NCBI GenBank assembly: GCA_963827475.1
Contig: CAWHAZ010000007.1
Coordinates: forward strand, 95,776 to 159,775
Reading direction: 5' to 3'
DNA from: an uncultured Chloroflexia bacterium
GTDB taxonomy: Bacteria > Chloroflexota > Limnocylindria > QHBO01
Length of the DNA stretch: 64,000 nt
The position numbers and the translations under genes were made by a program. Numbering within the stretch: position 1 is the stretch's first letter; the number at the start of each line of letters is the position of its first letter. Positions 1-64,000 of this stretch are shown here, piece after piece. The notes under the pieces were generated by a model. That model was not told where the DNA came from, did no database searches, and was given only the letters and a program-made list of their open reading frames with translations.

Positions 1-491
1 AGCGCCTGGATGACGCCGATCTTCTGCCGCATCCCGCGGCTGTAGTCGCGCACCCTGCGGCCCAGGTCGCTGCGCGACAGCTGCAGCCGCTCGGCGAGCT
101 CGTCCCGGCGCACCGGCTCTCGCTGCTGGATGTCGGCGTAGTACTCGAGTGACGCGGCCCCGGTGAGGGATCCATACACCGCCATGCCGCCGGGGAGGTA
201 TCCAACCTTGCGACGCAGGGCGACCGAATCGGTCGCGATGTCGTGGCCGAGGACGGTGGCGCTCCCGCTGCTGGCGTGGAGGAAGCCGAGCAGGGTGCGG
301 ATCATCGTCGTCTTGCCGGCGCCATTCGGGCCAAGGAAGCCGAAGATCTCGCCCGGCTCGACGTCCAGGCTGACGTCATTCAGGGCCCGGATCGGCCCGC
401 TGCCGCGACCGGGACGGTGGAGCCCAGCGCCGTAGTGCTTGGTGAGGTGCTCGGCGCGGATGACCGGCTCGGCGGGGGGCGTGGTCAACAC
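1..491 (-). CDS. ABC transporter ATP-binding protein (ABC-2/drug-export type), runs off window start
   Basis: Manual minus-strand translation: ...GEIFGFLGPNGAGKTT (Walker A)...YSRGMRQKIG (signature). GTG start at 491 has TAGGCT 6 nt upstream. Not in ORF track because it is truncated. Confidence 0.9.
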   Translation of the reverse strand, partial: MLTTPPAEPVIRAEHLTKHYGAGLHRPGRGSGPIRALNDVSLDVEPGEIFGFLGPNGAGKTTMIRTLLGFLHASSGSATVLGHDIATDSVALRRKVGYLPGGMAVYGSLTGAASLEYYADIQQREPVRRDELAERLQLSRSDLGRRVRDYSRGMRQKIGVIQA

Positions 492-500
492 ACCCCGAGC

Positions 501-953
501 CTACTGCATCAGGATCGGCTCGGGGCTCACGCCGAGGTCGGCGAATCGCTGGAGGGCTGTCAGGTCGCTGGCGCTGGTGAGGACGGTCCGGGCGCGATCC
601 ATGGACACCCAGCGCAGCTCATCGACCTCGTCACTGGCGGCGAAGGCACCCGAGGTGGCCTGCATCGCCCACCAGCGCACGACCTTCGGCCGGTCCACGC
701 CGTTCACGGGTTTTCGGTAGCGCGTCGTCCCGAGCGGCTCACCGACACGGACGTGGAACCCGGTTTCCTCGAGCACCTCGCGGATGGCGGCGTCCAGGTC
801 CGACTCGCCCTGCGCCAGCTTCCCCTTGGGGAGGCACCAGTCGTCGTAGCGCGGCCGGTGCACGACCGCCAGCTCAATGTCCCAGGCGTCACCTTCGGCA
901 GGGGCGGGACGCCACAGGACGCCGCCCGCCGCCCGGATGAGCGATCCGTTCAC
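501..953 (-). CDS. NUDIX hydrolase (MutT1-like NUDIX domain only)
   Basis: HRPRYDDWCLPKGK and Nudix box GE...AAIREVLEETG; start overlaps the CHAD stop. Confidence 0.9.
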   Translation of the reverse strand: MNGSLIRAAGGVLWRPAPAEGDAWDIELAVVHRPRYDDWCLPKGKLAQGESDLDAAIREVLEETGFHVRVGEPLGTTRYRKPVNGVDRPKVVRWWAMQATSGAFAASDEVDELRWVSMDRARTVLTSASDLTALQRFADLGVSPEPILMQ

Positions 954-2486
954 GGCTCCATCCAGCGCCGGTTACGTGGCCGGCTGACGGACCGCCACGT
1001 GTCGGCGAATCGGCTGCGCCCGTCATGCGCGGCCTGCATCTCCCGCTCGATGACCCGGCCCGCGGCGACGATGAGCTCGAGGTCACCGTCGTGAGCGGCC
1101 GCCGCGGCGTGGGTCTCGGCAACGGCCACCACCGCGTCCTGGTGAGCGCCGAGCAGATCCTGCAGGCCCGCGAGCTCGCCGGCGAAGCCCTGCGCTCCCT
1201 CGGCCCGGTCCGGCGGGAGGCCGCGTGCCGCCAGCTCGGCGCCATACCGCGCGCGCTTGGCGGCGATGCGCACCGCGTGCAGCTCGGCATCGGTCGGATG
1301 CGGGCGAGCGGCGATCTTGTCCGCCCGGCGCTCGAGGCGGCGCCACGACTTTTCGGCGAGCGCCGGCAGGACGTCGCCCGCAGGCTCCATGCCGGCCGCG
1401 CTCAGCTCGGGGTCGCGGGCCAGGACGACGAGGCGCTCGAGGAGCTGGGCATATCGGTCGGAGCGCATTTCTTCAAGAAGCACCGTGCGGGCGGTGGCGT
1501 GCCGCCGGCGCAGGTCGGTGAGCATCGGACCCAGCGGAGTCATCAGGTCGCCGTGAGTAGACACCAGGTGGGTCAAAAGCACGTCAAGGTCGCGCACCGT
1601 GCCCAGCAGCCCGGCCAGCCGCTTCAGGTCTCCGTTCAAGCCGGGCGCCCAGTCCGGGCCGAGGAGGCGGCGCACGGTCCGCAGGTCGCTGCGCAGGCGG
1701 CGCACGCCGACCCGCAACTGGTGGAGTGCCTCCTCGTCGCCGAGCCGGGTGCCGGGGTCGTGCTTCACGATCCGCAGCAGTGCGTCGGCCAGGGCGGCCC
1801 GGACCGCCCATCCGGCGGCGTCCTCGGGGAGGAACTCGCGGAGGACCACGTCCGGGAGCCCGCTGGCGCCCGGGCCGAGCGCCCGAATGGCCTTGGGGAC
1901 GGGCGCCGCTCCGACCGCGCCGGCTGCGATCAGCCTGGCGCTCACTGCGGCCGAGGTCGTCGGGCGACGCGCGTCGAGCCTCCAGCTCCAACTCGGTGAA
2001 TTGGGACGTCACCTCCTCACCGTCCATGACCAGCACGTCGTCGGTCGTGAGCTCGGCCAGGACCTGGCCGTCGAAGGCCACCAGCCGCCATCCGGTGCGC
2101 TGGGTGGCCAGGAACGCGGCAGCCGTGAGCGGGTGCGAACGGGCGTGGGCCGTGACGAGGTCCGCGAGCATGCCGGGCACGACATCGGGCGGCCCCTCGA
2201 CCTCGATCTCGGACCGCGACCCTGGCCGGACACCGTCGCCCGCGGCCGCAGCCGCGGTGGTGCTCAGCGGCAGTCGCAGCGTCCACGGCAGCCGATCCCC
2301 GTCGCCGGTGCGGTGCCGGATGGTGATGCCCCAGCGCGCGAGGCGGCGGTCCACGGTGTCGTAGTACGTCGAGCGCAGCTCGCGGCTGGGCACGGCCTGC
2401 ATCCGCGCAACCGATCCGGCTCCCGTGAGGTCCGGCAGGACGAATGCCGGACCGACCGCGAATTTCAGCTCGAGGTCGTGGCTCAC
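950..2486 (-). CDS. CYTH + CHAD domain protein (frameshift near 1950)
   Basis: N-terminal DLELKF, YYDTVDRRL and ELELE (CYTH) in ORF 1584..2486; LHQLRVGVRRLRS, LHAVRIAAKRARY and LQDLLGAHQD (CHAD) in ORF 950..1945. One extra base joins them. Confidence 0.85.
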
Positions 2487-4603
2487 GCCTGGAGGGTTTG
2501 GCGCATCAGCTCCTCCTGGAGGCTGATCGGTTCACGCCCGCGGGCGACTCGGGCCCACTTGCCGCCCGGCCGCAGCGACCAGGCCTGCAACGTGTCCGCC
2601 CAGGCCAGGTCCAGGATGCCGTCCAGCCGCTCCTGGAGCGCGGGGTCGTCGACGCGGACCAGCGCCTCGAACCGGCGGTCGAGGTTGCGATCCATCATGT
2701 CGGCGCTGCCAATCCAGAACTCGGACGCGTCGCCGCTCCCGAAGCGGTAGATCCTGGAGTGCTCCAGGAATCGGCCGACGATCGAGCGGACGCGGATCGT
2801 CTCGGACAGTCCCACCACGCCGGGCCGAAGAATGCACGGCCCCCGCACCAGGAGGTCCACCTCGACACCGCGCTGGGACGCGGCGTACAGCGCATCCACG
2901 ATCCCCACGTCGACCAGCGCGTTCATCTTCATCGAGATCCGTCCTGGTCGCTTCGCGGTCGAGCGCTCGCCCTCGCGCTCGATCATCTCCACCATCCGCC
3001 GCCGCAGGTTGAGCGGCGCAACGATCAGGGCGTCGTATTCCGAGCGGCGCGAGTAGCCGGTCAGCATGTTGAAGAGGTGGGTGACGTCCTCGGTCAACTG
3101 CTCGTCCGCGGTCAGCAGGCCGAGGTCCTCGTAGATCCGGGCCGTGGCAGGGTGGTAGTTGCCGGTGCCGATGTGGACATAGCGACGGACGAGGCTGCCC
3201 TCCTGGCGCACGACCAGGCTGACCTTGCAGTGGGTCTTCAGACCGATGAGTCCGTACACGACATGGCAGCCGGCCTGCTCCAGCTTCCGGGCCCAGGCGA
3301 TGTTCGCCTCCTCGTCCAGGCGGGCCTTGAGCTCGACCAGGACCACGACCTGCTTGCCGGCCGCGGCCGCCCGGATCAGGGCGTCCACGATCGGGCTTTC
3401 GCCCGACGTTCGGTACAGCGTCTGCTTGATGGCCAAGACCGATGGGTCCGTCGCTGCCTGGGCGATGAACGCCTGAACGGTGCCGGCGAAGGAGTCGTAC
3501 GGGTGGTGGACGAGGATGTCGCCGGCGCGCAGGGCGCCGAAAACATCGGCCGGGCCTTCGGTGGTCGGGGCCAGCTCTCGGGGAATGACCGGATGGAACG
3601 GCGCGGGCTTGAGATCCGGCCGCTCGAGATTGACCAGGCTCCACAGGTCGGCCAGACCCAACGGCGCGGGAAGCTCGTGGACGTCCGCCGTCCCCATCTG
3701 CATCTCCCGCGTCAGCAGCGCGATGACGTGGTCGGGCATCCCCTGCTCGACCTCGAGCCGGACGGCTCGCGAGAACCGGAGCCGGCGCAGCTCCTCCTCG
3801 ATCGTCTCCAGCAGGTCCTCCGCCTCGTCGTCGTCGATCTCGAGGTCGGAGTGGCGGGTCACACGGAAGCTCCACGACTCGGCGATGACCATGCCGGGGA
3901 ACAGGCTGTCGAGGTTGGCGGCGATCACGTCCTCGAGAGGCACCCAGGCCGGCCCGTGCCCGTTGCCCTCAGCGAACATGAAGCGCGGCAGGAGCGGCGG
4001 CACCTTGATCCGGGCGAACAGCCGGCGGCGACTCGCCTGGTCGCGCACGAGCACGGCCAGGTTGAGCGACAGGTTCGAGATGTACGGGAACGGGTGCGCG
4101 GGGTCGACCGCCAGCGGGGTGAGGACCGGGAAGATCTGGACCTCGAACGTCTCGCGCAGCGCGGCCTGCGCGTCGTCGTCGAGATCGGACCAGTGGACGA
4201 TCGGGATCCCGGCTTCCGCGAGCGCCGGCCGGAGCTCATCGGTGAACAGTGCCGCATGACGGGCGGCGAGCTTTCGCACGCGCCGGTCGATGCGGGCCAG
4301 CTGCTGGGCAGCAGTGAGGCCGTCGGGCGAGGCGGTGAGCGTTCCGGCGGCGACCTGCCGTTTCAGGCCGGCAACCCGGACCTGGTAGAACTCGTCGAGG
4401 CTGCCGGCCACGATGGCGGCGAACTTCGCCCGCTCCAGCACGGGCGAGTCGGGATTCTCGGCCTGCGCCAGCACGCGCTCCAGGAACTGGAGGGTGGACA
4501 GCTCACGGTTGAGGTACCGATCCGGGGCAGCCGGCTCCGATCGGGTCGCGGCAGCTGGGCGTGCCCCGACCGCCGGGCTCCGCGGTCGTGTGAGGGTGGC
4601 CAT
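2483..4603 (-). CDS. ppk1: Polyphosphate kinase 1
   Basis: YLNRELSTL, DPAHPFPYISNLSLN, HHPYDSF, KQTLYRT, KTHCK, GRFLEHSR, SADMMDRNLDRR. ATG 4603 chosen because it lies just downstream of a sigma70 promoter. Confidence 0.97.
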   Translation of the reverse strand: MATLTRPRSPAVGARPAAATRSEPAAPDRYLNRELSTLQFLERVLAQAENPDSPVLERAKFAAIVAGSLDEFYQVRVAGLKRQVAAGTLTASPDGLTAAQQLARIDRRVRKLAARHAALFTDELRPALAEAGIPIVHWSDLDDDAQAALRETFEVQIFPVLTPLAVDPAHPFPYISNLSLNLAVLVRDQASRRRLFARIKVPPLLPRFMFAEGNGHGPAWVPLEDVIAANLDSLFPGMVIAESWSFRVTRHSDLEIDDDEAEDLLETIEEELRRLRFSRAVRLEVEQGMPDHVIALLTREMQMGTADVHELPAPLGLADLWSLVNLERPDLKPAPFHPVIPRELAPTTEGPADVFGALRAGDILVHHPYDSFAGTVQAFIAQAATDPSVLAIKQTLYRTSGESPIVDALIRAAAAGKQVVVLVELKARLDEEANIAWARKLEQAGCHVVYGLIGLKTHCKVSLVVRQEGSLVRRYVHIGTGNYHPATARIYEDLGLLTADEQLTEDVTHLFNMLTGYSRRSEYDALIVAPLNLRRRMVEMIEREGERSTAKRPGRISMKMNALVDVGIVDALYAASQRGVEVDLLVRGPCILRPGVVGLSETIRVRSIVGRFLEHSRIYRFGSGDASEFWIGSADMMDRNLDRRFEALVRVDDPALQERLDGILDLAWADTLQAWSLRPGGKWARVARGREPISLQEELMRQTLQA

Positions 4604-4613
4604 TGGGCTCCGT

Positions 4614-4642
4614 AGCGTACGCAGCCGGTGGGAAGGGGTCAA
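4614..4642 (-). promoter_or_regulatory. sigma70-type promoter of ppk1 operon
   Basis: Minus strand TTGACC (4642-4637), 17-nt spacer, TACGCT (4619-4614), 10 nt before ATG 4603. Confidence 0.7.
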
Positions 4643-4650
4643 TGAACGGC

Positions 4651-4678
4651 GGTCCGGGGGACAACCGTCCCCCGGACC
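4651..4678. terminator. Perfect 12-bp hairpin, likely terminator of the 4712..5296 gene
   Basis: GGTCCGGGGGAC-AACC-GTCCCCCGGACC. Confidence 0.6.
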
Positions 4679-4711
4679 AGCGGGGTTTGCGGCGGGTCCG
4701 GCCCGCGGCGG

Positions 4712-5296
4712 CTATCCCTGGGCGGAAGCTTCCCGCCGTCGGTTCCTGGCCACGATCCCCCCACCGAGCGCGGCGGCCAGCGTGGCGATTGCGGCCAGCG
4801 CCACCCACGGCAGGACGGGGAGCCCCGGGATCGCCGACGGGGCCCCAGCGGGTGGTGCCGCCCGAGGCCCGACCAGGATCGGGTCGAGGGTCAAGCTGCC
4901 GGCGAAGTCCGGACCGGCAATGTCGGCGGCGAGCGCCCAGGTTCCTCCGGCCGGCAGCTCGACGGTCGCCTCCCAGCGGCCGACGAGCGACGTCGGCGTG
5001 GCGTCGACCCGCAGCACGGTGCCGTCGCCCACACTGCTGAACACGATCGCGACGTGGTCCGCCGCGTACGGCACCTCGCCGTCGTGGATCCAGACCCCCA
5101 CCGTCTCGGTCGAGCCGGCGGTCACGGATCCGCCGGGATCGAAGGTCGCAACCACGCCAGCCGGGCAGACCTCTTCCGGATTGTGCTGGCACTTGCCCAG
5201 CACGCCCCCGGCCGTGGCCAGGACCAGGCCGGTGGCGGCGACCAGCGGCACGAGCGCTCGCCGGACGAGCGCGAGCTGGCGAATGGAATGTGACAC
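4712..5296 (-). CDS. Exported/membrane-anchored hypothetical protein (signal peptide, Ig/YtkA-like middle, C-terminal TM with RNRRR tail)
   Basis: GTG 5296 with GAGGAG SD; hydrophobic N-terminus, CQHNPEEVC, C-terminal TM helix. Confidence 0.7.
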   Translation of the reverse strand: MSHSIRQLALVRRALVPLVAATGLVLATAGGVLGKCQHNPEEVCPAGVVATFDPGGSVTAGSTETVGVWIHDGEVPYAADHVAIVFSSVGDGTVLRVDATPTSLVGRWEATVELPAGGTWALAADIAGPDFAGSLTLDPILVGPRAAPPAGAPSAIPGLPVLPWVALAAIATLAAALGGGIVARNRRREASAQG

Positions 5297-5335
5297 GGCA
5301 GGCTCCTCATCGGTGCAGAGGTGGTGATGCGACCC

Positions 5336-5363
5336 ATACACCGGGGCCTCGCCCCCGGTTCCC
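5336..5363 (-). promoter_or_regulatory. ECF-type promoter (GGGAACCGG-N11-CGGTGTAT) for the 4712..5296 gene
   Basis: Same motif and spacing as 5402..5429, on the opposite strand. Confidence 0.75.
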
Positions 5364-5401
5364 CGGAGGGCGAACTCCATACTGCCCCGATGCGCGGTGT
5401 C

Positions 5402-5429
5402 GGGAACCGGTCGGGACCCAGCGGTGTAT
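5402..5429 (+). promoter_or_regulatory. ECF-type autoregulatory promoter (GGGAACCGG-N11-CGGTGTAT) of the sigma factor
   Basis: GGAAC -35 and TGTAT -10 directly upstream of the ECF gene. Confidence 0.75.
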
Positions 5430-5441
5430 CGGTCCTGCCGG

Positions 5442-5999
5442 GTGGAGGGCTGTCCACTGTCCGACAGTGAGTTGATGGAACGGGCGCGGCGCGGAGACGT
5501 CGCGGCCTACGAGGAGCTCGTGCGCCGATACGAGGAAGTCGCCTTTCGGACCGCCTTCCTGGTGTGCGGCGATGCCGACGAGGCTCGCGACGCCGCCCAG
5601 GAAGGGTTCGTCCGTGCCTGGCGGGCGCTGCCGCGCTTTCGGAGCGGGGCGGAGCCGCGTCCGTGGCTGCTGCGCATCGTGGCCAACGCCGCTCGCAACC
5701 GTCGGCGTGGCTCGTCGCGGCAGGCCGCGCTGGGCCTCCGCCTGGCGGAGGACCCCCTCTCGGGCGGTGCAGCCCCATCGCCCGAGGGGTCGGTCCTGGC
5801 CGGGGAGCGGCGCGAGGCGCTGCTGGCCGCCATCGAGCGGCTGCGTCCCGAGGACCGGCTGGTGATCAGCCTTCGCTGGTTCGTGGAGCTCGACGAGGCG
5901 GAAATGGCGGCCGCGCTCGACGTCCCGCGGGGGACGGTGAAGTCCCGGCTGTCACGGGCCATGGGCCGGCTGCGGAACGAGGTCGGGACCGATGTCTGA
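5442..5999 (+). CDS. ECF RNA polymerase sigma factor
   Basis: GDVAAYEELVRRY, DAAQEGFVRAW, WLLRIVAN (region 2); GTVKSRLSRA (region 4.2). Start is uncertain (GTG 5442 or ATG 5475). Confidence 0.93.
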   Translation: MEGCPLSDSELMERARRGDVAAYEELVRRYEEVAFRTAFLVCGDADEARDAAQEGFVRAWRALPRFRSGAEPRPWLLRIVANAARNRRRGSSRQAALGLRLAEDPLSGGAAPSPEGSVLAGERREALLAAIERLRPEDRLVISLRWFVELDEAEMAAALDVPRGTVKSRLSRAMGRLRNEVGTDV

Positions 6000-6784
6000 C
6001 CGATTCGCGCGCTCGCCGGAGGCCGCCCGTGAGGCCGCCCTGGCGTCCGCCCTGACCGACCTCGCCGCCACGGTGCTCTTCCCGCCGACGCCGCGGCTGT
6101 CCGACGTCCGTGGTCGCGGAGCTGCTGCAGCCCGCCCGCGGCGGATGGTGGCCGCGACCCGCGTCCATCGGCCGTGCCCTCGTCCTCGGCTCGGCGGCGG
6201 CCGTCCTGGCCGTCGGCGTGGTCGGTGCGATCGGCATCGGTCTCGGTGCGATCCGGATCAACTTCGCGGACGGGACACCGCTGCCCACCCCGGTTGGATC
6301 GGTCCCCAACCGGGGTTTCGGGCAGCCCGTCACCCTGGACGAGGCGCAGGCCGCGGTCCCGTTCGACATCCGGCTGCCCGACGATCCGGAGCTCGGCGAC
6401 CCGGACGGCGTGTATCTCGCCCCGGTCCCGGCCGGCGGAACGGTGACCCTGGCCTGGGGCGATCGGCCCTCCTTCCCGGCGGACGAGGACGGCATCGGGC
6501 TGGTCATCACCCAGTTCCGCGCCGACATCGGTCCGGAGACCTTCGAGAAGCTGATCCTGGAGGGAACGAGCGTCGAGAAGGTGACGGTCAACGGCCAGCC
6601 GGGCTGGTGGGTGGAAGGCGGCGTCCACGCGTTCTTCTACCGCGACGCCACCGGCGAGATCGTGGACACCACCCTGCGACTGGTCGGCTCGACGCTGCTG
6701 TGGGAGGAGGCCGGCGTCGCCTACCGGGTCGAGGGGGCGCCGAGCCTGCAGGCCGCGCAGAAGGTCGCCGCGTCCCTCCGCTGA
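5992..6784 (+). CDS. Putative single-pass anti-sigma factor (frameshift near 6105)
   Basis: Overlaps the sigma stop; short N-terminus, one TM helix (ALVLGSAAAVLAVGVVGAIGIGLG), extracytoplasmic domain. Confidence 0.65.
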
Positions 6785-6906
6785 CGCCGTCCTCGCCGAT
6801 GCCCGGAGGCGGCAGAGGCCCATGCTAGACTCCGAACCACCGGCCGCCATCCCGCTTCGGAGGCGGTCGTCCGTCTGCCTTCCACCTTCCAGGGATCCTG
6901 TCCTTC

Positions 6907-8070
6907 ATGAAGATCGCCGTCCCGCGCGAAACCGCCGAAGGCGAGGCACGCGCGGCCCTCACTCCGCAGATCGCCGGCCAGCTCGTCGCGGCCGGCAACG
7001 AGGTGCTGGTCCAGGCCCGCGCCGGTGAGGCGGCACACTTCTCGGACGCGGCATATGCCGAGGCGGGCGCCACCATCGTTCCCGACGTCGCCGCCCTGTA
7101 CGGCCAGGCGGAGCTCGTGCTGCGCGTCGGCCGGCCGACCGACGAGGAGATCGACATGCTGCGGCCGGATGCGGTGCTGATCGGCACGCTGGGAACCCTC
7201 TCCAACCCGAAGCTGGCCGAGCGGCTGGCGGAGCGGGGGATCACCGCCATCAGCATGGATGCCATTCCCCGCATCACCCGCGCCCAGTCCATGGACTCGC
7301 TCTCGTCGCAGAGCACGGTCGGCGGGTACAAGGCGGTTCTCCTGGCCGCGACCCGGCTGCCGAAGTTCTTCCCGCTGCTCACCACCGCGGCGGGCACCGT
7401 CCGTCCGGCTCGGGGACTGATCATGGGGGCGGGGGTGGCAGGGCTGATGGCCATCGGTACCGCCCGGCGGCTGGGTGCGGTGGTGGAGGCGTTCGACGTG
7501 CGGCCGGTGGTCAAGGAGCAGGTCGAAAGCCTGGGGGCCACCTTCGTCGAGGTGCCGATGACCGACGAGGAGAAGGCGTCGGCCCAGACCGCGGGTGGCT
7601 ACGCCCGCGAGATGAGCGAGGACTACCAGCGGCGGCAGCGGGAGCTGATCGCCGAGCGGGTGCAGGCTGCCGACTTCGTCATCACCACCGCCCTCATCCC
7701 CGGCCGCCCCGCGCCCAAGCTCATCACCGCCGACATGGTGCGGACCATGCAGGCGGGGAGCGTGATCGTGGACATGGCCGCCGAGGCAGGAGGCAACACC
7801 GAGCTGACCGAGCCCGGCAAGGAGGTCGTGGTCGACGGGGTGACGATCATCGGCCTCACCAACCTGCCGGCCACGGTCCCGACCCACGCCACCCAGATGT
7901 ACGCCAAGAACGTCCAGACCCTGGTCGACCACCTCGTGCACGAGGGCAAGCTGACCCTGGACCTGGAAGACGAGATCACGAAGGGCGCGACGATCACCCA
8001 CGGCGGCAAGGTCGTCCACGAGGCGACCGCGGCCGCCCTGGCCGCGCAGTCGGGGGAGGCCAGGCCATGA
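6907..8070 (+). CDS. pntA: NAD(P) transhydrogenase subunit alpha part 1
   Basis: MKIAVPRE, IPRITRAQSMD, GAGVAGL, ITTALIPGRPAP. Confidence 0.96.
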   Translation: MKIAVPRETAEGEARAALTPQIAGQLVAAGNEVLVQARAGEAAHFSDAAYAEAGATIVPDVAALYGQAELVLRVGRPTDEEIDMLRPDAVLIGTLGTLSNPKLAERLAERGITAISMDAIPRITRAQSMDSLSSQSTVGGYKAVLLAATRLPKFFPLLTTAAGTVRPARGLIMGAGVAGLMAIGTARRLGAVVEAFDVRPVVKEQVESLGATFVEVPMTDEEKASAQTAGGYAREMSEDYQRRQRELIAERVQAADFVITTALIPGRPAPKLITADMVRTMQAGSVIVDMAAEAGGNTELTEPGKEVVVDGVTIIGLTNLPATVPTHATQMYAKNVQTLVDHLVHEGKLTLDLEDEITKGATITHGGKVVHEATAAALAAQSGEARP

Positions 8071-8384
8071 CCGAGACCCTCGAGCCCCAGGCCCTGGTCG
8101 ACGCCCTGTTCATCCTCGTCCTGGCCGCCTTCGTCGGCTACGAGATCGTGAGCAAGGTCCCGACCATGCTCCACACCCCGCTGATGTCGGGGGCGAACGC
8201 GGTCCACGGCGTGATCGTGGTCGGGGCGATCATCGTGACCGCCACCGCGGAGTCGCCGCTCCAGCTGGGCCTCGGCCTGGCCGGCGTCATCCTGGGCACG
8301 ATCAACGTGGTCGGCGGATTCGTCGTCACCGATCGGATGCTCGAGATGTTCCGCGGCCGACGGGACGGCGAGAAGAAGCCATGA
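8067..8384 (+). CDS. pntA: NAD(P) transhydrogenase subunit alpha part 2
   Basis: LHTPLMSGANAVHG, INVVGGFVVTDRMLEMF. Confidence 0.95.
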   Translation: MTETLEPQALVDALFILVLAAFVGYEIVSKVPTMLHTPLMSGANAVHGVIVVGAIIVTATAESPLQLGLGLAGVILGTINVVGGFVVTDRMLEMFRGRRDGEKKP

Positions 8385-9805
8385 CCGAGGACATGACCAT
8401 CCTCGACCTGGCGACCTACGCGGTCTACCTCGTCGCATCGGTCAGCTTCATCCTGGCCCTGAAGTTCCTCGCCTCGCCGAAGACCGCCCGGACCGGGAAC
8501 CTGCTCGGCGCGGCCGGCATGGCGCTGGTCGTGGGCTGGACGATCGCGACCACCGAGGGGCTGCTCGACAACTGGTGGGTGATCGCCGTCGGCGGCCTGA
8601 TCGGGACCGTGATCGGCGTGATCGGTGCTCGCCGGGTCCCGATGACGGCCATGCCCCAGATGGTCGCCATCTTCAACGGCGCCGGGGGTGGGGCTGCGGC
8701 GGTGGTGGCGGTCTCCGAGTTCCTGACGGCTACCGGCGAAGGCGGCCCTGGCGCGGGCCTGTTGCCGACCATTCCCATGATCGCCACCCTGCTCGGCGCA
8801 GTCATCGGTTCGGTGTCCCTCACCGGATCGGTCATTGCCTTCGGCAAGCTCCAGGGCTTCATCGCCGCCCGGCCGGTGACCTATCCCGGCTCGCGACTGG
8901 TGGCCGGGATCCTGCTGGCGGCGCTGCTGGTGATGGCCGTCGCGCTCGCCTTCGTCACCAACGACGTGACCCTGTTCCTCGTCTTCGTCGCCCTGGCCCT
9001 CGTGGCCGGGGTGCTGATCGTGATGCCCATCGGCGGGGCGGACATGCCGGTCGTGATCAGCCTCCTGAACTCGTACACCGGCATCGCGGTGGCGGCCACC
9101 GGGTTCGTGCTCGGCAACTACGCCCTGCTCATCGCCGGAACCCTGGTCGGAGCTTCGGGCGCGATCCTCACCCAGCTCATGTGCCGGGCCATGAACCGCT
9201 CGCTGCTCAACGTCCTGTTCGGGGCGTTCGGGACCGGGGGCGGGGCACAGGTCGCCGGCGCGGCGGGAGAGCAGAACGTCCGCACCATCAACGCGGAGGA
9301 CGCCGCGGTGCTGATGGCGTATGGCAAGAGCGTGATCATCGTTCCCGGCTACGGGATGGCGGTGGCCCAGGCCCAGACCCCGGTCCGCGAGCTGATGGAC
9401 CTGCTGCTGGCGAAGGGCGTAGACGTCCAGTTCGCCATCCACCCGGTCGCCGGGCGGATGCCGGGCCACATGAACGTGCTGCTGGCCGAGGCCAACGTCC
9501 CGTACGAGCGGCTCAAGGAGATGGACGAGATCAACGACGACTTTACGAACGCCGATGTCGCACTCGTGATCGGCGCCAACGACGTCACCAACCCGGCGGC
9601 CCGGACCGATACGACCTCACCGATCTACGGCATGCCGATCCTCAACGTGGACCATGCCCAGAACGTGATCGTCCTGAAGCGGTCGATGGCGGCCGGTTTC
9701 GCGGGCATCGACAACCCGCTGTACGGCGATCCGAAGACGGCGATGCTGTTCGGGGACGCCAAGTCGACGGTCCAGGCCCTGGTCGCCGGGGTCAAGTCCG
9801 CCTGA
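8381..9805 (+). CDS. pntB: NAD(P) transhydrogenase subunit beta
   Basis: MPQMVAIFNG, IGGADMPVVISLLNSY, IHPVAGRMPGHMNVLLAEA, GANDVTNPAA. Confidence 0.97.
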   Translation: MTEDMTILDLATYAVYLVASVSFILALKFLASPKTARTGNLLGAAGMALVVGWTIATTEGLLDNWWVIAVGGLIGTVIGVIGARRVPMTAMPQMVAIFNGAGGGAAAVVAVSEFLTATGEGGPGAGLLPTIPMIATLLGAVIGSVSLTGSVIAFGKLQGFIAARPVTYPGSRLVAGILLAALLVMAVALAFVTNDVTLFLVFVALALVAGVLIVMPIGGADMPVVISLLNSYTGIAVAATGFVLGNYALLIAGTLVGASGAILTQLMCRAMNRSLLNVLFGAFGTGGGAQVAGAAGEQNVRTINAEDAAVLMAYGKSVIIVPGYGMAVAQAQTPVRELMDLLLAKGVDVQFAIHPVAGRMPGHMNVLLAEANVPYERLKEMDEINDDFTNADVALVIGANDVTNPAARTDTTSPIYGMPILNVDHAQNVIVLKRSMAAGFAGIDNPLYGDPKTAMLFGDAKSTVQALVAGVKSA

Positions 9806-9809
9806 CCAA

Positions 9810-11091
9810 TCAGCGGTTGACGCGGACCGCCTTCCACACGCTCCGCAACCCGGCCTTCTGGCCGTAGAGCAGGACGCCAGCCGAGTAGATGCGGGCCGCG
9901 ACCCACAGCGCGATGAACGCACCCAGCATGAGGAACGCGAACGACAGGGCGATCTCCCATGGCTCGATGAGGCCGAACACCAGGCGAGTGGGGATGAGGT
10001 ACGGCGAGAAGAACGGGACGAACGACAGGACCTGGACCCAGTCCGCGTCCGGCGCGTTCAGCGCGGCGAACGCGATGAGGTACCCCGCCACCCCGACGAT
10101 GATCATCGGTCCGGTGATGGTCTGGACGTCATCCACCCGATTGGCCGTCGAGCCGAGGGCGGCGTAGAGGGTCGCGTACAGCCCGAACCCGCCGACGAAG
10201 AACAGGCCGACCACGAACAGCACGCCGATGGTCAGGCCCTGCAGCTCGAGGGGCTCACCGCTGGACTCGCCGAGGATGAGCCGGCTGATGGTGCCCTGCA
10301 GCACGAGACCGCCGAGCGCCGCCGCGACGATGACGACGTACTGGAGCAGGCCGGCGCCACCGGCGCCCACGACCTTGCCCAGGAGCAGCTGGCGGGGGGT
10401 GGCGGCGGTGATCAGCAGCTCCATGACCCGGCTCGACTTCTCCTCCGCCACCGAGGTGGCCACCCACTGGCCGTAGGTGATGATCGCCATGAACATCAGC
10501 ACCAGCAGGGCGGTGGCCAGCAGGTAGCGCGGGCCGAAGTTCTCCTCCGGGTTGACGGCATCGGGGTCGACCGGCGTGACCACGAACGCGGTGGGGCCGA
10601 GCATCTCGCCCACGTCGTCCGGGATCGATCCCCGCCCGGATCAGCCGGTCGGCGGCCACGACCTGCTGCGCGGCGGCCTGGACGCCAAAGACCAGGCTGC
10701 TGACCTGACCCTCGGCGGTGAACAGGTCGAAGGTCAGGTCATCGTCCTCGCCGCGATCCACCGTCACCAGCCCGTCGCGCTCTCCCGCCTCGACCGCGTC
10801 CCGCTCGGCGTCCGGATCGGTGACCAGCTCCGCGGTCACGCCGGACTGCTCCATCGCGTTGAGGGTCGCGACCAGGGCGGCGGCCCCCTCCTCGGCCTCG
10901 GGGACGGCGGCGTAGACCGACACCGATGAGGGCTCGTCCAGGCCGAGCGCGCTGACCCCGATCGGCAGCAGGGCCAGCCCGAGGCCGACCAGGGCCAGGA
11001 TCAGGGTCACGACCTGGAAGGCGCGGCTTCGGACCCGCAGCTGGAACTCCCGAACGGTCACGGTCCAGGCATTCGGGAACAGGCCGAGCAT
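9810..11091 (-). CDS. ABC-2 type permease (NatB/YhaP-like; frameshift near 10625)
   Basis: VREFQLRVRSRAF N-terminus; SVAEEKSSRVMELL and LLLGKVVG motifs. Confidence 0.85.
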
Positions 11092-12049
11092 CACGTCCGC
11101 TCCTGCGCCGGGGCCAGGTGTCGCTCCTCGGATTCCTCCGCGGGGCGCCCGACATGCTCGATGAACACCTCTTCCAGCGAGGGATCGGTGATCTCGAATC
11201 GGGTCACCCGCTCGCCGCGCTCGAGGGCGGCCGTCAGCAGGGAGGCTGGATCGGTTTCGCGGCTGACATGCAGCTCGAGATAGTCCTCGCCGCGACGGGT
11301 CAGCGACACGCCCGGCATCGACTCGACCCACGCCAGGCCGTCGGTTCCATCGGCTCCGTCGGTCGACAGGCGGACGACCTGCCGGTTCATGGCCCGCTTC
11401 ACGTCGCGAACGTGGCCGCCGACCACCACCTTGCCGCGGTCGACGATCACGATCGACTCGCACAGCTCCTCGACCGTCTCCATCTGGTGGGTCGAGAAGA
11501 TCAGCGCCTTGCCCCGACGCCGCATCTCGAGGAATGCCTCCTTGAGCAGCTGGACGTTGACCGGGTCGAGGCCGTTGAACGGCTCGTCCATGATCAGCAC
11601 GTCGGGGTCGTGGAGGATGGCGGCGATGAACTGGATCTTCTGCTGGTTGCCCTTGGACAGCTCCTGGACCCTGCGGTCGCGGTAGTCCGGGATCCGGAAC
11701 CGCTCCAGCCAGTCCTCGACGTCACGCGTCGCCTCCTGGCTGGGCACGCCGTACAGCCGCGCGAAGAAGCGCAGGACGTCCATCACCGCATGTTCAGGTA
11801 GAGGCCGCGCTCCTCGGGAAGGTAGCCCCAGGTCCGGCGCGGGACCTCGGTGTTCGGCCTGCCCTGCCAGGTCACGGAGCCGGAGTCCGCACGCAGGATG
11901 TCGAGCACGATCCGCATCGACGTCGTCTTGCCGGCGCCGTTCGCCCCCAGCAGGCCGAAGACCCGGCCCGGCTCCGCGGTGAAGCTCACCCCGTCCAGGG
12001 CCACGATCTCGCCGAACCGCTTGCTGATGGTATCGACGACCAGGCTCAT
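11091..12049 (-). CDS. ABC transporter ATP-binding protein (YhaQ-like; frameshift at ~11785)
   Basis: GANGAGKTT and GYLPEERGLY in 11783..12049; LSKGNQQK, MDEPFNGLD and STH in 11091..11786. Confidence 0.9.
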
Positions 12050-12119
12050 GGACGACCGATGCTACCCGCTGTCGGTTCAGCCCGTGTCAACCGCAACAGC
12101 CAACCGGTAGAGTCCGCGG

Positions 12120-12797
12120 ATGGACCGATGGAACGGCCGATGGGTGGTCTTCGACGTCGGCGAGACCCTCGTCGACGAGACCCGGGTGTGGTCCACGTGG
12201 GCCGATGTCGTCGGCATTCCGCGCCTGACCTTCATGGCCGTCCTCGGCGCGGTGATCGCCCGCGGCGGCGGTCACCAGGAGGTCTTCCGGGAGCTCGGCC
12301 TGCCCCACTGGGAGCACTACCGCGACGAGCTCGAGGCCTCGTACGGACCGATCCGCGACGACGACCTGTACCCCGACGTCCGGCCTGCATTGACCGCGAT
12401 CAGCGTCCTCGGGTACCGCATCGCCGTCTTCGGCAACCAACCAGCCCGCCGCACGGCCGATCTGCGGGCCCTGGACCTGCCGGTCGAGGTCATCGCCATG
12501 TCCGACGAGATGGGCGTGGCCAAGCCCGCGCCGGAGTACTTCGCGCGGGTCCTCGAGCTGCTCGATGACCCTGACGCAGCGGCTGTCGTCCACGTCGGCG
12601 ATCGGGTGGACAACGACGTCCTGCCTGCCGCCGCCGCCGGGCTCGGATCGGTGTGGATCAGGCGCGGGCCGTGGGGCAAGATCCAGCGCCTCCCCGACGG
12701 GTTCGACCCGCCGCTGGTCATCGATGCGCTCGTCGAGCTCCCCGAAGGGCTGGAACGGGTCTTCGGGACCTTGCCCCGCTCGACGACATCGGTCTAG
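12120..12797 (+). CDS. HAD-family hydrolase
   Basis: FDVGETLVD motif I, KP motif III, HVGDRVDND motif IV. Confidence 0.9.
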   Translation: MDRWNGRWVVFDVGETLVDETRVWSTWADVVGIPRLTFMAVLGAVIARGGGHQEVFRELGLPHWEHYRDELEASYGPIRDDDLYPDVRPALTAISVLGYRIAVFGNQPARRTADLRALDLPVEVIAMSDEMGVAKPAPEYFARVLELLDDPDAAAVVHVGDRVDNDVLPAAAAGLGSVWIRRGPWGKIQRLPDGFDPPLVIDALVELPEGLERVFGTLPRSTTSV

Positions 12798-12875
12798 ACT
12801 CGGCCTCGGGCCGGACCGGGCCCGTATCGCCGGTCGAGGTGGAGACTGCGCAGCCGGTGCGCAGTTTTTCTGCAT

Positions 12876-14086
12876 GTGGACGAGGTTCAGCCCGTGGATG
12901 ACCTGGCCCAGGTCCTGTTCCAGCTGTTCGTCCTGCTCGCGGCCACCAAGATCGGGGACGAGCTGTTCAAGCGGCTCGGCCAGCCGACGCTGGTGGGCGA
13001 GATCCTGGCCGGCGTCATCGTCGGACCCGCCCTGCTGGGCTTGTACCAGGTCACGCCCGAGACCGAGCTGTTCGCCCAGATCGGTGCCGTGCTGCTGCTG
13101 TTCGAGGTCGGGGTCCGCACCCGTGTGGGCGATCTCGTGCGCGTCGGCGGCACGGCCGCCCTGGTCGCGGTCCTCGGGGTCGCGCTGCCTTTCGCCGGCG
13201 GATTCGCGATCGCGACCGCCTTTGGCTTCTCCCTCGAGGGCAGCGTCTTCCTCGCCGCCGCCTTGACCGCGACCTCGGTCGGCATCACCTCGCGCGCACT
13301 CGACCAGCTCGGGGCGCTGCGGACGGATTCGGGTCGAATCGTGCTGGGCGCCGCGGTCATCGACGACGTGCTGGCCATGTTGATCGTGGCGGTCGCGGTT
13401 GGCATGTCCAGCGGCGGCGTGGACGCGGGCGACATCCTGCTGACCCTGGCTCTGGCCGCCGCGTTCATCGTCATCGTGCTGGTGGCCGGCACCGGCATCC
13501 TCTCGCGGCGCCCCTCGCTGCTCACCGAGCCGCGGTTCGCGGAGACCCCGCTTCTGCCGGGGATGATCGTCATGCTCGGCCTGGCCGCGCTCAGCGCGGC
13601 CATCGGCCTGGCGGCCATCATCGGCGCATTCCTGGCCGGGATGGTGGTCGGCGAGTCGTCCGAGAAGGACGCCCTCGAGAAGGAGACCGCGCCGATCGCC
13701 GCGCTCTTCACCCCGTTCTTCTTCGGGTTCGTCGGCGCTCAGATCGACCCGCTGGTGTTCGCCACCCCGCTGACCGTGGCCCTGCTGGTGCTCGTCACCG
13801 CCGTGGCCATCGCCACCAAGTTCGCCGGCGCCTTCCTCGGGGCGCTGCGCGTCGGTCGCGACCGGGCCCTGCTGATCGGCTGGGCCATGGTCCCGCGCGG
13901 GGAGGTGGAGATCATCGTGGCCGGGCTCGCCCTGGCCGCCGGGGCGTTTGGACCGGACCTCTACGCGGTCGTGGTTGGGATGGTGGTGATCACGAGCATG
14001 CTGGTCCCGCCCCTCCTTCCACCGCTCGTCCGCCGGGCGGAGCCGGGGATCGCCCGCGACTCGCCGCGGAGGAAGCGGCCGGATAG
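12876..14086 (+). CDS. Cation:proton antiporter (CPA2/Kef-type); true end probably TAG 14084-14086 after a late frameshift
   Basis: GEILAGVIVGP, TATSVGIT, AAVIDDVLAM, MVPRGEV; the ORF-track extension to 14747 is antisense to the SBP gene. Confidence 0.88.
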
Positions 14087-14088
14087 CC

Positions 14089-14116
14089 GGAGGCCCCTCG
14101 CGGACGAGGGGCCTCC
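14089..14116. terminator. Bidirectional hairpin terminator between convergent genes
   Basis: GGAGGCCCCTCG-CGGA-CGAGGGGCCTCC perfect 12-bp stem. Confidence 0.7.
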
Positions 14117-14150
14117 ATCGGTCAGGTTGGCGGGTGATCCCGCCGGTGGC

Positions 14151-15330
14151 TCAGTCGCCGCCGGGCGTGATCTCCACCGTCGGAGGCTCCCAGTCCTCGC
14201 CGGTCGTGTCGCCGTCGATCCCCGCCAACGCGGCAAGGCGCTCGTCGGAGTTGATCGCGGCCTCGTCCGGCGCCGCGGTGAGGATCCCCGCCGCAGTGGC
14301 GGTGTCAATGGTCTGGCCCAGGACGTCCTGGTCCAGGGCACCGATCCCGTCGGGCGCCGGCCAGACCAGCTTGTTGATCTCGTTCATCATCCAGGCCAGG
14401 TGGCCCCGACCCCAGATGCTGCCGCGGTCGATGGAGTACTGCACGCAGTCATCGGGGTTGTCCCGGCAGTACATCCAGCCCCGGAACGAGGCCTGGAGGA
14501 ATCGCGTGGCGACTTCCCTGTTGTTGCCCTCGTCCAGCCACGACTGCCGGGCGAAGATCGCGTCCTGCAGCATGGCCGTGCCGAGCTCGTTGTAGTCGAA
14601 CACGAAGAACTGGTCCGGCTGGAACAGCTCGCCCGTGTTCGGGATCCTCTAGCTCCAGGAGCTGCGCCCACTCGTTGTAGATCATCGCCTCGGCGACGTC
14701 GACGCAGTCCTGGTCGCTCGCCGCGCACCCGTCCTGGGCGGCGATGAGCTCGTTCATGTCGAAGTCCTGCTCGACGCGGGTGAAGTCCACCCCGTCCTGG
14801 AGGTCGGCCAGGATCTGGGCCGAGGCCAGGACCTCGAGCTCGTTGCCGAACGGCCACGCGCCGATGCGCTTGCCTTCCCAGTCGGACACCTCGGTGATGC
14901 CGGCGTCGGCCCACGCCACCGAGAGGGTGGCGGACCGCTGGAAGACCTGCGCCAGGTGGACGAGGTCGGACCCGGCCTCGCGCGCCTGGAGCACCTTCGG
15001 CACCCAGGCGATGGTGAACTCCGGACCGTCGGGCTGTGAGCCCACCTCCTGCGGAACGATGGTGCCGCCGCCGGGGAGGATCTCCACGGTCAGGGCAACG
15101 TCGTCGTAGTACCCCTGCTCGACGGCCGCGAAGTACCCGCCGAACTGTGCTTGGTCCAGCCACTGCAGCTGGAGCTGGACGGTGGCCGGCTCGTAGCTGA
15201 CCTGGCTCTCGGCCGCGCTCGGCGCAGCGCTCTCGCCTCCGCTCGGGCTCTCACTGGCGCTCGACTGGCAGGCGGCCAAGGTGAGCATGCCGGCTATTGC
15301 CAGCACGCCAAAGACACGCGTAACCCTCAT
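14151..15330 (-). CDS. ABC substrate-binding lipoprotein, NMT1/THI5 family (frameshift near 14640)
   Basis: Lipobox LAAC; LQLQWLDQAQFGGYFAAVEQGYY; AMIYNE; MLQDAIFA; HLAWMMNEINKL. Confidence 0.88.
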
Positions 15331-15445
15331 CTCCACTCCTCGATTTGCTGGCCCAGGGCCGGACCATCCGTGACTGCTGATTCTACGGAGGGACCGATGT
15401 TCGCGGGCGCGGGCCCTGCGCGGGTCCTGCGCGGAGGCTGCCCGA

Positions 15446-16231
15446 TCAGGCGGGCTGGTCTCCGCGCAACGAGGCGTGCCACGGGATCAGGAGTCGCTCG
15501 AGCAGAACGACCCCGAGATACAGCGCGATGCCCATCAGCGACACGACGAGGATGGCGGCCCAGGTCACGTCGAATCGGAGCGAGCTGGCCGCGGCCACCA
15601 CCACCCGCCCGAGGGTCGCGGTGAGGCCCCCGAAGTACTCGCCCACGACCGCTCCGATCAGGCTCAGCGTGGTCGCGATCTTCAGGCCGGTGAGGAAGTA
15701 GGGCAGGGCATTCGGGATCCGCACCTCGCGGGTGACCGTCAACGGTGCGGCCGCGTAGGAGCGCATGAGCTCGAGGGCCGATGGCTCGACCTGGGTGAGG
15801 CCACGCAGGGTGTTGATCATGATCGGGAAGTAGACGAGCGTGGCGGCGATCGCCATCTTCGACAGCGGGCTGAGGATGCCGAACCAGTTGTTGGCGACCG
15901 GGGCAAACGCGATGATCGGAATCGCGTTGACGGCGATCGCCAGCGGCAGGACCGTGTCCTGCGAAGCGGGGAAACGGGACACGATGAAGGCGGTGGCCAC
16001 CCCCAGGACGGTGCCGATCACCAGCCCGCCGATGGCCTCGAAGAAGGTCACGCGCGCCGCGGCGAAGATCGCGTGGCCCTCGGTCCAGTTCTCGCCGAGG
16101 GCCGCCCAGATCGCGGACGGGGCCGGCAGGGTGAACACCTGGGCTCCGGAAGCTTTGACGAGGACCTCCCAGGCGACGAGGACCCCGACGAGGATCAGCG
16201 CGGCGGGCAGGTAGCGGCGAATCGCGTTCAT
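15446..16231 (-). CDS. ABC permease (NitT/TauT family)
   Basis: LPAPSAIW, IPIIAFAP, RIPNALPYFLTGLK, GAVVGEY. Confidence 0.9.
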   Translation of the reverse strand: MNAIRRYLPAALILVGVLVAWEVLVKASGAQVFTLPAPSAIWAALGENWTEGHAIFAAARVTFFEAIGGLVIGTVLGVATAFIVSRFPASQDTVLPLAIAVNAIPIIAFAPVANNWFGILSPLSKMAIAATLVYFPIMINTLRGLTQVEPSALELMRSYAAAPLTVTREVRIPNALPYFLTGLKIATTLSLIGAVVGEYFGGLTATLGRVVVAAASSLRFDVTWAAILVVSLMGIALYLGVVLLERLLIPWHASLRGDQPA

Positions 16232-16235
16232 GTGG

Positions 16236-17090
16236 CTAGCCGACCACGCCCTCGGCCGCGGTCCGCTCGGCGGACGCGACATCGGCCTCCGGGCCTTCGC
16301 CGGCGCGGAGTGCCTCGCGGACCTCGGTGATGAACGAGAAGTAGGCCGGGCTCTCCCGCGTGTCGAGCCCGCGCGGGCGGGGGAGATCCACCTCGACCAG
16401 CCGCGTGATGCGGCCGGGCCGAGCGCTCATGACCGCCACCCGGCTCGAGAGGAAGACCGCCTCGGGGATCGAGTGGGTGACGAACACGACCGTGATCCCG
16501 GTCCGCGCCCAGATGCTCAGGACCTCCGAGTTCATCCGCTCGCGGGTCATCTCGTCGAGGGCCCCGAACGGCTCGTCCATGAGCAACAGCGACGGGGAGA
16601 AGGCCAGGGCCCGGGCGATGGCCACCCGCTGCTGCATGCCGCCCGAGAGCTGGTACGGCCGGTGGCGGGCGAAATCGGTCAGGCCGACCAGCGCGAGCAT
16701 CTCGTGTGTCCGCTCCGCCTGCGCCTTCTTGTCGTATCCGAACAGCTCGAGCGGCAGCCGGACGTTGTCCTCGATCGTCCGCCAGTCGAAGAGCACGGGG
16801 GCCTGGAAGACCATCCCGTACTCGCGATCAAGGCGCGCGCGTTCGGCCGACTTGCCGTTGACCTCCGCGGTCCCGGTGGTCGGCTTGGTGAGGTCACCGA
16901 TCACCCGCAGGAGCGTCGACTTGCCGCACCCGGAGGGCCCGATCAGCGAGACGAACTCGCCCCGACCGATGTCGAGCGAGATGTCGGTGAGGGCGACCGT
17001 CTCGCCGTCGCCCTTCTTGCCGCCGGTCCGGAACGTCTTTCCGATGCCGGCGAGCCGGACGACCGGGGCGCTGGCGTCGGCGACGCTCAT
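16236..17090 (-). CDS. ABC ATP-binding protein (NitT/TauT family)
   Basis: GPSGCGKST, LSGGMQQR, MDEPFGALD, VTH; ATG 17090 overlaps the upstream stop. Confidence 0.93.
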   Translation of the reverse strand: MSVADASAPVVRLAGIGKTFRTGGKKGDGETVALTDISLDIGRGEFVSLIGPSGCGKSTLLRVIGDLTKPTTGTAEVNGKSAERARLDREYGMVFQAPVLFDWRTIEDNVRLPLELFGYDKKAQAERTHEMLALVGLTDFARHRPYQLSGGMQQRVAIARALAFSPSLLLMDEPFGALDEMTRERMNSEVLSIWARTGITVVFVTHSIPEAVFLSSRVAVMSARPGRITRLVEVDLPRPRGLDTRESPAYFSFITEVREALRAGEGPEADVASAERTAAEGVVG

Positions 17091-17983
17091 ACGACGTCTC
17101 CGGTGGGGCTCCCGCGGACGACGCCCATCTCGACCAGCCGGACCAGCCCGAAGCACAGGATGCCCACCACCGATGCGACCAGGATCGCGCCCCACAGCTT
17201 CTCCGGCGCGACGGTATAGCTGCTGGAGAAGAAGACCAGGGCCCGTCCGAGGCCGGCCTGCAGGCTGCCGGCTCCCTCCCCCACGATGGCGCCCACGATG
17301 GCGGCGGTGGCCGTGATCTTCATGGCGGTGAACAGGTACGGGAGGGAGGCGGGGAAGCGCACCTTCCACAGGACGGCCCGCCGTGACGCCGCGTACGAGC
17401 GCATGAGCTCCAGCGCCCGCGGGTCGGGCGAGCGGAGGCCGCGCAGCATGGCGATGGTGACCGGGAAGAAGCTCAGGTAGGTGGCGACGATCACGACGCT
17501 CCCCACGTCCCGCCCCGCGAGGAACACGATGAGCGGTGCGAGGGCGATGATCGGGATCGTCTGGCTGGCCACCACGTACGGCAGGAACGCCCGCTCGATG
17601 AGCCCGGAGTGGACGAACAGGACGGCCAGGCCGATCCCCAGCAGGCCGCCGATGGTGAAGCCGATGAACGCCGAGCGCAGGGTGTACAGCGTCTGGTCGA
17701 GCAGGTAGCCGAGCAGCGTCTGCTCCGCGCCCGAGGTCAGCGGCTCGAACAGGCGCGTGAAGATGACCCAGAAGTGGGGCATGTTGATGTCGCTGGCCAG
17801 GCCGATGTCGAGCGGGGGCGTCCACACCACGACCCCGTCCATCCGGAACGGGTCACCACCCAGCACCTTGACGCCCTCCCACAGGGCCGCGATCCCGACG
17901 ATGAACAGGGCGAAGAACGCGATGCGCACCCGCCGGCTGGCGCCGGCGGACCGGGCCCGTGATGGCGGGGCGCCGGCCGTCAT
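17087..17983 (-). CDS. ABC permease (NitT/TauT family)
   Basis: PYVVASQTIPIIALAP, RFPASLPYLF, GAIVGE. Confidence 0.9.
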   Translation of the reverse strand: MTAGAPPSRARSAGASRRVRIAFFALFIVGIAALWEGVKVLGGDPFRMDGVVVWTPPLDIGLASDINMPHFWVIFTRLFEPLTSGAEQTLLGYLLDQTLYTLRSAFIGFTIGGLLGIGLAVLFVHSGLIERAFLPYVVASQTIPIIALAPLIVFLAGRDVGSVVIVATYLSFFPVTIAMLRGLRSPDPRALELMRSYAASRRAVLWKVRFPASLPYLFTAMKITATAAIVGAIVGEGAGSLQAGLGRALVFFSSSYTVAPEKLWGAILVASVVGILCFGLVRLVEMGVVRGSPTGDVV

Positions 17984-18010
17984 CGGTACGGGAGGTTGCT
18001 GGGCGGTCGG

Positions 18011-19357
18011 TCAGGCGACCGCGGCATCGGTCTCGTCCAGGGCGCGGTCGATGATCCCGAATGCCTCGCGGAGCTGCTCCTCGGTGATGCACAGCGGCGG
18101 GTTGGTGAAGACCTGGTGCCAGTGCTGCATGGTGTACAGGCCGTCCGCCCGCAACCGCGCGTCGAGTGCCGCCATCTCCGGGGAGCTGGCGTTGAACGCG
18201 GTCATCGGCTCCTTCGTCTCCGGGTTGCGGACGAGCTCGATCACGCCGAACAGACCGATGTTGCGGGTCGTGCCCACGCTTGGATGGCGTGACTCCAGGT
18301 CGGTCAGCAGTTCGCGCATGATCGGGCCCAGGCGGGCGGCGTTGCCCACCAGGTCGTCGTCGCGGAGGACGCCGACGGCGGCGATGGCCGCCGCGCAGCT
18401 GACCGGGTGGGCCGAGTAGGTCAGCCCCCCGTAGTAGACGCGGTCGTTGAAGTAGTCCGCGATCTCCGGCTTCATGGCCACCGCCCCGAGCGGGAGGTAC
18501 GAGCTGGTCAGGCCCTTGGCCATGGTCAGCAGGTCGGGCACGACGTCCCAGTGGTCGACCGCGAACCAGCGGCCCGTCCGGCCGAAGCCGGCCATCACCT
18601 CGTCGGTGATCATCAGGATCCCGTGCCGGTCGCAGATGTCGCGGATGCCCTGCAGGTAGCCGTCGGGCGGGATGAGGATGCCGTTGGTGCCGGTCACCGT
18701 CTCGAGGATGAAGGCGGCGATGGTGTGCGGGCCCTCGTACTGGATGACCTCCTCCAGGTACTCGAGCTGGCGGTCGACCGGCTCAGGCTCGGTCTGGCCC
18801 CAGCGCCATGGGTCGAGGACGCGAATGACCCCCGGGATGCCCGGCTCGTTCGCCCAACGGCGCGGGTCGCCGGTGACGCTGATGCTGCCCGCGGTGGCGC
18901 CGTGGTACGACCGATGGTGGGCCACGACCTTCTGCCGCCCGGTCACGATCCGGGCCAGGCGCAGCGCGTTCTCGTTGGCCTCCGCCCCGCCCAGGGTGAA
19001 GAAGAACTTGTCGAGGTTCCCCGGGGTGAGCGTGGCCAGCAGCTCCCCGAGGCGGCCGCGGACCTCGGTCGCGAACTGGGGGGCGGCGAACGCGAGCTGG
19101 TGGGCCTGCTCGGCGATGGCGTCGGCCACTCGTCGGTCGCCGTGACCGATGTTCACGCTCATCAGCTGCGAGTTGAAGTCGATGTACCGCTTGCCGTCGG
19201 GGTCCCAGAAGTAGATTCCCTCGCCCCGCTCGATGGCGATCGGATTGATCTTGGCCTGGGCCGACCAGCTGAAGAAGGTGTACTGCCGGTTGAGGGCGAC
19301 GACCTCCTCGGCGGTGAGGCGGCGGGTGGGCGTGACGGTCATGAGTACCTCGGGCAT
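18011..19357 (-). CDS. Class III PLP aminotransferase (candidate beta-alanine/omega-amino acid:pyruvate aminotransferase)
   Basis: DFNSQLMSVNIGH, SYHGAT, DEVMAGFGRTG, AKGLTSSYLPLG; heads the ABC importer operon. Confidence 0.88.
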   Translation of the reverse strand: MPEVLMTVTPTRRLTAEEVVALNRQYTFFSWSAQAKINPIAIERGEGIYFWDPDGKRYIDFNSQLMSVNIGHGDRRVADAIAEQAHQLAFAAPQFATEVRGRLGELLATLTPGNLDKFFFTLGGAEANENALRLARIVTGRQKVVAHHRSYHGATAGSISVTGDPRRWANEPGIPGVIRVLDPWRWGQTEPEPVDRQLEYLEEVIQYEGPHTIAAFILETVTGTNGILIPPDGYLQGIRDICDRHGILMITDEVMAGFGRTGRWFAVDHWDVVPDLLTMAKGLTSSYLPLGAVAMKPEIADYFNDRVYYGGLTYSAHPVSCAAAIAAVGVLRDDDLVGNAARLGPIMRELLTDLESRHPSVGTTRNIGLFGVIELVRNPETKEPMTAFNASSPEMAALDARLRADGLYTMQHWHQVFTNPPLCITEEQLREAFGIIDRALDETDAAVA

Positions 19358-19456
19358 CGGGCCTGACTCGGGAGCCGATTACACCACAACCCGCCCGCCG
19401 CGGGCACCCCCGCCAACTCGCTGTTCGTCCCGCGCCCGAAGTCGGATGATGGGGCG

Positions 19457-20697
19457 ATGGAGGACCCAGCGCTGAGCGAACCGCCGGTCGAGGCCGAGCC
19501 GTCGAGGCCGAGCCGTCCGAGCTCGAGCACCGGGTGACGGCGCTCGAGCTGTTCTTCGACCTCGTCTTCGTCTTCGCCATCACCCAGGTCACCGGCTACC
19601 TGGCCGACCACACGACCTGGGAGGGACTGCTCCAGGGGCTGTTGATCCTGGCCGCGCTGTGGTGGGCATGGGCCGCGTACGCATGGCTGACCAACGCGCT
19701 CGACCCGGAGGAGGGAGCCGTCCGGCTGGCGGTCTTCGGCTCGATGGCCGCCATGCTCGTCGTCGCGCTGGCCGTGCCGAACGCGTTCGGCGCCGACGGG
19801 GTGATCTTCGCCGCCGCCTATTTCGTCGTCCGAGCCCTGCACCTCGTCCTGTTCGGGATCGGGGCCCGTTCCGATCCGGAGCTGCTCGGCGCGGTGATCC
19901 GGATCGGTCCGACCGCGATCCTCGGTCCCACCCTGCTGCTGGTCGCCGGCTTCCTGGACGGCACCGTCCAGCTGGCGATCTGGGTCGTGGCCATCCTGGT
20001 CGACTACCTCGGCGGGCTGGTCGGCCGGGCACGGGGCTGGCGCGTGGCGCCGGAACACTTCGTCGAGCGCCACGGGCTGATCGTCATCATCGCCCTGGGT
20101 GAGTCCATCGTCGCCATCGGCCTGGGCGCCGCCGGCATCCCGCTGGATGCCGGCCTGATCGCGGCTGCCCTGCTCGGCGTCCTCGTCGCCTGCATGCTGT
20201 GGTGGTCGTACTTCGACTGGGTCACCTACATCGCCCAGGCTCGGCTGGCCGAGACGTCCGGCCCGGAGCGGGCGGCCCTCGCGCGCGATCTGTACTCGTA
20301 CCTCCACCTGCCCATGGTCGCGGGGATCGTCCTGTTCGCCCTCGGGCTGAAGACGACCATGGCCCACCTCGACGAGCCGCTTCCGGCCATTCCCGCGCTC
20401 GGGCTGTGCGGAGGGCTGGCGCTGTACCTGGCCGCCCATGTCGCGTTCCGCCTGCGGCTGGGTGGCGGGCTGGGCCGCGGGCGGCCGGTCGCCACCATCG
20501 TGCTCGTCGCCCTCATCCCGGTGGCGACGGTCGTGCCCGCCCTGCCGGCGCTGGCGATGGTCGCGGCGGTGCTCGTGGCCCTCATTGCCTACGAGGCCGT
20601 CCGCTACCGATCCTCGCGCGCCTGGATCCGAAACCATCGCGGCGCCTTCACCCTCGAAGAAGCTCGGCGCAACCTCAACGCACCTCCTGAGCCCTGA
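19457..20697 (+). CDS. ltrA: Low temperature requirement protein A family membrane protein (N-terminal frameshift ~19500)
   Basis: EHRVTALELFFDLVFVFAITQV, HFVERHGLIVIIALGESIV, YSYLHLPMVAGI. Confidence 0.88.
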
Positions 20698-20753
20698 GGA
20701 TCTGTCGCAGAAACGGGACCCTTGGGCCTCCCCAGCTTGCGCCGCCACGCCGC

Positions 20754-21762
20754 TTGACGCGTCCGGATACTGGTCGGACCGATGTCCACGCGGTCGCCCG
20801 ACGGGTCCTGGTCCTGCTGCTCGCCACGAGCCTGATCCCCCTTGCCCTGGCGCAGGCCACCCACAGCCCGACGGTCGAGCAGGTCGTGGCCGTGGCGGTG
20901 GAACTGGGCATGAGATGCACTTCGGGCGCCACCCAGGTGGACTGCGACGGCCCCGATCAGTTTTATTTCCGCGAGCCACATTCGGTCATCCGGCCCGCGA
21001 CCGGTCCGCTGCTGGTCGTGGCATCGCAGGTCAATGCCCACAGCAACGGGATCCACGACTTCCTCGTCGAGGATCGGGGCTGGATCAGGATGCTCCATGC
21101 GGCCGGGTGCGCGGACGACGAGGTCGAGGTCACGGCGATCGCCGCCTTCCTCGACAGCGTGGCAACCCAGCTCGAGGAGTCGGACGGCGGGACGGTCGGA
21201 CCGGCCCTGGTCGGGGAGTGCAGCATGACCGGGACGCTGTTCCGGGCCGCTCCCACGGCACCGTGGCGCTGGCAGATCACCAGCCAGGTGACGGCGGGAG
21301 CGTTCCCGACCCCGACCCCGGCGCCAACGCCGCCACCCGCGCCTTCGCCCAGGGTGGCGCCGACCCCCCGCCGACCCCAACGCCCAGCCCGACCCGACGC
21401 CGACCCCGACGCCGTCGCCCAGCCCGACGGAGAGCGCGACGGACTCGGTCGAACCGAGCCCCGAGGGGAACGTGGGAGGGATCGTCTTTTCGCCGCCGCC
21501 TTCCGTCCCGCCGCCGGACAACGCGCCCGACGCCGGCGAGGGCTGGGTCGCATCGGTCCCGGGCCCGGCTGACGTGAGCACCGAGCCGGCGGCACTCGTC
21601 TCCAGCGCGCTCCTCGCCTTCCTCCTCCTGTTGTTCATGGGCTTCGTCGGGGAGCTGTTCAACAACACCGCCAAGGCGAACTACGACGTCCTGGTCGGCT
21701 GGTGGTCGGGCAGCTGGCTCGGTCGACACGTCCGCCGCTTCACCGACTTCTGGAAGGTCTGA
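20754..21762 (+). CDS. Exported protein with Cys-containing domain, Pro/Thr-rich linker and TM segment (frameshifted)
   Basis: Signal peptide LLATSLIPLALA; PTPTP repeats at ~21300-21430; TM followed by FNNTAKANYD. Confidence 0.55.
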
Positions 21763-22529
21763 TGAAACGCGTGCTGCTGGCCGTCGTGGTGGTGGCGTTG
21801 ATCAGCGCCTTCCTGAACCCTGACCTGGCCCTGAATGCCGAGGGTCTGGCGATCTTCCTCGGGTTCCTGGCCGCTATCGGGGTCGTGCTCGTCGCCTTCG
21901 AGCTGCCCGCCCTCCTCGTCCACCACCGCGGGACCGGCGAGACAGGGCGCATGCGCGTCCTGCCCTGGGCCATCTCCTGGCCGCGGTCTTCGTCGTCATC
22001 TCCCGCCTGTTCAACCTGCAGCCGGGCTACCTGTACGGCGTCATCCTCGCGGTCGTTTTCCTGCAAGCGGTCGCGCCCCAGCAGGAGGGACGCGAGGCCG
22101 CCGTCGGCGCGGCCATCACCCTGGTCCTGGCGGTGATCGCATGGGTGCTGCTGACCGTGGTGCGCGGCGCCGGCCTGCCGCCGGGCGACCTCGTCGCGCT
22201 GGCGGTGGAGACCGCCCTGGCTGCCATCGTGGTGGCCGCCCTCGAGGCGGTGGCCTTTGGGCTCATGCCGCTCAGGTTCATGCCCGGCTACCTGATCTAC
22301 CGATGGCACCGCCCGGTGTGGGCCGTCCTGTGGGGCCTCTCCCTGTTCGGGTTCATCCACATCCTCATTGGCCCCAACGCCGGGTACCTGTCGGACCTGT
22401 CGATCCCGGCGCTCGTGGCGGCACTCGGCGTGTTCGCCCTGTTCGGCGCCATCTCGGTCCTGTTCTGGGCCTACTTCCGGTTCGTCTACCGCGCCTCCGG
22501 CCGAGGAGGCGTCAGCCGCCGAGGGCTGA
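21762..22529 (+). CDS. FGLLP-motif multi-pass membrane protein (frameshifted)
   Basis: ISAFLNPDL, QPGYLYG (shifted frame), AFGLMPLRFMPG. Confidence 0.65.
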
Positions 22530-22533
22530 CCGA

Positions 22534-23940
22534 TCAGGCCGGGCTCGCTCCGCCACCGGCCGCGCGGAGGATGGCGTCCACGGTTCGGTCGGCGTCCGCC
22601 TCGGTCGTCGACCAGTTGCTGACGCTGATCCGCATGGCGTCCATCCCGTGCCACGTGGTCCCGCCCATCCACGTCTCGCCTTCGTCCTGGACGCGGCGAA
22701 TGACCTCGCGGGTGAAGGCACCCGGATCGCCGGCGCCAGTCGGGTGGAAGCGGACGAGGACCTGGTTCAGCACCACCTCATTGAGGACCTCCACGCCTTC
22801 GGCCGCGGCGAGGCGGTCCGCCATGTGGCGCGCGAGGTCGCAGCACCGCTCGATGAGCGCTCGGACGCCGGAGCGCCCGAGCGAGCGGAGCGCGGCATAC
22901 AGCGTGAAGCCCCGCGCCCGACGGGAGCTGTCCAGCACGTACTCCCATGACTCGCGCTGGGCCTGGTTCTGCATGAGGTACGGGGCGAAGGCCGACATCG
23001 CCGCGCGGTGCGCCTCGCTGTCCCGAACGGCGACGAAGCCGCAGTCGTAGCCCAGGTTGAGCCACTTGTGGGCGTCGGTCGCCCAGGAATCCGCGCGGTC
23101 GACACCGGCCACCAGCGGCCGCAGCCGCGGGGAGACCGCGGCCCACAGGCCGAATGCGCCGTCGACGTGGATCCAGGCATTCGGGTGTGCCGCCACCGCG
23201 TCCGCGATGGCCGGCATCGGGTCGAAGCCCCCGGTGTTCACGTTGCCTGCCTGGGCGACCACCATGAGCGGTCCGGCGACGTCCGCAATTCGGTCGGCGA
23301 GCGCGTCGGCCCGCATCCGGCCCTGCTCATCGGCGGGGACCTTGACCACCCGGTCCCGGCCCAGGCCCAGGTACTGGAGCGCGGTCAGGACCGTGGCGTG
23401 GGCCTCCTCGCCGATGACGACCGTGATCTCCGGTGCCCCATACAGGCCGCGCGCCTCGACGTCCCACCCCTCGCGCGCCAGCACCGCGTGGCGACCGGCC
23501 GCCAGGCCCACCGTGTTGGCGAGGCCCGCTCCCGTCGGCAGGCCGACGCTGGCCGAGGGCGGCAGCCCGAGCAGGTCGAGCATCCAGCCGGCGGCCACCT
23601 GCTCCGCCCCGGCCGCCGCCGGCGACAGCGCGTGCAGGTTGGCATTCTGGTCCCAGGCCGCCGTCAGCCAGTCGGCGCCCACCGCGGCCGGGATCGCGCC
23701 ACCGATCACGAATCCGAAGTACCGCGGTCCGGCCGTCGCGACGAGACCCGGGTCCAGCCGCTCGGCCATGTCTTCGAGGACGGCGATCGGATCCTCACCG
23801 TCCTCGGGCATCGGCCCGCCGAGTGCGGCGGCGATCGCGTTCCCATCGGTCCGCGCCCCGACGTGACGCTCGGCGAGCCCGGCGAGGAACGCGATGCTCA
23901 GCTCGGTCGCCCGACGGAGGGTCCGCTCCATGTCGTCCAT
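22534..23940 (-). CDS. Group II PLP-dependent decarboxylase
   Basis: GPRYFGFVIGG, AWDQN, HVDGAFGLW, SWATDAHKWLN. Confidence 0.9.
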   Translation of the reverse strand: MDDMERTLRRATELSIAFLAGLAERHVGARTDGNAIAAALGGPMPEDGEDPIAVLEDMAERLDPGLVATAGPRYFGFVIGGAIPAAVGADWLTAAWDQNANLHALSPAAAGAEQVAAGWMLDLLGLPPSASVGLPTGAGLANTVGLAAGRHAVLAREGWDVEARGLYGAPEITVVIGEEAHATVLTALQYLGLGRDRVVKVPADEQGRMRADALADRIADVAGPLMVVAQAGNVNTGGFDPMPAIADAVAAHPNAWIHVDGAFGLWAAVSPRLRPLVAGVDRADSWATDAHKWLNLGYDCGFVAVRDSEAHRAAMSAFAPYLMQNQAQRESWEYVLDSSRRARGFTLYAALRSLGRSGVRALIERCCDLARHMADRLAAAEGVEVLNEVVLNQVLVRFHPTGAGDPGAFTREVIRRVQDEGETWMGGTTWHGMDAMRISVSNWSTTEADADRTVDAILRAAGGGASPA

Positions 23941-23959
23941 CGGTCGTCCCAGCCTGTGC

Positions 23960-24553
23960 CTACGCCTGGACCGGGTCGCGCAGCGGCTGGCCGACGAGCT
24001 TGGCCAGGCGATCGGCCAGCGCCATCCAGTCGTAGTCCTCGGTGACCTGGCTGGCGGGAAGCCGCAGGCATCGGTCCTCCGCCAGGTAGATCGGGACGAT
24101 GCGGTCGAGGATGGCCTCGATCTCGTCGCGGAACGCGTCGCTGGTGGAGCGGATGCCGTCGGGGAGGAGCGCCACGTCGGGGAGCAGCCGCACGACCAGG
24201 TCGTAGGACTGCGACCAGCGCCGGACGAGCGGCTCGACCCCGAACGGGTCCGCGCCGTCGGTCACGCGCAGGAAGTAGGCGAAGTTGTCGACCACCGACC
24301 GGTCGGTGACGAGGATGTCGGCTTGGCCGGCCAGCTCCAGCTCCTGCTGGATCTGGGCCATGAGGGCCCACAGCTGCGCCTCGGCCGAGGCGCCCTCGTT
24401 GCGGCCCAGCGGGTTGAACCGGATGACTTCGCGCCCGACCTCCACACTCCGTCCGGCCCGACCCACGGCGGAGGCAAAGGCGTGCACCGCGTTCGTCTTG
24501 CGGACCGAGTGCGAGCCGATGAACGCGATCTTCGCCGGCCGGCTCCACGTCAC
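23960..24553 (-). CDS. AAA_28/NadR-kinase-like P-loop protein
   Basis: IAFIGSHSVRKT variant Walker A; LVTDRSVVD; YDLVV; GTG 24553 has TACGCT 6 nt upstream. Confidence 0.7.
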   Translation of the reverse strand: MTWSRPAKIAFIGSHSVRKTNAVHAFASAVGRAGRSVEVGREVIRFNPLGRNEGASAEAQLWALMAQIQQELELAGQADILVTDRSVVDNFAYFLRVTDGADPFGVEPLVRRWSQSYDLVVRLLPDVALLPDGIRSTSDAFRDEIEAILDRIVPIYLAEDRCLRLPASQVTEDYDWMALADRLAKLVGQPLRDPVQA

Positions 24554-24602
24554 CCTCACAGCGTAAACATTTCCTTCATCGGTTTGGCTGTAGCCTCTGC
24601 GC

Positions 24603-25241
24603 ATGACCGATGAAGCCCCGACCGAGACACCGCCTGAGGCCCCCGCGCTCCCGCCCGACCCGACGCCTCCCGCCCGACCGGTCGGGGAGCGCCCGCCTCT
24701 CCCGGGCCGGGTGACCGCCGCGGCCATCATCCTGCTCGTGTTCGGGACCCTCTCGGCCCTGGGCAGCGCCTTCGGCGTGCTGTGGTCCCTGCTGGTCATC
24801 GGTCGGATGGGCGGAGGCTTTGGTCGCTTCGGCGGCCCGTTCGAGGGCGGGTTCGGCGCCAACTTCAACGGTGGTGGGACCGGGTGGGCCGGTTTCATGT
24901 TCTTCGTCCTCGCCCTGGCCATCGCCGCCGCGGTGGTCGGCGGTCATCTCGCCGCCGGCTGGGGCATCCTCCAGCGGCTGGCCTGGGGCCGAATCCTCGG
25001 CCTGGTGGTCAGCGGCGCCGCGCTGGTGGTGATCGTCCTCGGCGTCCTCGGAACGGTGGTCTGGGTCGCGACCCTGCCCGACCTGCGCGAGTTCGACCGC
25101 GTCCCGGAATGGTTCGCCGACTGGTTCCGCTCGGTGATGACCGCCGGCGTCGGGTTGGGCGTCCTCGTCAGCCTGGTGGTGGGCGGCGCGTACGCCTACG
25201 TCCTGTGGGTCCTGGCCCGCGCGGACGAGGTCTTCGACTGA
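24603..25241 (+). CDS. Hypothetical 4-TM membrane protein
   Basis: Four hydrophobic segments, Gly/Phe-rich loop, TAGCCT 6 nt upstream. Confidence 0.7.
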   Translation: MTDEAPTETPPEAPALPPDPTPPARPVGERPPLPGRVTAAAIILLVFGTLSALGSAFGVLWSLLVIGRMGGGFGRFGGPFEGGFGANFNGGGTGWAGFMFFVLALAIAAAVVGGHLAAGWGILQRLAWGRILGLVVSGAALVVIVLGVLGTVVWVATLPDLREFDRVPEWFADWFRSVMTAGVGLGVLVSLVVGGAYAYVLWVLARADEVFD

Positions 25242-25344
25242 CCGATCGCCGCGCCCTGGGCGGTGCCGGCTGGGCGGGGAACGGGGTGTAGAGTATCGGC
25301 TCTCTTCCCGATCAAACTGCCCGCACGGAGGGTTGATCAGACCA

Positions 25345-26194
25345 ATGGCGCGCATCGTCAAGGCCGCCCTGCTGCAGGCCGAGTGGACCGGCGACAAGGA
25401 CACCATGATCGAGAAGCACGAGCGCTACGCGCGCGAGGCCGCCAAGCAGGGCGCCCAGGTCATGTGCTTCCAGGAGCTGTTCTACGGGCCCTACTTCTGC
25501 CAGGTCCAGGATCCGCAGTACTACAGCTACACCGAGAAGATCCCGGGCGGGCCGACCACCGAGCGGATGCAGGCCCTGGCCAAGGAGACCGGCATGGTCC
25601 TCGTCGTACCGATGTACGAGGAGGACGAGGAGACCGCCGGGATCTACTACAACACCGCCGCTGTCATCGACGCCGACGGGTCGTACCTCGGCAAGTACCG
25701 GAAGACCCACATCCCCCACGTCAAGGGCTTCTGGGAGAAGTTCTACTTCCGGCCCGGCAACCTGGGATATCCGGTGTTCGACACCGCCGTCGGCAAGGTC
25801 GGCGTCTACATCTGCTACGACCGCCACTTCCCGGAGGGCGCGCGCGCCCTCGGCCTGAACGGGGCGGAGCTGGTGTTCATCCCCTCGGCCACGTCCCGCG
25901 GGCTTGAGCGAGTACCTGTGGCGCGTCGAGCAGGTCAGCCATGCGGTGGCCAACGGCTACTTCGTGGGCACCATCAACCGGGTCGGGATCGAGCACCTGG
26001 GTGACGACGACTTCTACGGGCAGTCGTACTTCGTCGACCCGCGCGGCCAGTTCATCGGCGACGTCGGAGACGCCCACGAGGAGGAGCTCCTCGTCCGCGA
26101 GCTCGACCTGGACCAGATCAACGAGGTGCGCCAGACGTGGCAGTTCTTCCGCGACCGGCGCCCCGACGCCTACGAGGACCTCGTCCGACCGTAG
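25345..26194 (+). CDS. Nitrilase-family C-N hydrolase, beta-ureidopropionase-like (frameshift ~25905)
   Basis: FQELFYGPYFC (E), YRKTHIP (K), ICYDRHFPEG (C), FWEKFYFRPGN, FFRDRRPDAY. Confidence 0.88.
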
Positions 26195-26225
26195 GTCGGC
26201 GCCGGGACGGTTGACTGCCTGACCG

Positions 26226-27248
26226 ATGGACTTCGGGTTCACCCTCAAGCTCGAGAACACCACCGACCGCACGCTCGACCTGACCCGCCGGGCGGAGGCA
26301 GCCGGGTTCACCCACGGCTGGGTGTTCGACAGCCACGTCCTGTGGCGTGACCCCTATCCCGCCCTGACCCTGATGGCGCAGGCCACGACGGCGATGCGGC
26401 TGGGGACCTGCGTCACGAACCCGGCCACCCGCGAGCCGTCGGTCACCGCGTCGACATTGGCGGAGCTGAACGAGATGAGCGGCGGCCGAATGGACCTCGG
26501 GATCGGGCGCGGGGACAGCGCCCGGCGCGTGCTCGGCAAGCCACCGACCACGATGAAGACCCTCGAAGAGGCGATCACCGTCATCCGCGACCTGGTCGAG
26601 GGACGGGCCGTCACCTACGAGGGGACGGAGATCCAGCTCACCTGGGCCGGCTCATGGACGCTGCCCGTGTGGGTCGCCGGCTACGGGCCGATGGCCCTGG
26701 CCATGACCGGACGGGTCGCCGACGGCCTGATCCTCCAGCTCGCCGATCCCGACCTCATCCGCTGGTTCGTCGGCCAGCTCCGCGAGGCGGAGGCGGCGGC
26801 CGGACGGCCGCCAGGCACGATCAAGGTCCAGGCCGCGGCGCCCGCCCACGTCGGTCCGCGCGACATCGGCCAGGATCGGACCCGCTGGTTCCCGGCGCTC
26901 GTGTCAAACCACGTCGTGGACCTCGTCAACAAGTACCCGCGCGAACAGCTGCCGGACGCGCTGACCGGCTACATCACCGACCGCGAGGGATACGACTACC
27001 ACCACCACGCGGAGGTGGGCTCGACGAACGCCGCGTTCGTCGGCGACGAGGTGACCGACCGCTTCTGCATCCTCGGTGAGCCGGCCGAGCACGTCGCCAA
27101 GCTCCACGAGCTGGCCGATGCCGGCGTCGACCAGTTCAACTTCTACCTCATGAACGGCGACGAGGAGGAGCAGCTGGACCGATACGGCCGCGAGGTCGTG
27201 CCCGCTCTCCGTAACGTGGCCGCCAACCGACACGGAGCAACGACATGA
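26226..27248 (+). CDS. Mer-like LLM-class oxidoreductase, probably F420-dependent (resembles TIGR03842/CPS_4043 family)
   Basis: WVFDSHVLWRDPY, GTCVTNPATREPSVTAS, GIGRGDSARR, AGYGP, GYDYHHHAEVG. Confidence 0.85.
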   Translation: MDFGFTLKLENTTDRTLDLTRRAEAAGFTHGWVFDSHVLWRDPYPALTLMAQATTAMRLGTCVTNPATREPSVTASTLAELNEMSGGRMDLGIGRGDSARRVLGKPPTTMKTLEEAITVIRDLVEGRAVTYEGTEIQLTWAGSWTLPVWVAGYGPMALAMTGRVADGLILQLADPDLIRWFVGQLREAEAAAGRPPGTIKVQAAAPAHVGPRDIGQDRTRWFPALVSNHVVDLVNKYPREQLPDALTGYITDREGYDYHHHAEVGSTNAAFVGDEVTDRFCILGEPAEHVAKLHELADAGVDQFNFYLMNGDEEEQLDRYGREVVPALRNVAANRHGATT

Positions 27249-27736
27249 AGGTCTCGTTCATCGCCGGGTATGGACCGATTACGCCCGATTCGGTGGCCAG
27301 CCTGAAGTTCTGGCGGGACGACGTCGGGCTGCCCATGACCGAGATCGCGCCCGACTACTGGGGGACCGATGACGTCCCCGGCGTGAACGCCTTCGCCGCG
27401 TGGCCGCTCGGCCAGGCCGCGGAGTCGTGTTTCGGGTCGAAGACCTGGCCGGAGCACATCACGGCACCCCAGGCCTGGTTGGAGCTCGACGTGGAGTCGC
27501 CGGAAGCGGTGAGCAGTGCCGCCGCCGAGCTCGAGGCAGCCGGCAATGAGATCCTCAAGCCACCGACCACCGAGCCGTGGGGCCAGACTGTTGCCCGCCT
27601 CTTGAGCCCGGAAGGGCTGCTCGTCGGCATCACCTACACCCAGTGGATGCATCGCGACGAGCATCGCGACCACGAGCATGACCACGACGAGCACGGCCAC
27701 GACGATCACGAGGGCCACGAGCACGGCGACCACTGA
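27245..27736 (+). CDS. VOC/glyoxalase-family protein with His/Asp/Glu-rich tail
   Basis: QAWLELDVES, EPWGQTVARLLSPEGLLVG; 28-aa tail with 11 His. Confidence 0.8.
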   Translation: MKVSFIAGYGPITPDSVASLKFWRDDVGLPMTEIAPDYWGTDDVPGVNAFAAWPLGQAAESCFGSKTWPEHITAPQAWLELDVESPEAVSSAAAELEAAGNEILKPPTTEPWGQTVARLLSPEGLLVGITYTQWMHRDEHRDHEHDHDEHGHDDHEGHEHGDH

Positions 27737-27774
27737 GGACCGGCTGCTCTTCCTTGGCCCCGACGAGGGCACCG

Positions 27775-27814
27775 TTGACATGTAGCGCTCCGCGATATAT
27801 CGTGTGACGATATA
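27775..27814 (+). promoter_or_regulatory. sigma70 promoter with overlapping inverted-repeat operator upstream of padR
   Basis: TTGACA (27775-80), N17, TATCGT (27798-803); IR TATATCGT-GTG-ACGATATA (27796-27814). Confidence 0.75.
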
Positions 27815-27837
27815 GAACCGACAAGGAGCGCAATCGC

Positions 27838-28167
27838 ATGCCCAAGCAGTCGCCAGCCGAGGACCTCAGCCCGTTTGCCGCACCCGCTCTCCTGGTGCTT
27901 GCCACCCTGGCCGATGGCCCAAAGCACGGGTACGCGATCATGCAGGACGCCGAGACGATCAGCGGACAGCCGCTGGGCCCCGGCACGTTGTACGCGGCGC
28001 TGGCGCGGCTCGAACGGCGCGGCCTGATCGAGGCGCTCCCGGCTGAAGAGCGTCGCCGGCCGTACCGCCTCTCCGCCCTCGGCGCATCCACCCTCGAGGC
28101 GCACCTGACCCAGCTGCAGCGGTTCGCCGGTCGTGCCCTGAGTCGTCTCGAGGAGGGTGCGGCGTGA
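27838..28167 (+). CDS. PadR-family transcriptional regulator
   Basis: GPKHGYAIMQ, GPGTLYAALARLE, RRPYRLS. Confidence 0.92.
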   Translation: MPKQSPAEDLSPFAAPALLVLATLADGPKHGYAIMQDAETISGQPLGPGTLYAALARLERRGLIEALPAEERRRPYRLSALGASTLEAHLTQLQRFAGRALSRLEEGAA

Positions 28168-28879
28168 GCCCGAAGCGCCTGGTCGGCTTCTACCCCGCGC
28201 CCTGGCGTATCGCTATGGCGACGAGTTCCTCGCGCTGCTCGAGGAGCGGCCCCCGACAGCGGTCCAGGTCCTGGACGTCCTCTGGGGTGCGATCGACGCG
28301 CACCTGTTTCCCCAAGCGCCCGAAGGGAGGTTCCGCATGTTCACCCGAGTGGCTGGCCTTGCCGCGATTGGTGCCGGAGCCGCGTTGCTGGTTGGCTTCG
28401 CGGGACTGAACGAGATCACCGGCCCGGTCTTCTACGTTCTCGCCATCGTCGGGCTGGTGGGGATCCACCTGCGGCAGGTCTCCGTTCGCCCCGGCCTCGC
28501 CTGGTTCGGGTTCGTCGTGCCGCTCCTCGCTCTGGCGTGGGGCATCGGCTTCGTCCTGCTCACCCGCATCGGCGTGCTGCCCACCAGTGGGGGCGAGTTC
28601 GGGTACTTCGCCAACATTGCCCTGTGGATCGGTTCGGCCACCCTGGGCGCCGTGATCCTTACCATCCGGGTCTTTCCGGTGGTGGTGGGGCTCGCGTTCA
28701 CGATCACCGCGCCGGTGGCGATGATCGGTTTGCTGGCAGGCGGCGCCATTGCACCCGGGGGCGCGCTGGCCATCCTCTCCCAGTTGGGGCTGGTGGCCTA
28801 CGCGCTGGGCTGGCTCGTGGTCGGGTGGAGCCTGCTCGCCGCCCAGCCGCAGGAGGGCGTGCTCGGCGCGACCGGCTGA
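28164..28879 (+). CDS. PadR-associated membrane protein (frameshift ~28205)
   Basis: YPAPW..RYGDEF N-terminal motif typical of PadR-coupled membrane proteins; ~5 TM helices. Confidence 0.7.
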
Positions 28880-28916
28880 GCCCTTTCGCGGCGCCGATCG
28901 GCGGTACCCTTCGGTC

Positions 28917-29588
28917 GTGACGAGCGAGGTCATCGACCCGATCGAAGAGCTCCAGCAGAGCGCCGAGGCCCGTTGGGTCGAGGGATGGCTGGCCGGCCCC
29001 ACCTGGACGCGCTACGACGAGCTTCCCGCGCAACCTGGCGACGAAGCCCCGGACCTCGAGCTGCCGGATACCTCCGGCGGGAACCGGCGGCTGAGCGAGT
29101 TCTGGGCCTACGGACCGGCCCTCGTCATCTTCATGCGCCACTTCGGCTGCTCGTGCCTGATGGAGCGCTGGGAGGCCCTTCGCGACGAGCTGGACAGCTA
29201 CACCGAGGCGGGGGCGACGGTGGTCGCGGTGTGCCAGGCCGAGCCGGAGCGGGCGGCGGCGGTCGCGACCAGGCGTGGCTATCGGTTTCCGTTGCTCTGT
29301 GACCCGGAACGGAAGGCATACCGCGCCTACGGGTTGCTGGAGGGAACGCCGGCCCAGATCCTGCACGACTTCCCGTGGCGGCCGAACGACATGGACACTG
29401 CCCAGACGATGTTCTGCGAGCCCAGGCGCGGCACGGAGCGGGCGGTCGTCGACTCCCCGTGGCAGCTCCCCGGGGAGTTCGTGGTGGCCGTCGATAGCCG
29501 CATCCAGCTCGCCCATCGCTATCAGTACTGCGAGGACTTCCCGCCCAAGACGGTCCTGCTCGGTGCCATCGCGGCCGCCCAGCGCTAA
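28917..29588 (+). CDS. AhpC/TSA peroxiredoxin-like protein
   Basis: PGDEAPDLEL, FMRHFGCSC, LLCDPERKAYRAYGL, WQLPGEFVV; GTG start has TACCCT 6 nt upstream. Confidence 0.8.
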   Translation: MTSEVIDPIEELQQSAEARWVEGWLAGPTWTRYDELPAQPGDEAPDLELPDTSGGNRRLSEFWAYGPALVIFMRHFGCSCLMERWEALRDELDSYTEAGATVVAVCQAEPERAAAVATRRGYRFPLLCDPERKAYRAYGLLEGTPAQILHDFPWRPNDMDTAQTMFCEPRRGTERAVVDSPWQLPGEFVVAVDSRIQLAHRYQYCEDFPPKTVLLGAIAAAQR

Positions 29589-29597
29589 GGTCCCCAC

Positions 29598-30782
29598 ATG
29601 ACCACGACCTCGGCCCGCCAGATCGACGCGCTCCGCGACAGCATCCAAGGCTTCCTGGACTTCTTCAACGGTCCGTTCTCCAAGTTGAACGAGAACCCCG
29701 AGGTCGCGAACTTCGCGGTCGGCAACCCGCTCGAGAAGCCGATGCCGGCATACGTGGATACCCTCCGCCGCCACCTCGAGCCTCGTCGGCGGAACTGGTT
29801 TGCCTACCAGGTCAGCGATCCGAAGGCCCGGATCGCGGTGGCGAAGAGCCTGAGTGCATCCACCGGGATGCCATGGGACCCCGAGGATGTGGCGATGACC
29901 AACGGCGGTTTTGCCGCCCTGGCCGTCTCGATGCGGGCGCTGATCGAGCCGGGTGACGAGGTCATTTTCTTCTCGCCGCCGTGGTTCTTCTACGAGTTCA
30001 TGATCCTGGCCGCCGCCGCGACCCCGGTTCGCGTCCATCTCCCCCCGCCGGCCTTTGAACCCGACCTGGACGAGCTGGCCGCCGCGATCACGCCTCGAAC
30101 CCGGGCGCTGATCTTCAACTCCCCGCAGAACCCCAGCGGACGCGTCTACCCGCTCGAGACGTTGAAGGCGCTGGCACGGACTCTGACGGATGCATCCGAG
30201 CGGATCGGCCACCCCATCTTCCTCATCAGCGACGAGCCGTACCGCCGCATCCTGTTCGACGGGATCACGTTCCACTCGCCGGCCGAGGTGTATCCCGACA
30301 CGGTCGTCACCTACTCGTATGGAAAGCAGCTCCTGGCCCCAGGGCAGCGGGTCGGCTACCTGGCCGTCCCGCCGACGATGCCGGACCGGGAAGCGTTCCG
30401 GGAGACGGTGCTGGTCGCGCAGCTGGCGACCGGGTATGCGTTCCCGAATGCCCTGCTCCAACACGCGCTGCCGGATCTCGAGCCGCTGATCATCGACATG
30501 CCCGCGATGGAGCGGCGCCGGGATCGGCTGGTGGGCGCGCTCCGAGAGATGGGCTACGAGGCGACCATGCCGGAAGGCACCTTCTACCTCATGGCCCGCT
30601 CGCCGATCGCCGACGACGTGGCCTTCACCGACATCCTGGCCAAGCACCGGGTGCTCGTCCTGCCCGGCTCGATCGTCGAGGTGCCCGGGTGGTTCCGGAT
30701 CAGCCTGACCGCCACCGACGACATGGTCGAGCCCGGAATTGCCGGCTTCGCCGCCGCCTACGCGGAGGCCGTCGCCGGGTAG
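29598..30782 (+). CDS. Class I/II PLP aminotransferase
   Basis: FNSPQNPSG, ISDEPY, SYGKQLLAPGQRVG. Confidence 0.9.
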   Translation: MTTTSARQIDALRDSIQGFLDFFNGPFSKLNENPEVANFAVGNPLEKPMPAYVDTLRRHLEPRRRNWFAYQVSDPKARIAVAKSLSASTGMPWDPEDVAMTNGGFAALAVSMRALIEPGDEVIFFSPPWFFYEFMILAAAATPVRVHLPPPAFEPDLDELAAAITPRTRALIFNSPQNPSGRVYPLETLKALARTLTDASERIGHPIFLISDEPYRRILFDGITFHSPAEVYPDTVVTYSYGKQLLAPGQRVGYLAVPPTMPDREAFRETVLVAQLATGYAFPNALLQHALPDLEPLIIDMPAMERRRDRLVGALREMGYEATMPEGTFYLMARSPIADDVAFTDILAKHRVLVLPGSIVEVPGWFRISLTATDDMVEPGIAGFAAAYAEAVAG

Positions 30783-31032
30783 ACCCTGGGCCGTCTGGCA
30801 GCGGCCGAACCCGGTGATCGATGGCACCACAAAACGCGATGCCCGAGTTGCGCGGCAGCGCAATTCGGGGCTATGGTCCGCGCGTTGGGGTCGCTTCGCT
30901 TGGGGGTTGACAAGGCGATTCGTCCGGGGGACGCCGTACCCCACCGCACGCGTGACACTGGTCACTCTTCTTCCCGTCCGCCACTCGCCCGTCGCGTGGC
31001 AGGAGTCACAGCTTTGACAGGAGGACGCAATC

Positions 31033-33889
31033 GTGCATTCCGGGTCACAGACCGTGAGTTGGCGCCTGCTCGCTCCGATCGTGGTGTTCTCGCTGGTCGC
31101 GAGCGCCATGCTCGTGGCGGCCCGAGCGCCGCAACCTGAGCCAGGCGGGCGCGTCAGCGACGCCGTCGAGACATCCGCCCGCGACTACTACTACACGCTC
31201 GCCGCGCCACGGGTCCAATCCGATGTCTCGGTCGACCGGTCCGTCGACCAGAACGCAACAACGCAGGGGTCGACGCCTACGGGCCGCTGACCGACCTCCA
31301 GGCGTGGTGGCAGCAGCAGCAGCGAAAGCACTCGCAGGGCTTCCCCCGCGCCGCGGAGGGCCTGGCCCAGGCCGAGGCGCAGGCGGTGGCGACCGGGCAG
31401 AACCCGCGCGCCATCAAGGAGGCCAAGCAGACCCAGCAGGCCCGCCTGCTGACCGTGCTGGTCGAGTTCAACCCCGAGGCCAATGACGACTTCAGCGGCT
31501 TTGAGCGGCTGACCGACATCAACGGCGTGGCCGGCGCGGACTGCGTCGTCGAGCCCGCGGGCACGCTCATCAACGGGCCGCTCCATGACGGCCTGCCGAA
31601 CCCTGCGACGAACGGGAACGGGACCGATAACAACACGTTCTGGGTCGAGGACTTCGAGCGCGCAGCACTACGAAGACCTGATGTTCTCCACGACCGGCAT
31701 CACCGAACGGGTCCGTCCGGACCTCGTCGGTCCTGACGGCGGCGCGGGGATCGACATCAGCGGATTCACCCTCCGCAACATGTACCTCGAGATGTCGAAG
31801 GGCGCCTATGACCTGACCGGCGATGTCGTCGGCTGGGTCGAGCTTCCGCACTCCGAGGGCTGGTACGCCGCCGACACCTGCGCCGCAGGACGGGCGAGCG
31901 ACGTCGGCCACCCGGACAACCCGCGTGACGTCAGCCAGATGGTCGTGGACGCGGTCGATGCGATCGCGGCCGACGACCCGAACTTCCCGTGGGGCGACTA
32001 CGACATCGAGGACCAGGGCGACCTGGACGAGGATGGCAACTTCTTCGAGCCCGATGGCGTGATCGACCACTTCGTGATCGTCCATGCCGGCGCGGGTGAA
32101 GAGGGCGGCGGTGGCGAGCAGGGCGTATACGCCGTCTGGTCGCACTCGTCGGTCGTCGACCCGGCTGCCGGCGGGTACACCATCCCCGGCACCGACATCA
32201 AGGTTTTCAACTACATCGCCCAGCCCGAGGATGCCGGAGTCGGCGTCTTCGCGCACGAGTATGGACACGACCTCGGCCTTCCCGACCTCTACGACGTCGT
32301 TGGTGGCGGAGGGACGTCCATCGAGTTCTGGGACCTCATGAACACCGGCTCGCACTCGGGCCCGGTCTTCCAGTCCATGCCGGCCCACATGGGCCTGTGG
32401 GACAAGTTCGTCCTCGGCTGGGCGGACCCGGTGATCCTCAACCCCGGTGACGATCCGCGGATGGTCCAGGTGGGCCAGACCTCGCGGACGCCGAAGGGGA
32501 CCGCAAGACGGCATCCGGGTCAACCTGCCGAACAAGACCATCGTCCTGGCCGAGCCGCACAGCGGCGCGAACATGTGGTGGTCAAACGCCGACCAGGATT
32601 GGGCCGATGTGAAGACTACCCGCCTGATCGACGTACCGGCCGGTCCTGACGTCCGCTTCTGGATGTGGAACAACTACATCATCGAGTTCGACTCGGGCGG
32701 CGTCTGGGATCCGGCTTCGTCGAGGTTTCGGACAGACGGCGGCAGCACCTGGGTCGCAGCTGGTGGTCAGGGACGAGACAAACGCTGTCGTCACCACCAA
32801 CTGACGGCCACGGCCGGCTCCAGGACTACGGTGGCCTGCAGAACGGCACTGAGCGGAGACAGCCACGGGTGGCGCCACGACTACGTGGACCTCACGCCGT
32901 ACGCCGGCAGCACCATCCAGCTCCGCCTGCGGTACGCCGACCGACGCCGGGTTCCTCGAGCGCGGATGGTTCGCCGACGACTTCTCGCTGACCGCGAATG
33001 GCAGCGAGACCTGGAGCGACGACGTCGAGAGCCGGGGCCGGCGACTGGACCGCGTCGCTCGGCACCTTCGCCGGGACGTCCGGTGCGGGCTGGATCATCA
33101 CCGGCGGCCAGTTCGAGTTCGCGCAGTACTACCTGGCCGAATGGCGGAACCTTGACGGTTTCGACCGCGGCCTGTCGTACACGTACGACTCGGACTACCT
33201 GCGGTTCGACACCGGCGAGTGGGCCGTCCAGCGCGTGCCGTACAACGCACCGGGCATGCTGGTCTGGTACCGCGACATCCAGTACGGCGCGGTCAACAAC
33301 ATCGAGGCAAACCTCTTCGCGTTGCCCAGCGTGGGCGCGAAGGGCGGCCTGCTGATGGTGGACTCGCACTTCGATCCGCTGCGTCGCACCGGCGAGGCCG
33401 CGGCTCACGACCCCACCACGCTGAAGAATATCCAGTCCCGGCCGCAGGCGGCCAATGCGGCATTCGGCGTGCAGTCGACCTACGGCTTCACCGAGTGCCT
33501 CGAGGATCCGCCTGGCTCGTACGTCCTGTACTGCACGGTCTTCGGACCGCAGGCGCCGGTGTCCAAGTTCATGGACACCGTGACCTGGTACCCGGGACTC
33601 GAGCTCCGGCAGCCGGCTGTTCTTCCGCGACAGCGACGCATCGGTGGTGATCCCGTCCGACGGGCACCAGCGATACACCGTCCGGTTCGTGGATCCGGAC
33701 GGGAACCCGCTGCCCGGCTTCTACGGGCTGGATCTCGGAAGCAACATCGTCCTCGGCACCGGGAACCCGGCTGACGGGGACCTGAGCCTCGTCGAGCCCG
33801 TCGACGTGTCGATGGGCGTGATCTTCGAGATCTCGAAGATCGGCAAGGGGAACACGTACGCCCGGATCTTCGTGGATCCGGGGAACTGA
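31033..33889 (+). CDS. Immune inhibitor A-like M6 metalloprotease (several frameshifts)
   Basis: Signal peptide; MYLEMSKGAY; DHFVIVHAGAGEE; FAHEYGHDLGLPDLY; YYLAEWRN; GMLVWY. Confidence 0.85.
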
Positions 33890-33905
33890 CCCCAGAGCAA
33901 CATGG

Positions 33906-33936
33906 GAAGGGCCCGGGCGGATCGCCCGGGCCCTTC
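33906..33936 (+). terminator. Intrinsic terminator after M6 protease
   Basis: GAAGGGCCCGGGCG-GAT-CGCCCGGGCCCTTC 14-bp stem followed by GCTTTCT. Confidence 0.8.
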
Positions 33937-33980
33937 GCTTTCTGACGATTCCGCGACTCGTGGCTAGGATGGCGGCTGCC

Positions 33981-34246
33981 ATGCGCAGCCTTCGAATCGG
34001 GCTGTGGATCGGCCTCGTCGTGCTGGCGGTTGCCTGCCAGCCCGCAGCCAGCCCGGTCCCGAGCCCATCACTACCTGACGCGTCCGACATCGCCCCCGAC
34101 ATCGAGCCGAGCGCGACGCCCGAAGGGCCCGATGGAGAGCCAGATCCCTGGTCGCTCCCGACATCGAGCCCAGCCAGACGCCGGAGCAGCCGCTGGTGGC
34201 TCCGGTCGCCCCCAGCGAGCCGCCCGAGTCGCCGCTGTCCTACTGA
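33981..34246 (+). CDS. Small Pro/Ser-rich lipoprotein (frameshifted), ends ...ESPLSY
   Basis: Lipobox LAVAC-QP; low-complexity body; TGA at 34244-46. Confidence 0.55.
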
Positions 34247-34280
34247 TCTCGGGCGCGGGGGCGGACGCTACCATCGGCCC

Positions 34281-35668
34281 ATGAAGACGCTGATCACCAA
34301 CGGCACGATCGTCAACGCCGATGCCACCACGACGGGCGACGTCCTGGTCGACGGCGAGTCCATTGCCCTCATCGGTACCGATCTCGCGGCATCCACGACT
34401 CCGCCGACAAGACGATCGACGCCAGCGGCAAGTGGGTGATCCCGGGCGCCATCGACGTCCACACCCACATGGAGCTGCCGTTCGGCGGAACGTTCGCCAA
34501 GGACACGTTCGAGACCGGAACCCGCGCGGCGGCCTTCGGGGGAACGACCACGATCATCGACTTCGCGGTGCAGCCGCGGGGCAAGAGCCTGCGCGAGGGG
34601 CTGGATGCGTGGCACGCCAAGGCGGACGGCAACGCGACGATCGACTACGGCTTCCACATGATCATCAGCGACGTCCGCGACGACGTCCTGGCCGAGATGG
34701 ACCAGCTCGTCGACGAGGGGGTGACCACCTTCAAGCTGTTCACCGCCTACCCGGGCGTCTTCTTCTCCGATGACGGGGCCATCTTCCGGGCCATGCAGCA
34801 GACCGCACGCAACGGCGGGCTGATCATGATGCACGCCGAGAACGGGCTGGCCATCGACGTCGTCGCCGGGCAGACGTTCGACGAGGGCCACACCGATCCG
34901 TACTACCACGGCGTCTCGCGCTCGCCCGTCCTGGAGGGCGAGGCCACCAACCGGGTCATTCGCCTCGCCCAGACCGCGGGCGCGGCGGTGTACATCGTCC
35001 ACCTCTCCGCGCGCCATGCCCTCGACGAGGTGCGCCGGGCGCGGGACGAGGGGCTGCCGGCCTACGCCGAGACCTGCCCGCAGTACCTGTTCCTGACCCT
35101 GGACGACATGGGCAACGGCTTCGAGGGCGCGAAGTTCATCTGCTCCCCGCCGCTCCGTCCCGCGGACCACGCCCCGGAGCTGTGGAAGGGCCTCGTCCAC
35201 GACGACCTCCAGGTCGTCTCCACCGACCACTGCCCGTTCGACTTCCACGGCCAGAAGGAGATGGGCCGCGGCGACTTTCGCAAGGTGCCCAACGGCCTGC
35301 CCGGCGTGGAGAACCGGGTCGATCTCATGCACGACGGGGGGGTGGTCGGCGGCCACCTCACCCCGAACCGATGGGTCGAGATCATCTCCACCGCCCCGGC
35401 CCGCCTCTTCGGCCTGCCCCGGAAGGGTGCGGTCGCGGTGGGCGCGGACGCGGACCTCGTCGTGTACGACCCGAACCGGCGCCACACGATCAGTGCCCAG
35501 ACCCACCACATGGACGTCGACTACTCCTGCTACGAGGGCCGCGAGGTCACCGGCGGCAGCGACGTCGTCCTGTCCCGCGGCAAGGTCATCGTCGACGGCG
35601 ACGAGTGGCTCGGGGCCAAGGGGGACGGCCGGTTCCTGAAGCGGGAGCGGAGCGAGTACCTGCGCTGA
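34281..35668 (+). CDS. hydA: Dihydropyrimidinase (frameshift ~34390)
   Basis: MKTLITNGTIV, PGAIDVHTH, FKLFTAYPG, HAENG, ETCPQYL, VSTDHCPF, PNGLPGVE. Confidence 0.93.
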
Positions 35669-35688
35669 CCGCTACCCTCCCCAGACCG

Positions 35689-36292
35689 ATGCGTCCGCGA
35701 TACCTGCTGGGCGCCGCGATCGCGGCGCTGATCCTCACCGCCTGTCAGCCGTCGGCCTCGCCGGCGTCGCCATCCGCCGATGGCTCGCCTGAAGCCGGCA
35801 GGTCCATCGGTCCGATTCCGTCCCTGGTCGGCGACCCCGAGCTCGAGGCCACCCTGCCCGAGGAGGCGGCGGGGATCATCTTCTTCCAGTCGGTGTCGAT
35901 GAGCGGCCCGGACTTCATCGCGACCGAGGTCGACGAGCAGTTCCTGTCGTTCATCGACGAGCTGGGAGCCGACATCGAGGACGTCTCCGTCGCGTTCGCG
36001 CTGGGCGCCAACGCGGATGGGACGAACACCGCCTACGTCTTTGCCTTCCAGGTCGCCGGGCGCCGAATCCGCAGGAACTGATCGACGCGTTCAAGGCCGG
36101 GGCGCCGGACGAACGCGGATCCGCTGGAGTGGACCGCCGAGACGGTCGGCGGCAAGGCCGGTCGAGGTCGCCGTGCCGACCGAGGAGTTCCCGACACCTG
36201 TCGCCCTCTACGCCGTTGGCGACGTCCTGTACTTCGTCAATGCCACCGAGGAGGCGGCCTTCGAGGCGATCCTCGAACAGCTGCCCGAATAG
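35689..36292 (+). CDS. Lipoprotein of unknown function (frameshifted)
   Basis: Lipobox LTAC-QP; DPELEATLP; C-terminal LYAVGDVLYFV...LEQLPE. Confidence 0.65.
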
Positions 36293-36350
36293 GCGCAGAC
36301 AGGGTGCGCACCTGAACCTATCCGCTCTGGATGGCATACTGCCTCCTGAG

Positions 36351-36533
36351 ATGCGAATGCGATCGTTCCTGGCCGCCGCCCTGCTGGCAATCGCCGCCAT
36401 CACCGCCTGCCAGCCCGCTCCCGGTGGGGGTACGGAGTCCGAGGCCCCGCCGAGCACGGCTCCGGCCAGCGGCGAGCCGGCCGGAGAGGGGCCGGAGGCC
36501 TCCGCCACACCTGACGACCCGTACGGGTACTAG
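36351..36533 (+). CDS. 60-aa lipoprotein, ends ...PDDPYGY
   Basis: Lipobox ITAC-QP followed by low-complexity P/S/E/A/G body. Confidence 0.6.
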   Translation: MRMRSFLAAALLAIAAITACQPAPGGGTESEAPPSTAPASGEPAGEGPEASATPDDPYGY

Positions 36534-36580
36534 CCGGGTTCGGCCCGAGCTCTGGGTCCGTCGGCTTACCATTCGAGCGC

Positions 36581-36994
36581 ATGCCGCCAGCGACGACCAG
36601 CCTGGATACTGAAGCGCACCTCCGCCCTGAGCTCCGCGCCTGGCTGCTCGAGAAGCTCCGGTGGCCGGTCCTGGCGACCATCGGCAAAGACGGCATGCCG
36701 AGCCAATCGGTCGTGTGGTTCGATCTCGACCCGACCGATGACGTCGTCGTCATGAACACCCTTGCCGGCCGCCTGAAGCACCGACACCTCCAGCGTGACC
36801 CGCGGGTCAGCCTGTGCTTCGAGGACGAGGAGCACTATCTGACCATCGTGGGCCGAGCTGAGCTCTCCCCGGATCCGGGGATGGAGACGATCTGGGCCAT
36901 GGCCCGTCGCTATGGGGAGGGCGACGGCTCCTTCGCCAAGGGAGAGCGGATCAACATCCGGGTTCGTGTCGAGCGCGTGATCTGGCACCCGTGA
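36581..36994 (+). CDS. PPOX/split-barrel (FDOR) putative F420-dependent oxidoreductase
   Basis: LATIGKDGMPSQSVVWF, RLKHRHLQRDPRVSL. Confidence 0.85.
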   Translation: MPPATTSLDTEAHLRPELRAWLLEKLRWPVLATIGKDGMPSQSVVWFDLDPTDDVVVMNTLAGRLKHRHLQRDPRVSLCFEDEEHYLTIVGRAELSPDPGMETIWAMARRYGEGDGSFAKGERINIRVRVERVIWHP

Positions 36995-37992
36995 GCGGGG
37001 CCATCACTCTCGGGGCACTGCCCTGGCCCCAGTACACCGACTGGGCCTCCCTCCAGAGGGTCGGGATCCGGGCGGAGGAGCTCGGGTACGACTCGCTGTG
37101 GACGTGGGACCACCTCTATCCCATCGTCGGCAGCGCTCATGGACCGATGTTCGAGGGCTACCTGACCCTCGCCGGCTGGGCGTCGGCGACCAGCCGGGTG
37201 CGCATCGGGCTGATGGTCGGCGCCAACCCGTTCCGCAACCCGGCGCTGGTCGGGAAGATGGTCACCCAGCTCGACCACATGACCGGCGGTCGGATGACGT
37301 GCGGGATCGGCGCCGCCTGGTTCGACGACGAGCACGACGACTTCGGGATCGAGTTCGGCAGCTCGCCGGGGGAGCGGCTGCGCTGGCTGGAGGAGGCTGT
37401 CGTCATCCTGCGCGGGATGTTCGACGGGACCGAGCCGTCGGGGACGTCCCGCTACGCGACGCGCAAGGTCCGCAACGACCCGCCGCCGGTGCAGGCCCAT
37501 CTGCCGATCCTCGTCGGTGGCGGCGGTGAGCGGAAGACGCTCCGGATCGTGGCCCGATACGCGGACGCGAACAACCTGGGCGGTGGTTTCGAGCGGGTCC
37601 AGCACAAGGAATCGGTCCTGCTCCAGCACTGCGCCGAAGTCGGTCGCGACCCGGCCGAGATCGAGCGGACCGCGAACCTCGGCGTGGTCGTGATCCGCGA
37701 CACGGCGGAGGAGGCGACCCGGGTCCTCGGGGAGCTGGCCGCGCACAACGGCGGCGCCCGATCGTGGCCGAACCAGCTGGTCGGGACGCCGGAAACGGTC
37801 GCCGCCGAGCTGCGCCGGTTCGTGGGGATCGGCTATCGCCACGTGATCGCCGGCTTTCCGTCCCCATACGACCCCGAGTCGATGGAGCGCCTGGCGACCG
37901 AGGTTCGACCGATGCTCGAGGCGGAGATGGCCGAAGGGCCGCGCCCGGAGCGCGACCCCTCGACCGCTGGAGCGTCGTCGCCGACTACTTGA
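36991..37992 (+). CDS. LLM-class putative F420-dependent oxidoreductase
   Basis: YDSLWTWDHLYP, FRNPALVGKM, GIGAAWF..EH, GGGGERKTLRIVARYAD. Confidence 0.88.
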   Translation: MSGAITLGALPWPQYTDWASLQRVGIRAEELGYDSLWTWDHLYPIVGSAHGPMFEGYLTLAGWASATSRVRIGLMVGANPFRNPALVGKMVTQLDHMTGGRMTCGIGAAWFDDEHDDFGIEFGSSPGERLRWLEEAVVILRGMFDGTEPSGTSRYATRKVRNDPPPVQAHLPILVGGGGERKTLRIVARYADANNLGGGFERVQHKESVLLQHCAEVGRDPAEIERTANLGVVVIRDTAEEATRVLGELAAHNGGARSWPNQLVGTPETVAAELRRFVGIGYRHVIAGFPSPYDPESMERLATEVRPMLEAEMAEGPRPERDPSTAGASSPTT

Positions 37993-38478
37993 TCGAGATC
38001 TGGCAGCCAGCCGGTGCTGGCGGCATCGGTCCCGAACCTGAAGTTGGCGTCGCAGCCCGAGGCCGACGCCGAGGCCTGGATCACCGCCTGGCCCTTCTTG
38101 AAGTGCAGGCCACCCGACGTCGGGCTGGCCAGCACCGAGATGAGGAAGGTGTGCGGCGCGCCGTCGCAGGCAAAGCCGAACGCAACCCACGGTCCCGGCG
38201 GTGCTGCTCTTTCCGATGGCCTGGACGATGTCCACCTGGACAACGGTTCCCTGCTGCGGGAATTCCGGCAGCGCGTCCGGGTTCAGGGTGCAGGTGACCG
38301 TCACCGGAACGTTCACGACCACCTTCTGGCTCAACGTGGCCTGACCAACCTGCACGGTGAGCGTGGCCGCCCCCAGGGTCGGCATGCCGGTGGTCGCGGC
38401 TCCCGCGGTGGCTGGGAGTGCGGCCAGGACGCTGATCACGGCGGCGAGGACCGTGATCCGGATGAATGACTGACGCAT
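37985..38478 (-). CDS. Small secreted beta-rich protein with Cys pairs (frameshifted)
   Basis: Signal peptide MRQSFIRITVLAAVISVLAALPATAGA; VTVTC..., FACDG..., FKKGQA. Confidence 0.55.
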
Positions 38479-38577
38479 GGCTGTCTCCTGTCTGCGATTC
38501 CGTTCGAAACCGAACTGACAGCCACGCTAGGTGCACCCCACTGCGGCACGACTGCGGTCGTCCGTTACCCTCCCGGC

Positions 38578-39511
38578 ATGCGGGTAGCGCTGCTCTCCGG
38601 CGGCACGGGCGGGGCGAAGCTGGCCCACGGGTTCCAGCAGGTCCTCGAGCCCGCCGAACGTCTGAGCGTCATCGTCAACACTGGCGACGACCTCGAGCTG
38701 TTCGGCCTCCACGTCAGCCCCGACCTCGACAGCGTCCTCTACACCCTGGCCGGCCTCGTCGACCCGGTGCGCGGCTGGGGCGTGGCCGGCGACACGGACC
38801 GCGCCCTGCGGATGCTCGAGCGCTACGGCGAGGAAACGTGGTTCTGGGTCGGCGACGCGGACCTCGGGACCCTCGTCCGCCGCTCGGCGCAGCTCCGCCG
38901 GGGCGCAACTCTCACCCAGGTCACCGCCGACATGGCAACCGCCCTCGGCGTGCGCAGCCACGTTCTGCCGGCGACCGACGACCGGCTTCGGACCCAGATC
39001 TTGACCGACGGCGGTGACATCGAATTCCAGCGCTACTTCGTCGAGCGCGGCCAGCGGGACGAGGTGCGCGGTATCAGCTTCGAGGGAGCCGCCGAGGCCC
39101 GCCCGACAGAGGCCGTGCTCCATGCCCTGAACAACGCCGACCTTGTCGTCATCGGTCCATCCAACCCCCTCGTCAGCATCGGTCCCATGCTCGCCATGAC
39201 CGAGCTTCAGGAAGCCGTGGCCGGTTCGCCCGGGAGGCGTCTGGCGGTCAGCCCCATCGTGGGCGGCCGCGCCCTGAAAGGGCCCGACCGACCGGATGCT
39301 TGCCTCGCTGGGCCACGAGGTCAGCGCGGCGGGCGTTGCCAGCATGTACGAGGGCCTGGTGGACGGGTACATCCTCGACGAGACCGATGCCGAGCTGACC
39401 CACGCGGTCGAGGCCATGGGGATGGAGGCGGTGACGGCTCCTACTGTGATGCTGACCGATGCCGACCGCGCGGGCCTGGCCCGATTCCTGCTGGAGACCG
39501 CCGGGCGCTAG
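38578..39511 (+). CDS. cofD: 2-phospho-L-lactate/PEP transferase (F420 biosynthesis; frameshift ~39290)
   Basis: LSGGTGGAKL, VNTGDD, SPDLDSVLYTLAG, IGPSNPLVSIGP, VSPIVGG.ALKGP. Confidence 0.93.
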
Positions 39512-39520
39512 GCTGCGCGG

Positions 39521-40120
39521 GTGACGACGCGGATCATCGTCCCGCACCGCGGCCTGGAGCACGCGAAGACCCGGTTGGCCGGCGTGCTCGAGCCGGCGCA
39601 GCGGGCCGAGGTTGCCGAGCGGCTCCTCCGGCACGTCCTGGATGCTGCCGTGGCCACCGGAAACGAGGTCGCGGTCATCTCCCCCGACGGCGAGCTGGAG
39701 CCTCTGGTCCATTCGGTCGGCGCCCGGCTCACCGTCCAGCACGGTCTCGGCCTGAACAGCGGCCTGCGCGAGGCACGCTCCAAGGCCGTACGGGAGGGCG
39801 TGACTCGCCTGGCGGTGGTCCACGGCGATCTCCCCGAGCTGAGCGCGGAAGACCTGATCGCTCTGCTGGACGCGGTCGGCGGCGACGAGCCAGCGGTAGC
39901 GATCGCGCCCGACGCGGCGGAGACCGGGACGAACGGGCTGGCGATGTCGCCGGCGGATGTCATCGCCTTCCAGTTCGGGGCGAACAGCTTCGCCGCGCAC
40001 CGCGGAGCGGCGCAGCGGAGCGGCGTCCGGACGGTGGTCATCGAGCGACCGGGGCTGGCATTCGACGTGGACACGCCGGCGGATCTCGAGGCGTGGGTGG
40101 CCCAGGGATTCGCCGCATGA
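39521..40120 (+). CDS. cofC: 2-phospho-L-lactate/PEP guanylyltransferase
   Basis: AKTRLA, GLN, HGDLP, GTNGL, FGANSFAAH, FDVDTPADL. Confidence 0.92.
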   Translation: MTTRIIVPHRGLEHAKTRLAGVLEPAQRAEVAERLLRHVLDAAVATGNEVAVISPDGELEPLVHSVGARLTVQHGLGLNSGLREARSKAVREGVTRLAVVHGDLPELSAEDLIALLDAVGGDEPAVAIAPDAAETGTNGLAMSPADVIAFQFGANSFAAHRGAAQRSGVRTVVIERPGLAFDVDTPADLEAWVAQGFAA

Positions 40121-40882
40121 TCGAGCTGATCCCCGTCGAGTGGAATCCCGGAGGTCGAGCTTGGTGATGACCTCGGGGAGCTCATCGCGGCGGCGCTCGG
40201 CGCCGCCGGCATCGGTCTGACCGATGACGACGTCGTGGTCGTGACCCAGAAGGTCGTGTCCAAGGCCGAGGGCCGGGTGGTGGACCTCGAGTCCGTCGAT
40301 CCGCGGCCGCAGGCCACTGACTGGGCGGAGCAGTGGGGGAAGGATGCGCGGCAGGTGGAGCTCGTCCTGCGCGAGTCGGCCGATGTGGTGCGCTGGGCCG
40401 ATGGGGGGCTGATCATCAGCCGCACCCGTCACGGGTTCGTATGCGCCAACGCGGGCGTTGACGTCTCGAACACGGGGCGTGGAGCCGGGGAGCGCGCGAC
40501 GCTGCTCCCCGAGGACCCGGATGCGTCCGCTCGGGGCATCCGGGCGCGCCTCGGCGAGCTGACCGGGGCTCACCCCGCCGTGCTGGTGAGCGACTCGTTC
40601 GGGCGGCCGTGGCGGGACGGGATCACCGACGTGACCATCGGGGCGGCGGGGATCGACGTCCTGGCCGACCTGCGTGGCACCCCGGACGCTGACGGTCGTG
40701 AGCTGCACGCCACCGTGGTGGCGGTCGGGGACGAGCTGGCATCGGCCGCCGAGCTGGCCGCGGGCAAGGCGTCGGGTCAGCCGGTGGTCGTGGTCCGCGG
40801 CTATCGGTACGCGCGCCCCGTTGGCGAGGACCATGGCGCCCGCCCGCTGGTCATGGACCGCGCCCGGAACCTGTTTTCCTAG
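40117..40882 (+). CDS. cofE: F420-0:gamma-glutamyl ligase, no nitroreductase domain (frameshift ~40140)
   Basis: VTQKVVSKAEGR, GFVCANAGVD.SN, LLPEDPDASA, DSFGRPWR.G, DELASAA. Confidence 0.92.
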
Positions 40883-40891
40883 TGCCCTTCC

Positions 40892-41939
40892 TCAGGGGAT
40901 GGGGCGCAGCCGCGGATGGTTGCCCGGCCCCGTCGTCGCGTTGGCAACCACGGTCTCCATGCCCGAGCCGTCGGCATTCATGAAGGCGATGCTGCCAACG
41001 AAGTCCTCGCCCCTGGAGTTCTGGTTAAAGATGATCCGGCCATCCACGGTCCAGCTCGGTTGGCAAGCCCGGCCCTCGCCCGTACCGTAGTTCGTGAGAT
41101 TCGACTGCTCGGATCCGTCCGGGCGGATGGTGAACAGATTCGATAACTCGTCCAGCTGCGCGTGGGTGCTCACTCCGTCGCAGAAGACGATGAGGTCCTC
41201 GTTCGGGTGCCAGTCCGCTGTTGGCCCGAGGAAGACATCGGTGATCGGGTCCGGCTCGGACCATCCGGTGTCGGTCCGTCGAATGACTGCGACCGCGCCA
41301 CCCAGAAACGCCTCCTCCGAGTAGCTATCCAGCGAGATCACGAAGGCGTTCCCGTCGGGCGACCAGCGCGGAAAGGAGTGAGCTTGCCCCGACTCGAGCT
41401 CACCCACCACATCGATGTTCCCGTTCGCGACGTCCACGAGGGCCAGCACGGATCGCGCGGGGAAGACCTCTGCCGGATTGCCCTCGTACGCGATGGCCGC
41501 AACCTGTTGTCCGTCTGGCGACCAGGCCGGGTTGTCCCAGAACAGGCCAGTCAGCTCGGTGGGGTATTCGGTGACCAGGGGCTGCGTATCGGCGCCGAGC
41601 GGATCGGTGATCCAGATCTCGAGCGAATTCTCATCCTGCTGCACGTACGCGATCTGTGATCCATCAGGCGACCAGTCGGCGTGAACCTGGTCGCCCGGCG
41701 GGCCGAGGATGACGTGGTTGCCGGTGCCATCGGGCCGGATGAGGGAGAGCCCATCCGTGACGCCCTGGAACACGATCCACTCCTCGCCGTCGCCTACGGT
41801 CGGAGCCTCGGATGGTGCGCTCGAGGCGTCACCCTCGCTCAGGCGCCGCATCGCTTGGGGCGGGGCTGGTCGATGGGCTCCCGCAGGCGGCTCCGGCCAG
41901 GAGCAGGACGCCCAGGACAAGTCGCCTGGGGTGCGGCAT
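40892..41939 (-). CDS. TolB/PD40 beta-propeller lipoprotein (frameshift ~41840)
   Basis: LAGAAC lipobox; repeated WSPDG motifs. Confidence 0.75.
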
Positions 41940-41950
41940 CGCCGCGAAGT

Positions 41951-42289
41951 CTAGCGACTCGGTTGAAGGAACAGGGAGACGATCTCGCCGCCCTCCACCC
42001 GGAAGTTGGCCTCCACGTGGAGCGGGTCGATCCCCGGCCGGATGACGGTCACGTCCGCGATCAGCGAGGCGCCCATGTTGCGGCTGTCGTTGACGTACAT
42101 CCGGAACCCGTCGCCGGCCCGGATGAACCAGCCGCCCACCCGGTCGCGGCCGCGGAGGTTGGTCCGCTCGTCGGAGCCGGGGGTCGAGATGCCCATGATC
42201 GCGTTCTCCGCGAACAGGTCGACCGCACGCTCACGCTGATCGTCGTTGATCAGCTCGAGGAAGAGGTCGATCGTCTCGGTGGCGCCCAT
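41951..42289 (-). CDS. SnoaL/NTF2-like small protein
   Basis: AVDLFAENA, LRGRDRVGGWF, FRVEGGEIV. Confidence 0.7.
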   Translation of the reverse strand: MGATETIDLFLELINDDQRERAVDLFAENAIMGISTPGSDERTNLRGRDRVGGWFIRAGDGFRMYVNDSRNMGASLIADVTVIRPGIDPLHVEANFRVEGGEIVSLFLQPSR

Positions 42290-42315
42290 GGCCCGGGCAG
42301 GATACCGTGAGGCGA

Positions 42316-43260
42316 ATGGAGCCGCTCCGCATCGGCCTGGTCGGCTGGGGGACGGTGGGCTCTGCCCTCGGACAGCTGGTGGACCGCGGCCCGCTGCCCG
42401 TCCGCCTGGCCTGGGTGGCGGTCCGCGAGCCGCGTCGCGAGCGCGGCGTGCCGCTCCCCGAGGGGGTGCCGGTGGCCGGCGAACCGGGGCCGCTGGACGA
42501 GATCGACGCCCTGGTCGAGCTGGCCGGCAGCGTCACCGAGCCCCGTCGCTGGGCCACCGAGACGCTCTCCCGCGGCCTGGCCTACGTCACGGCCAACAAG
42601 GCGCTCCTCGCCGAGCACGGCGGGGAGCTGGCGGAGCTCGCCACGCTCCACGACGGCGCGCTCCTGGCGTCGGCCTCGGTCGGGGGCGGGACGCCGATGC
42701 TGGAGGTCACCGAGCACCTGGCCGCGTCCGGGCGGGTGTCCCGTCTGCGCGGCCTCCTGAACGCGACGACGACCTTCGTTCTCGCTTCCATGGCCGAGGG
42801 TCGGTCCTACCGCGAGGCGCTGGCCGAGGCCCAGGCTGCCGGCTACGCGGAGGCCGATGCCTCGCTGGACGTCGACGGCCGTGACGCCGCCCAGAAGCTG
42901 GCCATCCTGGCCTGGGCCGCCTGGGGACGATGGCGTCCCGAAACTGACGTGGCGCGGCAGGGGATCGTGGACGTGGTCGTCCCTCCCGGCGAGGCGGTTC
43001 GGCTCGTCGCCGAGGCAACCCCGGACCGGCTGTCGGTCGGACCGATCAGCCTCGACCCCGACGACATCCTGGCCGGGGCATCGGGCGTGGAATGCGTGCT
43101 CCAGATCGAGAGCGAGGGCGCGGGGACGGTCGTGGTCCGCGGGCCCGGAGCCGGTGGCCCGGTGACGGCCGGCGCGGTCTACGCCGATCTCGCCCGGCTG
43201 GCGCGCGGGGAGCGCCCGGTCATCGGTCAACCTCCGGTGGGGAGGCCGGTCCATGCCTGA
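42316..43260 (+). CDS. hom: Homoserine dehydrogenase (no ACT domain)
   Basis: GLVGWGTVG, VTANKALLA, SVGGGTP, GYAEAD..LDVDG.DAAQKLAIL, GPGAGG.VTA. Confidence 0.9.
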   Translation: MEPLRIGLVGWGTVGSALGQLVDRGPLPVRLAWVAVREPRRERGVPLPEGVPVAGEPGPLDEIDALVELAGSVTEPRRWATETLSRGLAYVTANKALLAEHGGELAELATLHDGALLASASVGGGTPMLEVTEHLAASGRVSRLRGLLNATTTFVLASMAEGRSYREALAEAQAAGYAEADASLDVDGRDAAQKLAILAWAAWGRWRPETDVARQGIVDVVVPPGEAVRLVAEATPDRLSVGPISLDPDDILAGASGVECVLQIESEGAGTVVVRGPGAGGPVTAGAVYADLARLARGERPVIGQPPVGRPVHA

Positions 43261-44296
43261 ATGGCCGCTGGTCGGCGTGGCCGGCGCCCGCGGGATGGTG
43301 GGCGGCGTCTTCCTTTCGATCCTGGCCGATGCCGGCCTGCCGGCCGGGCGCCTGCGCGCCTTCGGGACCGATGTCGGGGCACTGGCCTACGACGGCAGCG
43401 AGGTCCCGGTCCGGGTGCTGGACGCCGGAGCGGCGGACGAGCTCGACGTCCTGTTCCTGGCCACCGATGGCGATGCCTCGCGCTCGCTGGTGGAGGGTCC
43501 GGCCCGATCCGTCCCGCTGATCGTGGACAACTCGAGCGCCTACCGCCTCGACCCGACGGTGCCGCTGGTCGTGCCGGAGGCCAACGCCGCGGCCCTGGTC
43601 GGGTACGACGGTCGGCTGGTGGCCAACCCGAACTGCACGACCGCGGCGGCGGTGGTGGCGCTGGCCCCGATCCGGGACCTCGCCGGGCTGGAATCGGTCG
43701 ATATCGCGTCCTACCAGGCGGTAAGCGGGGCCGGCCGAGCCGGAGTGGACGCCTTCGTGTCGGAGCGGGCCACCGACGGGCGCACCGATGGCGGTCGCGA
43801 GCCGGCGGCAGACTCGCCGTTCCACGGCCGCATCGCCGACTCGGTGGTGCCCCAGATCGACCGCCTCTTCGATGACGGGTGGAGCGGCGAGGAGCGGAAG
43901 ATCCGGGCCGAGCTGCGCAAGATCCTCGACATGCCGGACCTCGACGTGGCGGCCACCACCGTCCGGGTCCCGGTCCACACCGGCCACTCGGTGGCGCTCC
44001 ACGTCCGCACCGTCCGCCCGACGACGGTCGCCGCCCTGGAGGAGGCACTGCGCCAGGCGCCGGGTGTCGAGTACCGGGCCGCGGACGGGTCGGAACGGCA
44101 CCCGATGCCGCTCGACGTCGAGGGCCGCGACCCGGTCCTCGTCGGGCGGTTGCGCGCGATCCCGGAGCGGGAGCGGGGCTTCGCCCTGTTCGCCGCGAGC
44201 GACAACCTGCGCAAGGGCGCGGCCCTCAACGCCATCCAGGTGGCCGCTGCCTTCGACCCCGCACGGTTCGCCTGCCTCCTGCCGCCACCCAGATGA
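43253..44296 (+). CDS. asd: Aspartate-semialdehyde dehydrogenase
   Basis: VDNSSAYR, ANPNCTT, YQAVSGAG, VRVPVHTGHS, DNLRKGAALNAIQ. Confidence 0.93.
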   Translation: MPEWPLVGVAGARGMVGGVFLSILADAGLPAGRLRAFGTDVGALAYDGSEVPVRVLDAGAADELDVLFLATDGDASRSLVEGPARSVPLIVDNSSAYRLDPTVPLVVPEANAAALVGYDGRLVANPNCTTAAAVVALAPIRDLAGLESVDIASYQAVSGAGRAGVDAFVSERATDGRTDGGREPAADSPFHGRIADSVVPQIDRLFDDGWSGEERKIRAELRKILDMPDLDVAATTVRVPVHTGHSVALHVRTVRPTTVAALEEALRQAPGVEYRAADGSERHPMPLDVEGRDPVLVGRLRAIPERERGFALFAASDNLRKGAALNAIQVAAAFDPARFACLLPPPR

Positions 44297-45115
44297 CCCA
44301 GATGACCCGGCGGCAGTGGCTGCTGGTCACGCTCGGCGCCGTGGTCGTGGTCGCCGGCGGCATGGCCATCGGCTTCGCGCTCGGATCGCGCCCCTCACCT
44401 TCCGCCAGCCCGACCCCGTCCGGGTCGGTCGCCACCGAGTGCGCGGTGAGCGCGACCCCGGACACGATCCTGGTCGACCCGGACACCGGCGACTCCGACG
44501 ACGTGGTGTTCGTGGCCGGCACCGGCTTCCCGGTCGAGTCCGCGGTCTCGATCTACCTGCCCGAGACGGTCGTTGACGTGGTCACCACCGCCGCCGGCGG
44601 GTTCACGGTCGAGATCGCCGCCGCCGCGGGGGTCACCCATCCCCAGCCACCGAACGTCGAGGCCGGGCTCGCGGTGTGGAACATCACCGGCTGGGACTCG
44701 CCCGAGCCGCCGGGCGATTTCGCGAAGCGTGCCGCCGCGCGCGTGCCAGACCCAGGTCTCGGTGACCCTCGAGCTCACCCATGAGCCGAGCCCCACCCCA
44801 CCGAGCGACCTCTCCGCCGGCGGGTACGCGGAGATCCTGGCCGACGGGGTCCGGGTCCGCGTCGCGCCCTCGCTGAACTCGACGGTCGTCGGCGCGTTGT
44901 TCACCGGCGACGTCGTGCGGATCCTGGCTCCCGCCCAGGTGGCCGAGGGGCTGACCTGGTACCGGGTGGAATCGGTCGTCATCCAGAGCGGGGAGCAGGT
45001 CCGCGGCTACATCGCCGCCGGCTCCGACGGCGAGGTGTTCCTGCGGCCAACCGTCGAGCCCCCGCCCACCCCCACGCCCGGACCCTCGCCGTCCCCCTCA
45101 CCCGCCCCGGGCTAG
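44293..45115 (+). CDS. Membrane-anchored SH3b-like domain protein (frameshift ~44730)
   Basis: N-terminal TM helix; GVRVRVAPSLNS..., WYRV, GYIAA. Confidence 0.6.
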
Positions 45116-46694
45116 GGCTGGGAGACCGGCGTCCGCGGGTACTCGACGAAGTCGAACATGTGGTCCGTGTCCGGCGAGAGGAGGGTCACGTCGGGCAGCA
45201 GCGGGAGATCGGCCGCGAAGTAGGCATTGAACAGGATGCGGAAGGCGTTGACCGGGCTGATCCGGTCGTAGAAGCCCTGCTCCTCCGCGTCCACGCCCGG
45301 CAGCCGGTACGCGGTCAGGACCGCGAATTTCCAGTGGATCTCGTCGTCGGTGGCTTCGAGCCACTGGAAGTTCTCCGAGTCGGGTTGCGCGAACCGGGGC
45401 GGGAATGGGCCTTCATCCGACTGCAGGATGATGATCGGATCCGGCTCGCCGGGCTCGACGTCGATGATCTCGTCGATGACCTCCAGCGCTCGTCCGGTTC
45501 GTGTACTCCAGCTGGGCGATGTAGCGCTCGTTGTCGGTCCGTGCCGAGCGCTGCTCCTCGGTCGGCATGGACCCGTCGGGGTTGAACGCGTAGGGCGGGT
45601 GGGGGACGGTCATGTGGGCCACGGTGAACGTCGGTCCGGGCCGATGGGTGGCCTCCTTGATCGACTCGAAGCCGAGGAGCACGTGCCGCCGCTGCAGCTC
45701 GGCGCCGTGGACCTCCTCCTCCGCTTCACCGCTGCGCTCTGGCCCGAAGACGCTCAGCAGGGTCGTGTCGAACAGAACCGTGCTGAACTCGCTCTCCTGG
45801 GTGTAGCGATAGATGACGTCGGCGTCGGCGTTGCGCGAGGTCGGTTCCCACCAGTTCGCGATGTGGACGTACTCGTACCCGAGCTGCTTGAAGGTCGCCG
45901 GCACCGCCATCCGGTTCTGGAATGCCGCGTGGATGGGCCCGAACGTGTCGGGGTCGCTGCCGTTGAAGCGTTCGGGGTCGATGTGGTCCATGGTGAGCGT
46001 GCTGAACATGGAAAGCGCGGTCTTGAAGTAGTTGGCCCACGAGTCGTGGGCGACCGCGAAGCCCCGCTCCTCCAGGGCCTCGAGGAACGGCGTGTTGTCG
46101 TAGTCGAAGTAGTCGCGAAGGGTGCTCTCGCCCGCGTATCGATCGAAGACGATGTAGTACACGTCGGGACGACCGGCCGCACCAACCTCGACGTCGGGGA
46201 TCTCGCCGCTGGAGGTGGCGAACACCCGGGTGGCCGCCACGTAGCCACCGATGGTCACCACGTTGAACAGAACCAGGGCCGTGATGGCGATGTTCAGGAC
46301 CAGGGTGACGCGCCGCACCCACGGCGCCGCCACGCCACGCCAGCAGGGCGAGCCCGATGCCCACCACCAGCCAGACGGCCGCCAGCAGCCAGGGCTGTTC
46401 CAGCGTTCCGGCGGCCAGGTTCCACACGTGCCCGAAGGAGAAGACCACCGCGAGCACGACGCTGGCCATCAGCCCGGCGCGCGCCCAGTCGCGGCGCAGG
46501 AGGTAGAACAGGAGCAGCAGGCCGGACGCGGCTGCCACGCAGACGAGCAGCGGCATCCACATCGGCTGGAGGGTGACCTGGTCGGCCAGGTTCTGGGCGA
46601 ACAGGAACAGGACGGGATAGGCGCCGAGCAGCACCGTATGCCAGGGCCAGTACCACCAGCGTGTTGCGCCGGCGGCGGGCTGCCGGGTTAACAT
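45112..46694 (-). CDS. Membrane protein with alkaline-phosphatase-superfamily (LtaS/EptA/sulfatase-like) extracytoplasmic domain (frameshifted)
   Basis: ~5 N-terminal TM helices; PDVYYIVFDRY, ANYFKTALS, HMTVPHPPY, IILQSDEG, ISPVNAFR. Confidence 0.78.
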
Positions 46695-46730
46695 CGGTCC
46701 AACAGTACCCGTAGCGGGGAACCGCAACCG

Positions 46731-46937
46731 TTGAAGCCACCTATCGCGTACATCGACCCGGGATCAGCCAGCCTGCTGCTGCAGGCGCTGCTCGCCGCGC
46801 TGCTGTCGATCCCGTTCATCTTCCGTCGCACAATCGGCGGATTCTGGCATCGACTGCGCGGAGACGCACAGACCGACGATCCGGCTACCTCGGAGGTCAG
46901 CTCCTCCGACGGTCCGAACTCCTCCAGCTCCCGATGA
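46731..46937 (+). CDS. Small single-pass 'AYIDPG' membrane protein
   Basis: AYIDPGSASLLLQALLAALLSIPFIFRR; 3 nt before the next ATG. Confidence 0.7.
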   Translation: MKPPIAYIDPGSASLLLQALLAALLSIPFIFRRTIGGFWHRLRGDAQTDDPATSEVSSSDGPNSSSSR

Positions 46938-46940
46938 CCG

Positions 46941-48402
46941 ATGGCGCCTGCGGGCGCCCCGGTTGACCCCGCCTTGACAGCCGCGGCGCACACCGCGGGA
47001 GTGGTCGATCCCGCGTCATTCCGCGACCCGGCCGGTTACGTCTTCCGCCTCGACGGCGTCCTCTACCGGGCGATCCAGCCGATGGCCGCCGCCGACTGGG
47101 CGGCCTTCGTGGACGGCGGGCTGGCGGCCGACCTCATCCAGCGCGGACTCATGGTCGAGCACGAGCCGGCACCGGTCGAGCTCGCGCCGAGGCCGGGCGC
47201 CGCGGTGGTCATCCGCCCCCGCGAGCTGACGGTGATCTCCTATCCATACGAGTGGGCCTTCTCGCAGCTCCGCGAGGCCGCCCTGCTGACCCTCGAGGTC
47301 CAGAGCCGGGCGCTGAAGTCGGGGATGTGGCTCCGCGACGCATCGGCCTACAACGTCCAGTTCGACCGCGGTCGCCCGATCCTGATCGACAGCCTGTCCT
47401 TCGAGCCGGCGGACCTGACCGCCCCGTGGCCCGCCTACCGCCAGTTCTGCAAGCACTTCCTCGCGCCGCTGGCCCTGATGGCGCACCGCGACGTGCGCTC
47501 CGGGCTCATGCTCCGCGACTTCATCGACGGCCTGCCGCTCGACCTCGCCGCCGGCCTGCTGCCGGGACGGACCCGCCTCGGCGGCCTGCTGCCCCACCTC
47601 CATCTCCATGCCGCCGCCGACCGGCGGACCCAGCAGGCGCAGATCTCCGGCGCCGCGGACGCGGACCCGCAGGCCAAGCCGGCCCGCGCCCGAACGATGA
47701 ACATGACCCGCCACGAGGCCCTCCTCGACAGCCTGCGGCGCGCGGTCGAGGGGCTCCATCTCGAGCTCGGCAGCCACTGGTTGTCCTACGGCCACCAGAC
47801 GAGCTACAGCCCGGCCGGGATGGCCTCCAAGCGGGAGATCGTCGAGCGCATGCTCGGCGTCGCCGGGGGAACCGTGATCTGGGACCTGGGCGCGAACGTG
47901 GGGACCTACTCCGACCTGGCCGCCGGTCCGGGGCGGCAGGTCATCGCCTTCGACCAGGACGCGGCGGTCGTCGAGCTCCTGTGGCGGAACCTCTCCGCGG
48001 ACCAGCGGGTCGGGATCCTGCCGCTGGTCATGGACCTCGCCAATCCCAGCCCGGCCCTGGGCTGGGCACATGCCGAACGCATGTCACTGCTCCAGCGCGG
48101 GCCGGCCGACGTGGTCATGGCCCTCGCCCTCGTCCATCACCTGGCCATCGGCAACAACGTGCCCCTGCCCCGGGTGGCGGAGCTGCTGGCGGCGGCCGGC
48201 CGCCGGGTGGTGGTCGAGTTCGTCCCGAAGGAAGACCCCATGACCCAGCAGCTGCTGGCTGCCCGGCGCGACATCTTCGCGGACTACACCCTCGACGGCG
48301 TTCCGCGCCGCGCTGGCGGAGCACTTCGTGGTCATGGACGAGACACCGGTGGCCGACAGCCTCCGCACCCTGTTCCTCCTCGAGCGCCGCCCCGCCGCCT
48401 AG
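46941..48402 (+). CDS. NoeA-like protein: kinase-like N-domain plus class I SAM methyltransferase (frameshift ~48300)
   Basis: SFRDPAG, SYPYEW, LRDASAYNVQF, LIDSLSF; WDLGANVG, LALVHHLAIGNNVPL, EFVPKEDPM. Confidence 0.8.
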
Positions 48403-48438
48403 GCCGACCCGGCCGCGCCGGGACCTGACCAGCCTCCG

Positions 48439-49590
48439 TCAGCCGGCGGCCGCCTCCGCGGCGCGCAGGACCCGGCGGATGTTGCCGTTCGCCAGCTTCG
48501 CCAGGTTGTCCTCGCTCCATCCCCGCCGCAGCAGCTCCGCGAACAGGTTCGGGTAGCAGCTCACGTCCTCGAGGTCGACCGGCCAGAAGGTGTTGCCGTC
48601 GTAGTCGCCCCCGATCCCGACGTGGTCGACCCCGGCCACCGCCACCACGTGCTCGATGTGGTCGGCCACCGCCTCCAGCGGCGGGCTGGGCACGACGAGC
48701 GAGTCGATGAGCTCGCGGGAGAGCTCCTCCCGGGCCGCCACGTCCTTGATGCCGGCCGCCCGGCGGTTGAACTCGAGCATGGCCGGCATGAGGACCGCCG
48801 CCGCCTCGGGCCCGATGAAGCCGGCCACGAAGGTGACCATCACCACCCCGCCGTTGGCGGGCATGCGGCGCAGGATCTCGTCGGGCACGTTGCGGGCGAC
48901 GTCGCACAACGCCCGCGCCGACGAGTGGCTGAAGATGACCGGCGCGCGGCTGGCGTCGAGGGCGTCGGACATCGTCGCCACCGAAACGTGCGACAGGTCG
49001 ACCAGCATCCCCAGCCGGTTCATCTCGGCCACCACCTCCCGCCCGAACGCCGAGAGGCCGCCGTGCGTCGCCTCGCCGGTCGCCGAGTCGCCGATGTCAT
49101 TCGACGTGTTGTGGGTCAGGGTCAGGTAGCGCGCTCCCAGGTCCCAGTACGCCCGGAGCGCGCCGAGCGAGCCCTCCAGGACGTGGCCACCCTCCATCCC
49201 GAGCAGCGACGCCACCCGCCCGGCGGCCATCGCCCGGTCCACGTCATCCGCGCCCAGGCACAGCTCCAGCGCGTCGGGGTAGTGGGCGATCATCCGGCGG
49301 GCAAGGTCCAGCTGCTCGAGCTGGAGCACCGCGCGGCCGGCACCACCCTCGCCCGGGACGTAGACGCTCCAGAACTGGCCCCCGACCCCGCCCGCGCGGA
49401 GCCGAGGGATGTCGGTGTCACCCGGCTCCGGGGCGCGCGTCCGCAGGTCGTAGGCGTCCAGGTCGCCAGGGGCGGCGGGGTACTTGCGGATCTCCCACGG
49501 CAGGTCGTTGTGGCCGTCGATGACCGGGTGGCGGGCGAGGAGCTCGCGCGCGGCGGGCAGGTGAGCGCGCCACTCCGAGTCGTCGGCCAT
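48439..49590 (-). CDS. Membrane dipeptidase family M19
   Basis: DGHNDLPW, GMEGGH, LTLTHN, DLSHVS, FSHSSA, GIGGDYDG. Confidence 0.93.
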   Translation of the reverse strand: MADDSEWRAHLPAARELLARHPVIDGHNDLPWEIRKYPAAPGDLDAYDLRTRAPEPGDTDIPRLRAGGVGGQFWSVYVPGEGGAGRAVLQLEQLDLARRMIAHYPDALELCLGADDVDRAMAAGRVASLLGMEGGHVLEGSLGALRAYWDLGARYLTLTHNTSNDIGDSATGEATHGGLSAFGREVVAEMNRLGMLVDLSHVSVATMSDALDASRAPVIFSHSSARALCDVARNVPDEILRRMPANGGVVMVTFVAGFIGPEAAAVLMPAMLEFNRRAAGIKDVAAREELSRELIDSLVVPSPPLEAVADHIEHVVAVAGVDHVGIGGDYDGNTFWPVDLEDVSCYPNLFAELLRRGWSEDNLAKLANGNIRRVLRAAEAAAG

Positions 49591-49645
49591 GCGCCGAGCA
49601 TAGCCCGGCTACCATGGGGCCTCCCGCCCCGCACGCGAGGTAGCG

Positions 49646-51340
49646 ATGGACTTCCGCGCCCTGGTCGATGAGCTGCTGGCTCAGTACTTCGGCCTCGATC
49701 CGGTGCATGCCACCGAGATCGGCAACCATGACCACGACGGTGAATGGCCCGACCTGACCGATGCCGGGCGTGCCGCCCGGCTCGCCTACGCCGAGGACGC
49801 CGTCCGCCGGCTGGGCGAGGTGGACGTCGGCGCCCTGTCGCGGGACGACGCGATCGACCACCGGATCCTGACCGACGCCATGGAGGCCATGCGCTTTGGC
49901 GAGGGCACGCTCGAGGAGGAGCGCTGGAACCCGCTGGTCTTCGTCTACGTGCTGGGCAATGGCCTGTTCACGCTGGTCGCTCGTCCCTTCGCGCCGCTCC
50001 CGGATCGGCTGCGCAGCGGCGCCGCCCGCCTGCGCGGCCTGCCCGCGGTCCTGGACGCCGCCCGCGCCACGCTGAGTGACCCGGGGGAGCGGCCGGTCTC
50101 CCAGTTCCACGCCGAAAAGGCCGTCGAACGGCTGCCCGGCGTCCCCGGCCTGGTCGACACCCTGCTGGCCGAGGTCGACAAGGTCGAGGATGCGGACGAG
50201 GCGGCCGCCATCCGCGCCGAGCTGGAGCCGGCTGCCGCCGAGGCGAAGGCCGCCCTCGAGGCCTTCGGGACGTGGCTCCGCGACGAGCTGGTGCCAACGG
50301 CCACCGGCGACTTCCGGCTCGGCCCCGCCCTGTACCGCTCGAAGTTCCGCCACGCCCTGCGGGTCGACATGGAGCCGACCGAGCTGCGGGCCCGGGCGCT
50401 GGGCGCGTTCGATGCGGTGCGGGCCGAGATGCATCGGCTCGCCACCGAGCTGTGGCCCGCCTGGAAGGGCAACGAGCCGATGCCGGACCACTCCGACGCC
50501 GTGACCCGCGCCGTTCTCGACGCCATCGCCGCCGATCATCCCGCGGCGGGCGAGCTGCTCGACTTCTGCCGGGAGGAGAACGAGCGGATCGAGACGTTCT
50601 GCCGCGACATCGGGCTCATCGGTCTGGCGGACGAGCCGATGGAGATCGTGTGGACCCCGGAGTTCCTCCGCTCGTTCGGTGGCGCCATGCTCATCGCGCC
50701 CGGCCCGCTCGACCGCGGCCTGTCCAGCTTCTTCGCGATCACCCCCATGCCGGACGACTGGACCGATGCGCAGCGGGAGTCGTACCTGCGCGAGGACAAC
50801 AACCGCATGCTCCGGCTGCTCACCATCCACGAGGCGGTGCCCGGCCACTACCTCCAGCTGGCGTATTCGAACCGCTGCCCGTCGCTCGTGCGCGCGATCT
50901 TCCAGTCCGGCGTCTTTGCCGAGGGCTGGGCGGTGTACGTGACCCAGGTGATGATGGACGTCGGCTACGGGGCCGAGGACCCGGCCCTCATGCTCGTCCA
51001 CTGGAAGTTCTACCTGCGCGCGATCACCAACACGATGATGGACATCGCCATCCACACCGGCGCCATGGAGCGCGAGGAGGCCATGAAGCTCATGGTGGAG
51101 CAGGGCTTCCAGGAGGAGTCCGAGGCCTCGGCCAAGTGGGATCGCGCGCGGCTGTCGAGCACCCAGCTGTGCGAGTACTTCCTCGGCTACACCGAGATGA
51201 CCGACCTCGAGCGAGAGGCGCGCCGGCGCGCGGGCGAGGCCGGAACCCCGTTCCGCTGGCGCCCGTTCCTCGAGTCGGTCCTCGCCCACGGCACGCCGCC
51301 AACGCCGGTGATTCGCGACATCCTGTACGGGAGTAGCTGA
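49646..51340 (+). CDS. DUF885 family protein (no signal peptide)
   Basis: HEAVPGHYLQ, FAEGWAVY, TQLCEYFLG, LAHGTPP. Confidence 0.88.
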   Translation: MDFRALVDELLAQYFGLDPVHATEIGNHDHDGEWPDLTDAGRAARLAYAEDAVRRLGEVDVGALSRDDAIDHRILTDAMEAMRFGEGTLEEERWNPLVFVYVLGNGLFTLVARPFAPLPDRLRSGAARLRGLPAVLDAARATLSDPGERPVSQFHAEKAVERLPGVPGLVDTLLAEVDKVEDADEAAAIRAELEPAAAEAKAALEAFGTWLRDELVPTATGDFRLGPALYRSKFRHALRVDMEPTELRARALGAFDAVRAEMHRLATELWPAWKGNEPMPDHSDAVTRAVLDAIAADHPAAGELLDFCREENERIETFCRDIGLIGLADEPMEIVWTPEFLRSFGGAMLIAPGPLDRGLSSFFAITPMPDDWTDAQRESYLREDNNRMLRLLTIHEAVPGHYLQLAYSNRCPSLVRAIFQSGVFAEGWAVYVTQVMMDVGYGAEDPALMLVHWKFYLRAITNTMMDIAIHTGAMEREEAMKLMVEQGFQEESEASAKWDRARLSSTQLCEYFLGYTEMTDLEREARRRAGEAGTPFRWRPFLESVLAHGTPPTPVIRDILYGSS

Positions 51341-51344
51341 GCGG

Positions 51345-52614
51345 ATGGGCCGAGGCTTCGGGGCCCTCCGCCACCGGAACTTCCGCCTCTACTGGTCCGG
51401 CCAGGTCGTCAGCCTGGTTGGGACCTGGATGCAGAGCGTCTCGCAGCCGTGGCTCGTCCTCGACCTCGGGGGCTCGGCATTCCAGGTCGGAACGGTCATC
51501 GCCCTCCAGTTCGCGCCCGCCCTCTTCCTGGCGCCGATCGGCGGCGTGCTGGCCGATCGGTTCGACAAACGGGCTCTGCTGCTGGTCACCCAGGCGCTGG
51601 CCATGATCCAGGCCGCGACACTGTTCGGGCTGACGTTCAGCGGCACGATCGAAATCTGGCAGATCCAGGTCCTGGCCCTGATCCTGGGCATCACCAGCGC
51701 GTTCGACATGCCCGTCCGCCAGTCATTCGTGGCGGAAGTCGTGCCGCGCGAGGACCTGCTGCAGGCCATCGCCCTGAACAGCGCCTCGTTCAACCTGGCC
51801 CGCGTCGTGGGCCCGGCCGTGGCTGGGGTCGCGCTGGCCCTGTTCGGCGCCGCGTTCAGCTTCGGGGTGAACACCCTGACCTACACCGCGGTCATCGGCT
51901 GCCTGCTGCTGATCGACACCTCCACCCTCCTTCGGCTGCCGGTGCCCACGGTGCCGCCGACGCATTCGCACCAGCCTGGCGGAGGGGTTCCGCTATGCCG
52001 CGAGGACGCCCACGGTCCTGTGGCTGCTCGTCCTGCTGGGCGGGATGAGCGTCTTCGCCATGAACTTCCAGACCCTGCTCCCGCTGTTCGCCCGGTTCAC
52101 GCTGGACATGGACGCGGGCGCGTTCGGGGCGCTGTTCGCGGTGATGGGCCTCGGCTCGCTGGCCGGCTCGCTGGTCCTGGCCTTCATGGGCGAGCGGCGG
52201 CCACGGCTCCGGCTGATCCTCGGCGGCGGAGCGGCGTTCCTCGTCTTCGAGCTGATGCTCGGCCTCGTCCGAGTCCCGGCCATCGCCTACGTCGTCGTCG
52301 GTCTCGTCGGACTGACCTCGATGCTCATGGTCAATACGATCAACGCCACCGTCCAGCGCTCCGTCCCCGACGCGCTCCGCGGGCGGGTGATGGCCCTGTA
52401 CGTGACGGTGTTCGCCGGCTCCGGGCCGCTGGGCGGCCTGTTCGCCGGTGCCGTGGCCCAGTTCCTTGGCCCGCCCGCCGGGTTCATCCTGGGGGCGCTG
52501 CTGGCGGCCGTCTTCCTGGCTCTCACCGCGTGGAAGCTCACTCGCGGGGGGCCGATGATGGTGACCCGGTCGCTTCCCGCCGACGCAGCCACCGCCCCGC
52601 CCCAGCGTCCGTGA
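51345..52614 (+). CDS. MFS transporter (MFS_3/H+ antiporter-like; frameshift ~51960)
   Basis: LRHRNFRLYWSGQ, GGVLADRFDKR, NLARVVGPA, LRGRVMALY. Confidence 0.87.
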
Positions 52615-52627
52615 CCGCAGCCCCCCG

Positions 52628-53848
52628 GTGACCGCGCCCGCCGTCGGCGCCGCGACCCGGCCGAACCTGACCCTGGGCCTGCTGGCGCTCGCCCATTCGC
52701 TGATCCACATGCAGTCGGCGCTCATGCCGCTGGTGTACATCGCGGTCATCGACCAGTTCGGGCTGGACGAGGCCGCCATCGGCCTGTTCATCGGGGTCAC
52801 CACCGCCATCGCCGGCGCCATGCAGCTGTCGTACGGGTTCCTGACCCGCTACATCGCCCGCCCGGTGCTCATCGGGGTCGGGCAGCTCGTGTTCGGGGTC
52901 AGCCTGATGCTGGCGGGGTTCGCCACGAGCATCGGTCAGCTGCTGGCGGCGATCAGCGGTGCCCGTGTCGGCGCCAGCCCGCAGCACCCGGTGGGCAACG
53001 GAATCCTGTCCGACGCCTTCCCGCCGGAGCGGCGCGGGTTCGCGATCAGCACCCACATCGCCGGCGGCAACGTGGGGACCATCCTCGTCCCGTTCATCGG
53101 TGGCGCCTTGCTGGCCACGGTGGGCTGGAACATCACCCTGCTGCTGTTCGGCATCCCGCCGCTGCTGGTCGGGGCGCTGGTCCTGTGGTTCGTCCGCGAG
53201 GACACGACGGCCTACCGCCGCCAGGCCCGTGAAGCGGGGAGCTGGACCGGGCAGGTGCGGGCGGTCCTGGGGCGGAGCGACCTGATGAGGATCCTCGCCG
53301 CGTCCGTGGTCTCGGCCGGGGGCCGCGGGCTCGACATCGCCGCCCCGTTCCTGCTCCTCTACTTCCGCGCCGAGCTGGGGATCGACGAGTCCACCGTCCT
53401 CTGGCTCTATGCCCTGCTCCTGGTCGGGGCCGTCGTCGGTCCGGTCCTGGCCGGCATCCTGTCGGACCGATACGGGCGGCGGCGGACCCTGATCTGGTAC
53501 TACGCCCTGTCCTCGGTCGGCATCCTGTCCGTGGTATTGGCCGGCGGCAACCTGCTGCTCCTGGCGCCGCTGCTCCTACCGTTCGGCACGGCCGTGTTCA
53601 GCGAGGGACCGATCCTCCAGGCCTTCCTGGCCGACCGGGCGGTGGGGCCGCTGCGCGACGTCGCGTTCTCGATCTACTTCACCGCCGCGTTCGGGATCGG
53701 AGCGCTGTGGGCGCTCGTGATCGGCGCCATCGTGGCCGGCCCGGGGTACGTGCCCGCGTTCGTGGTGATGGCCGTCTCCTACGTCGCCGGCGCGGTGCTC
53801 ATCTCCTCGGTCCGCGACCGCCCCCCGGACGTGCTGGTCGAGGCGTAG
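52628..53848 (+). CDS. MFS transporter (FSR-like)
   Basis: ~12 TM helices; HPVG, RRGFAISTHIAGGNVG, GILSDRYGRR. Confidence 0.87.
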   Translation: MTAPAVGAATRPNLTLGLLALAHSLIHMQSALMPLVYIAVIDQFGLDEAAIGLFIGVTTAIAGAMQLSYGFLTRYIARPVLIGVGQLVFGVSLMLAGFATSIGQLLAAISGARVGASPQHPVGNGILSDAFPPERRGFAISTHIAGGNVGTILVPFIGGALLATVGWNITLLLFGIPPLLVGALVLWFVREDTTAYRRQAREAGSWTGQVRAVLGRSDLMRILAASVVSAGGRGLDIAAPFLLLYFRAELGIDESTVLWLYALLLVGAVVGPVLAGILSDRYGRRRTLIWYYALSSVGILSVVLAGGNLLLLAPLLLPFGTAVFSEGPILQAFLADRAVGPLRDVAFSIYFTAAFGIGALWALVIGAIVAGPGYVPAFVVMAVSYVAGAVLISSVRDRPPDVLVEA

Positions 53849-54257
53849 CCCTCGACTTCGAGGCCGCTTCCTTCTCGAACCGATTGCCGCGGTACGGGTT
53901 CTGGCCGTGGAGCAGGGCGGACAGGCTCGACGCCGCGTAGGCGAACGGGAAGCCAATGCCCAGGCGCTCGTACTGGGTCACGTGGACCCGCTCGTGGGCA
54001 CGGCTGGACTCCAGCGCGCTGGCCGACGCGCCCAGGACGACGTGGCCGAGGGTCAGCGCGCCGGCTCCGCCCCGTCCGACCGGCACGCGGGCCAGGCCAC
54101 GTCGCACGATCCCGCCGTGGGCCTCGATCACGCCGCTGACCAGCGCGACCCGGCCGCCGGTCAGCAGGGCGAGGACGGCGAACACGGCACCGACCAGCGT
54201 CATCGGGAGCGCCCAGAGGACGGCCAGCAGCCGGCGAGACGGGGAGTGGTTCGGCAC
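53799..54257 (-). CDS. Hypothetical membrane protein with HExxH (DUF4157-like); C-terminal end uncertain
   Basis: ALTLGHVVL, AHERVHVTQYE, YRGNRFEKEA; TACCCT 7 nt upstream of GTG. Confidence 0.65.
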   Translation of the reverse strand: MPNHSPSRRLLAVLWALPMTLVGAVFAVLALLTGGRVALVSGVIEAHGGIVRRGLARVPVGRGGAGALTLGHVVLGASASALESSRAHERVHVTQYERLGIGFPFAYAASSLSALLHGQNPYRGNRFEKEAASKSRATPRPARPGGGRGPRR

Positions 54258-54352
54258 GAGCGGCAGGGTAGCCGACGGCTAGAATCCGGCCGAAGCCCGG
54301 AACGGCCCGGCCGCCCCGCCTGAATCGCCCCCGCTCACAGGAGCGCCTTCCG

Positions 54353-56326
<1,974 letters not shown>

Positions 56327-56339
56327 GGTCCTCCACGGC

Positions 56340-57193
56340 GTGAACCCGGACGAGGTCGTCGGCTTCCTGGAGGCGCACTGGTTCGCCCTCATCTTCTGGA
56401 GCGTTGTCGCGCTCATCGTCTTCCGCCTCGTCCGGCCGGTCGTGGACCGGATCGGGGAGCGGATCATCCGCAGCCGCGAGAAGCAGGGCATCGATCCGGC
56501 CGAGCTGAACGAGCTCCGCAAGCGGCTGTCCACCATCGAGGACCTCGTATCCAAGCTGCTGCGGGCGGCGGTCCTCTTCGTCATCGTGGTCGTGCTCCTG
56601 ACCCTGCTCGACCTGGTGTCCGTCGTCGTGGCCCTGGGTGTCGTGTTCGCCGGCCTGGCCATCGCCGGCCAGAGCATCGTGCTCGACTACCTGATGGGCA
56701 TCCTCATCCTGGTCGAGGGCCAGTTCTACGTCGGCGACTGGGTGAGCATCGCCACCAACAACGTGGTGGTATCCGGGACGGTGGAGGAGATCGGCCTGCG
56801 GCGGACGATCCTGCGCGACGTGTCGGGCACGGTGCACTCGGTGTCGAACGGCGAGGTCCGGGTGTCCTCCAACCTGACCCGGGTCTACGCCGTCCTCCAG
56901 GTGGAGATCCCGCTCGTGCCCGAGGCCGACCTCGAAAAGGCGATCGGGGTCACCAACCGGGTCGGGGCCGAGATGTACGCCGATCCGGAGTGGTCGACCC
57001 GGCTCCTCGAGGCGCCCGCGCTACGCGTCGATTCCCGGCGGTCAGCGATCTGGGAGTCACGCTGCGCGCCGCCGGTCGAGTCCAGGGCGCGGACCGCTTC
57101 ACGTCCGCTTCCGAGCTCCGGCGGCGCCTGCTGAACGCCTATGCCGCGGAGGGCATCTCCGTCGCCCAGCGCCTCCGCCCGCCGGCGCCGTGA
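56340..57193 (+). CDS. mscS: Small-conductance mechanosensitive channel (frameshift ~57030)
   Basis: GILILVEGQFYVGDWV, GTVEEIGLRRTILRD..G.VHSVSNG. Confidence 0.85.
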
Positions 57194-57420
57194 GCGGCTA
57201 CGATGCGCCTCGCATGACCCGTTGGCCGCGCTCCCGCCGCGTCATCCTGGCCGTTGTCAGCAGCGCCCTGTGGTTGGGCTACATGGTCATCGGCCTGTGG
57301 CTGATCAACGAGCTGTTCCCGACCGTCGAGGGACAGGGGCCTGCCGGCACGGCAGCCTTCATCGGTCTGCTCAGCGGCTTCTTCCTGACCGGGATCATCA
57401 TGTGGGCCGCCTCCGACTGA
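57190..57420 (+). CDS. Small 2-TM membrane protein
   Basis: Two hydrophobic helices; overlaps the mscS stop. Confidence 0.55.
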   Translation: MSGYDAPRMTRWPRSRRVILAVVSSALWLGYMVIGLWLINELFPTVEGQGPAGTAAFIGLLSGFFLTGIIMWAASD

Positions 57421-57445
57421 CCGCGGCACGGCCGCGACCGAAGGC

Positions 57446-58670
57446 TCAGCCGAAGGCGACGCCCTCGAGGTCTGCCGATGGCTTCACGTCCGGCTGGCGC
57501 ATCATCCGGAACGAGGTGACCAGCCCGAGCAGGGCGGCGATCAGCGGGACGAGCAGCGCCGCCTGGAGGGCCAGCGGCCGGGCCTCGGTGTTGATCCGGA
57601 TGATCTCGTCCTGGATCTCCTCCGGCTGCCCGACGAGCAGCTCCTCGAGCGCGGTGTTGCTCATGAGCTGCGCGTCCTCCTCCAGGACCGCCGCGACCTG
57701 CTCCTTCTCATCGGGTGGCAGGACGGTGCTCGACTGGGTCATGTTGGTGAAGGTCAGCGAGAGCACGGCCAGCATGAGGCCGCCGGCCATGGCCAGCCCG
57801 AATGACAGCCCGAACGACCCCGCGGCGGAGTTCACGCCGGCGGCCTCGCTGATCCGCTCTTCGGAGATCGGTGCCAGCGTGTAGTTGTTGAGCTGGGACA
57901 CGAGCAGGCCGAGGCCCGCGCCGGCGATCAGGAGCGGGATGGTGAGCCACCAGCCGGTGTCCGCGCGTGGCACGATCGGGCAGGAGCGCCAGCATCCCGA
58001 TGCTCAGGAGCGCGAATCCCGCACGGATGATGGCGGCCGGCCGTCGGTTCCCCGCTCGGCGGCCGGCCAGCAGGGCGACCGCGAACATCGTGAGCGACAG
58101 CGGCGCAAGGGACAGGCCCGTCTGCAGCGCGCTGTACTCGAGCACCATCTGCAGGAAGATCGGCAGCGCGATCATGGCCCCACCCAGGGAGACCTGCTGC
58201 AGCCCCTGACCACTGATCCCGAGACGGAAGATCTTGGACCGGAACAGGTCCGGGTCCAGAAGGGTGAGCTTGCCGGCCTGCTTGCGCCGGAGCAGCCACC
58301 AGGCGAGCAGCCCGAGCGAGATGGCGCCGATGACCATCAACGCGCCAACGGCCTCGCCGCCCTCCTGCCAGACGAGGATGCCCAACACGACGCCGCCCAT
58401 GCCGACCACCGAGAACAGGGCTCCGACCAGGTCAATGCCCTTCTCCCCGGTGAACGGCACCTCACGGATCATCCGGATGTTCAGCAGCACGACTGCGATC
58501 ACGACCAGCTCCAGTGCGAAGCCCACCCGCCACGACAGAAACGTGGTGATGAAGCCACCGACCAGCGGCCCGACCGCGGCCGCGATGGCCGCCGCTGCCC
58601 CGACCAGGGCGTACACCTTCTTCTGGGTCGCCCCCTCGAAGTTGCCGTGAATGAGCGATTGCATGGCCGG
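57446..58670 (-). CDS. DHA2-type MFS transporter, 5' part missing (cut at junction; frameshift ~57975)
   Basis: Begins mid-protein at [11 protein letters not shown]; [21 protein letters not shown]. Confidence 0.8.
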
Positions 58671-58672
58671 CC

Positions 58673-59212
58673 ATGAAATTAAGCCGCAACGATCTCGCCG
58701 AAGTCCGCAATCACAAAATCGGGTTCGTCTTTCAAGGGTTCAACCTCCTGTCGCGCACTTCCGCGCTCGACAACGTCGAGCTGCCGCTGCTCTACACGGA
58801 CAAAACGATGAAGGCGTCCGAGCGCCATGCGCGCGCGATGGCCGCGCTGAAGGCGGTCGGCCTGGGCGAGCGCGCGCATCATCATCCCAACCAGCTCTCG
58901 GGCGGCCAGCAGCAGCGCGTCGCGATCGCGCGCGCGCTCATCAATCAGCCGTCGTTGATTCTTGCCGACGAGCCGACCGGCAACCTCGACTCGCGAACCA
59001 GCGTCGAGGTCATGGGCATCTTTCAGCGGCTGAATGCCGAGCAGGGCATCACCGTTCTGCTGATCACGCACGAGCACGACATCGCGGAATACGCCACGCG
59101 CATCGTCGCCTTCCGCGACGGCCGCATCGTCAGCAATCAGCCGGTCGACAAACCGGCGCAATGCGGACACAGAGCTGGCCTCGATGCCGGCTGCTTCGAG
59201 TGTAAGGGGTAA
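58673..59212 (+). CDS. MacB/LolD-type ABC ATPase, 5' part missing (no Walker A)
   Basis: [43 protein letters not shown]; Walker A absent upstream. Confidence 0.85.
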
Positions 59213-59249
59213 GGCGAAACTTATCCTGATTACAGGTCGAGGATCACCC

Positions 59250-60470
<1,221 letters not shown>

Positions 60471-60525
60471 CGACAACAGAAACAGGAGTCAAGATTCTTA
60501 TCAATTCTCCTGATCTTCTCTCCTG

Positions 60526-60961
60526 TCAAAAGCTCGAGAGATCTTTGCCGCGTGACCGGATCGATCATATCCGGTGCGATTTCGGCGAGCGGCCCCAGGA
60601 CGAATTCGCGCTCCCTGAATCGCGGGTGAGGAACGGAAAGGCCGTCCTCGTCGATGATCTCCTCGCCGTACAGGATCAGATCGAGATCGAGCGTGCGCGG
60701 CGCCATGGGATAGGGCCGGATCCTTCCCCGCTCTTCTTCTATCTCCAGCAGGCGATCGAGCAGATGCGCGCGGCAAGCTGCGTCTCCCGACGACCGCCGC
60801 ATTCAGATACACGCCATGCTCGGGCCCGACGCCGACGGGTTCGGTTTCGCGGAATGACGACACGCTGATATCGGTCAGGTCGAGCTGCAGAGCGTCGATG
60901 GCGTATCGAGATGCGCGCGCCGGTCGCCGAGGTTGCTGCCCAGCGAGATGGCGACGCGCAC
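60526..60961 (-). CDS. folK: 6-hydroxymethyl-7,8-dihydropterin pyrophosphokinase (frameshifted; ends approximate)
   Basis: ISLGSNLGDR, ETEPVG, YLNAAV, PRTLDLDLILY, VPHPR..REFVLGPLAEIAP. Confidence 0.85.
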
Positions 60962-60985
60962 CGGGTCTACGTATTTCGTAAAAAT

Positions 60986-60998
60986 GGGGTCTGACCCC
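60986..60998. repeat. Short palindromic repeat GGGGTCTGACCCC
   Basis: Identical copy at 62556-62568. Confidence 0.65.
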
Positions 60999-61479
60999 TA
61001 GTTCTTCGGTCGTGCGGCCATCACCTTCCGCGCAGGACTTTGCCATCCGAATGGCGGCCGAGGAGATCGGCGCGGCCCTCAGCGGCCTGCTGGAGGACAC
61101 GCAGGTGCTCCTTCATCTCTCCCAGAATCAATTCGCAGCATTTTACGGTGGCGCGCGTTGGTCACCCCGCCAACACGCGGCGTCCAGCGCTCGATGAAGC
61201 CTCCTGGTACTGCGGGCATCAGAATCGATCAGCGATCTGGCGCTATCACGTGAGGCCTTGCGGCTCACCTGGTCGGCCGATTCGGCCGGCGCCCCGCCGA
61301 GGGCGGCGATGGCATCGCGCCAGCCACCGCAGGTGCTCGTCTTGCCGGCCGAGCACCTGCTGATAGCCGTTGTTGGCGTCGTAGGCCGTGACCGTCTGCG
61401 CAGCGCCTGCAGCGCGTTGAACAGCTCCTGCGTGTCGCGATGAAATCGTTAAGGAACTCAGCAGTTCGGCTGGGCTCAC
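60998..61479 (-). CDS. Hypothetical (possibly ferritin-like) protein, heavily frameshifted
   Basis: GTG overlaps the DksA stop; YDANNGYQQVLGRQDEHLRWL; TAG at 60998-61000. Confidence 0.5.
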
Positions 61480-61811
61480 GAATTCTGCTTCGCCTTGCAG
61501 GTAATGCAGACGCGCGTCCAGGGGATCGCATTCAGCCGGGCCTCGGCAATCGGCTCGCCACAATCGCGGCAGACGCCGTAGGTGCCTTTCTGAATTCGCT
61601 CGAGCGCCTCCTCGATCGCCTGCAGAATCTTCGCGTCGGTCTGCTTGAGCTTCAGCTGAATGTGGACTTCGTTGTTGCCGGTCGCCTGATCGGCCAGGTC
61701 TCCCTGGCGCGTGTTGGTGTCGAGCGTCACGGTAAGCGGATCGCGGCCGCCGCCCGAGAGGATGTCCCCCCGTTTGCGCAGCAGCATCTCTTTGAAGGTC
61801 GTTACGTCCAT
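61476..61811 (-). CDS. DksA/TraR C4-type zinc finger protein
   Basis: DLADQA coiled-coil tip; YGVCRDCGEPIAEARLNAIPWTRVCITCK. Confidence 0.9.
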   Translation of the reverse strand: MDVTTFKEMLLRKRGDILSGGGRDPLTVTLDTNTRQGDLADQATGNNEVHIQLKLKQTDAKILQAIEEALERIQKGTYGVCRDCGEPIAEARLNAIPWTRVCITCKAKQNS

Positions 61812-61830
61812 AGCCAACCCTCTATTTTAG

Positions 61831-64000
61831 CTATTCGGCCCGGAGTGCCGCAAGCGGCTTGCGTTTCAAGACGTCGGCGCTCGCAGCGACACCAATGACC
61901 ATGATGAGCACCGAGGTCACTACCGTACCGATGAGTTTTCGTGGAGCGCCGGCCGCCAGGGATGTCGAGCGCGAATCGGCTGACGCCCCATCCCAGCGCG
62001 AGCGCGCCGAACGAACCGACTGCGCCCGCAAGCGTACCCAGCAGGCCGTACTCGACCATCAGCATCGCCGCGATGGCGCGCGAGCTGGCGCCCAGGGTCT
62101 TGAAAATGGCTGCCTCGTAGACGCGCTGAAACTTCGTGACGGCGACCGCGCCAACAGGATAAGACCGCCTGTCAGGACCACCAGGCTGCCGACGACGTCA
62201 ATGGCGACGGTCACGACCTGAAAGACCTTGCGAACGGACTCGAGCAGCTCGCGCAGGTCGATGACGGAGACGTTCGGAAACCACACCACCAGTCGTGCGT
62301 GAGCTCGTCCCGCTGCGACGGGTCCGCTAGGTTCGCGCGGACGCGCGAAGAACCAGTGCGGGGCGCCTTCGAAGGTGCCGGCGCCGAACACGAACATGAC
62401 GCCACCGCTGCGCCCCTCCCGCCACTCGACACGGCGGATGCCGCTGACGCGCGCGTCAATCGCGCGCCCGAGCACGTCGAACCGCATGACGTCTCCAACC
62501 CCGATACCGAACCGCTCGACGACGCCTTCCTCAATCGACACTTCTGGAAGGTCCTGGGGTCTGACCCCTGTACCGGTACGGGGGTCGGACCCGACGCACT
62601 GGGATTCGGGAAGCGCCCTTGACCAGCGTCTCGTTGGGCTCCAGCTGTCCGCGATACGTAATCGTGTACTCGCGCGACAAGCGGCCTCGTCCCTGGAGGT
62701 CCTCCACCTCGTCGAGATTCACGCCCTTGCCGGTGACCCCGCGCGCAGCACGGGAATGAAGAGCGGCTGAGATTCCGGCGGCAGCCGCTCGGCAAGAAAC
62801 GCCTTCATCTCGGCACCTGGTCCTGCTGAATGTCGACGAGAAACAGGTCGGGCGCGTTTTCGCCGATCTGCAAGCGCGAACTGATTGAGCAGGGTCACCT
62901 GCAAGCCGCGCACGCCCATGATGAAGAACGTGCCGAGGCCTACCGTCAGAAGAATGACACGCGTCTGATTTCCCGGCCGGCTAGATGCAGCACCGCCTGC
63001 CGCATCGGGAACCACGCGACGCGCCAGCGGCCTCGTCATCCGCGTAAGCAGCATGCCGACGCCATGGAGCACGAGCGTCAGCCCGATGAAACCTGCGCAC
63101 ACGCTCAGGCCCACGTGATCGATGCCGCCTGCCACGCGGCCAGCGCGACGAGCGCCGAGGCGACGCCGGCTGTGGCCGCGATCTGCACCCAATCTAGCCG
63201 GCGTGCGGCCGTTTCGTGCCGGAGCAGCAGGGCCGGTTTCACCTGCCGCACTTCGAGCAGCGGCACCATGGCGAAAAGCAGTGACACGAGCACCCCGACC
63301 CCGATCCCCTGCGCCGCCGCAGACCACGAGAGGGCGTAGACAACCGAGAGCGTGCCGATCTGATTCAAGTCTTCGGGAATCGCCGCGATCGCAATCCCCG
63401 CGAGGGCGACACCGATCACGCTGCCGATGAGCCCAGCGCGAGCGACTGAAGCAGATAGACGCTGAGGATCTGACGACTCGTCCCACCGACACATTTCATG
63501 ACCGCGATGCTCTTGATCTTCTGTCGCACGAAAACACGCGTGACGCTCGACACGGCGATGCCTCCCAGCACGACGATGACGAGCCCGACGAGGCTGAGGT
63601 AGTTTTCTGCCCGTTCGAAGTCCTCGCCGATCTGCTCCTGCCGATCGCGATAACACCGCACGCGCACGAATGCCGTCTCAAGTCGCGCTCCGAGTCCCGC
63701 CCGAGCGCATCGATTTCGCTTCGGGCACGCGAAGCAGCATCTGCCGCGACACACGGCTGCCTAACGTGAGCAGGCCGGTCCCGTCGAGATCGTCGTAGTC
63801 GATCAGCACGCGTGGGCCGAGACTGAACGCGCTGAGCGACCGACCCGGTTCGTTCGCGATGAGGCCGCGAACAGCGAAGGCGATTTGCCAATCGCGATCG
63901 TCCCCCACGGACGCCGAGCTGCGCAAGCAGCTCCGGCCTCACAAGCGCGCCATTGTCTTCAAGCAGCCGATGCGAATACGGCTCCCGTCCTGCAAGGTGA
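61831..64000 (-). CDS. FtsX/YbbP-like ABC permease, partial and heavily frameshifted
   Basis: FSLGPRVLI, YLSLVGLV..VLGGIAV, IAVMKCVG, RPGNQT, EYGLLGTLAG, LKRKPLAALRAE. Confidence 0.8.
62556..62592. repeat. Composite palindrome (two GGGGTC-N-GACCC units around GTACCGGTAC) inside the permease gene
   Basis: GGGGTCTGACCCCT-GTACCGGTAC-GGGGGTCGGACCC. Confidence 0.65.

What the first reader, a model, noticed from the sequence alone, without database searches (positions are those of the whole stretch)
14151..40882. Candidate F420-dependent reductive pyrimidine catabolism, with an LLM enzyme in place of dihydropyrimidine dehydrogenase
Seen: within ~27 kb there is an NMT1/THI5-type ABC importer co-transcribed with a class III aminotransferase (14151-19357). 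An ureidopropionase-like nitrilase is followed directly by a Mer-like LLM oxidoreductase (25345-27248), then dihydropyrimidinase (34281-35668) and cofD-cofC-cofE (38578-40882). Established: the reductive pathway is uracil/thymine -> dihydro- (NAD(P)H DPD: PydA or PreA/PreT) -> ureido acid (PydB/HydA) -> beta-alanine (PydC) -> malonate semialdehyde (PydD aminotransferase). Mer-like LLM enzymes perform F420H2 hydride transfer. Inference: every step is represented here except DPD, and the LLM coupled to the ureidopropionase is placed to reduce the C5=C6 bond with F420H2. I recognise this LLM as resembling the functionally unassigned TIGR03842 family and know of no biochemical demonstration of this role.
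Basis: partly seen in the sequence, partly recalled or inferred. Interest (0 to 1): 0.8.

Follow-up and report, generated by a model that had tools for sequence, protein, structure and literature searches.

The report
Likely F420-dependent uracil/thymine reductase gene cluster
A soil Chloroflexota genome carries every gene for breaking down uracil and thymine except the usual first enzyme, and an uncharacterised deazaflavin (F420)-type enzyme sits in that enzyme's place in many bacterial lineages, giving a testable function for a widespread enzyme family.

Summary
The ORF at 26226-27248 is a TIGR03842 LLM (431.9 bits, cut-off 295.45) and not Mer. It follows a nitrilase-type carbamoylase. A dihydropyrimidinase, a class-III aminotransferase with an NMT1-type ABC importer, and cofD-cofC-cofE lie nearby.

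- All 62 of 62 TIGR03842-positive genomes in a 401-genome phylum sample hold a dihydropyrimidinase homologue.
- That homologue lies within 10 kb of the LLM in 30 of 34 and 33 of 39 well-flanked loci. The linkage also appears in Acidobacteriota, with a different gene order.
- Canonical PydA clusters in the same class use the same partner families, so only PydA and the LLM are exchanged.
- The window's own genome, 90% complete, has no DPD. Its only DHO_dh gene is class-2 pyrD.

Three findings run against or qualify the idea. The predicted anticorrelation fails, because 8 of 62 LLM genomes also hold PydA. Fo synthase is missing from nearly all of these genomes, so F420 would have to be made from scavenged Fo. 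There is no biochemical evidence.

No publication of this role was found in the held library.

The parts
14151..15336 (-). NMT1/THI5-type periplasmic binding protein of an ABC importer, read in two frames in the window (one extra base near 14641)
   Evidence: Pfam NMT1 at 2.5e-17 on 14449-15336. Both pieces match single intact ORFs of relatives. Frame change located.
15446..16282 (-). ABC permease (BPD_transp_1)
   Evidence: 9.3e-20.
16236..17090 (-). ABC ATP-binding protein. Its ATG at 17090 overlaps the stop codon of the upstream permease.
   Evidence: ABC_tran at 5.4e-35. Start codon found.
17087..17983 (-). ABC permease (BPD_transp_1)
   Evidence: 5.6e-22.
18011..19357 (-). Class-III (omega) aminotransferase, the candidate beta-alanine/beta-aminoisobutyrate aminotransferase (PydD-like) and first gene of the importer operon
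   Evidence: Aminotran_3 at 1.1e-91. NF004718, 556 bits, over cut-off 472. Best solved relative is taurine:2-oxoglutarate aminotransferase 6jix at 8.3e-114. The same family lies in canonical PydA clusters.
25333..26194 (+). Nitrilase-superfamily N-carbamoyl amidase, the candidate beta-ureidopropionase (PydC role). One extra G near 25899 splits it into two frames.
   Evidence: CN_hydrolase on both pieces. The intact orthologue's best solved relatives are N-carbamoylputrescine amidohydrolase 5h8i (1.6e-62) and beta-ureidopropionases 2vhh and 6ftq. Indel located.
26226..27248 (+). TIGR03842-family luciferase-like (LLM) F420-class oxidoreductase, proposed F420H2:uracil/thymine reductase
   Evidence: TIGR03842 at 431.9 bits against cut-off 295.45, with Mer models below their cut-offs. 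The best solved relatives are all F420 enzymes. The AlphaFold2 model has pLDDT 88.1. Conserved neighbourhood shown.
27245..27736 (+). VOC/glyoxalase-fold protein that overlaps the LLM stop codon; role unknown
   Evidence: Pfam Glyoxalase at 2.1e-05 (series). No NCBIfam hit. It recurs next to the LLM in close relatives.
34281..35668 (+). Dihydropyrimidinase (PydB). ATG at 34281, with a frame change near 34399.
   Evidence: TIGR02033 at 522 bits, cut-off 393. N-terminus and indel. Public contigs lack the two extra bases.
36581..37992 (+). F420-class PPOX-fold oxidoreductase (36581-36994) and a second LLM (36991-37992). These are F420-related neighbours and are not shown to belong to the pathway.
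   Evidence: TIGR03618 at 96.3 bits, cut-off 79. TIGR03560 at 212 bits, below cut-off 231. Pfam results.
38578..40882 (+). cofD (38578-39511, one extra base near 39276), cofC (39512-40120) and cofE (40130-40882). Together these encode the conversion of Fo to F420.
   Evidence: Pfam CofD, CofC and F420_ligase. Frame change located.

Best explanation
The window encodes a reductive pyrimidine (Pyd-type) catabolic pathway in which the TIGR03842 luciferase-like enzyme at 26226-27248 does the job of dihydropyrimidine dehydrogenase.

Proposed sequence of events, all inferred:
1. Uracil or thymine is taken up by the NMT1-type ABC importer. Other lineages use an NCS1 permease instead.
2. The LLM transfers a hydride from C5 of F420H2 to C6 of the base, and C5 is protonated, giving 5,6-dihydrouracil or 5,6-dihydrothymine.
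3. Dihydropyrimidinase (34281-35668) opens the ring.
4. The nitrilase-type carbamoylase (25333-26194) releases beta-alanine or beta-aminoisobutyrate, CO2 and NH3.
5. The class-III aminotransferase (18011-19357) recovers the second nitrogen.
6. In relatives, an aldehyde dehydrogenase takes the semialdehyde onward.

What is shown: family memberships, gene order, co-occurrence, and the lack of a canonical DPD in this genome. What is inferred: the substrate, the direction of the reaction, the use of F420H2 and the transporter's ligand.

F420 would be made from imported Fo by CofC, CofD and CofE, because no Fo synthase was found in the genome.
For: 1. Family. TIGR03842 scores 431.9 bits against cut-off 295.45 over the full length, positions 1-329. 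The nearest solved proteins are all F420-dependent LLMs: Mer, FGD2/hydroxymycolate dehydrogenase, Fgd and Adf. They precede any FMN enzyme in both the sequence searches and the fold search.

2. Co-occurrence. In 401 genomes of the phylum, 62 hold TIGR03842. All 62 of 62 hold a TIGR02033-type hit at E<=1e-80, against 117 of 339 of the rest. Presence and absence track each other within genera. In g12 the same 2 of 4 genomes hold both, and in g13 0 of 6 genomes hold either.

3. Linkage. I fetched 40 of the 62 loci. Of these, 34 have at least 5 kb on both sides:
- DHP within 10 kb in 30 of 34
- a carbamoylase (nitrilase-type or M20) in 29 of 34
- a nucleobase-type transporter (NCS1 or NMT1-ABC) in 21 of 34
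- the aminotransferase in 22 of 34
Of the 80 named loci, 39 are well flanked. They give DHP in 33 of 39 and a carbamoylase in 31 of 39.

4. Gene order differs while content stays the same. Limnocylindria have Nit>LLM>DHP. Family f18 has NCS1>LLM>Nit>DHP>ALDH>AT3. Families f14 and f42 have ABC>LLM>DHP>M20. Acidobacteriota have DHP< LLM> NCS1< Nit<.

5. Slot swap. Canonical clusters in the same phylum hold a fused PydA (Fer4_20 + Pyr_redox_2 + DHO_dh + Fer4_21) or PreT/PreA. These sit together with DHP, the same nitrilase family (60-86% identical to the intact orthologue from L047, the same-genus relative G046), the same aminotransferase, ALDH and NCS1.

6. DHP phylogeny. The DHPs linked to PydA in family f2 nest inside the clade of LLM-linked DHPs (SH-aLRT 97-99). 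They lie apart from a HyuA-type clade of 9 of the 13 uric-acid-cluster DHPs (quick tree).

7. Pathway hole. The window's genome, 90% complete, has no PreA/PydA hit. The best NF006183 match is 26.7 bits, to a ferredoxin motif. Its single DHO_dh locus is class-2 PyrD. 54 of the 62 LLM genomes have no hit over the cut-off. The same is true of 0 of 20 LLM-bearing genomes, 17 from Acidobacteriota, 2 from Actinomycetota and 1 Ktedonobacterales (Chloroflexota).

8. F420 link. CofD is over its cut-off in 60 of 61 LLM genomes, against 37 of 61 evenly picked LLM-negative genomes.

9. Precedent. PMC12507026 (passages read) proposes, also from gene context only, an F420 LLM in place of the DPD-like YgfK/UacX reductase in a Chloroflexota uric-acid pathway.
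Against: - There is no biochemical evidence for any member of the family.
- The anticorrelation with PydA fails in family f2. 8 of 62 LLM genomes hold a PydA over the cut-off, against 3 of 339 LLM-negative genomes. G365 and G221 carry two complete clusters, one of each type. The LLM cluster could therefore serve a different substrate from uracil.
- Fo synthase was not found in the window's genome, nor in any of 31 genomes of its family. CofH is over its cut-off in only 3 of 61 LLM genomes. F420 supply therefore depends on an untested Fo-scavenging step.
- No Fno was found, and only an Fgd-like LLM below its cut-off is available to make F420H2.
- The carbamoylase scores best against N-carbamoylputrescine amidase and reaches no NCBIfam cut-off.
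- A subgroup of TIGR03842 loci lies by cofE and other LLMs without Nit or DHP. Examples are L064, L147, L149 and L157.
- In the window the DHP gene is 7 kb from the LLM, with unrelated genes between them.
- Related genomes are not independent, so the counts overstate the number of independent events.
Confidence: 0.68

Rival explanations
1. The LLM belongs to the same type of pathway but reduces a different ring from uracil or thymine. Candidates include another substituted or modified pyrimidine, or a precursor of a hydantoin-like ring. The product would still be a cyclic ureide that the hydantoinase-family enzyme opens. On this reading the cluster is a parallel pathway and not a replacement for PydA.
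For: - Eight genomes hold both a PydA and the LLM. In G365 and G221 each has its own DHP and nitrilase copy.
- TIGR02033-type enzymes also serve a purine pathway in this phylum (PMC12507026), so the family name does not fix the substrate.
- NCS1 and NMT1-type transporters carry many different heterocycles. This point is recalled knowledge of those families.
Against: - The DHPs and nitrilases of the two cluster types are close relatives within one clade, which argues for the same intermediates.
- In 54 of 62 LLM genomes, and in the window's genome, no other candidate for uracil reduction was found.
- The downstream enzymes, an omega-aminotransferase and an aldehyde dehydrogenase, fit beta-amino acids.
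Confidence: 0.14
2. The LLM acts downstream in the pathway. For example, it could be an F420H2-dependent malonate or methylmalonate semialdehyde reductase playing a PydE-like role. The dihydropyrimidine would then be taken up ready-made or formed by an unrecognised enzyme.
For: - Several characterised F420 LLMs (Fgd, Adf, hydroxymycolate dehydrogenase) interconvert alcohols and carbonyls, and they are among the nearest solved relatives.
- PydE-type reductases are known members of Pyd clusters (PMC7332683, passages read).
- The aminotransferase is present within 10 kb in 22 of 34 loci.
Against: - The LLM is tied most tightly to DHP and the carbamoylase. It is kept in clusters that have no aminotransferase within 10 kb, including most of the Acidobacteriota loci and families f14, f42 and f3.
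- Many clusters already hold an aldehyde dehydrogenase for the semialdehyde.
- Canonical PydA clusters in the same class have the same partner genes but no LLM. This fits a swap with PydA and not an added downstream step.
Confidence: 0.07
3. The association reflects shared regulation or nitrogen-scavenging islands and has no common pathway behind it. Alternatively, the LLM uses FMN and oxygen like RutA and attacks the ring oxidatively.
For: - RutA, an LLM, is a known pyrimidine oxygenase (recalled knowledge).
- Fo synthase is missing from most of these genomes.
Against: - Linkage persists through rearrangements in two phyla.
- The protein is nearest to Mer, and the F420 LLM models outrank the FMN models.
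- CofD is present in 60 of 61 LLM genomes.
- An oxidative ring cleavage would make DHP and the carbamoylase unnecessary.
Confidence: 0.05

Closest known systems
Reductive pyrimidine degradation (Pyd) gene clusters: PydA/PreTA, PydB, PydC, PydD, with PydE or malonate-semialdehyde dehydrogenase
   Same: The same set of steps and partner families is present: dihydropyrimidinase (TIGR02033), a carbamoylase of nitrilase or M20 type, a class-III aminotransferase, an aldehyde dehydrogenase and a nucleobase transporter. The cluster composition follows the description in PMC7332683 (passages read).
   Different: There is no PydA/PreA-type FMN and Fe-S enzyme. An unrelated TIM-barrel LLM of the F420 class sits in its place. 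All PydA variants in that paper (NADPH-, NADH- and ferredoxin-dependent) keep the DHODH-like FMN domain.
Mer, F420-dependent methylenetetrahydromethanopterin reductase (8qpl, 1z69, 1f07)
   Same: Mer is the nearest characterised homologue. A profile of the family matches it at E=1.7e-56 over the full length, and the fold search gives TM 0.77-0.79. The barrel and the N-terminal motifs are shared.
   Different: The window protein scores below both Mer cut-offs: 146.7 against 276 and 128.7 against 348.7. The segment at about residues 217-270 does not align with Mer. It holds family-invariant residues R220, W221, F222, H229 and R253, and near-invariant N228, Y256, Y258 and H261. The organisms are non-methanogenic bacteria.
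Putative F420 'luciferase-family' yanthine reductase of Chloroflexota uric-acid clusters (PMC12507026)
   Same: The idea is the same: an F420 LLM is proposed from gene context to replace a DPD-like reductase (YgfK/UacX) in a reductive nucleobase pathway of Chloroflexota.
   Different: That is a different pathway, with SsnA, YgeW, YgeX and XdhD as partners and a purine ring as substrate. Those partners are absent around the TIGR03842 loci examined here. I did not test whether that LLM is a TIGR03842 member.
RutA pyrimidine oxygenase (FMN-dependent LLM)
   Same: It has a luciferase-like fold and acts on uracil (recalled knowledge).
   Different: RutA uses FMNH2 and O2 to cleave the ring and works with RutB-G, not with DHP and a carbamoylase. 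No RutA model is among the 25 best of the 31 NCBIfam families listed for the window protein.

Membership tests
TIGR03842 (F420_CPS_4043) LLM family | Whole-protein score over the curated cut-off, with a full-length match | tested here: met
   431.9 bits against cut-off 295.45; residues 2-328 match profile positions 1-329. The same result came from the genome search.
Mer (TIGR03555 / NF002619) | Score over the equivalog cut-off | tested here: not met
   128.7 bits against cut-off 348.7, and 146.7 bits against cut-off 276.
F420-dependent LLM class | Closer to F420 enzymes than to FMN enzymes in both sequence and fold | tested here: met
   In the PDB sequence searches and the fold search, the best hits are all F420 enzymes: Mer, FGD2, Adf and Fgd.
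F420-dependent LLM class | Found only in genomes able to make F420 | tested here: inconclusive
   CofD is over its cut-off in 60 of 61 LLM genomes against 37 of 61 controls. However, CofH (Fo synthase) is over its cut-off in only 3 of 61 and was not found in the window's genome.
F420-dependent LLM class | Binds F420 and transfers hydride directly | not testable with these tools
   This needs purified protein.
Dihydropyrimidine dehydrogenase (PydA/PreA, NF006183; DHO_dh fold) | DHODH-like FMN domain with Fe-S domains | tested here: not met
   The LLM has only the Bac_luciferase domain. It may work like a DPD, but it is not a member of that family.
Reductive Pyd pathway cluster | PydB dihydropyrimidinase present | tested here: met
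   TIGR02033 at 522 bits, cut-off 393. The intact orthologue scores 559.7 bits.
Reductive Pyd pathway cluster | PydC beta-ureidopropionase present | tested here: inconclusive
   The nitrilase-type enzyme is related to solved beta-ureidopropionases (6e-52 to 7e-49) but is nearer to N-carbamoylputrescine amidase, and it reaches no NCBIfam cut-off. The same family sits in canonical PydA clusters.
Reductive Pyd pathway cluster | Canonical PydA/PreTA present in the genome | tested here: not met
   No hit in G000 beyond ferredoxin motifs. The only DHO_dh locus is class-2 PyrD. The genome is 90% complete.

The most novel reading that the evidence does not exclude
TIGR03842 enzymes are a widespread dihydropyrimidine dehydrogenase that is not homologous to PydA and runs on F420H2. 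They would give the deazaflavin cofactor a role in central nucleobase catabolism in soil Chloroflexota and Acidobacteriota. Most of the Chloroflexota carriers keep cofC, cofD and cofE but lack Fo synthase. Their pyrimidine catabolism would therefore depend on deazaflavin (Fo) released by other members of the community.
Probability: 0.5. Interest if true: 0.82.

Novelty: new variant of a known kind. Interest (0 to 1): 0.72.

Why it matters
All dihydropyrimidine dehydrogenases described in the papers I read use the same DHODH-like FMN domain and differ only in electron donor: NADPH, NADH or ferredoxin (PMC7332683). An unrelated F420-dependent TIM-barrel enzyme doing this step would be a clear case of non-orthologous displacement in a textbook pathway.

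It would also assign a function to a 'hypothetical equivalog' family. One scan found at least 596 loci of this family among species-representative genomes.

The 2021 F420 review lists as open the question of why Chloroflexi make or use F420 (PMC8498797, outlook passage). This role would give one concrete answer.

The prediction can be tested directly with one purified protein and a spectrophotometer.

Tried and rejected
Anticorrelation with PydA. It did not hold: PydA over the cut-off is commoner among LLM genomes (8 of 62) than among the others (3 of 339). I kept the hypothesis because those genomes carry two complete clusters.

'DHP without DPD' as an argument on its own. I rejected this. 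Many DHP-positive genomes with neither enzyme turned out to hold uric-acid-type clusters: an SsnA-like amidohydrolase, an OTCase-like gene, carbamate kinase, a PALP lyase, an XdhD-like Mo enzyme and AllG.

Genome-wide frameshift rate from a GC3 frame plot. The measure also counts ordinary gene boundaries, so it was not informative. It gave 2.7 per 10 kb here against 1.2-2.0 in relatives. I dropped it.

The frameshift at 25899 in public runs. It is not among the rows shown, where 32 indel rows were cut. It was therefore not checked against reads.

Contigs from RNA libraries. Two metatranscriptome runs give contigs 92-99% alike that cover all 30 bins, including the LLM. The tool warns that such libraries can hold DNA and that the contigs may come from relatives. 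I do not count this as proof of expression or of habitat.

Structure. The AlphaFold2 model (pLDDT 88.1) and the fold search confirm only the class. No coordinates were available, so I could not inspect the pocket or dock a ligand. The segment at 230-270 has low confidence.

Specificity of neighbouring genes. The VOC protein, the PLP decarboxylase, the AAA_28 protein and two ORFs with no family match gave no usable NCBIfam assignment.

Literature. Searches for F420 together with dihydropyrimidine dehydrogenase, dihydrouracil, hydantoinase, uracil, reductive pyrimidine, TIGR03842 or CPS_4043 found no description of this role. The supplements of PMC12507026 and PMC8498797 may hold gene lists that bear on this.

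Full report
What is in the window

The DNA is about 70% G+C. It lies at the end of contig C7 of a 1.92-Mb, 7-contig genome that is 90% complete. I called genes from third-position G+C and scanned them against Pfam and NCBIfam.

The minus strand carries a class-III aminotransferase (18011-19357; NF004718, 556 bits, cut-off 472). It is followed by a permease, an ABC ATPase, a second permease and an NMT1/THI5-type binding protein (down to 14151). Gaps are short, and one start codon overlaps the preceding stop at 17087-17090.

The plus strand carries these genes:
- a CN_hydrolase (25333-26194)
- directly after it, the luciferase-like protein (26226-27248)
- a small VOC-fold protein whose start overlaps the LLM stop
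- 7 kb further on, a dihydropyrimidinase (34281-35668; TIGR02033, 522 bits, cut-off 393)
- an F420-class PPOX protein and a second LLM (36581-37992)
- cofD, cofC and cofE (38578-40882)

The LLM is a member of TIGR03842 (431.9 bits, cut-off 295.45, full length). It fails both Mer models.

Frame changes

Four of these genes switch frame once in the window. Compared with close relatives:
- the carbamoylase has one extra G near 25899, giving GGG where three relatives have GG
- cofD has one extra base near 39276 and the binding protein one near 14641, both beside GGG runs
- the dihydropyrimidinase has two extra bases near 34399

Contigs from four public runs, 92-99% alike, lack the two bases at 34400 and 34403. 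They also differ from the window by eight single-base indels between 32501 and 33032. I read these as assembly indel errors and not gene decay. The 25899 site itself could not be checked.

Which organism

The nearest loci in species-representative genomes are 89-91% identical over the LLM. They are titled 'Candidatus Limnocylindria' or Chloroflexota MAGs. The 'phylum' samples below are therefore Chloroflexota.

Is the LLM tied to pyrimidine-type genes elsewhere

In 401 genomes of the phylum, 62 hold TIGR03842 over its cut-off. All 62 also hold a TIGR02033-type hit at E<=1e-80, against 117 of the other 339. Within genera the two go together. In g12 the same two of four genomes hold both, and in g13 none of six holds either.

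I fetched 20 kb around 40 of the 62 loci and looked for the window's proteins in them. Of the 34 loci with at least 5 kb on both sides:
- 30 have the dihydropyrimidinase within 10 kb (24 within 3 kb)
- 29 have a carbamoylase
- 21 have a nucleobase-type transporter
- 22 have the aminotransferase
- 15 have an aldehyde dehydrogenase

A scan of named genome contigs found at least 596 relatives, of which 80 were kept. Of the 39 that are well flanked, 33 have the dihydropyrimidinase and 31 a carbamoylase within 10 kb.

Content is conserved while order is not:
- Limnocylindria: Nit>LLM>DHP
- family f18: NCS1>LLM>Nit>DHP>ALDH>AT3
- families f14 and f42: ABC importer>LLM>DHP>M20 carbamoylase
- Acidobacteriota: DHP< LLM> NCS1< Nit<

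The unnamed neighbour clusters were identified as aldehyde dehydrogenase, an NCS1 nucleobase permease (TIGR00800, 405.9 bits, cut-off 353) and a hydantoinase/carbamoylase-family M20 amidase (TIGR01879, 285 bits, cut-off 204). The minimal recurring set is a transporter, the LLM, a ring-opening amidohydrolase and a carbamoylase. That is the three-step Pyd pathway plus uptake, with the LLM as the only oxidoreductase.

Is a canonical first enzyme present

The window's genome has a single DHO_dh locus, and it is class-2 PyrD (TIGR01036). The PreA model NF006183 finds only ferredoxin motifs there, at 26.7 bits or less.

Across the phylum sample the model is over its cut-off in 11 of 401 genomes. Eight of the 11 are LLM genomes, all in family f2.

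In 20 further LLM-bearing genomes (17 Acidobacteriota, 2 Actinomycetota and 1 Ktedonobacterales, which is Chloroflexota), none is over the cut-off. Fifteen have one hit of about 150 bits, at the level of a biosynthetic class-1 PyrD.

What the double carriers show

I fetched the PydA loci. In G221 an 878-residue fused PydA (Fer4_20, Pyr_redox_2, DHO_dh, Fer4_21) lies between an aldehyde dehydrogenase and a dihydropyrimidinase plus nitrilase pair. In G365 the same block continues with the aminotransferase and an NCS1 permease. In the LLM-negative genomes G077 and G211, PreA/PreT-type genes sit with DHP, NCS1, the nitrilase, the aminotransferase and ALDH.

The partner families are the ones found around the LLM. 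The nitrilases are 60-86% identical to the intact orthologue from L047 (the same-genus relative G046). The canonical and LLM clusters thus differ essentially in one gene.

In a quick maximum-likelihood tree of 57 dihydropyrimidinases, the three PydA-linked proteins of family f2 nest inside the LLM-linked clade (SH-aLRT 97-99). They lie apart from a separate clade holding 9 of the 13 uric-acid-cluster enzymes, the other four lying elsewhere in the tree.

This is what non-orthologous displacement at the PydA position would look like. It is the strongest evidence here. It also leaves room for the LLM cluster to be a parallel route for a related substrate.

Why many genomes have DHP and neither enzyme

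Twenty such loci mostly carry SsnA-like, OTCase-like, carbamate kinase, PALP-lyase, XdhD-like and AllG genes. This is the reductive uric-acid pathway described in PMC12507026.

That paper (abstract and passages read) also notes that Chloroflexota clusters lack YgfK/UacX. They hold a putative F420 luciferase-family reductase instead. This is an independent precedent for the same kind of swap, argued from gene context only.

F420

The LLM's nearest solved relatives are all F420 enzymes. The AlphaFold2 model is confident (pLDDT 88.1, pTM 0.88) except at about residues 230-270. That is also where the family stops aligning with Mer and holds several invariant Arg, Trp, His and Tyr residues. I take this to be the substrate-side region, which is an inference.

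CofD is over its cut-off in 60 of 61 LLM genomes, against 37 of 61 evenly picked LLM-negative genomes.

Unexpectedly, neither CofG nor CofH was found in the window's genome. CofH was not found in any of 31 genomes of its family, and it is over its cut-off in only 3 of 61 LLM genomes. If the enzyme uses F420, these organisms must import Fo. No Fno was found, and only an Fgd-like LLM below its cut-off.

Mechanism proposed

F420H2 would donate a hydride to C6 of uracil or thymine, with protonation at C5. This is the same overall chemistry as the FMN site of PydA. Hydride delivery by F420H2 to activated C=C bonds is known for other F420 enzymes (recalled, not checked here). The downstream steps follow the established Pyd pathway as laid out in PMC7332683.

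Literature

Eight full-text searches of the held library found no paper describing this role or naming TIGR03842. The 2021 F420 review contains no occurrence of 'uracil', and its outlook lists the role of F420 in Chloroflexi as open. Subscription journals and supplements were not searchable.

Verdict

I give 0.68 to the LLM being the pathway's F420H2-dependent uracil/thymine reductase. I give about 0.14 to a related but different substrate, about 0.07 to a downstream role, and the remainder to other readings.

Noticed in passing
whole genome G000; window 38578-40882: cofC, cofD and cofE are present, but no Fo synthase (CofG/CofH/FbiC) was found in the window's genome. CofH was also not found in any of 31 genomes of its family, and it is over its cut-off in only 3 of 61 TIGR03842-bearing Chloroflexota, although CofD is present in 60 of 61. 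This suggests a lineage-wide dependence on scavenged Fo.
   Followed up: partly
window 14641, 25899, 34399, 39276 and 32501-33032: There are single-base or two-base frame changes, three of them beside GGG runs. Eight more indels in the M6-peptidase region disagree with contigs from four public runs. The assembly seems to carry homopolymer-type indel errors. The only DHO_dh gene (pyrD on C5) is also read in two frames.
   Followed up: partly
loci L087-L104 (Chloroflexota genomes without the LLM): Dihydropyrimidinase-like genes there sit in reductive uric-acid-type clusters. These hold SsnA-like, OTCase-like, carbamate kinase, PALP lyase, XdhD-like and AllG genes, and some have SelB nearby. A TIGR02033 hit alone therefore does not indicate pyrimidine catabolism.
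   Followed up: partly
L058 and L187 (G365); L188 (G221): Some Limnocylindria genomes hold two complete clusters, one built around a fused 878-residue PydA and one around the LLM. Each has its own DHP and nitrilase.
   Followed up: partly
L064, L143, L144, L147-L149, L153, L157, L160: A subgroup of TIGR03842 loci lies beside cofE, other LLMs and a more distant class-III aminotransferase (43-48% identity), often without Nit or DHP nearby. It may be a functionally distinct branch.
   Followed up: no
window 22534-23940 (-): A group-II PLP decarboxylase recurs divergently upstream of Nit-LLM in Limnocylindria. Its specificity is unknown. It has only weak matches to diaminobutyrate decarboxylase and PanP aspartate decarboxylase, far below their cut-offs.
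   Followed up: partly
window 27245-27736 (+): The start of a VOC/glyoxalase-fold gene overlaps the LLM stop codon. It recurs next to the LLM in close relatives: 3 of 40 and 7 of 80 loci. It has no family assignment beyond the fold.
   Followed up: partly
window 40130-40882: The CofE Pfam match begins at residue 6 of the stop-to-stop frame, but the first ATG, GTG or TTG in that frame is at 40235. The cause could be an unusual start codon or another indel near 40121-40145.
   Followed up: no
window 24900-36000: Contigs from two rhizosphere metatranscriptome libraries and two mine-drainage DNA runs, 92-99% alike, cover the whole stretch. Related populations therefore occur in several studies. 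Whether the RNA-library contigs reflect transcription cannot be told.
   Followed up: partly
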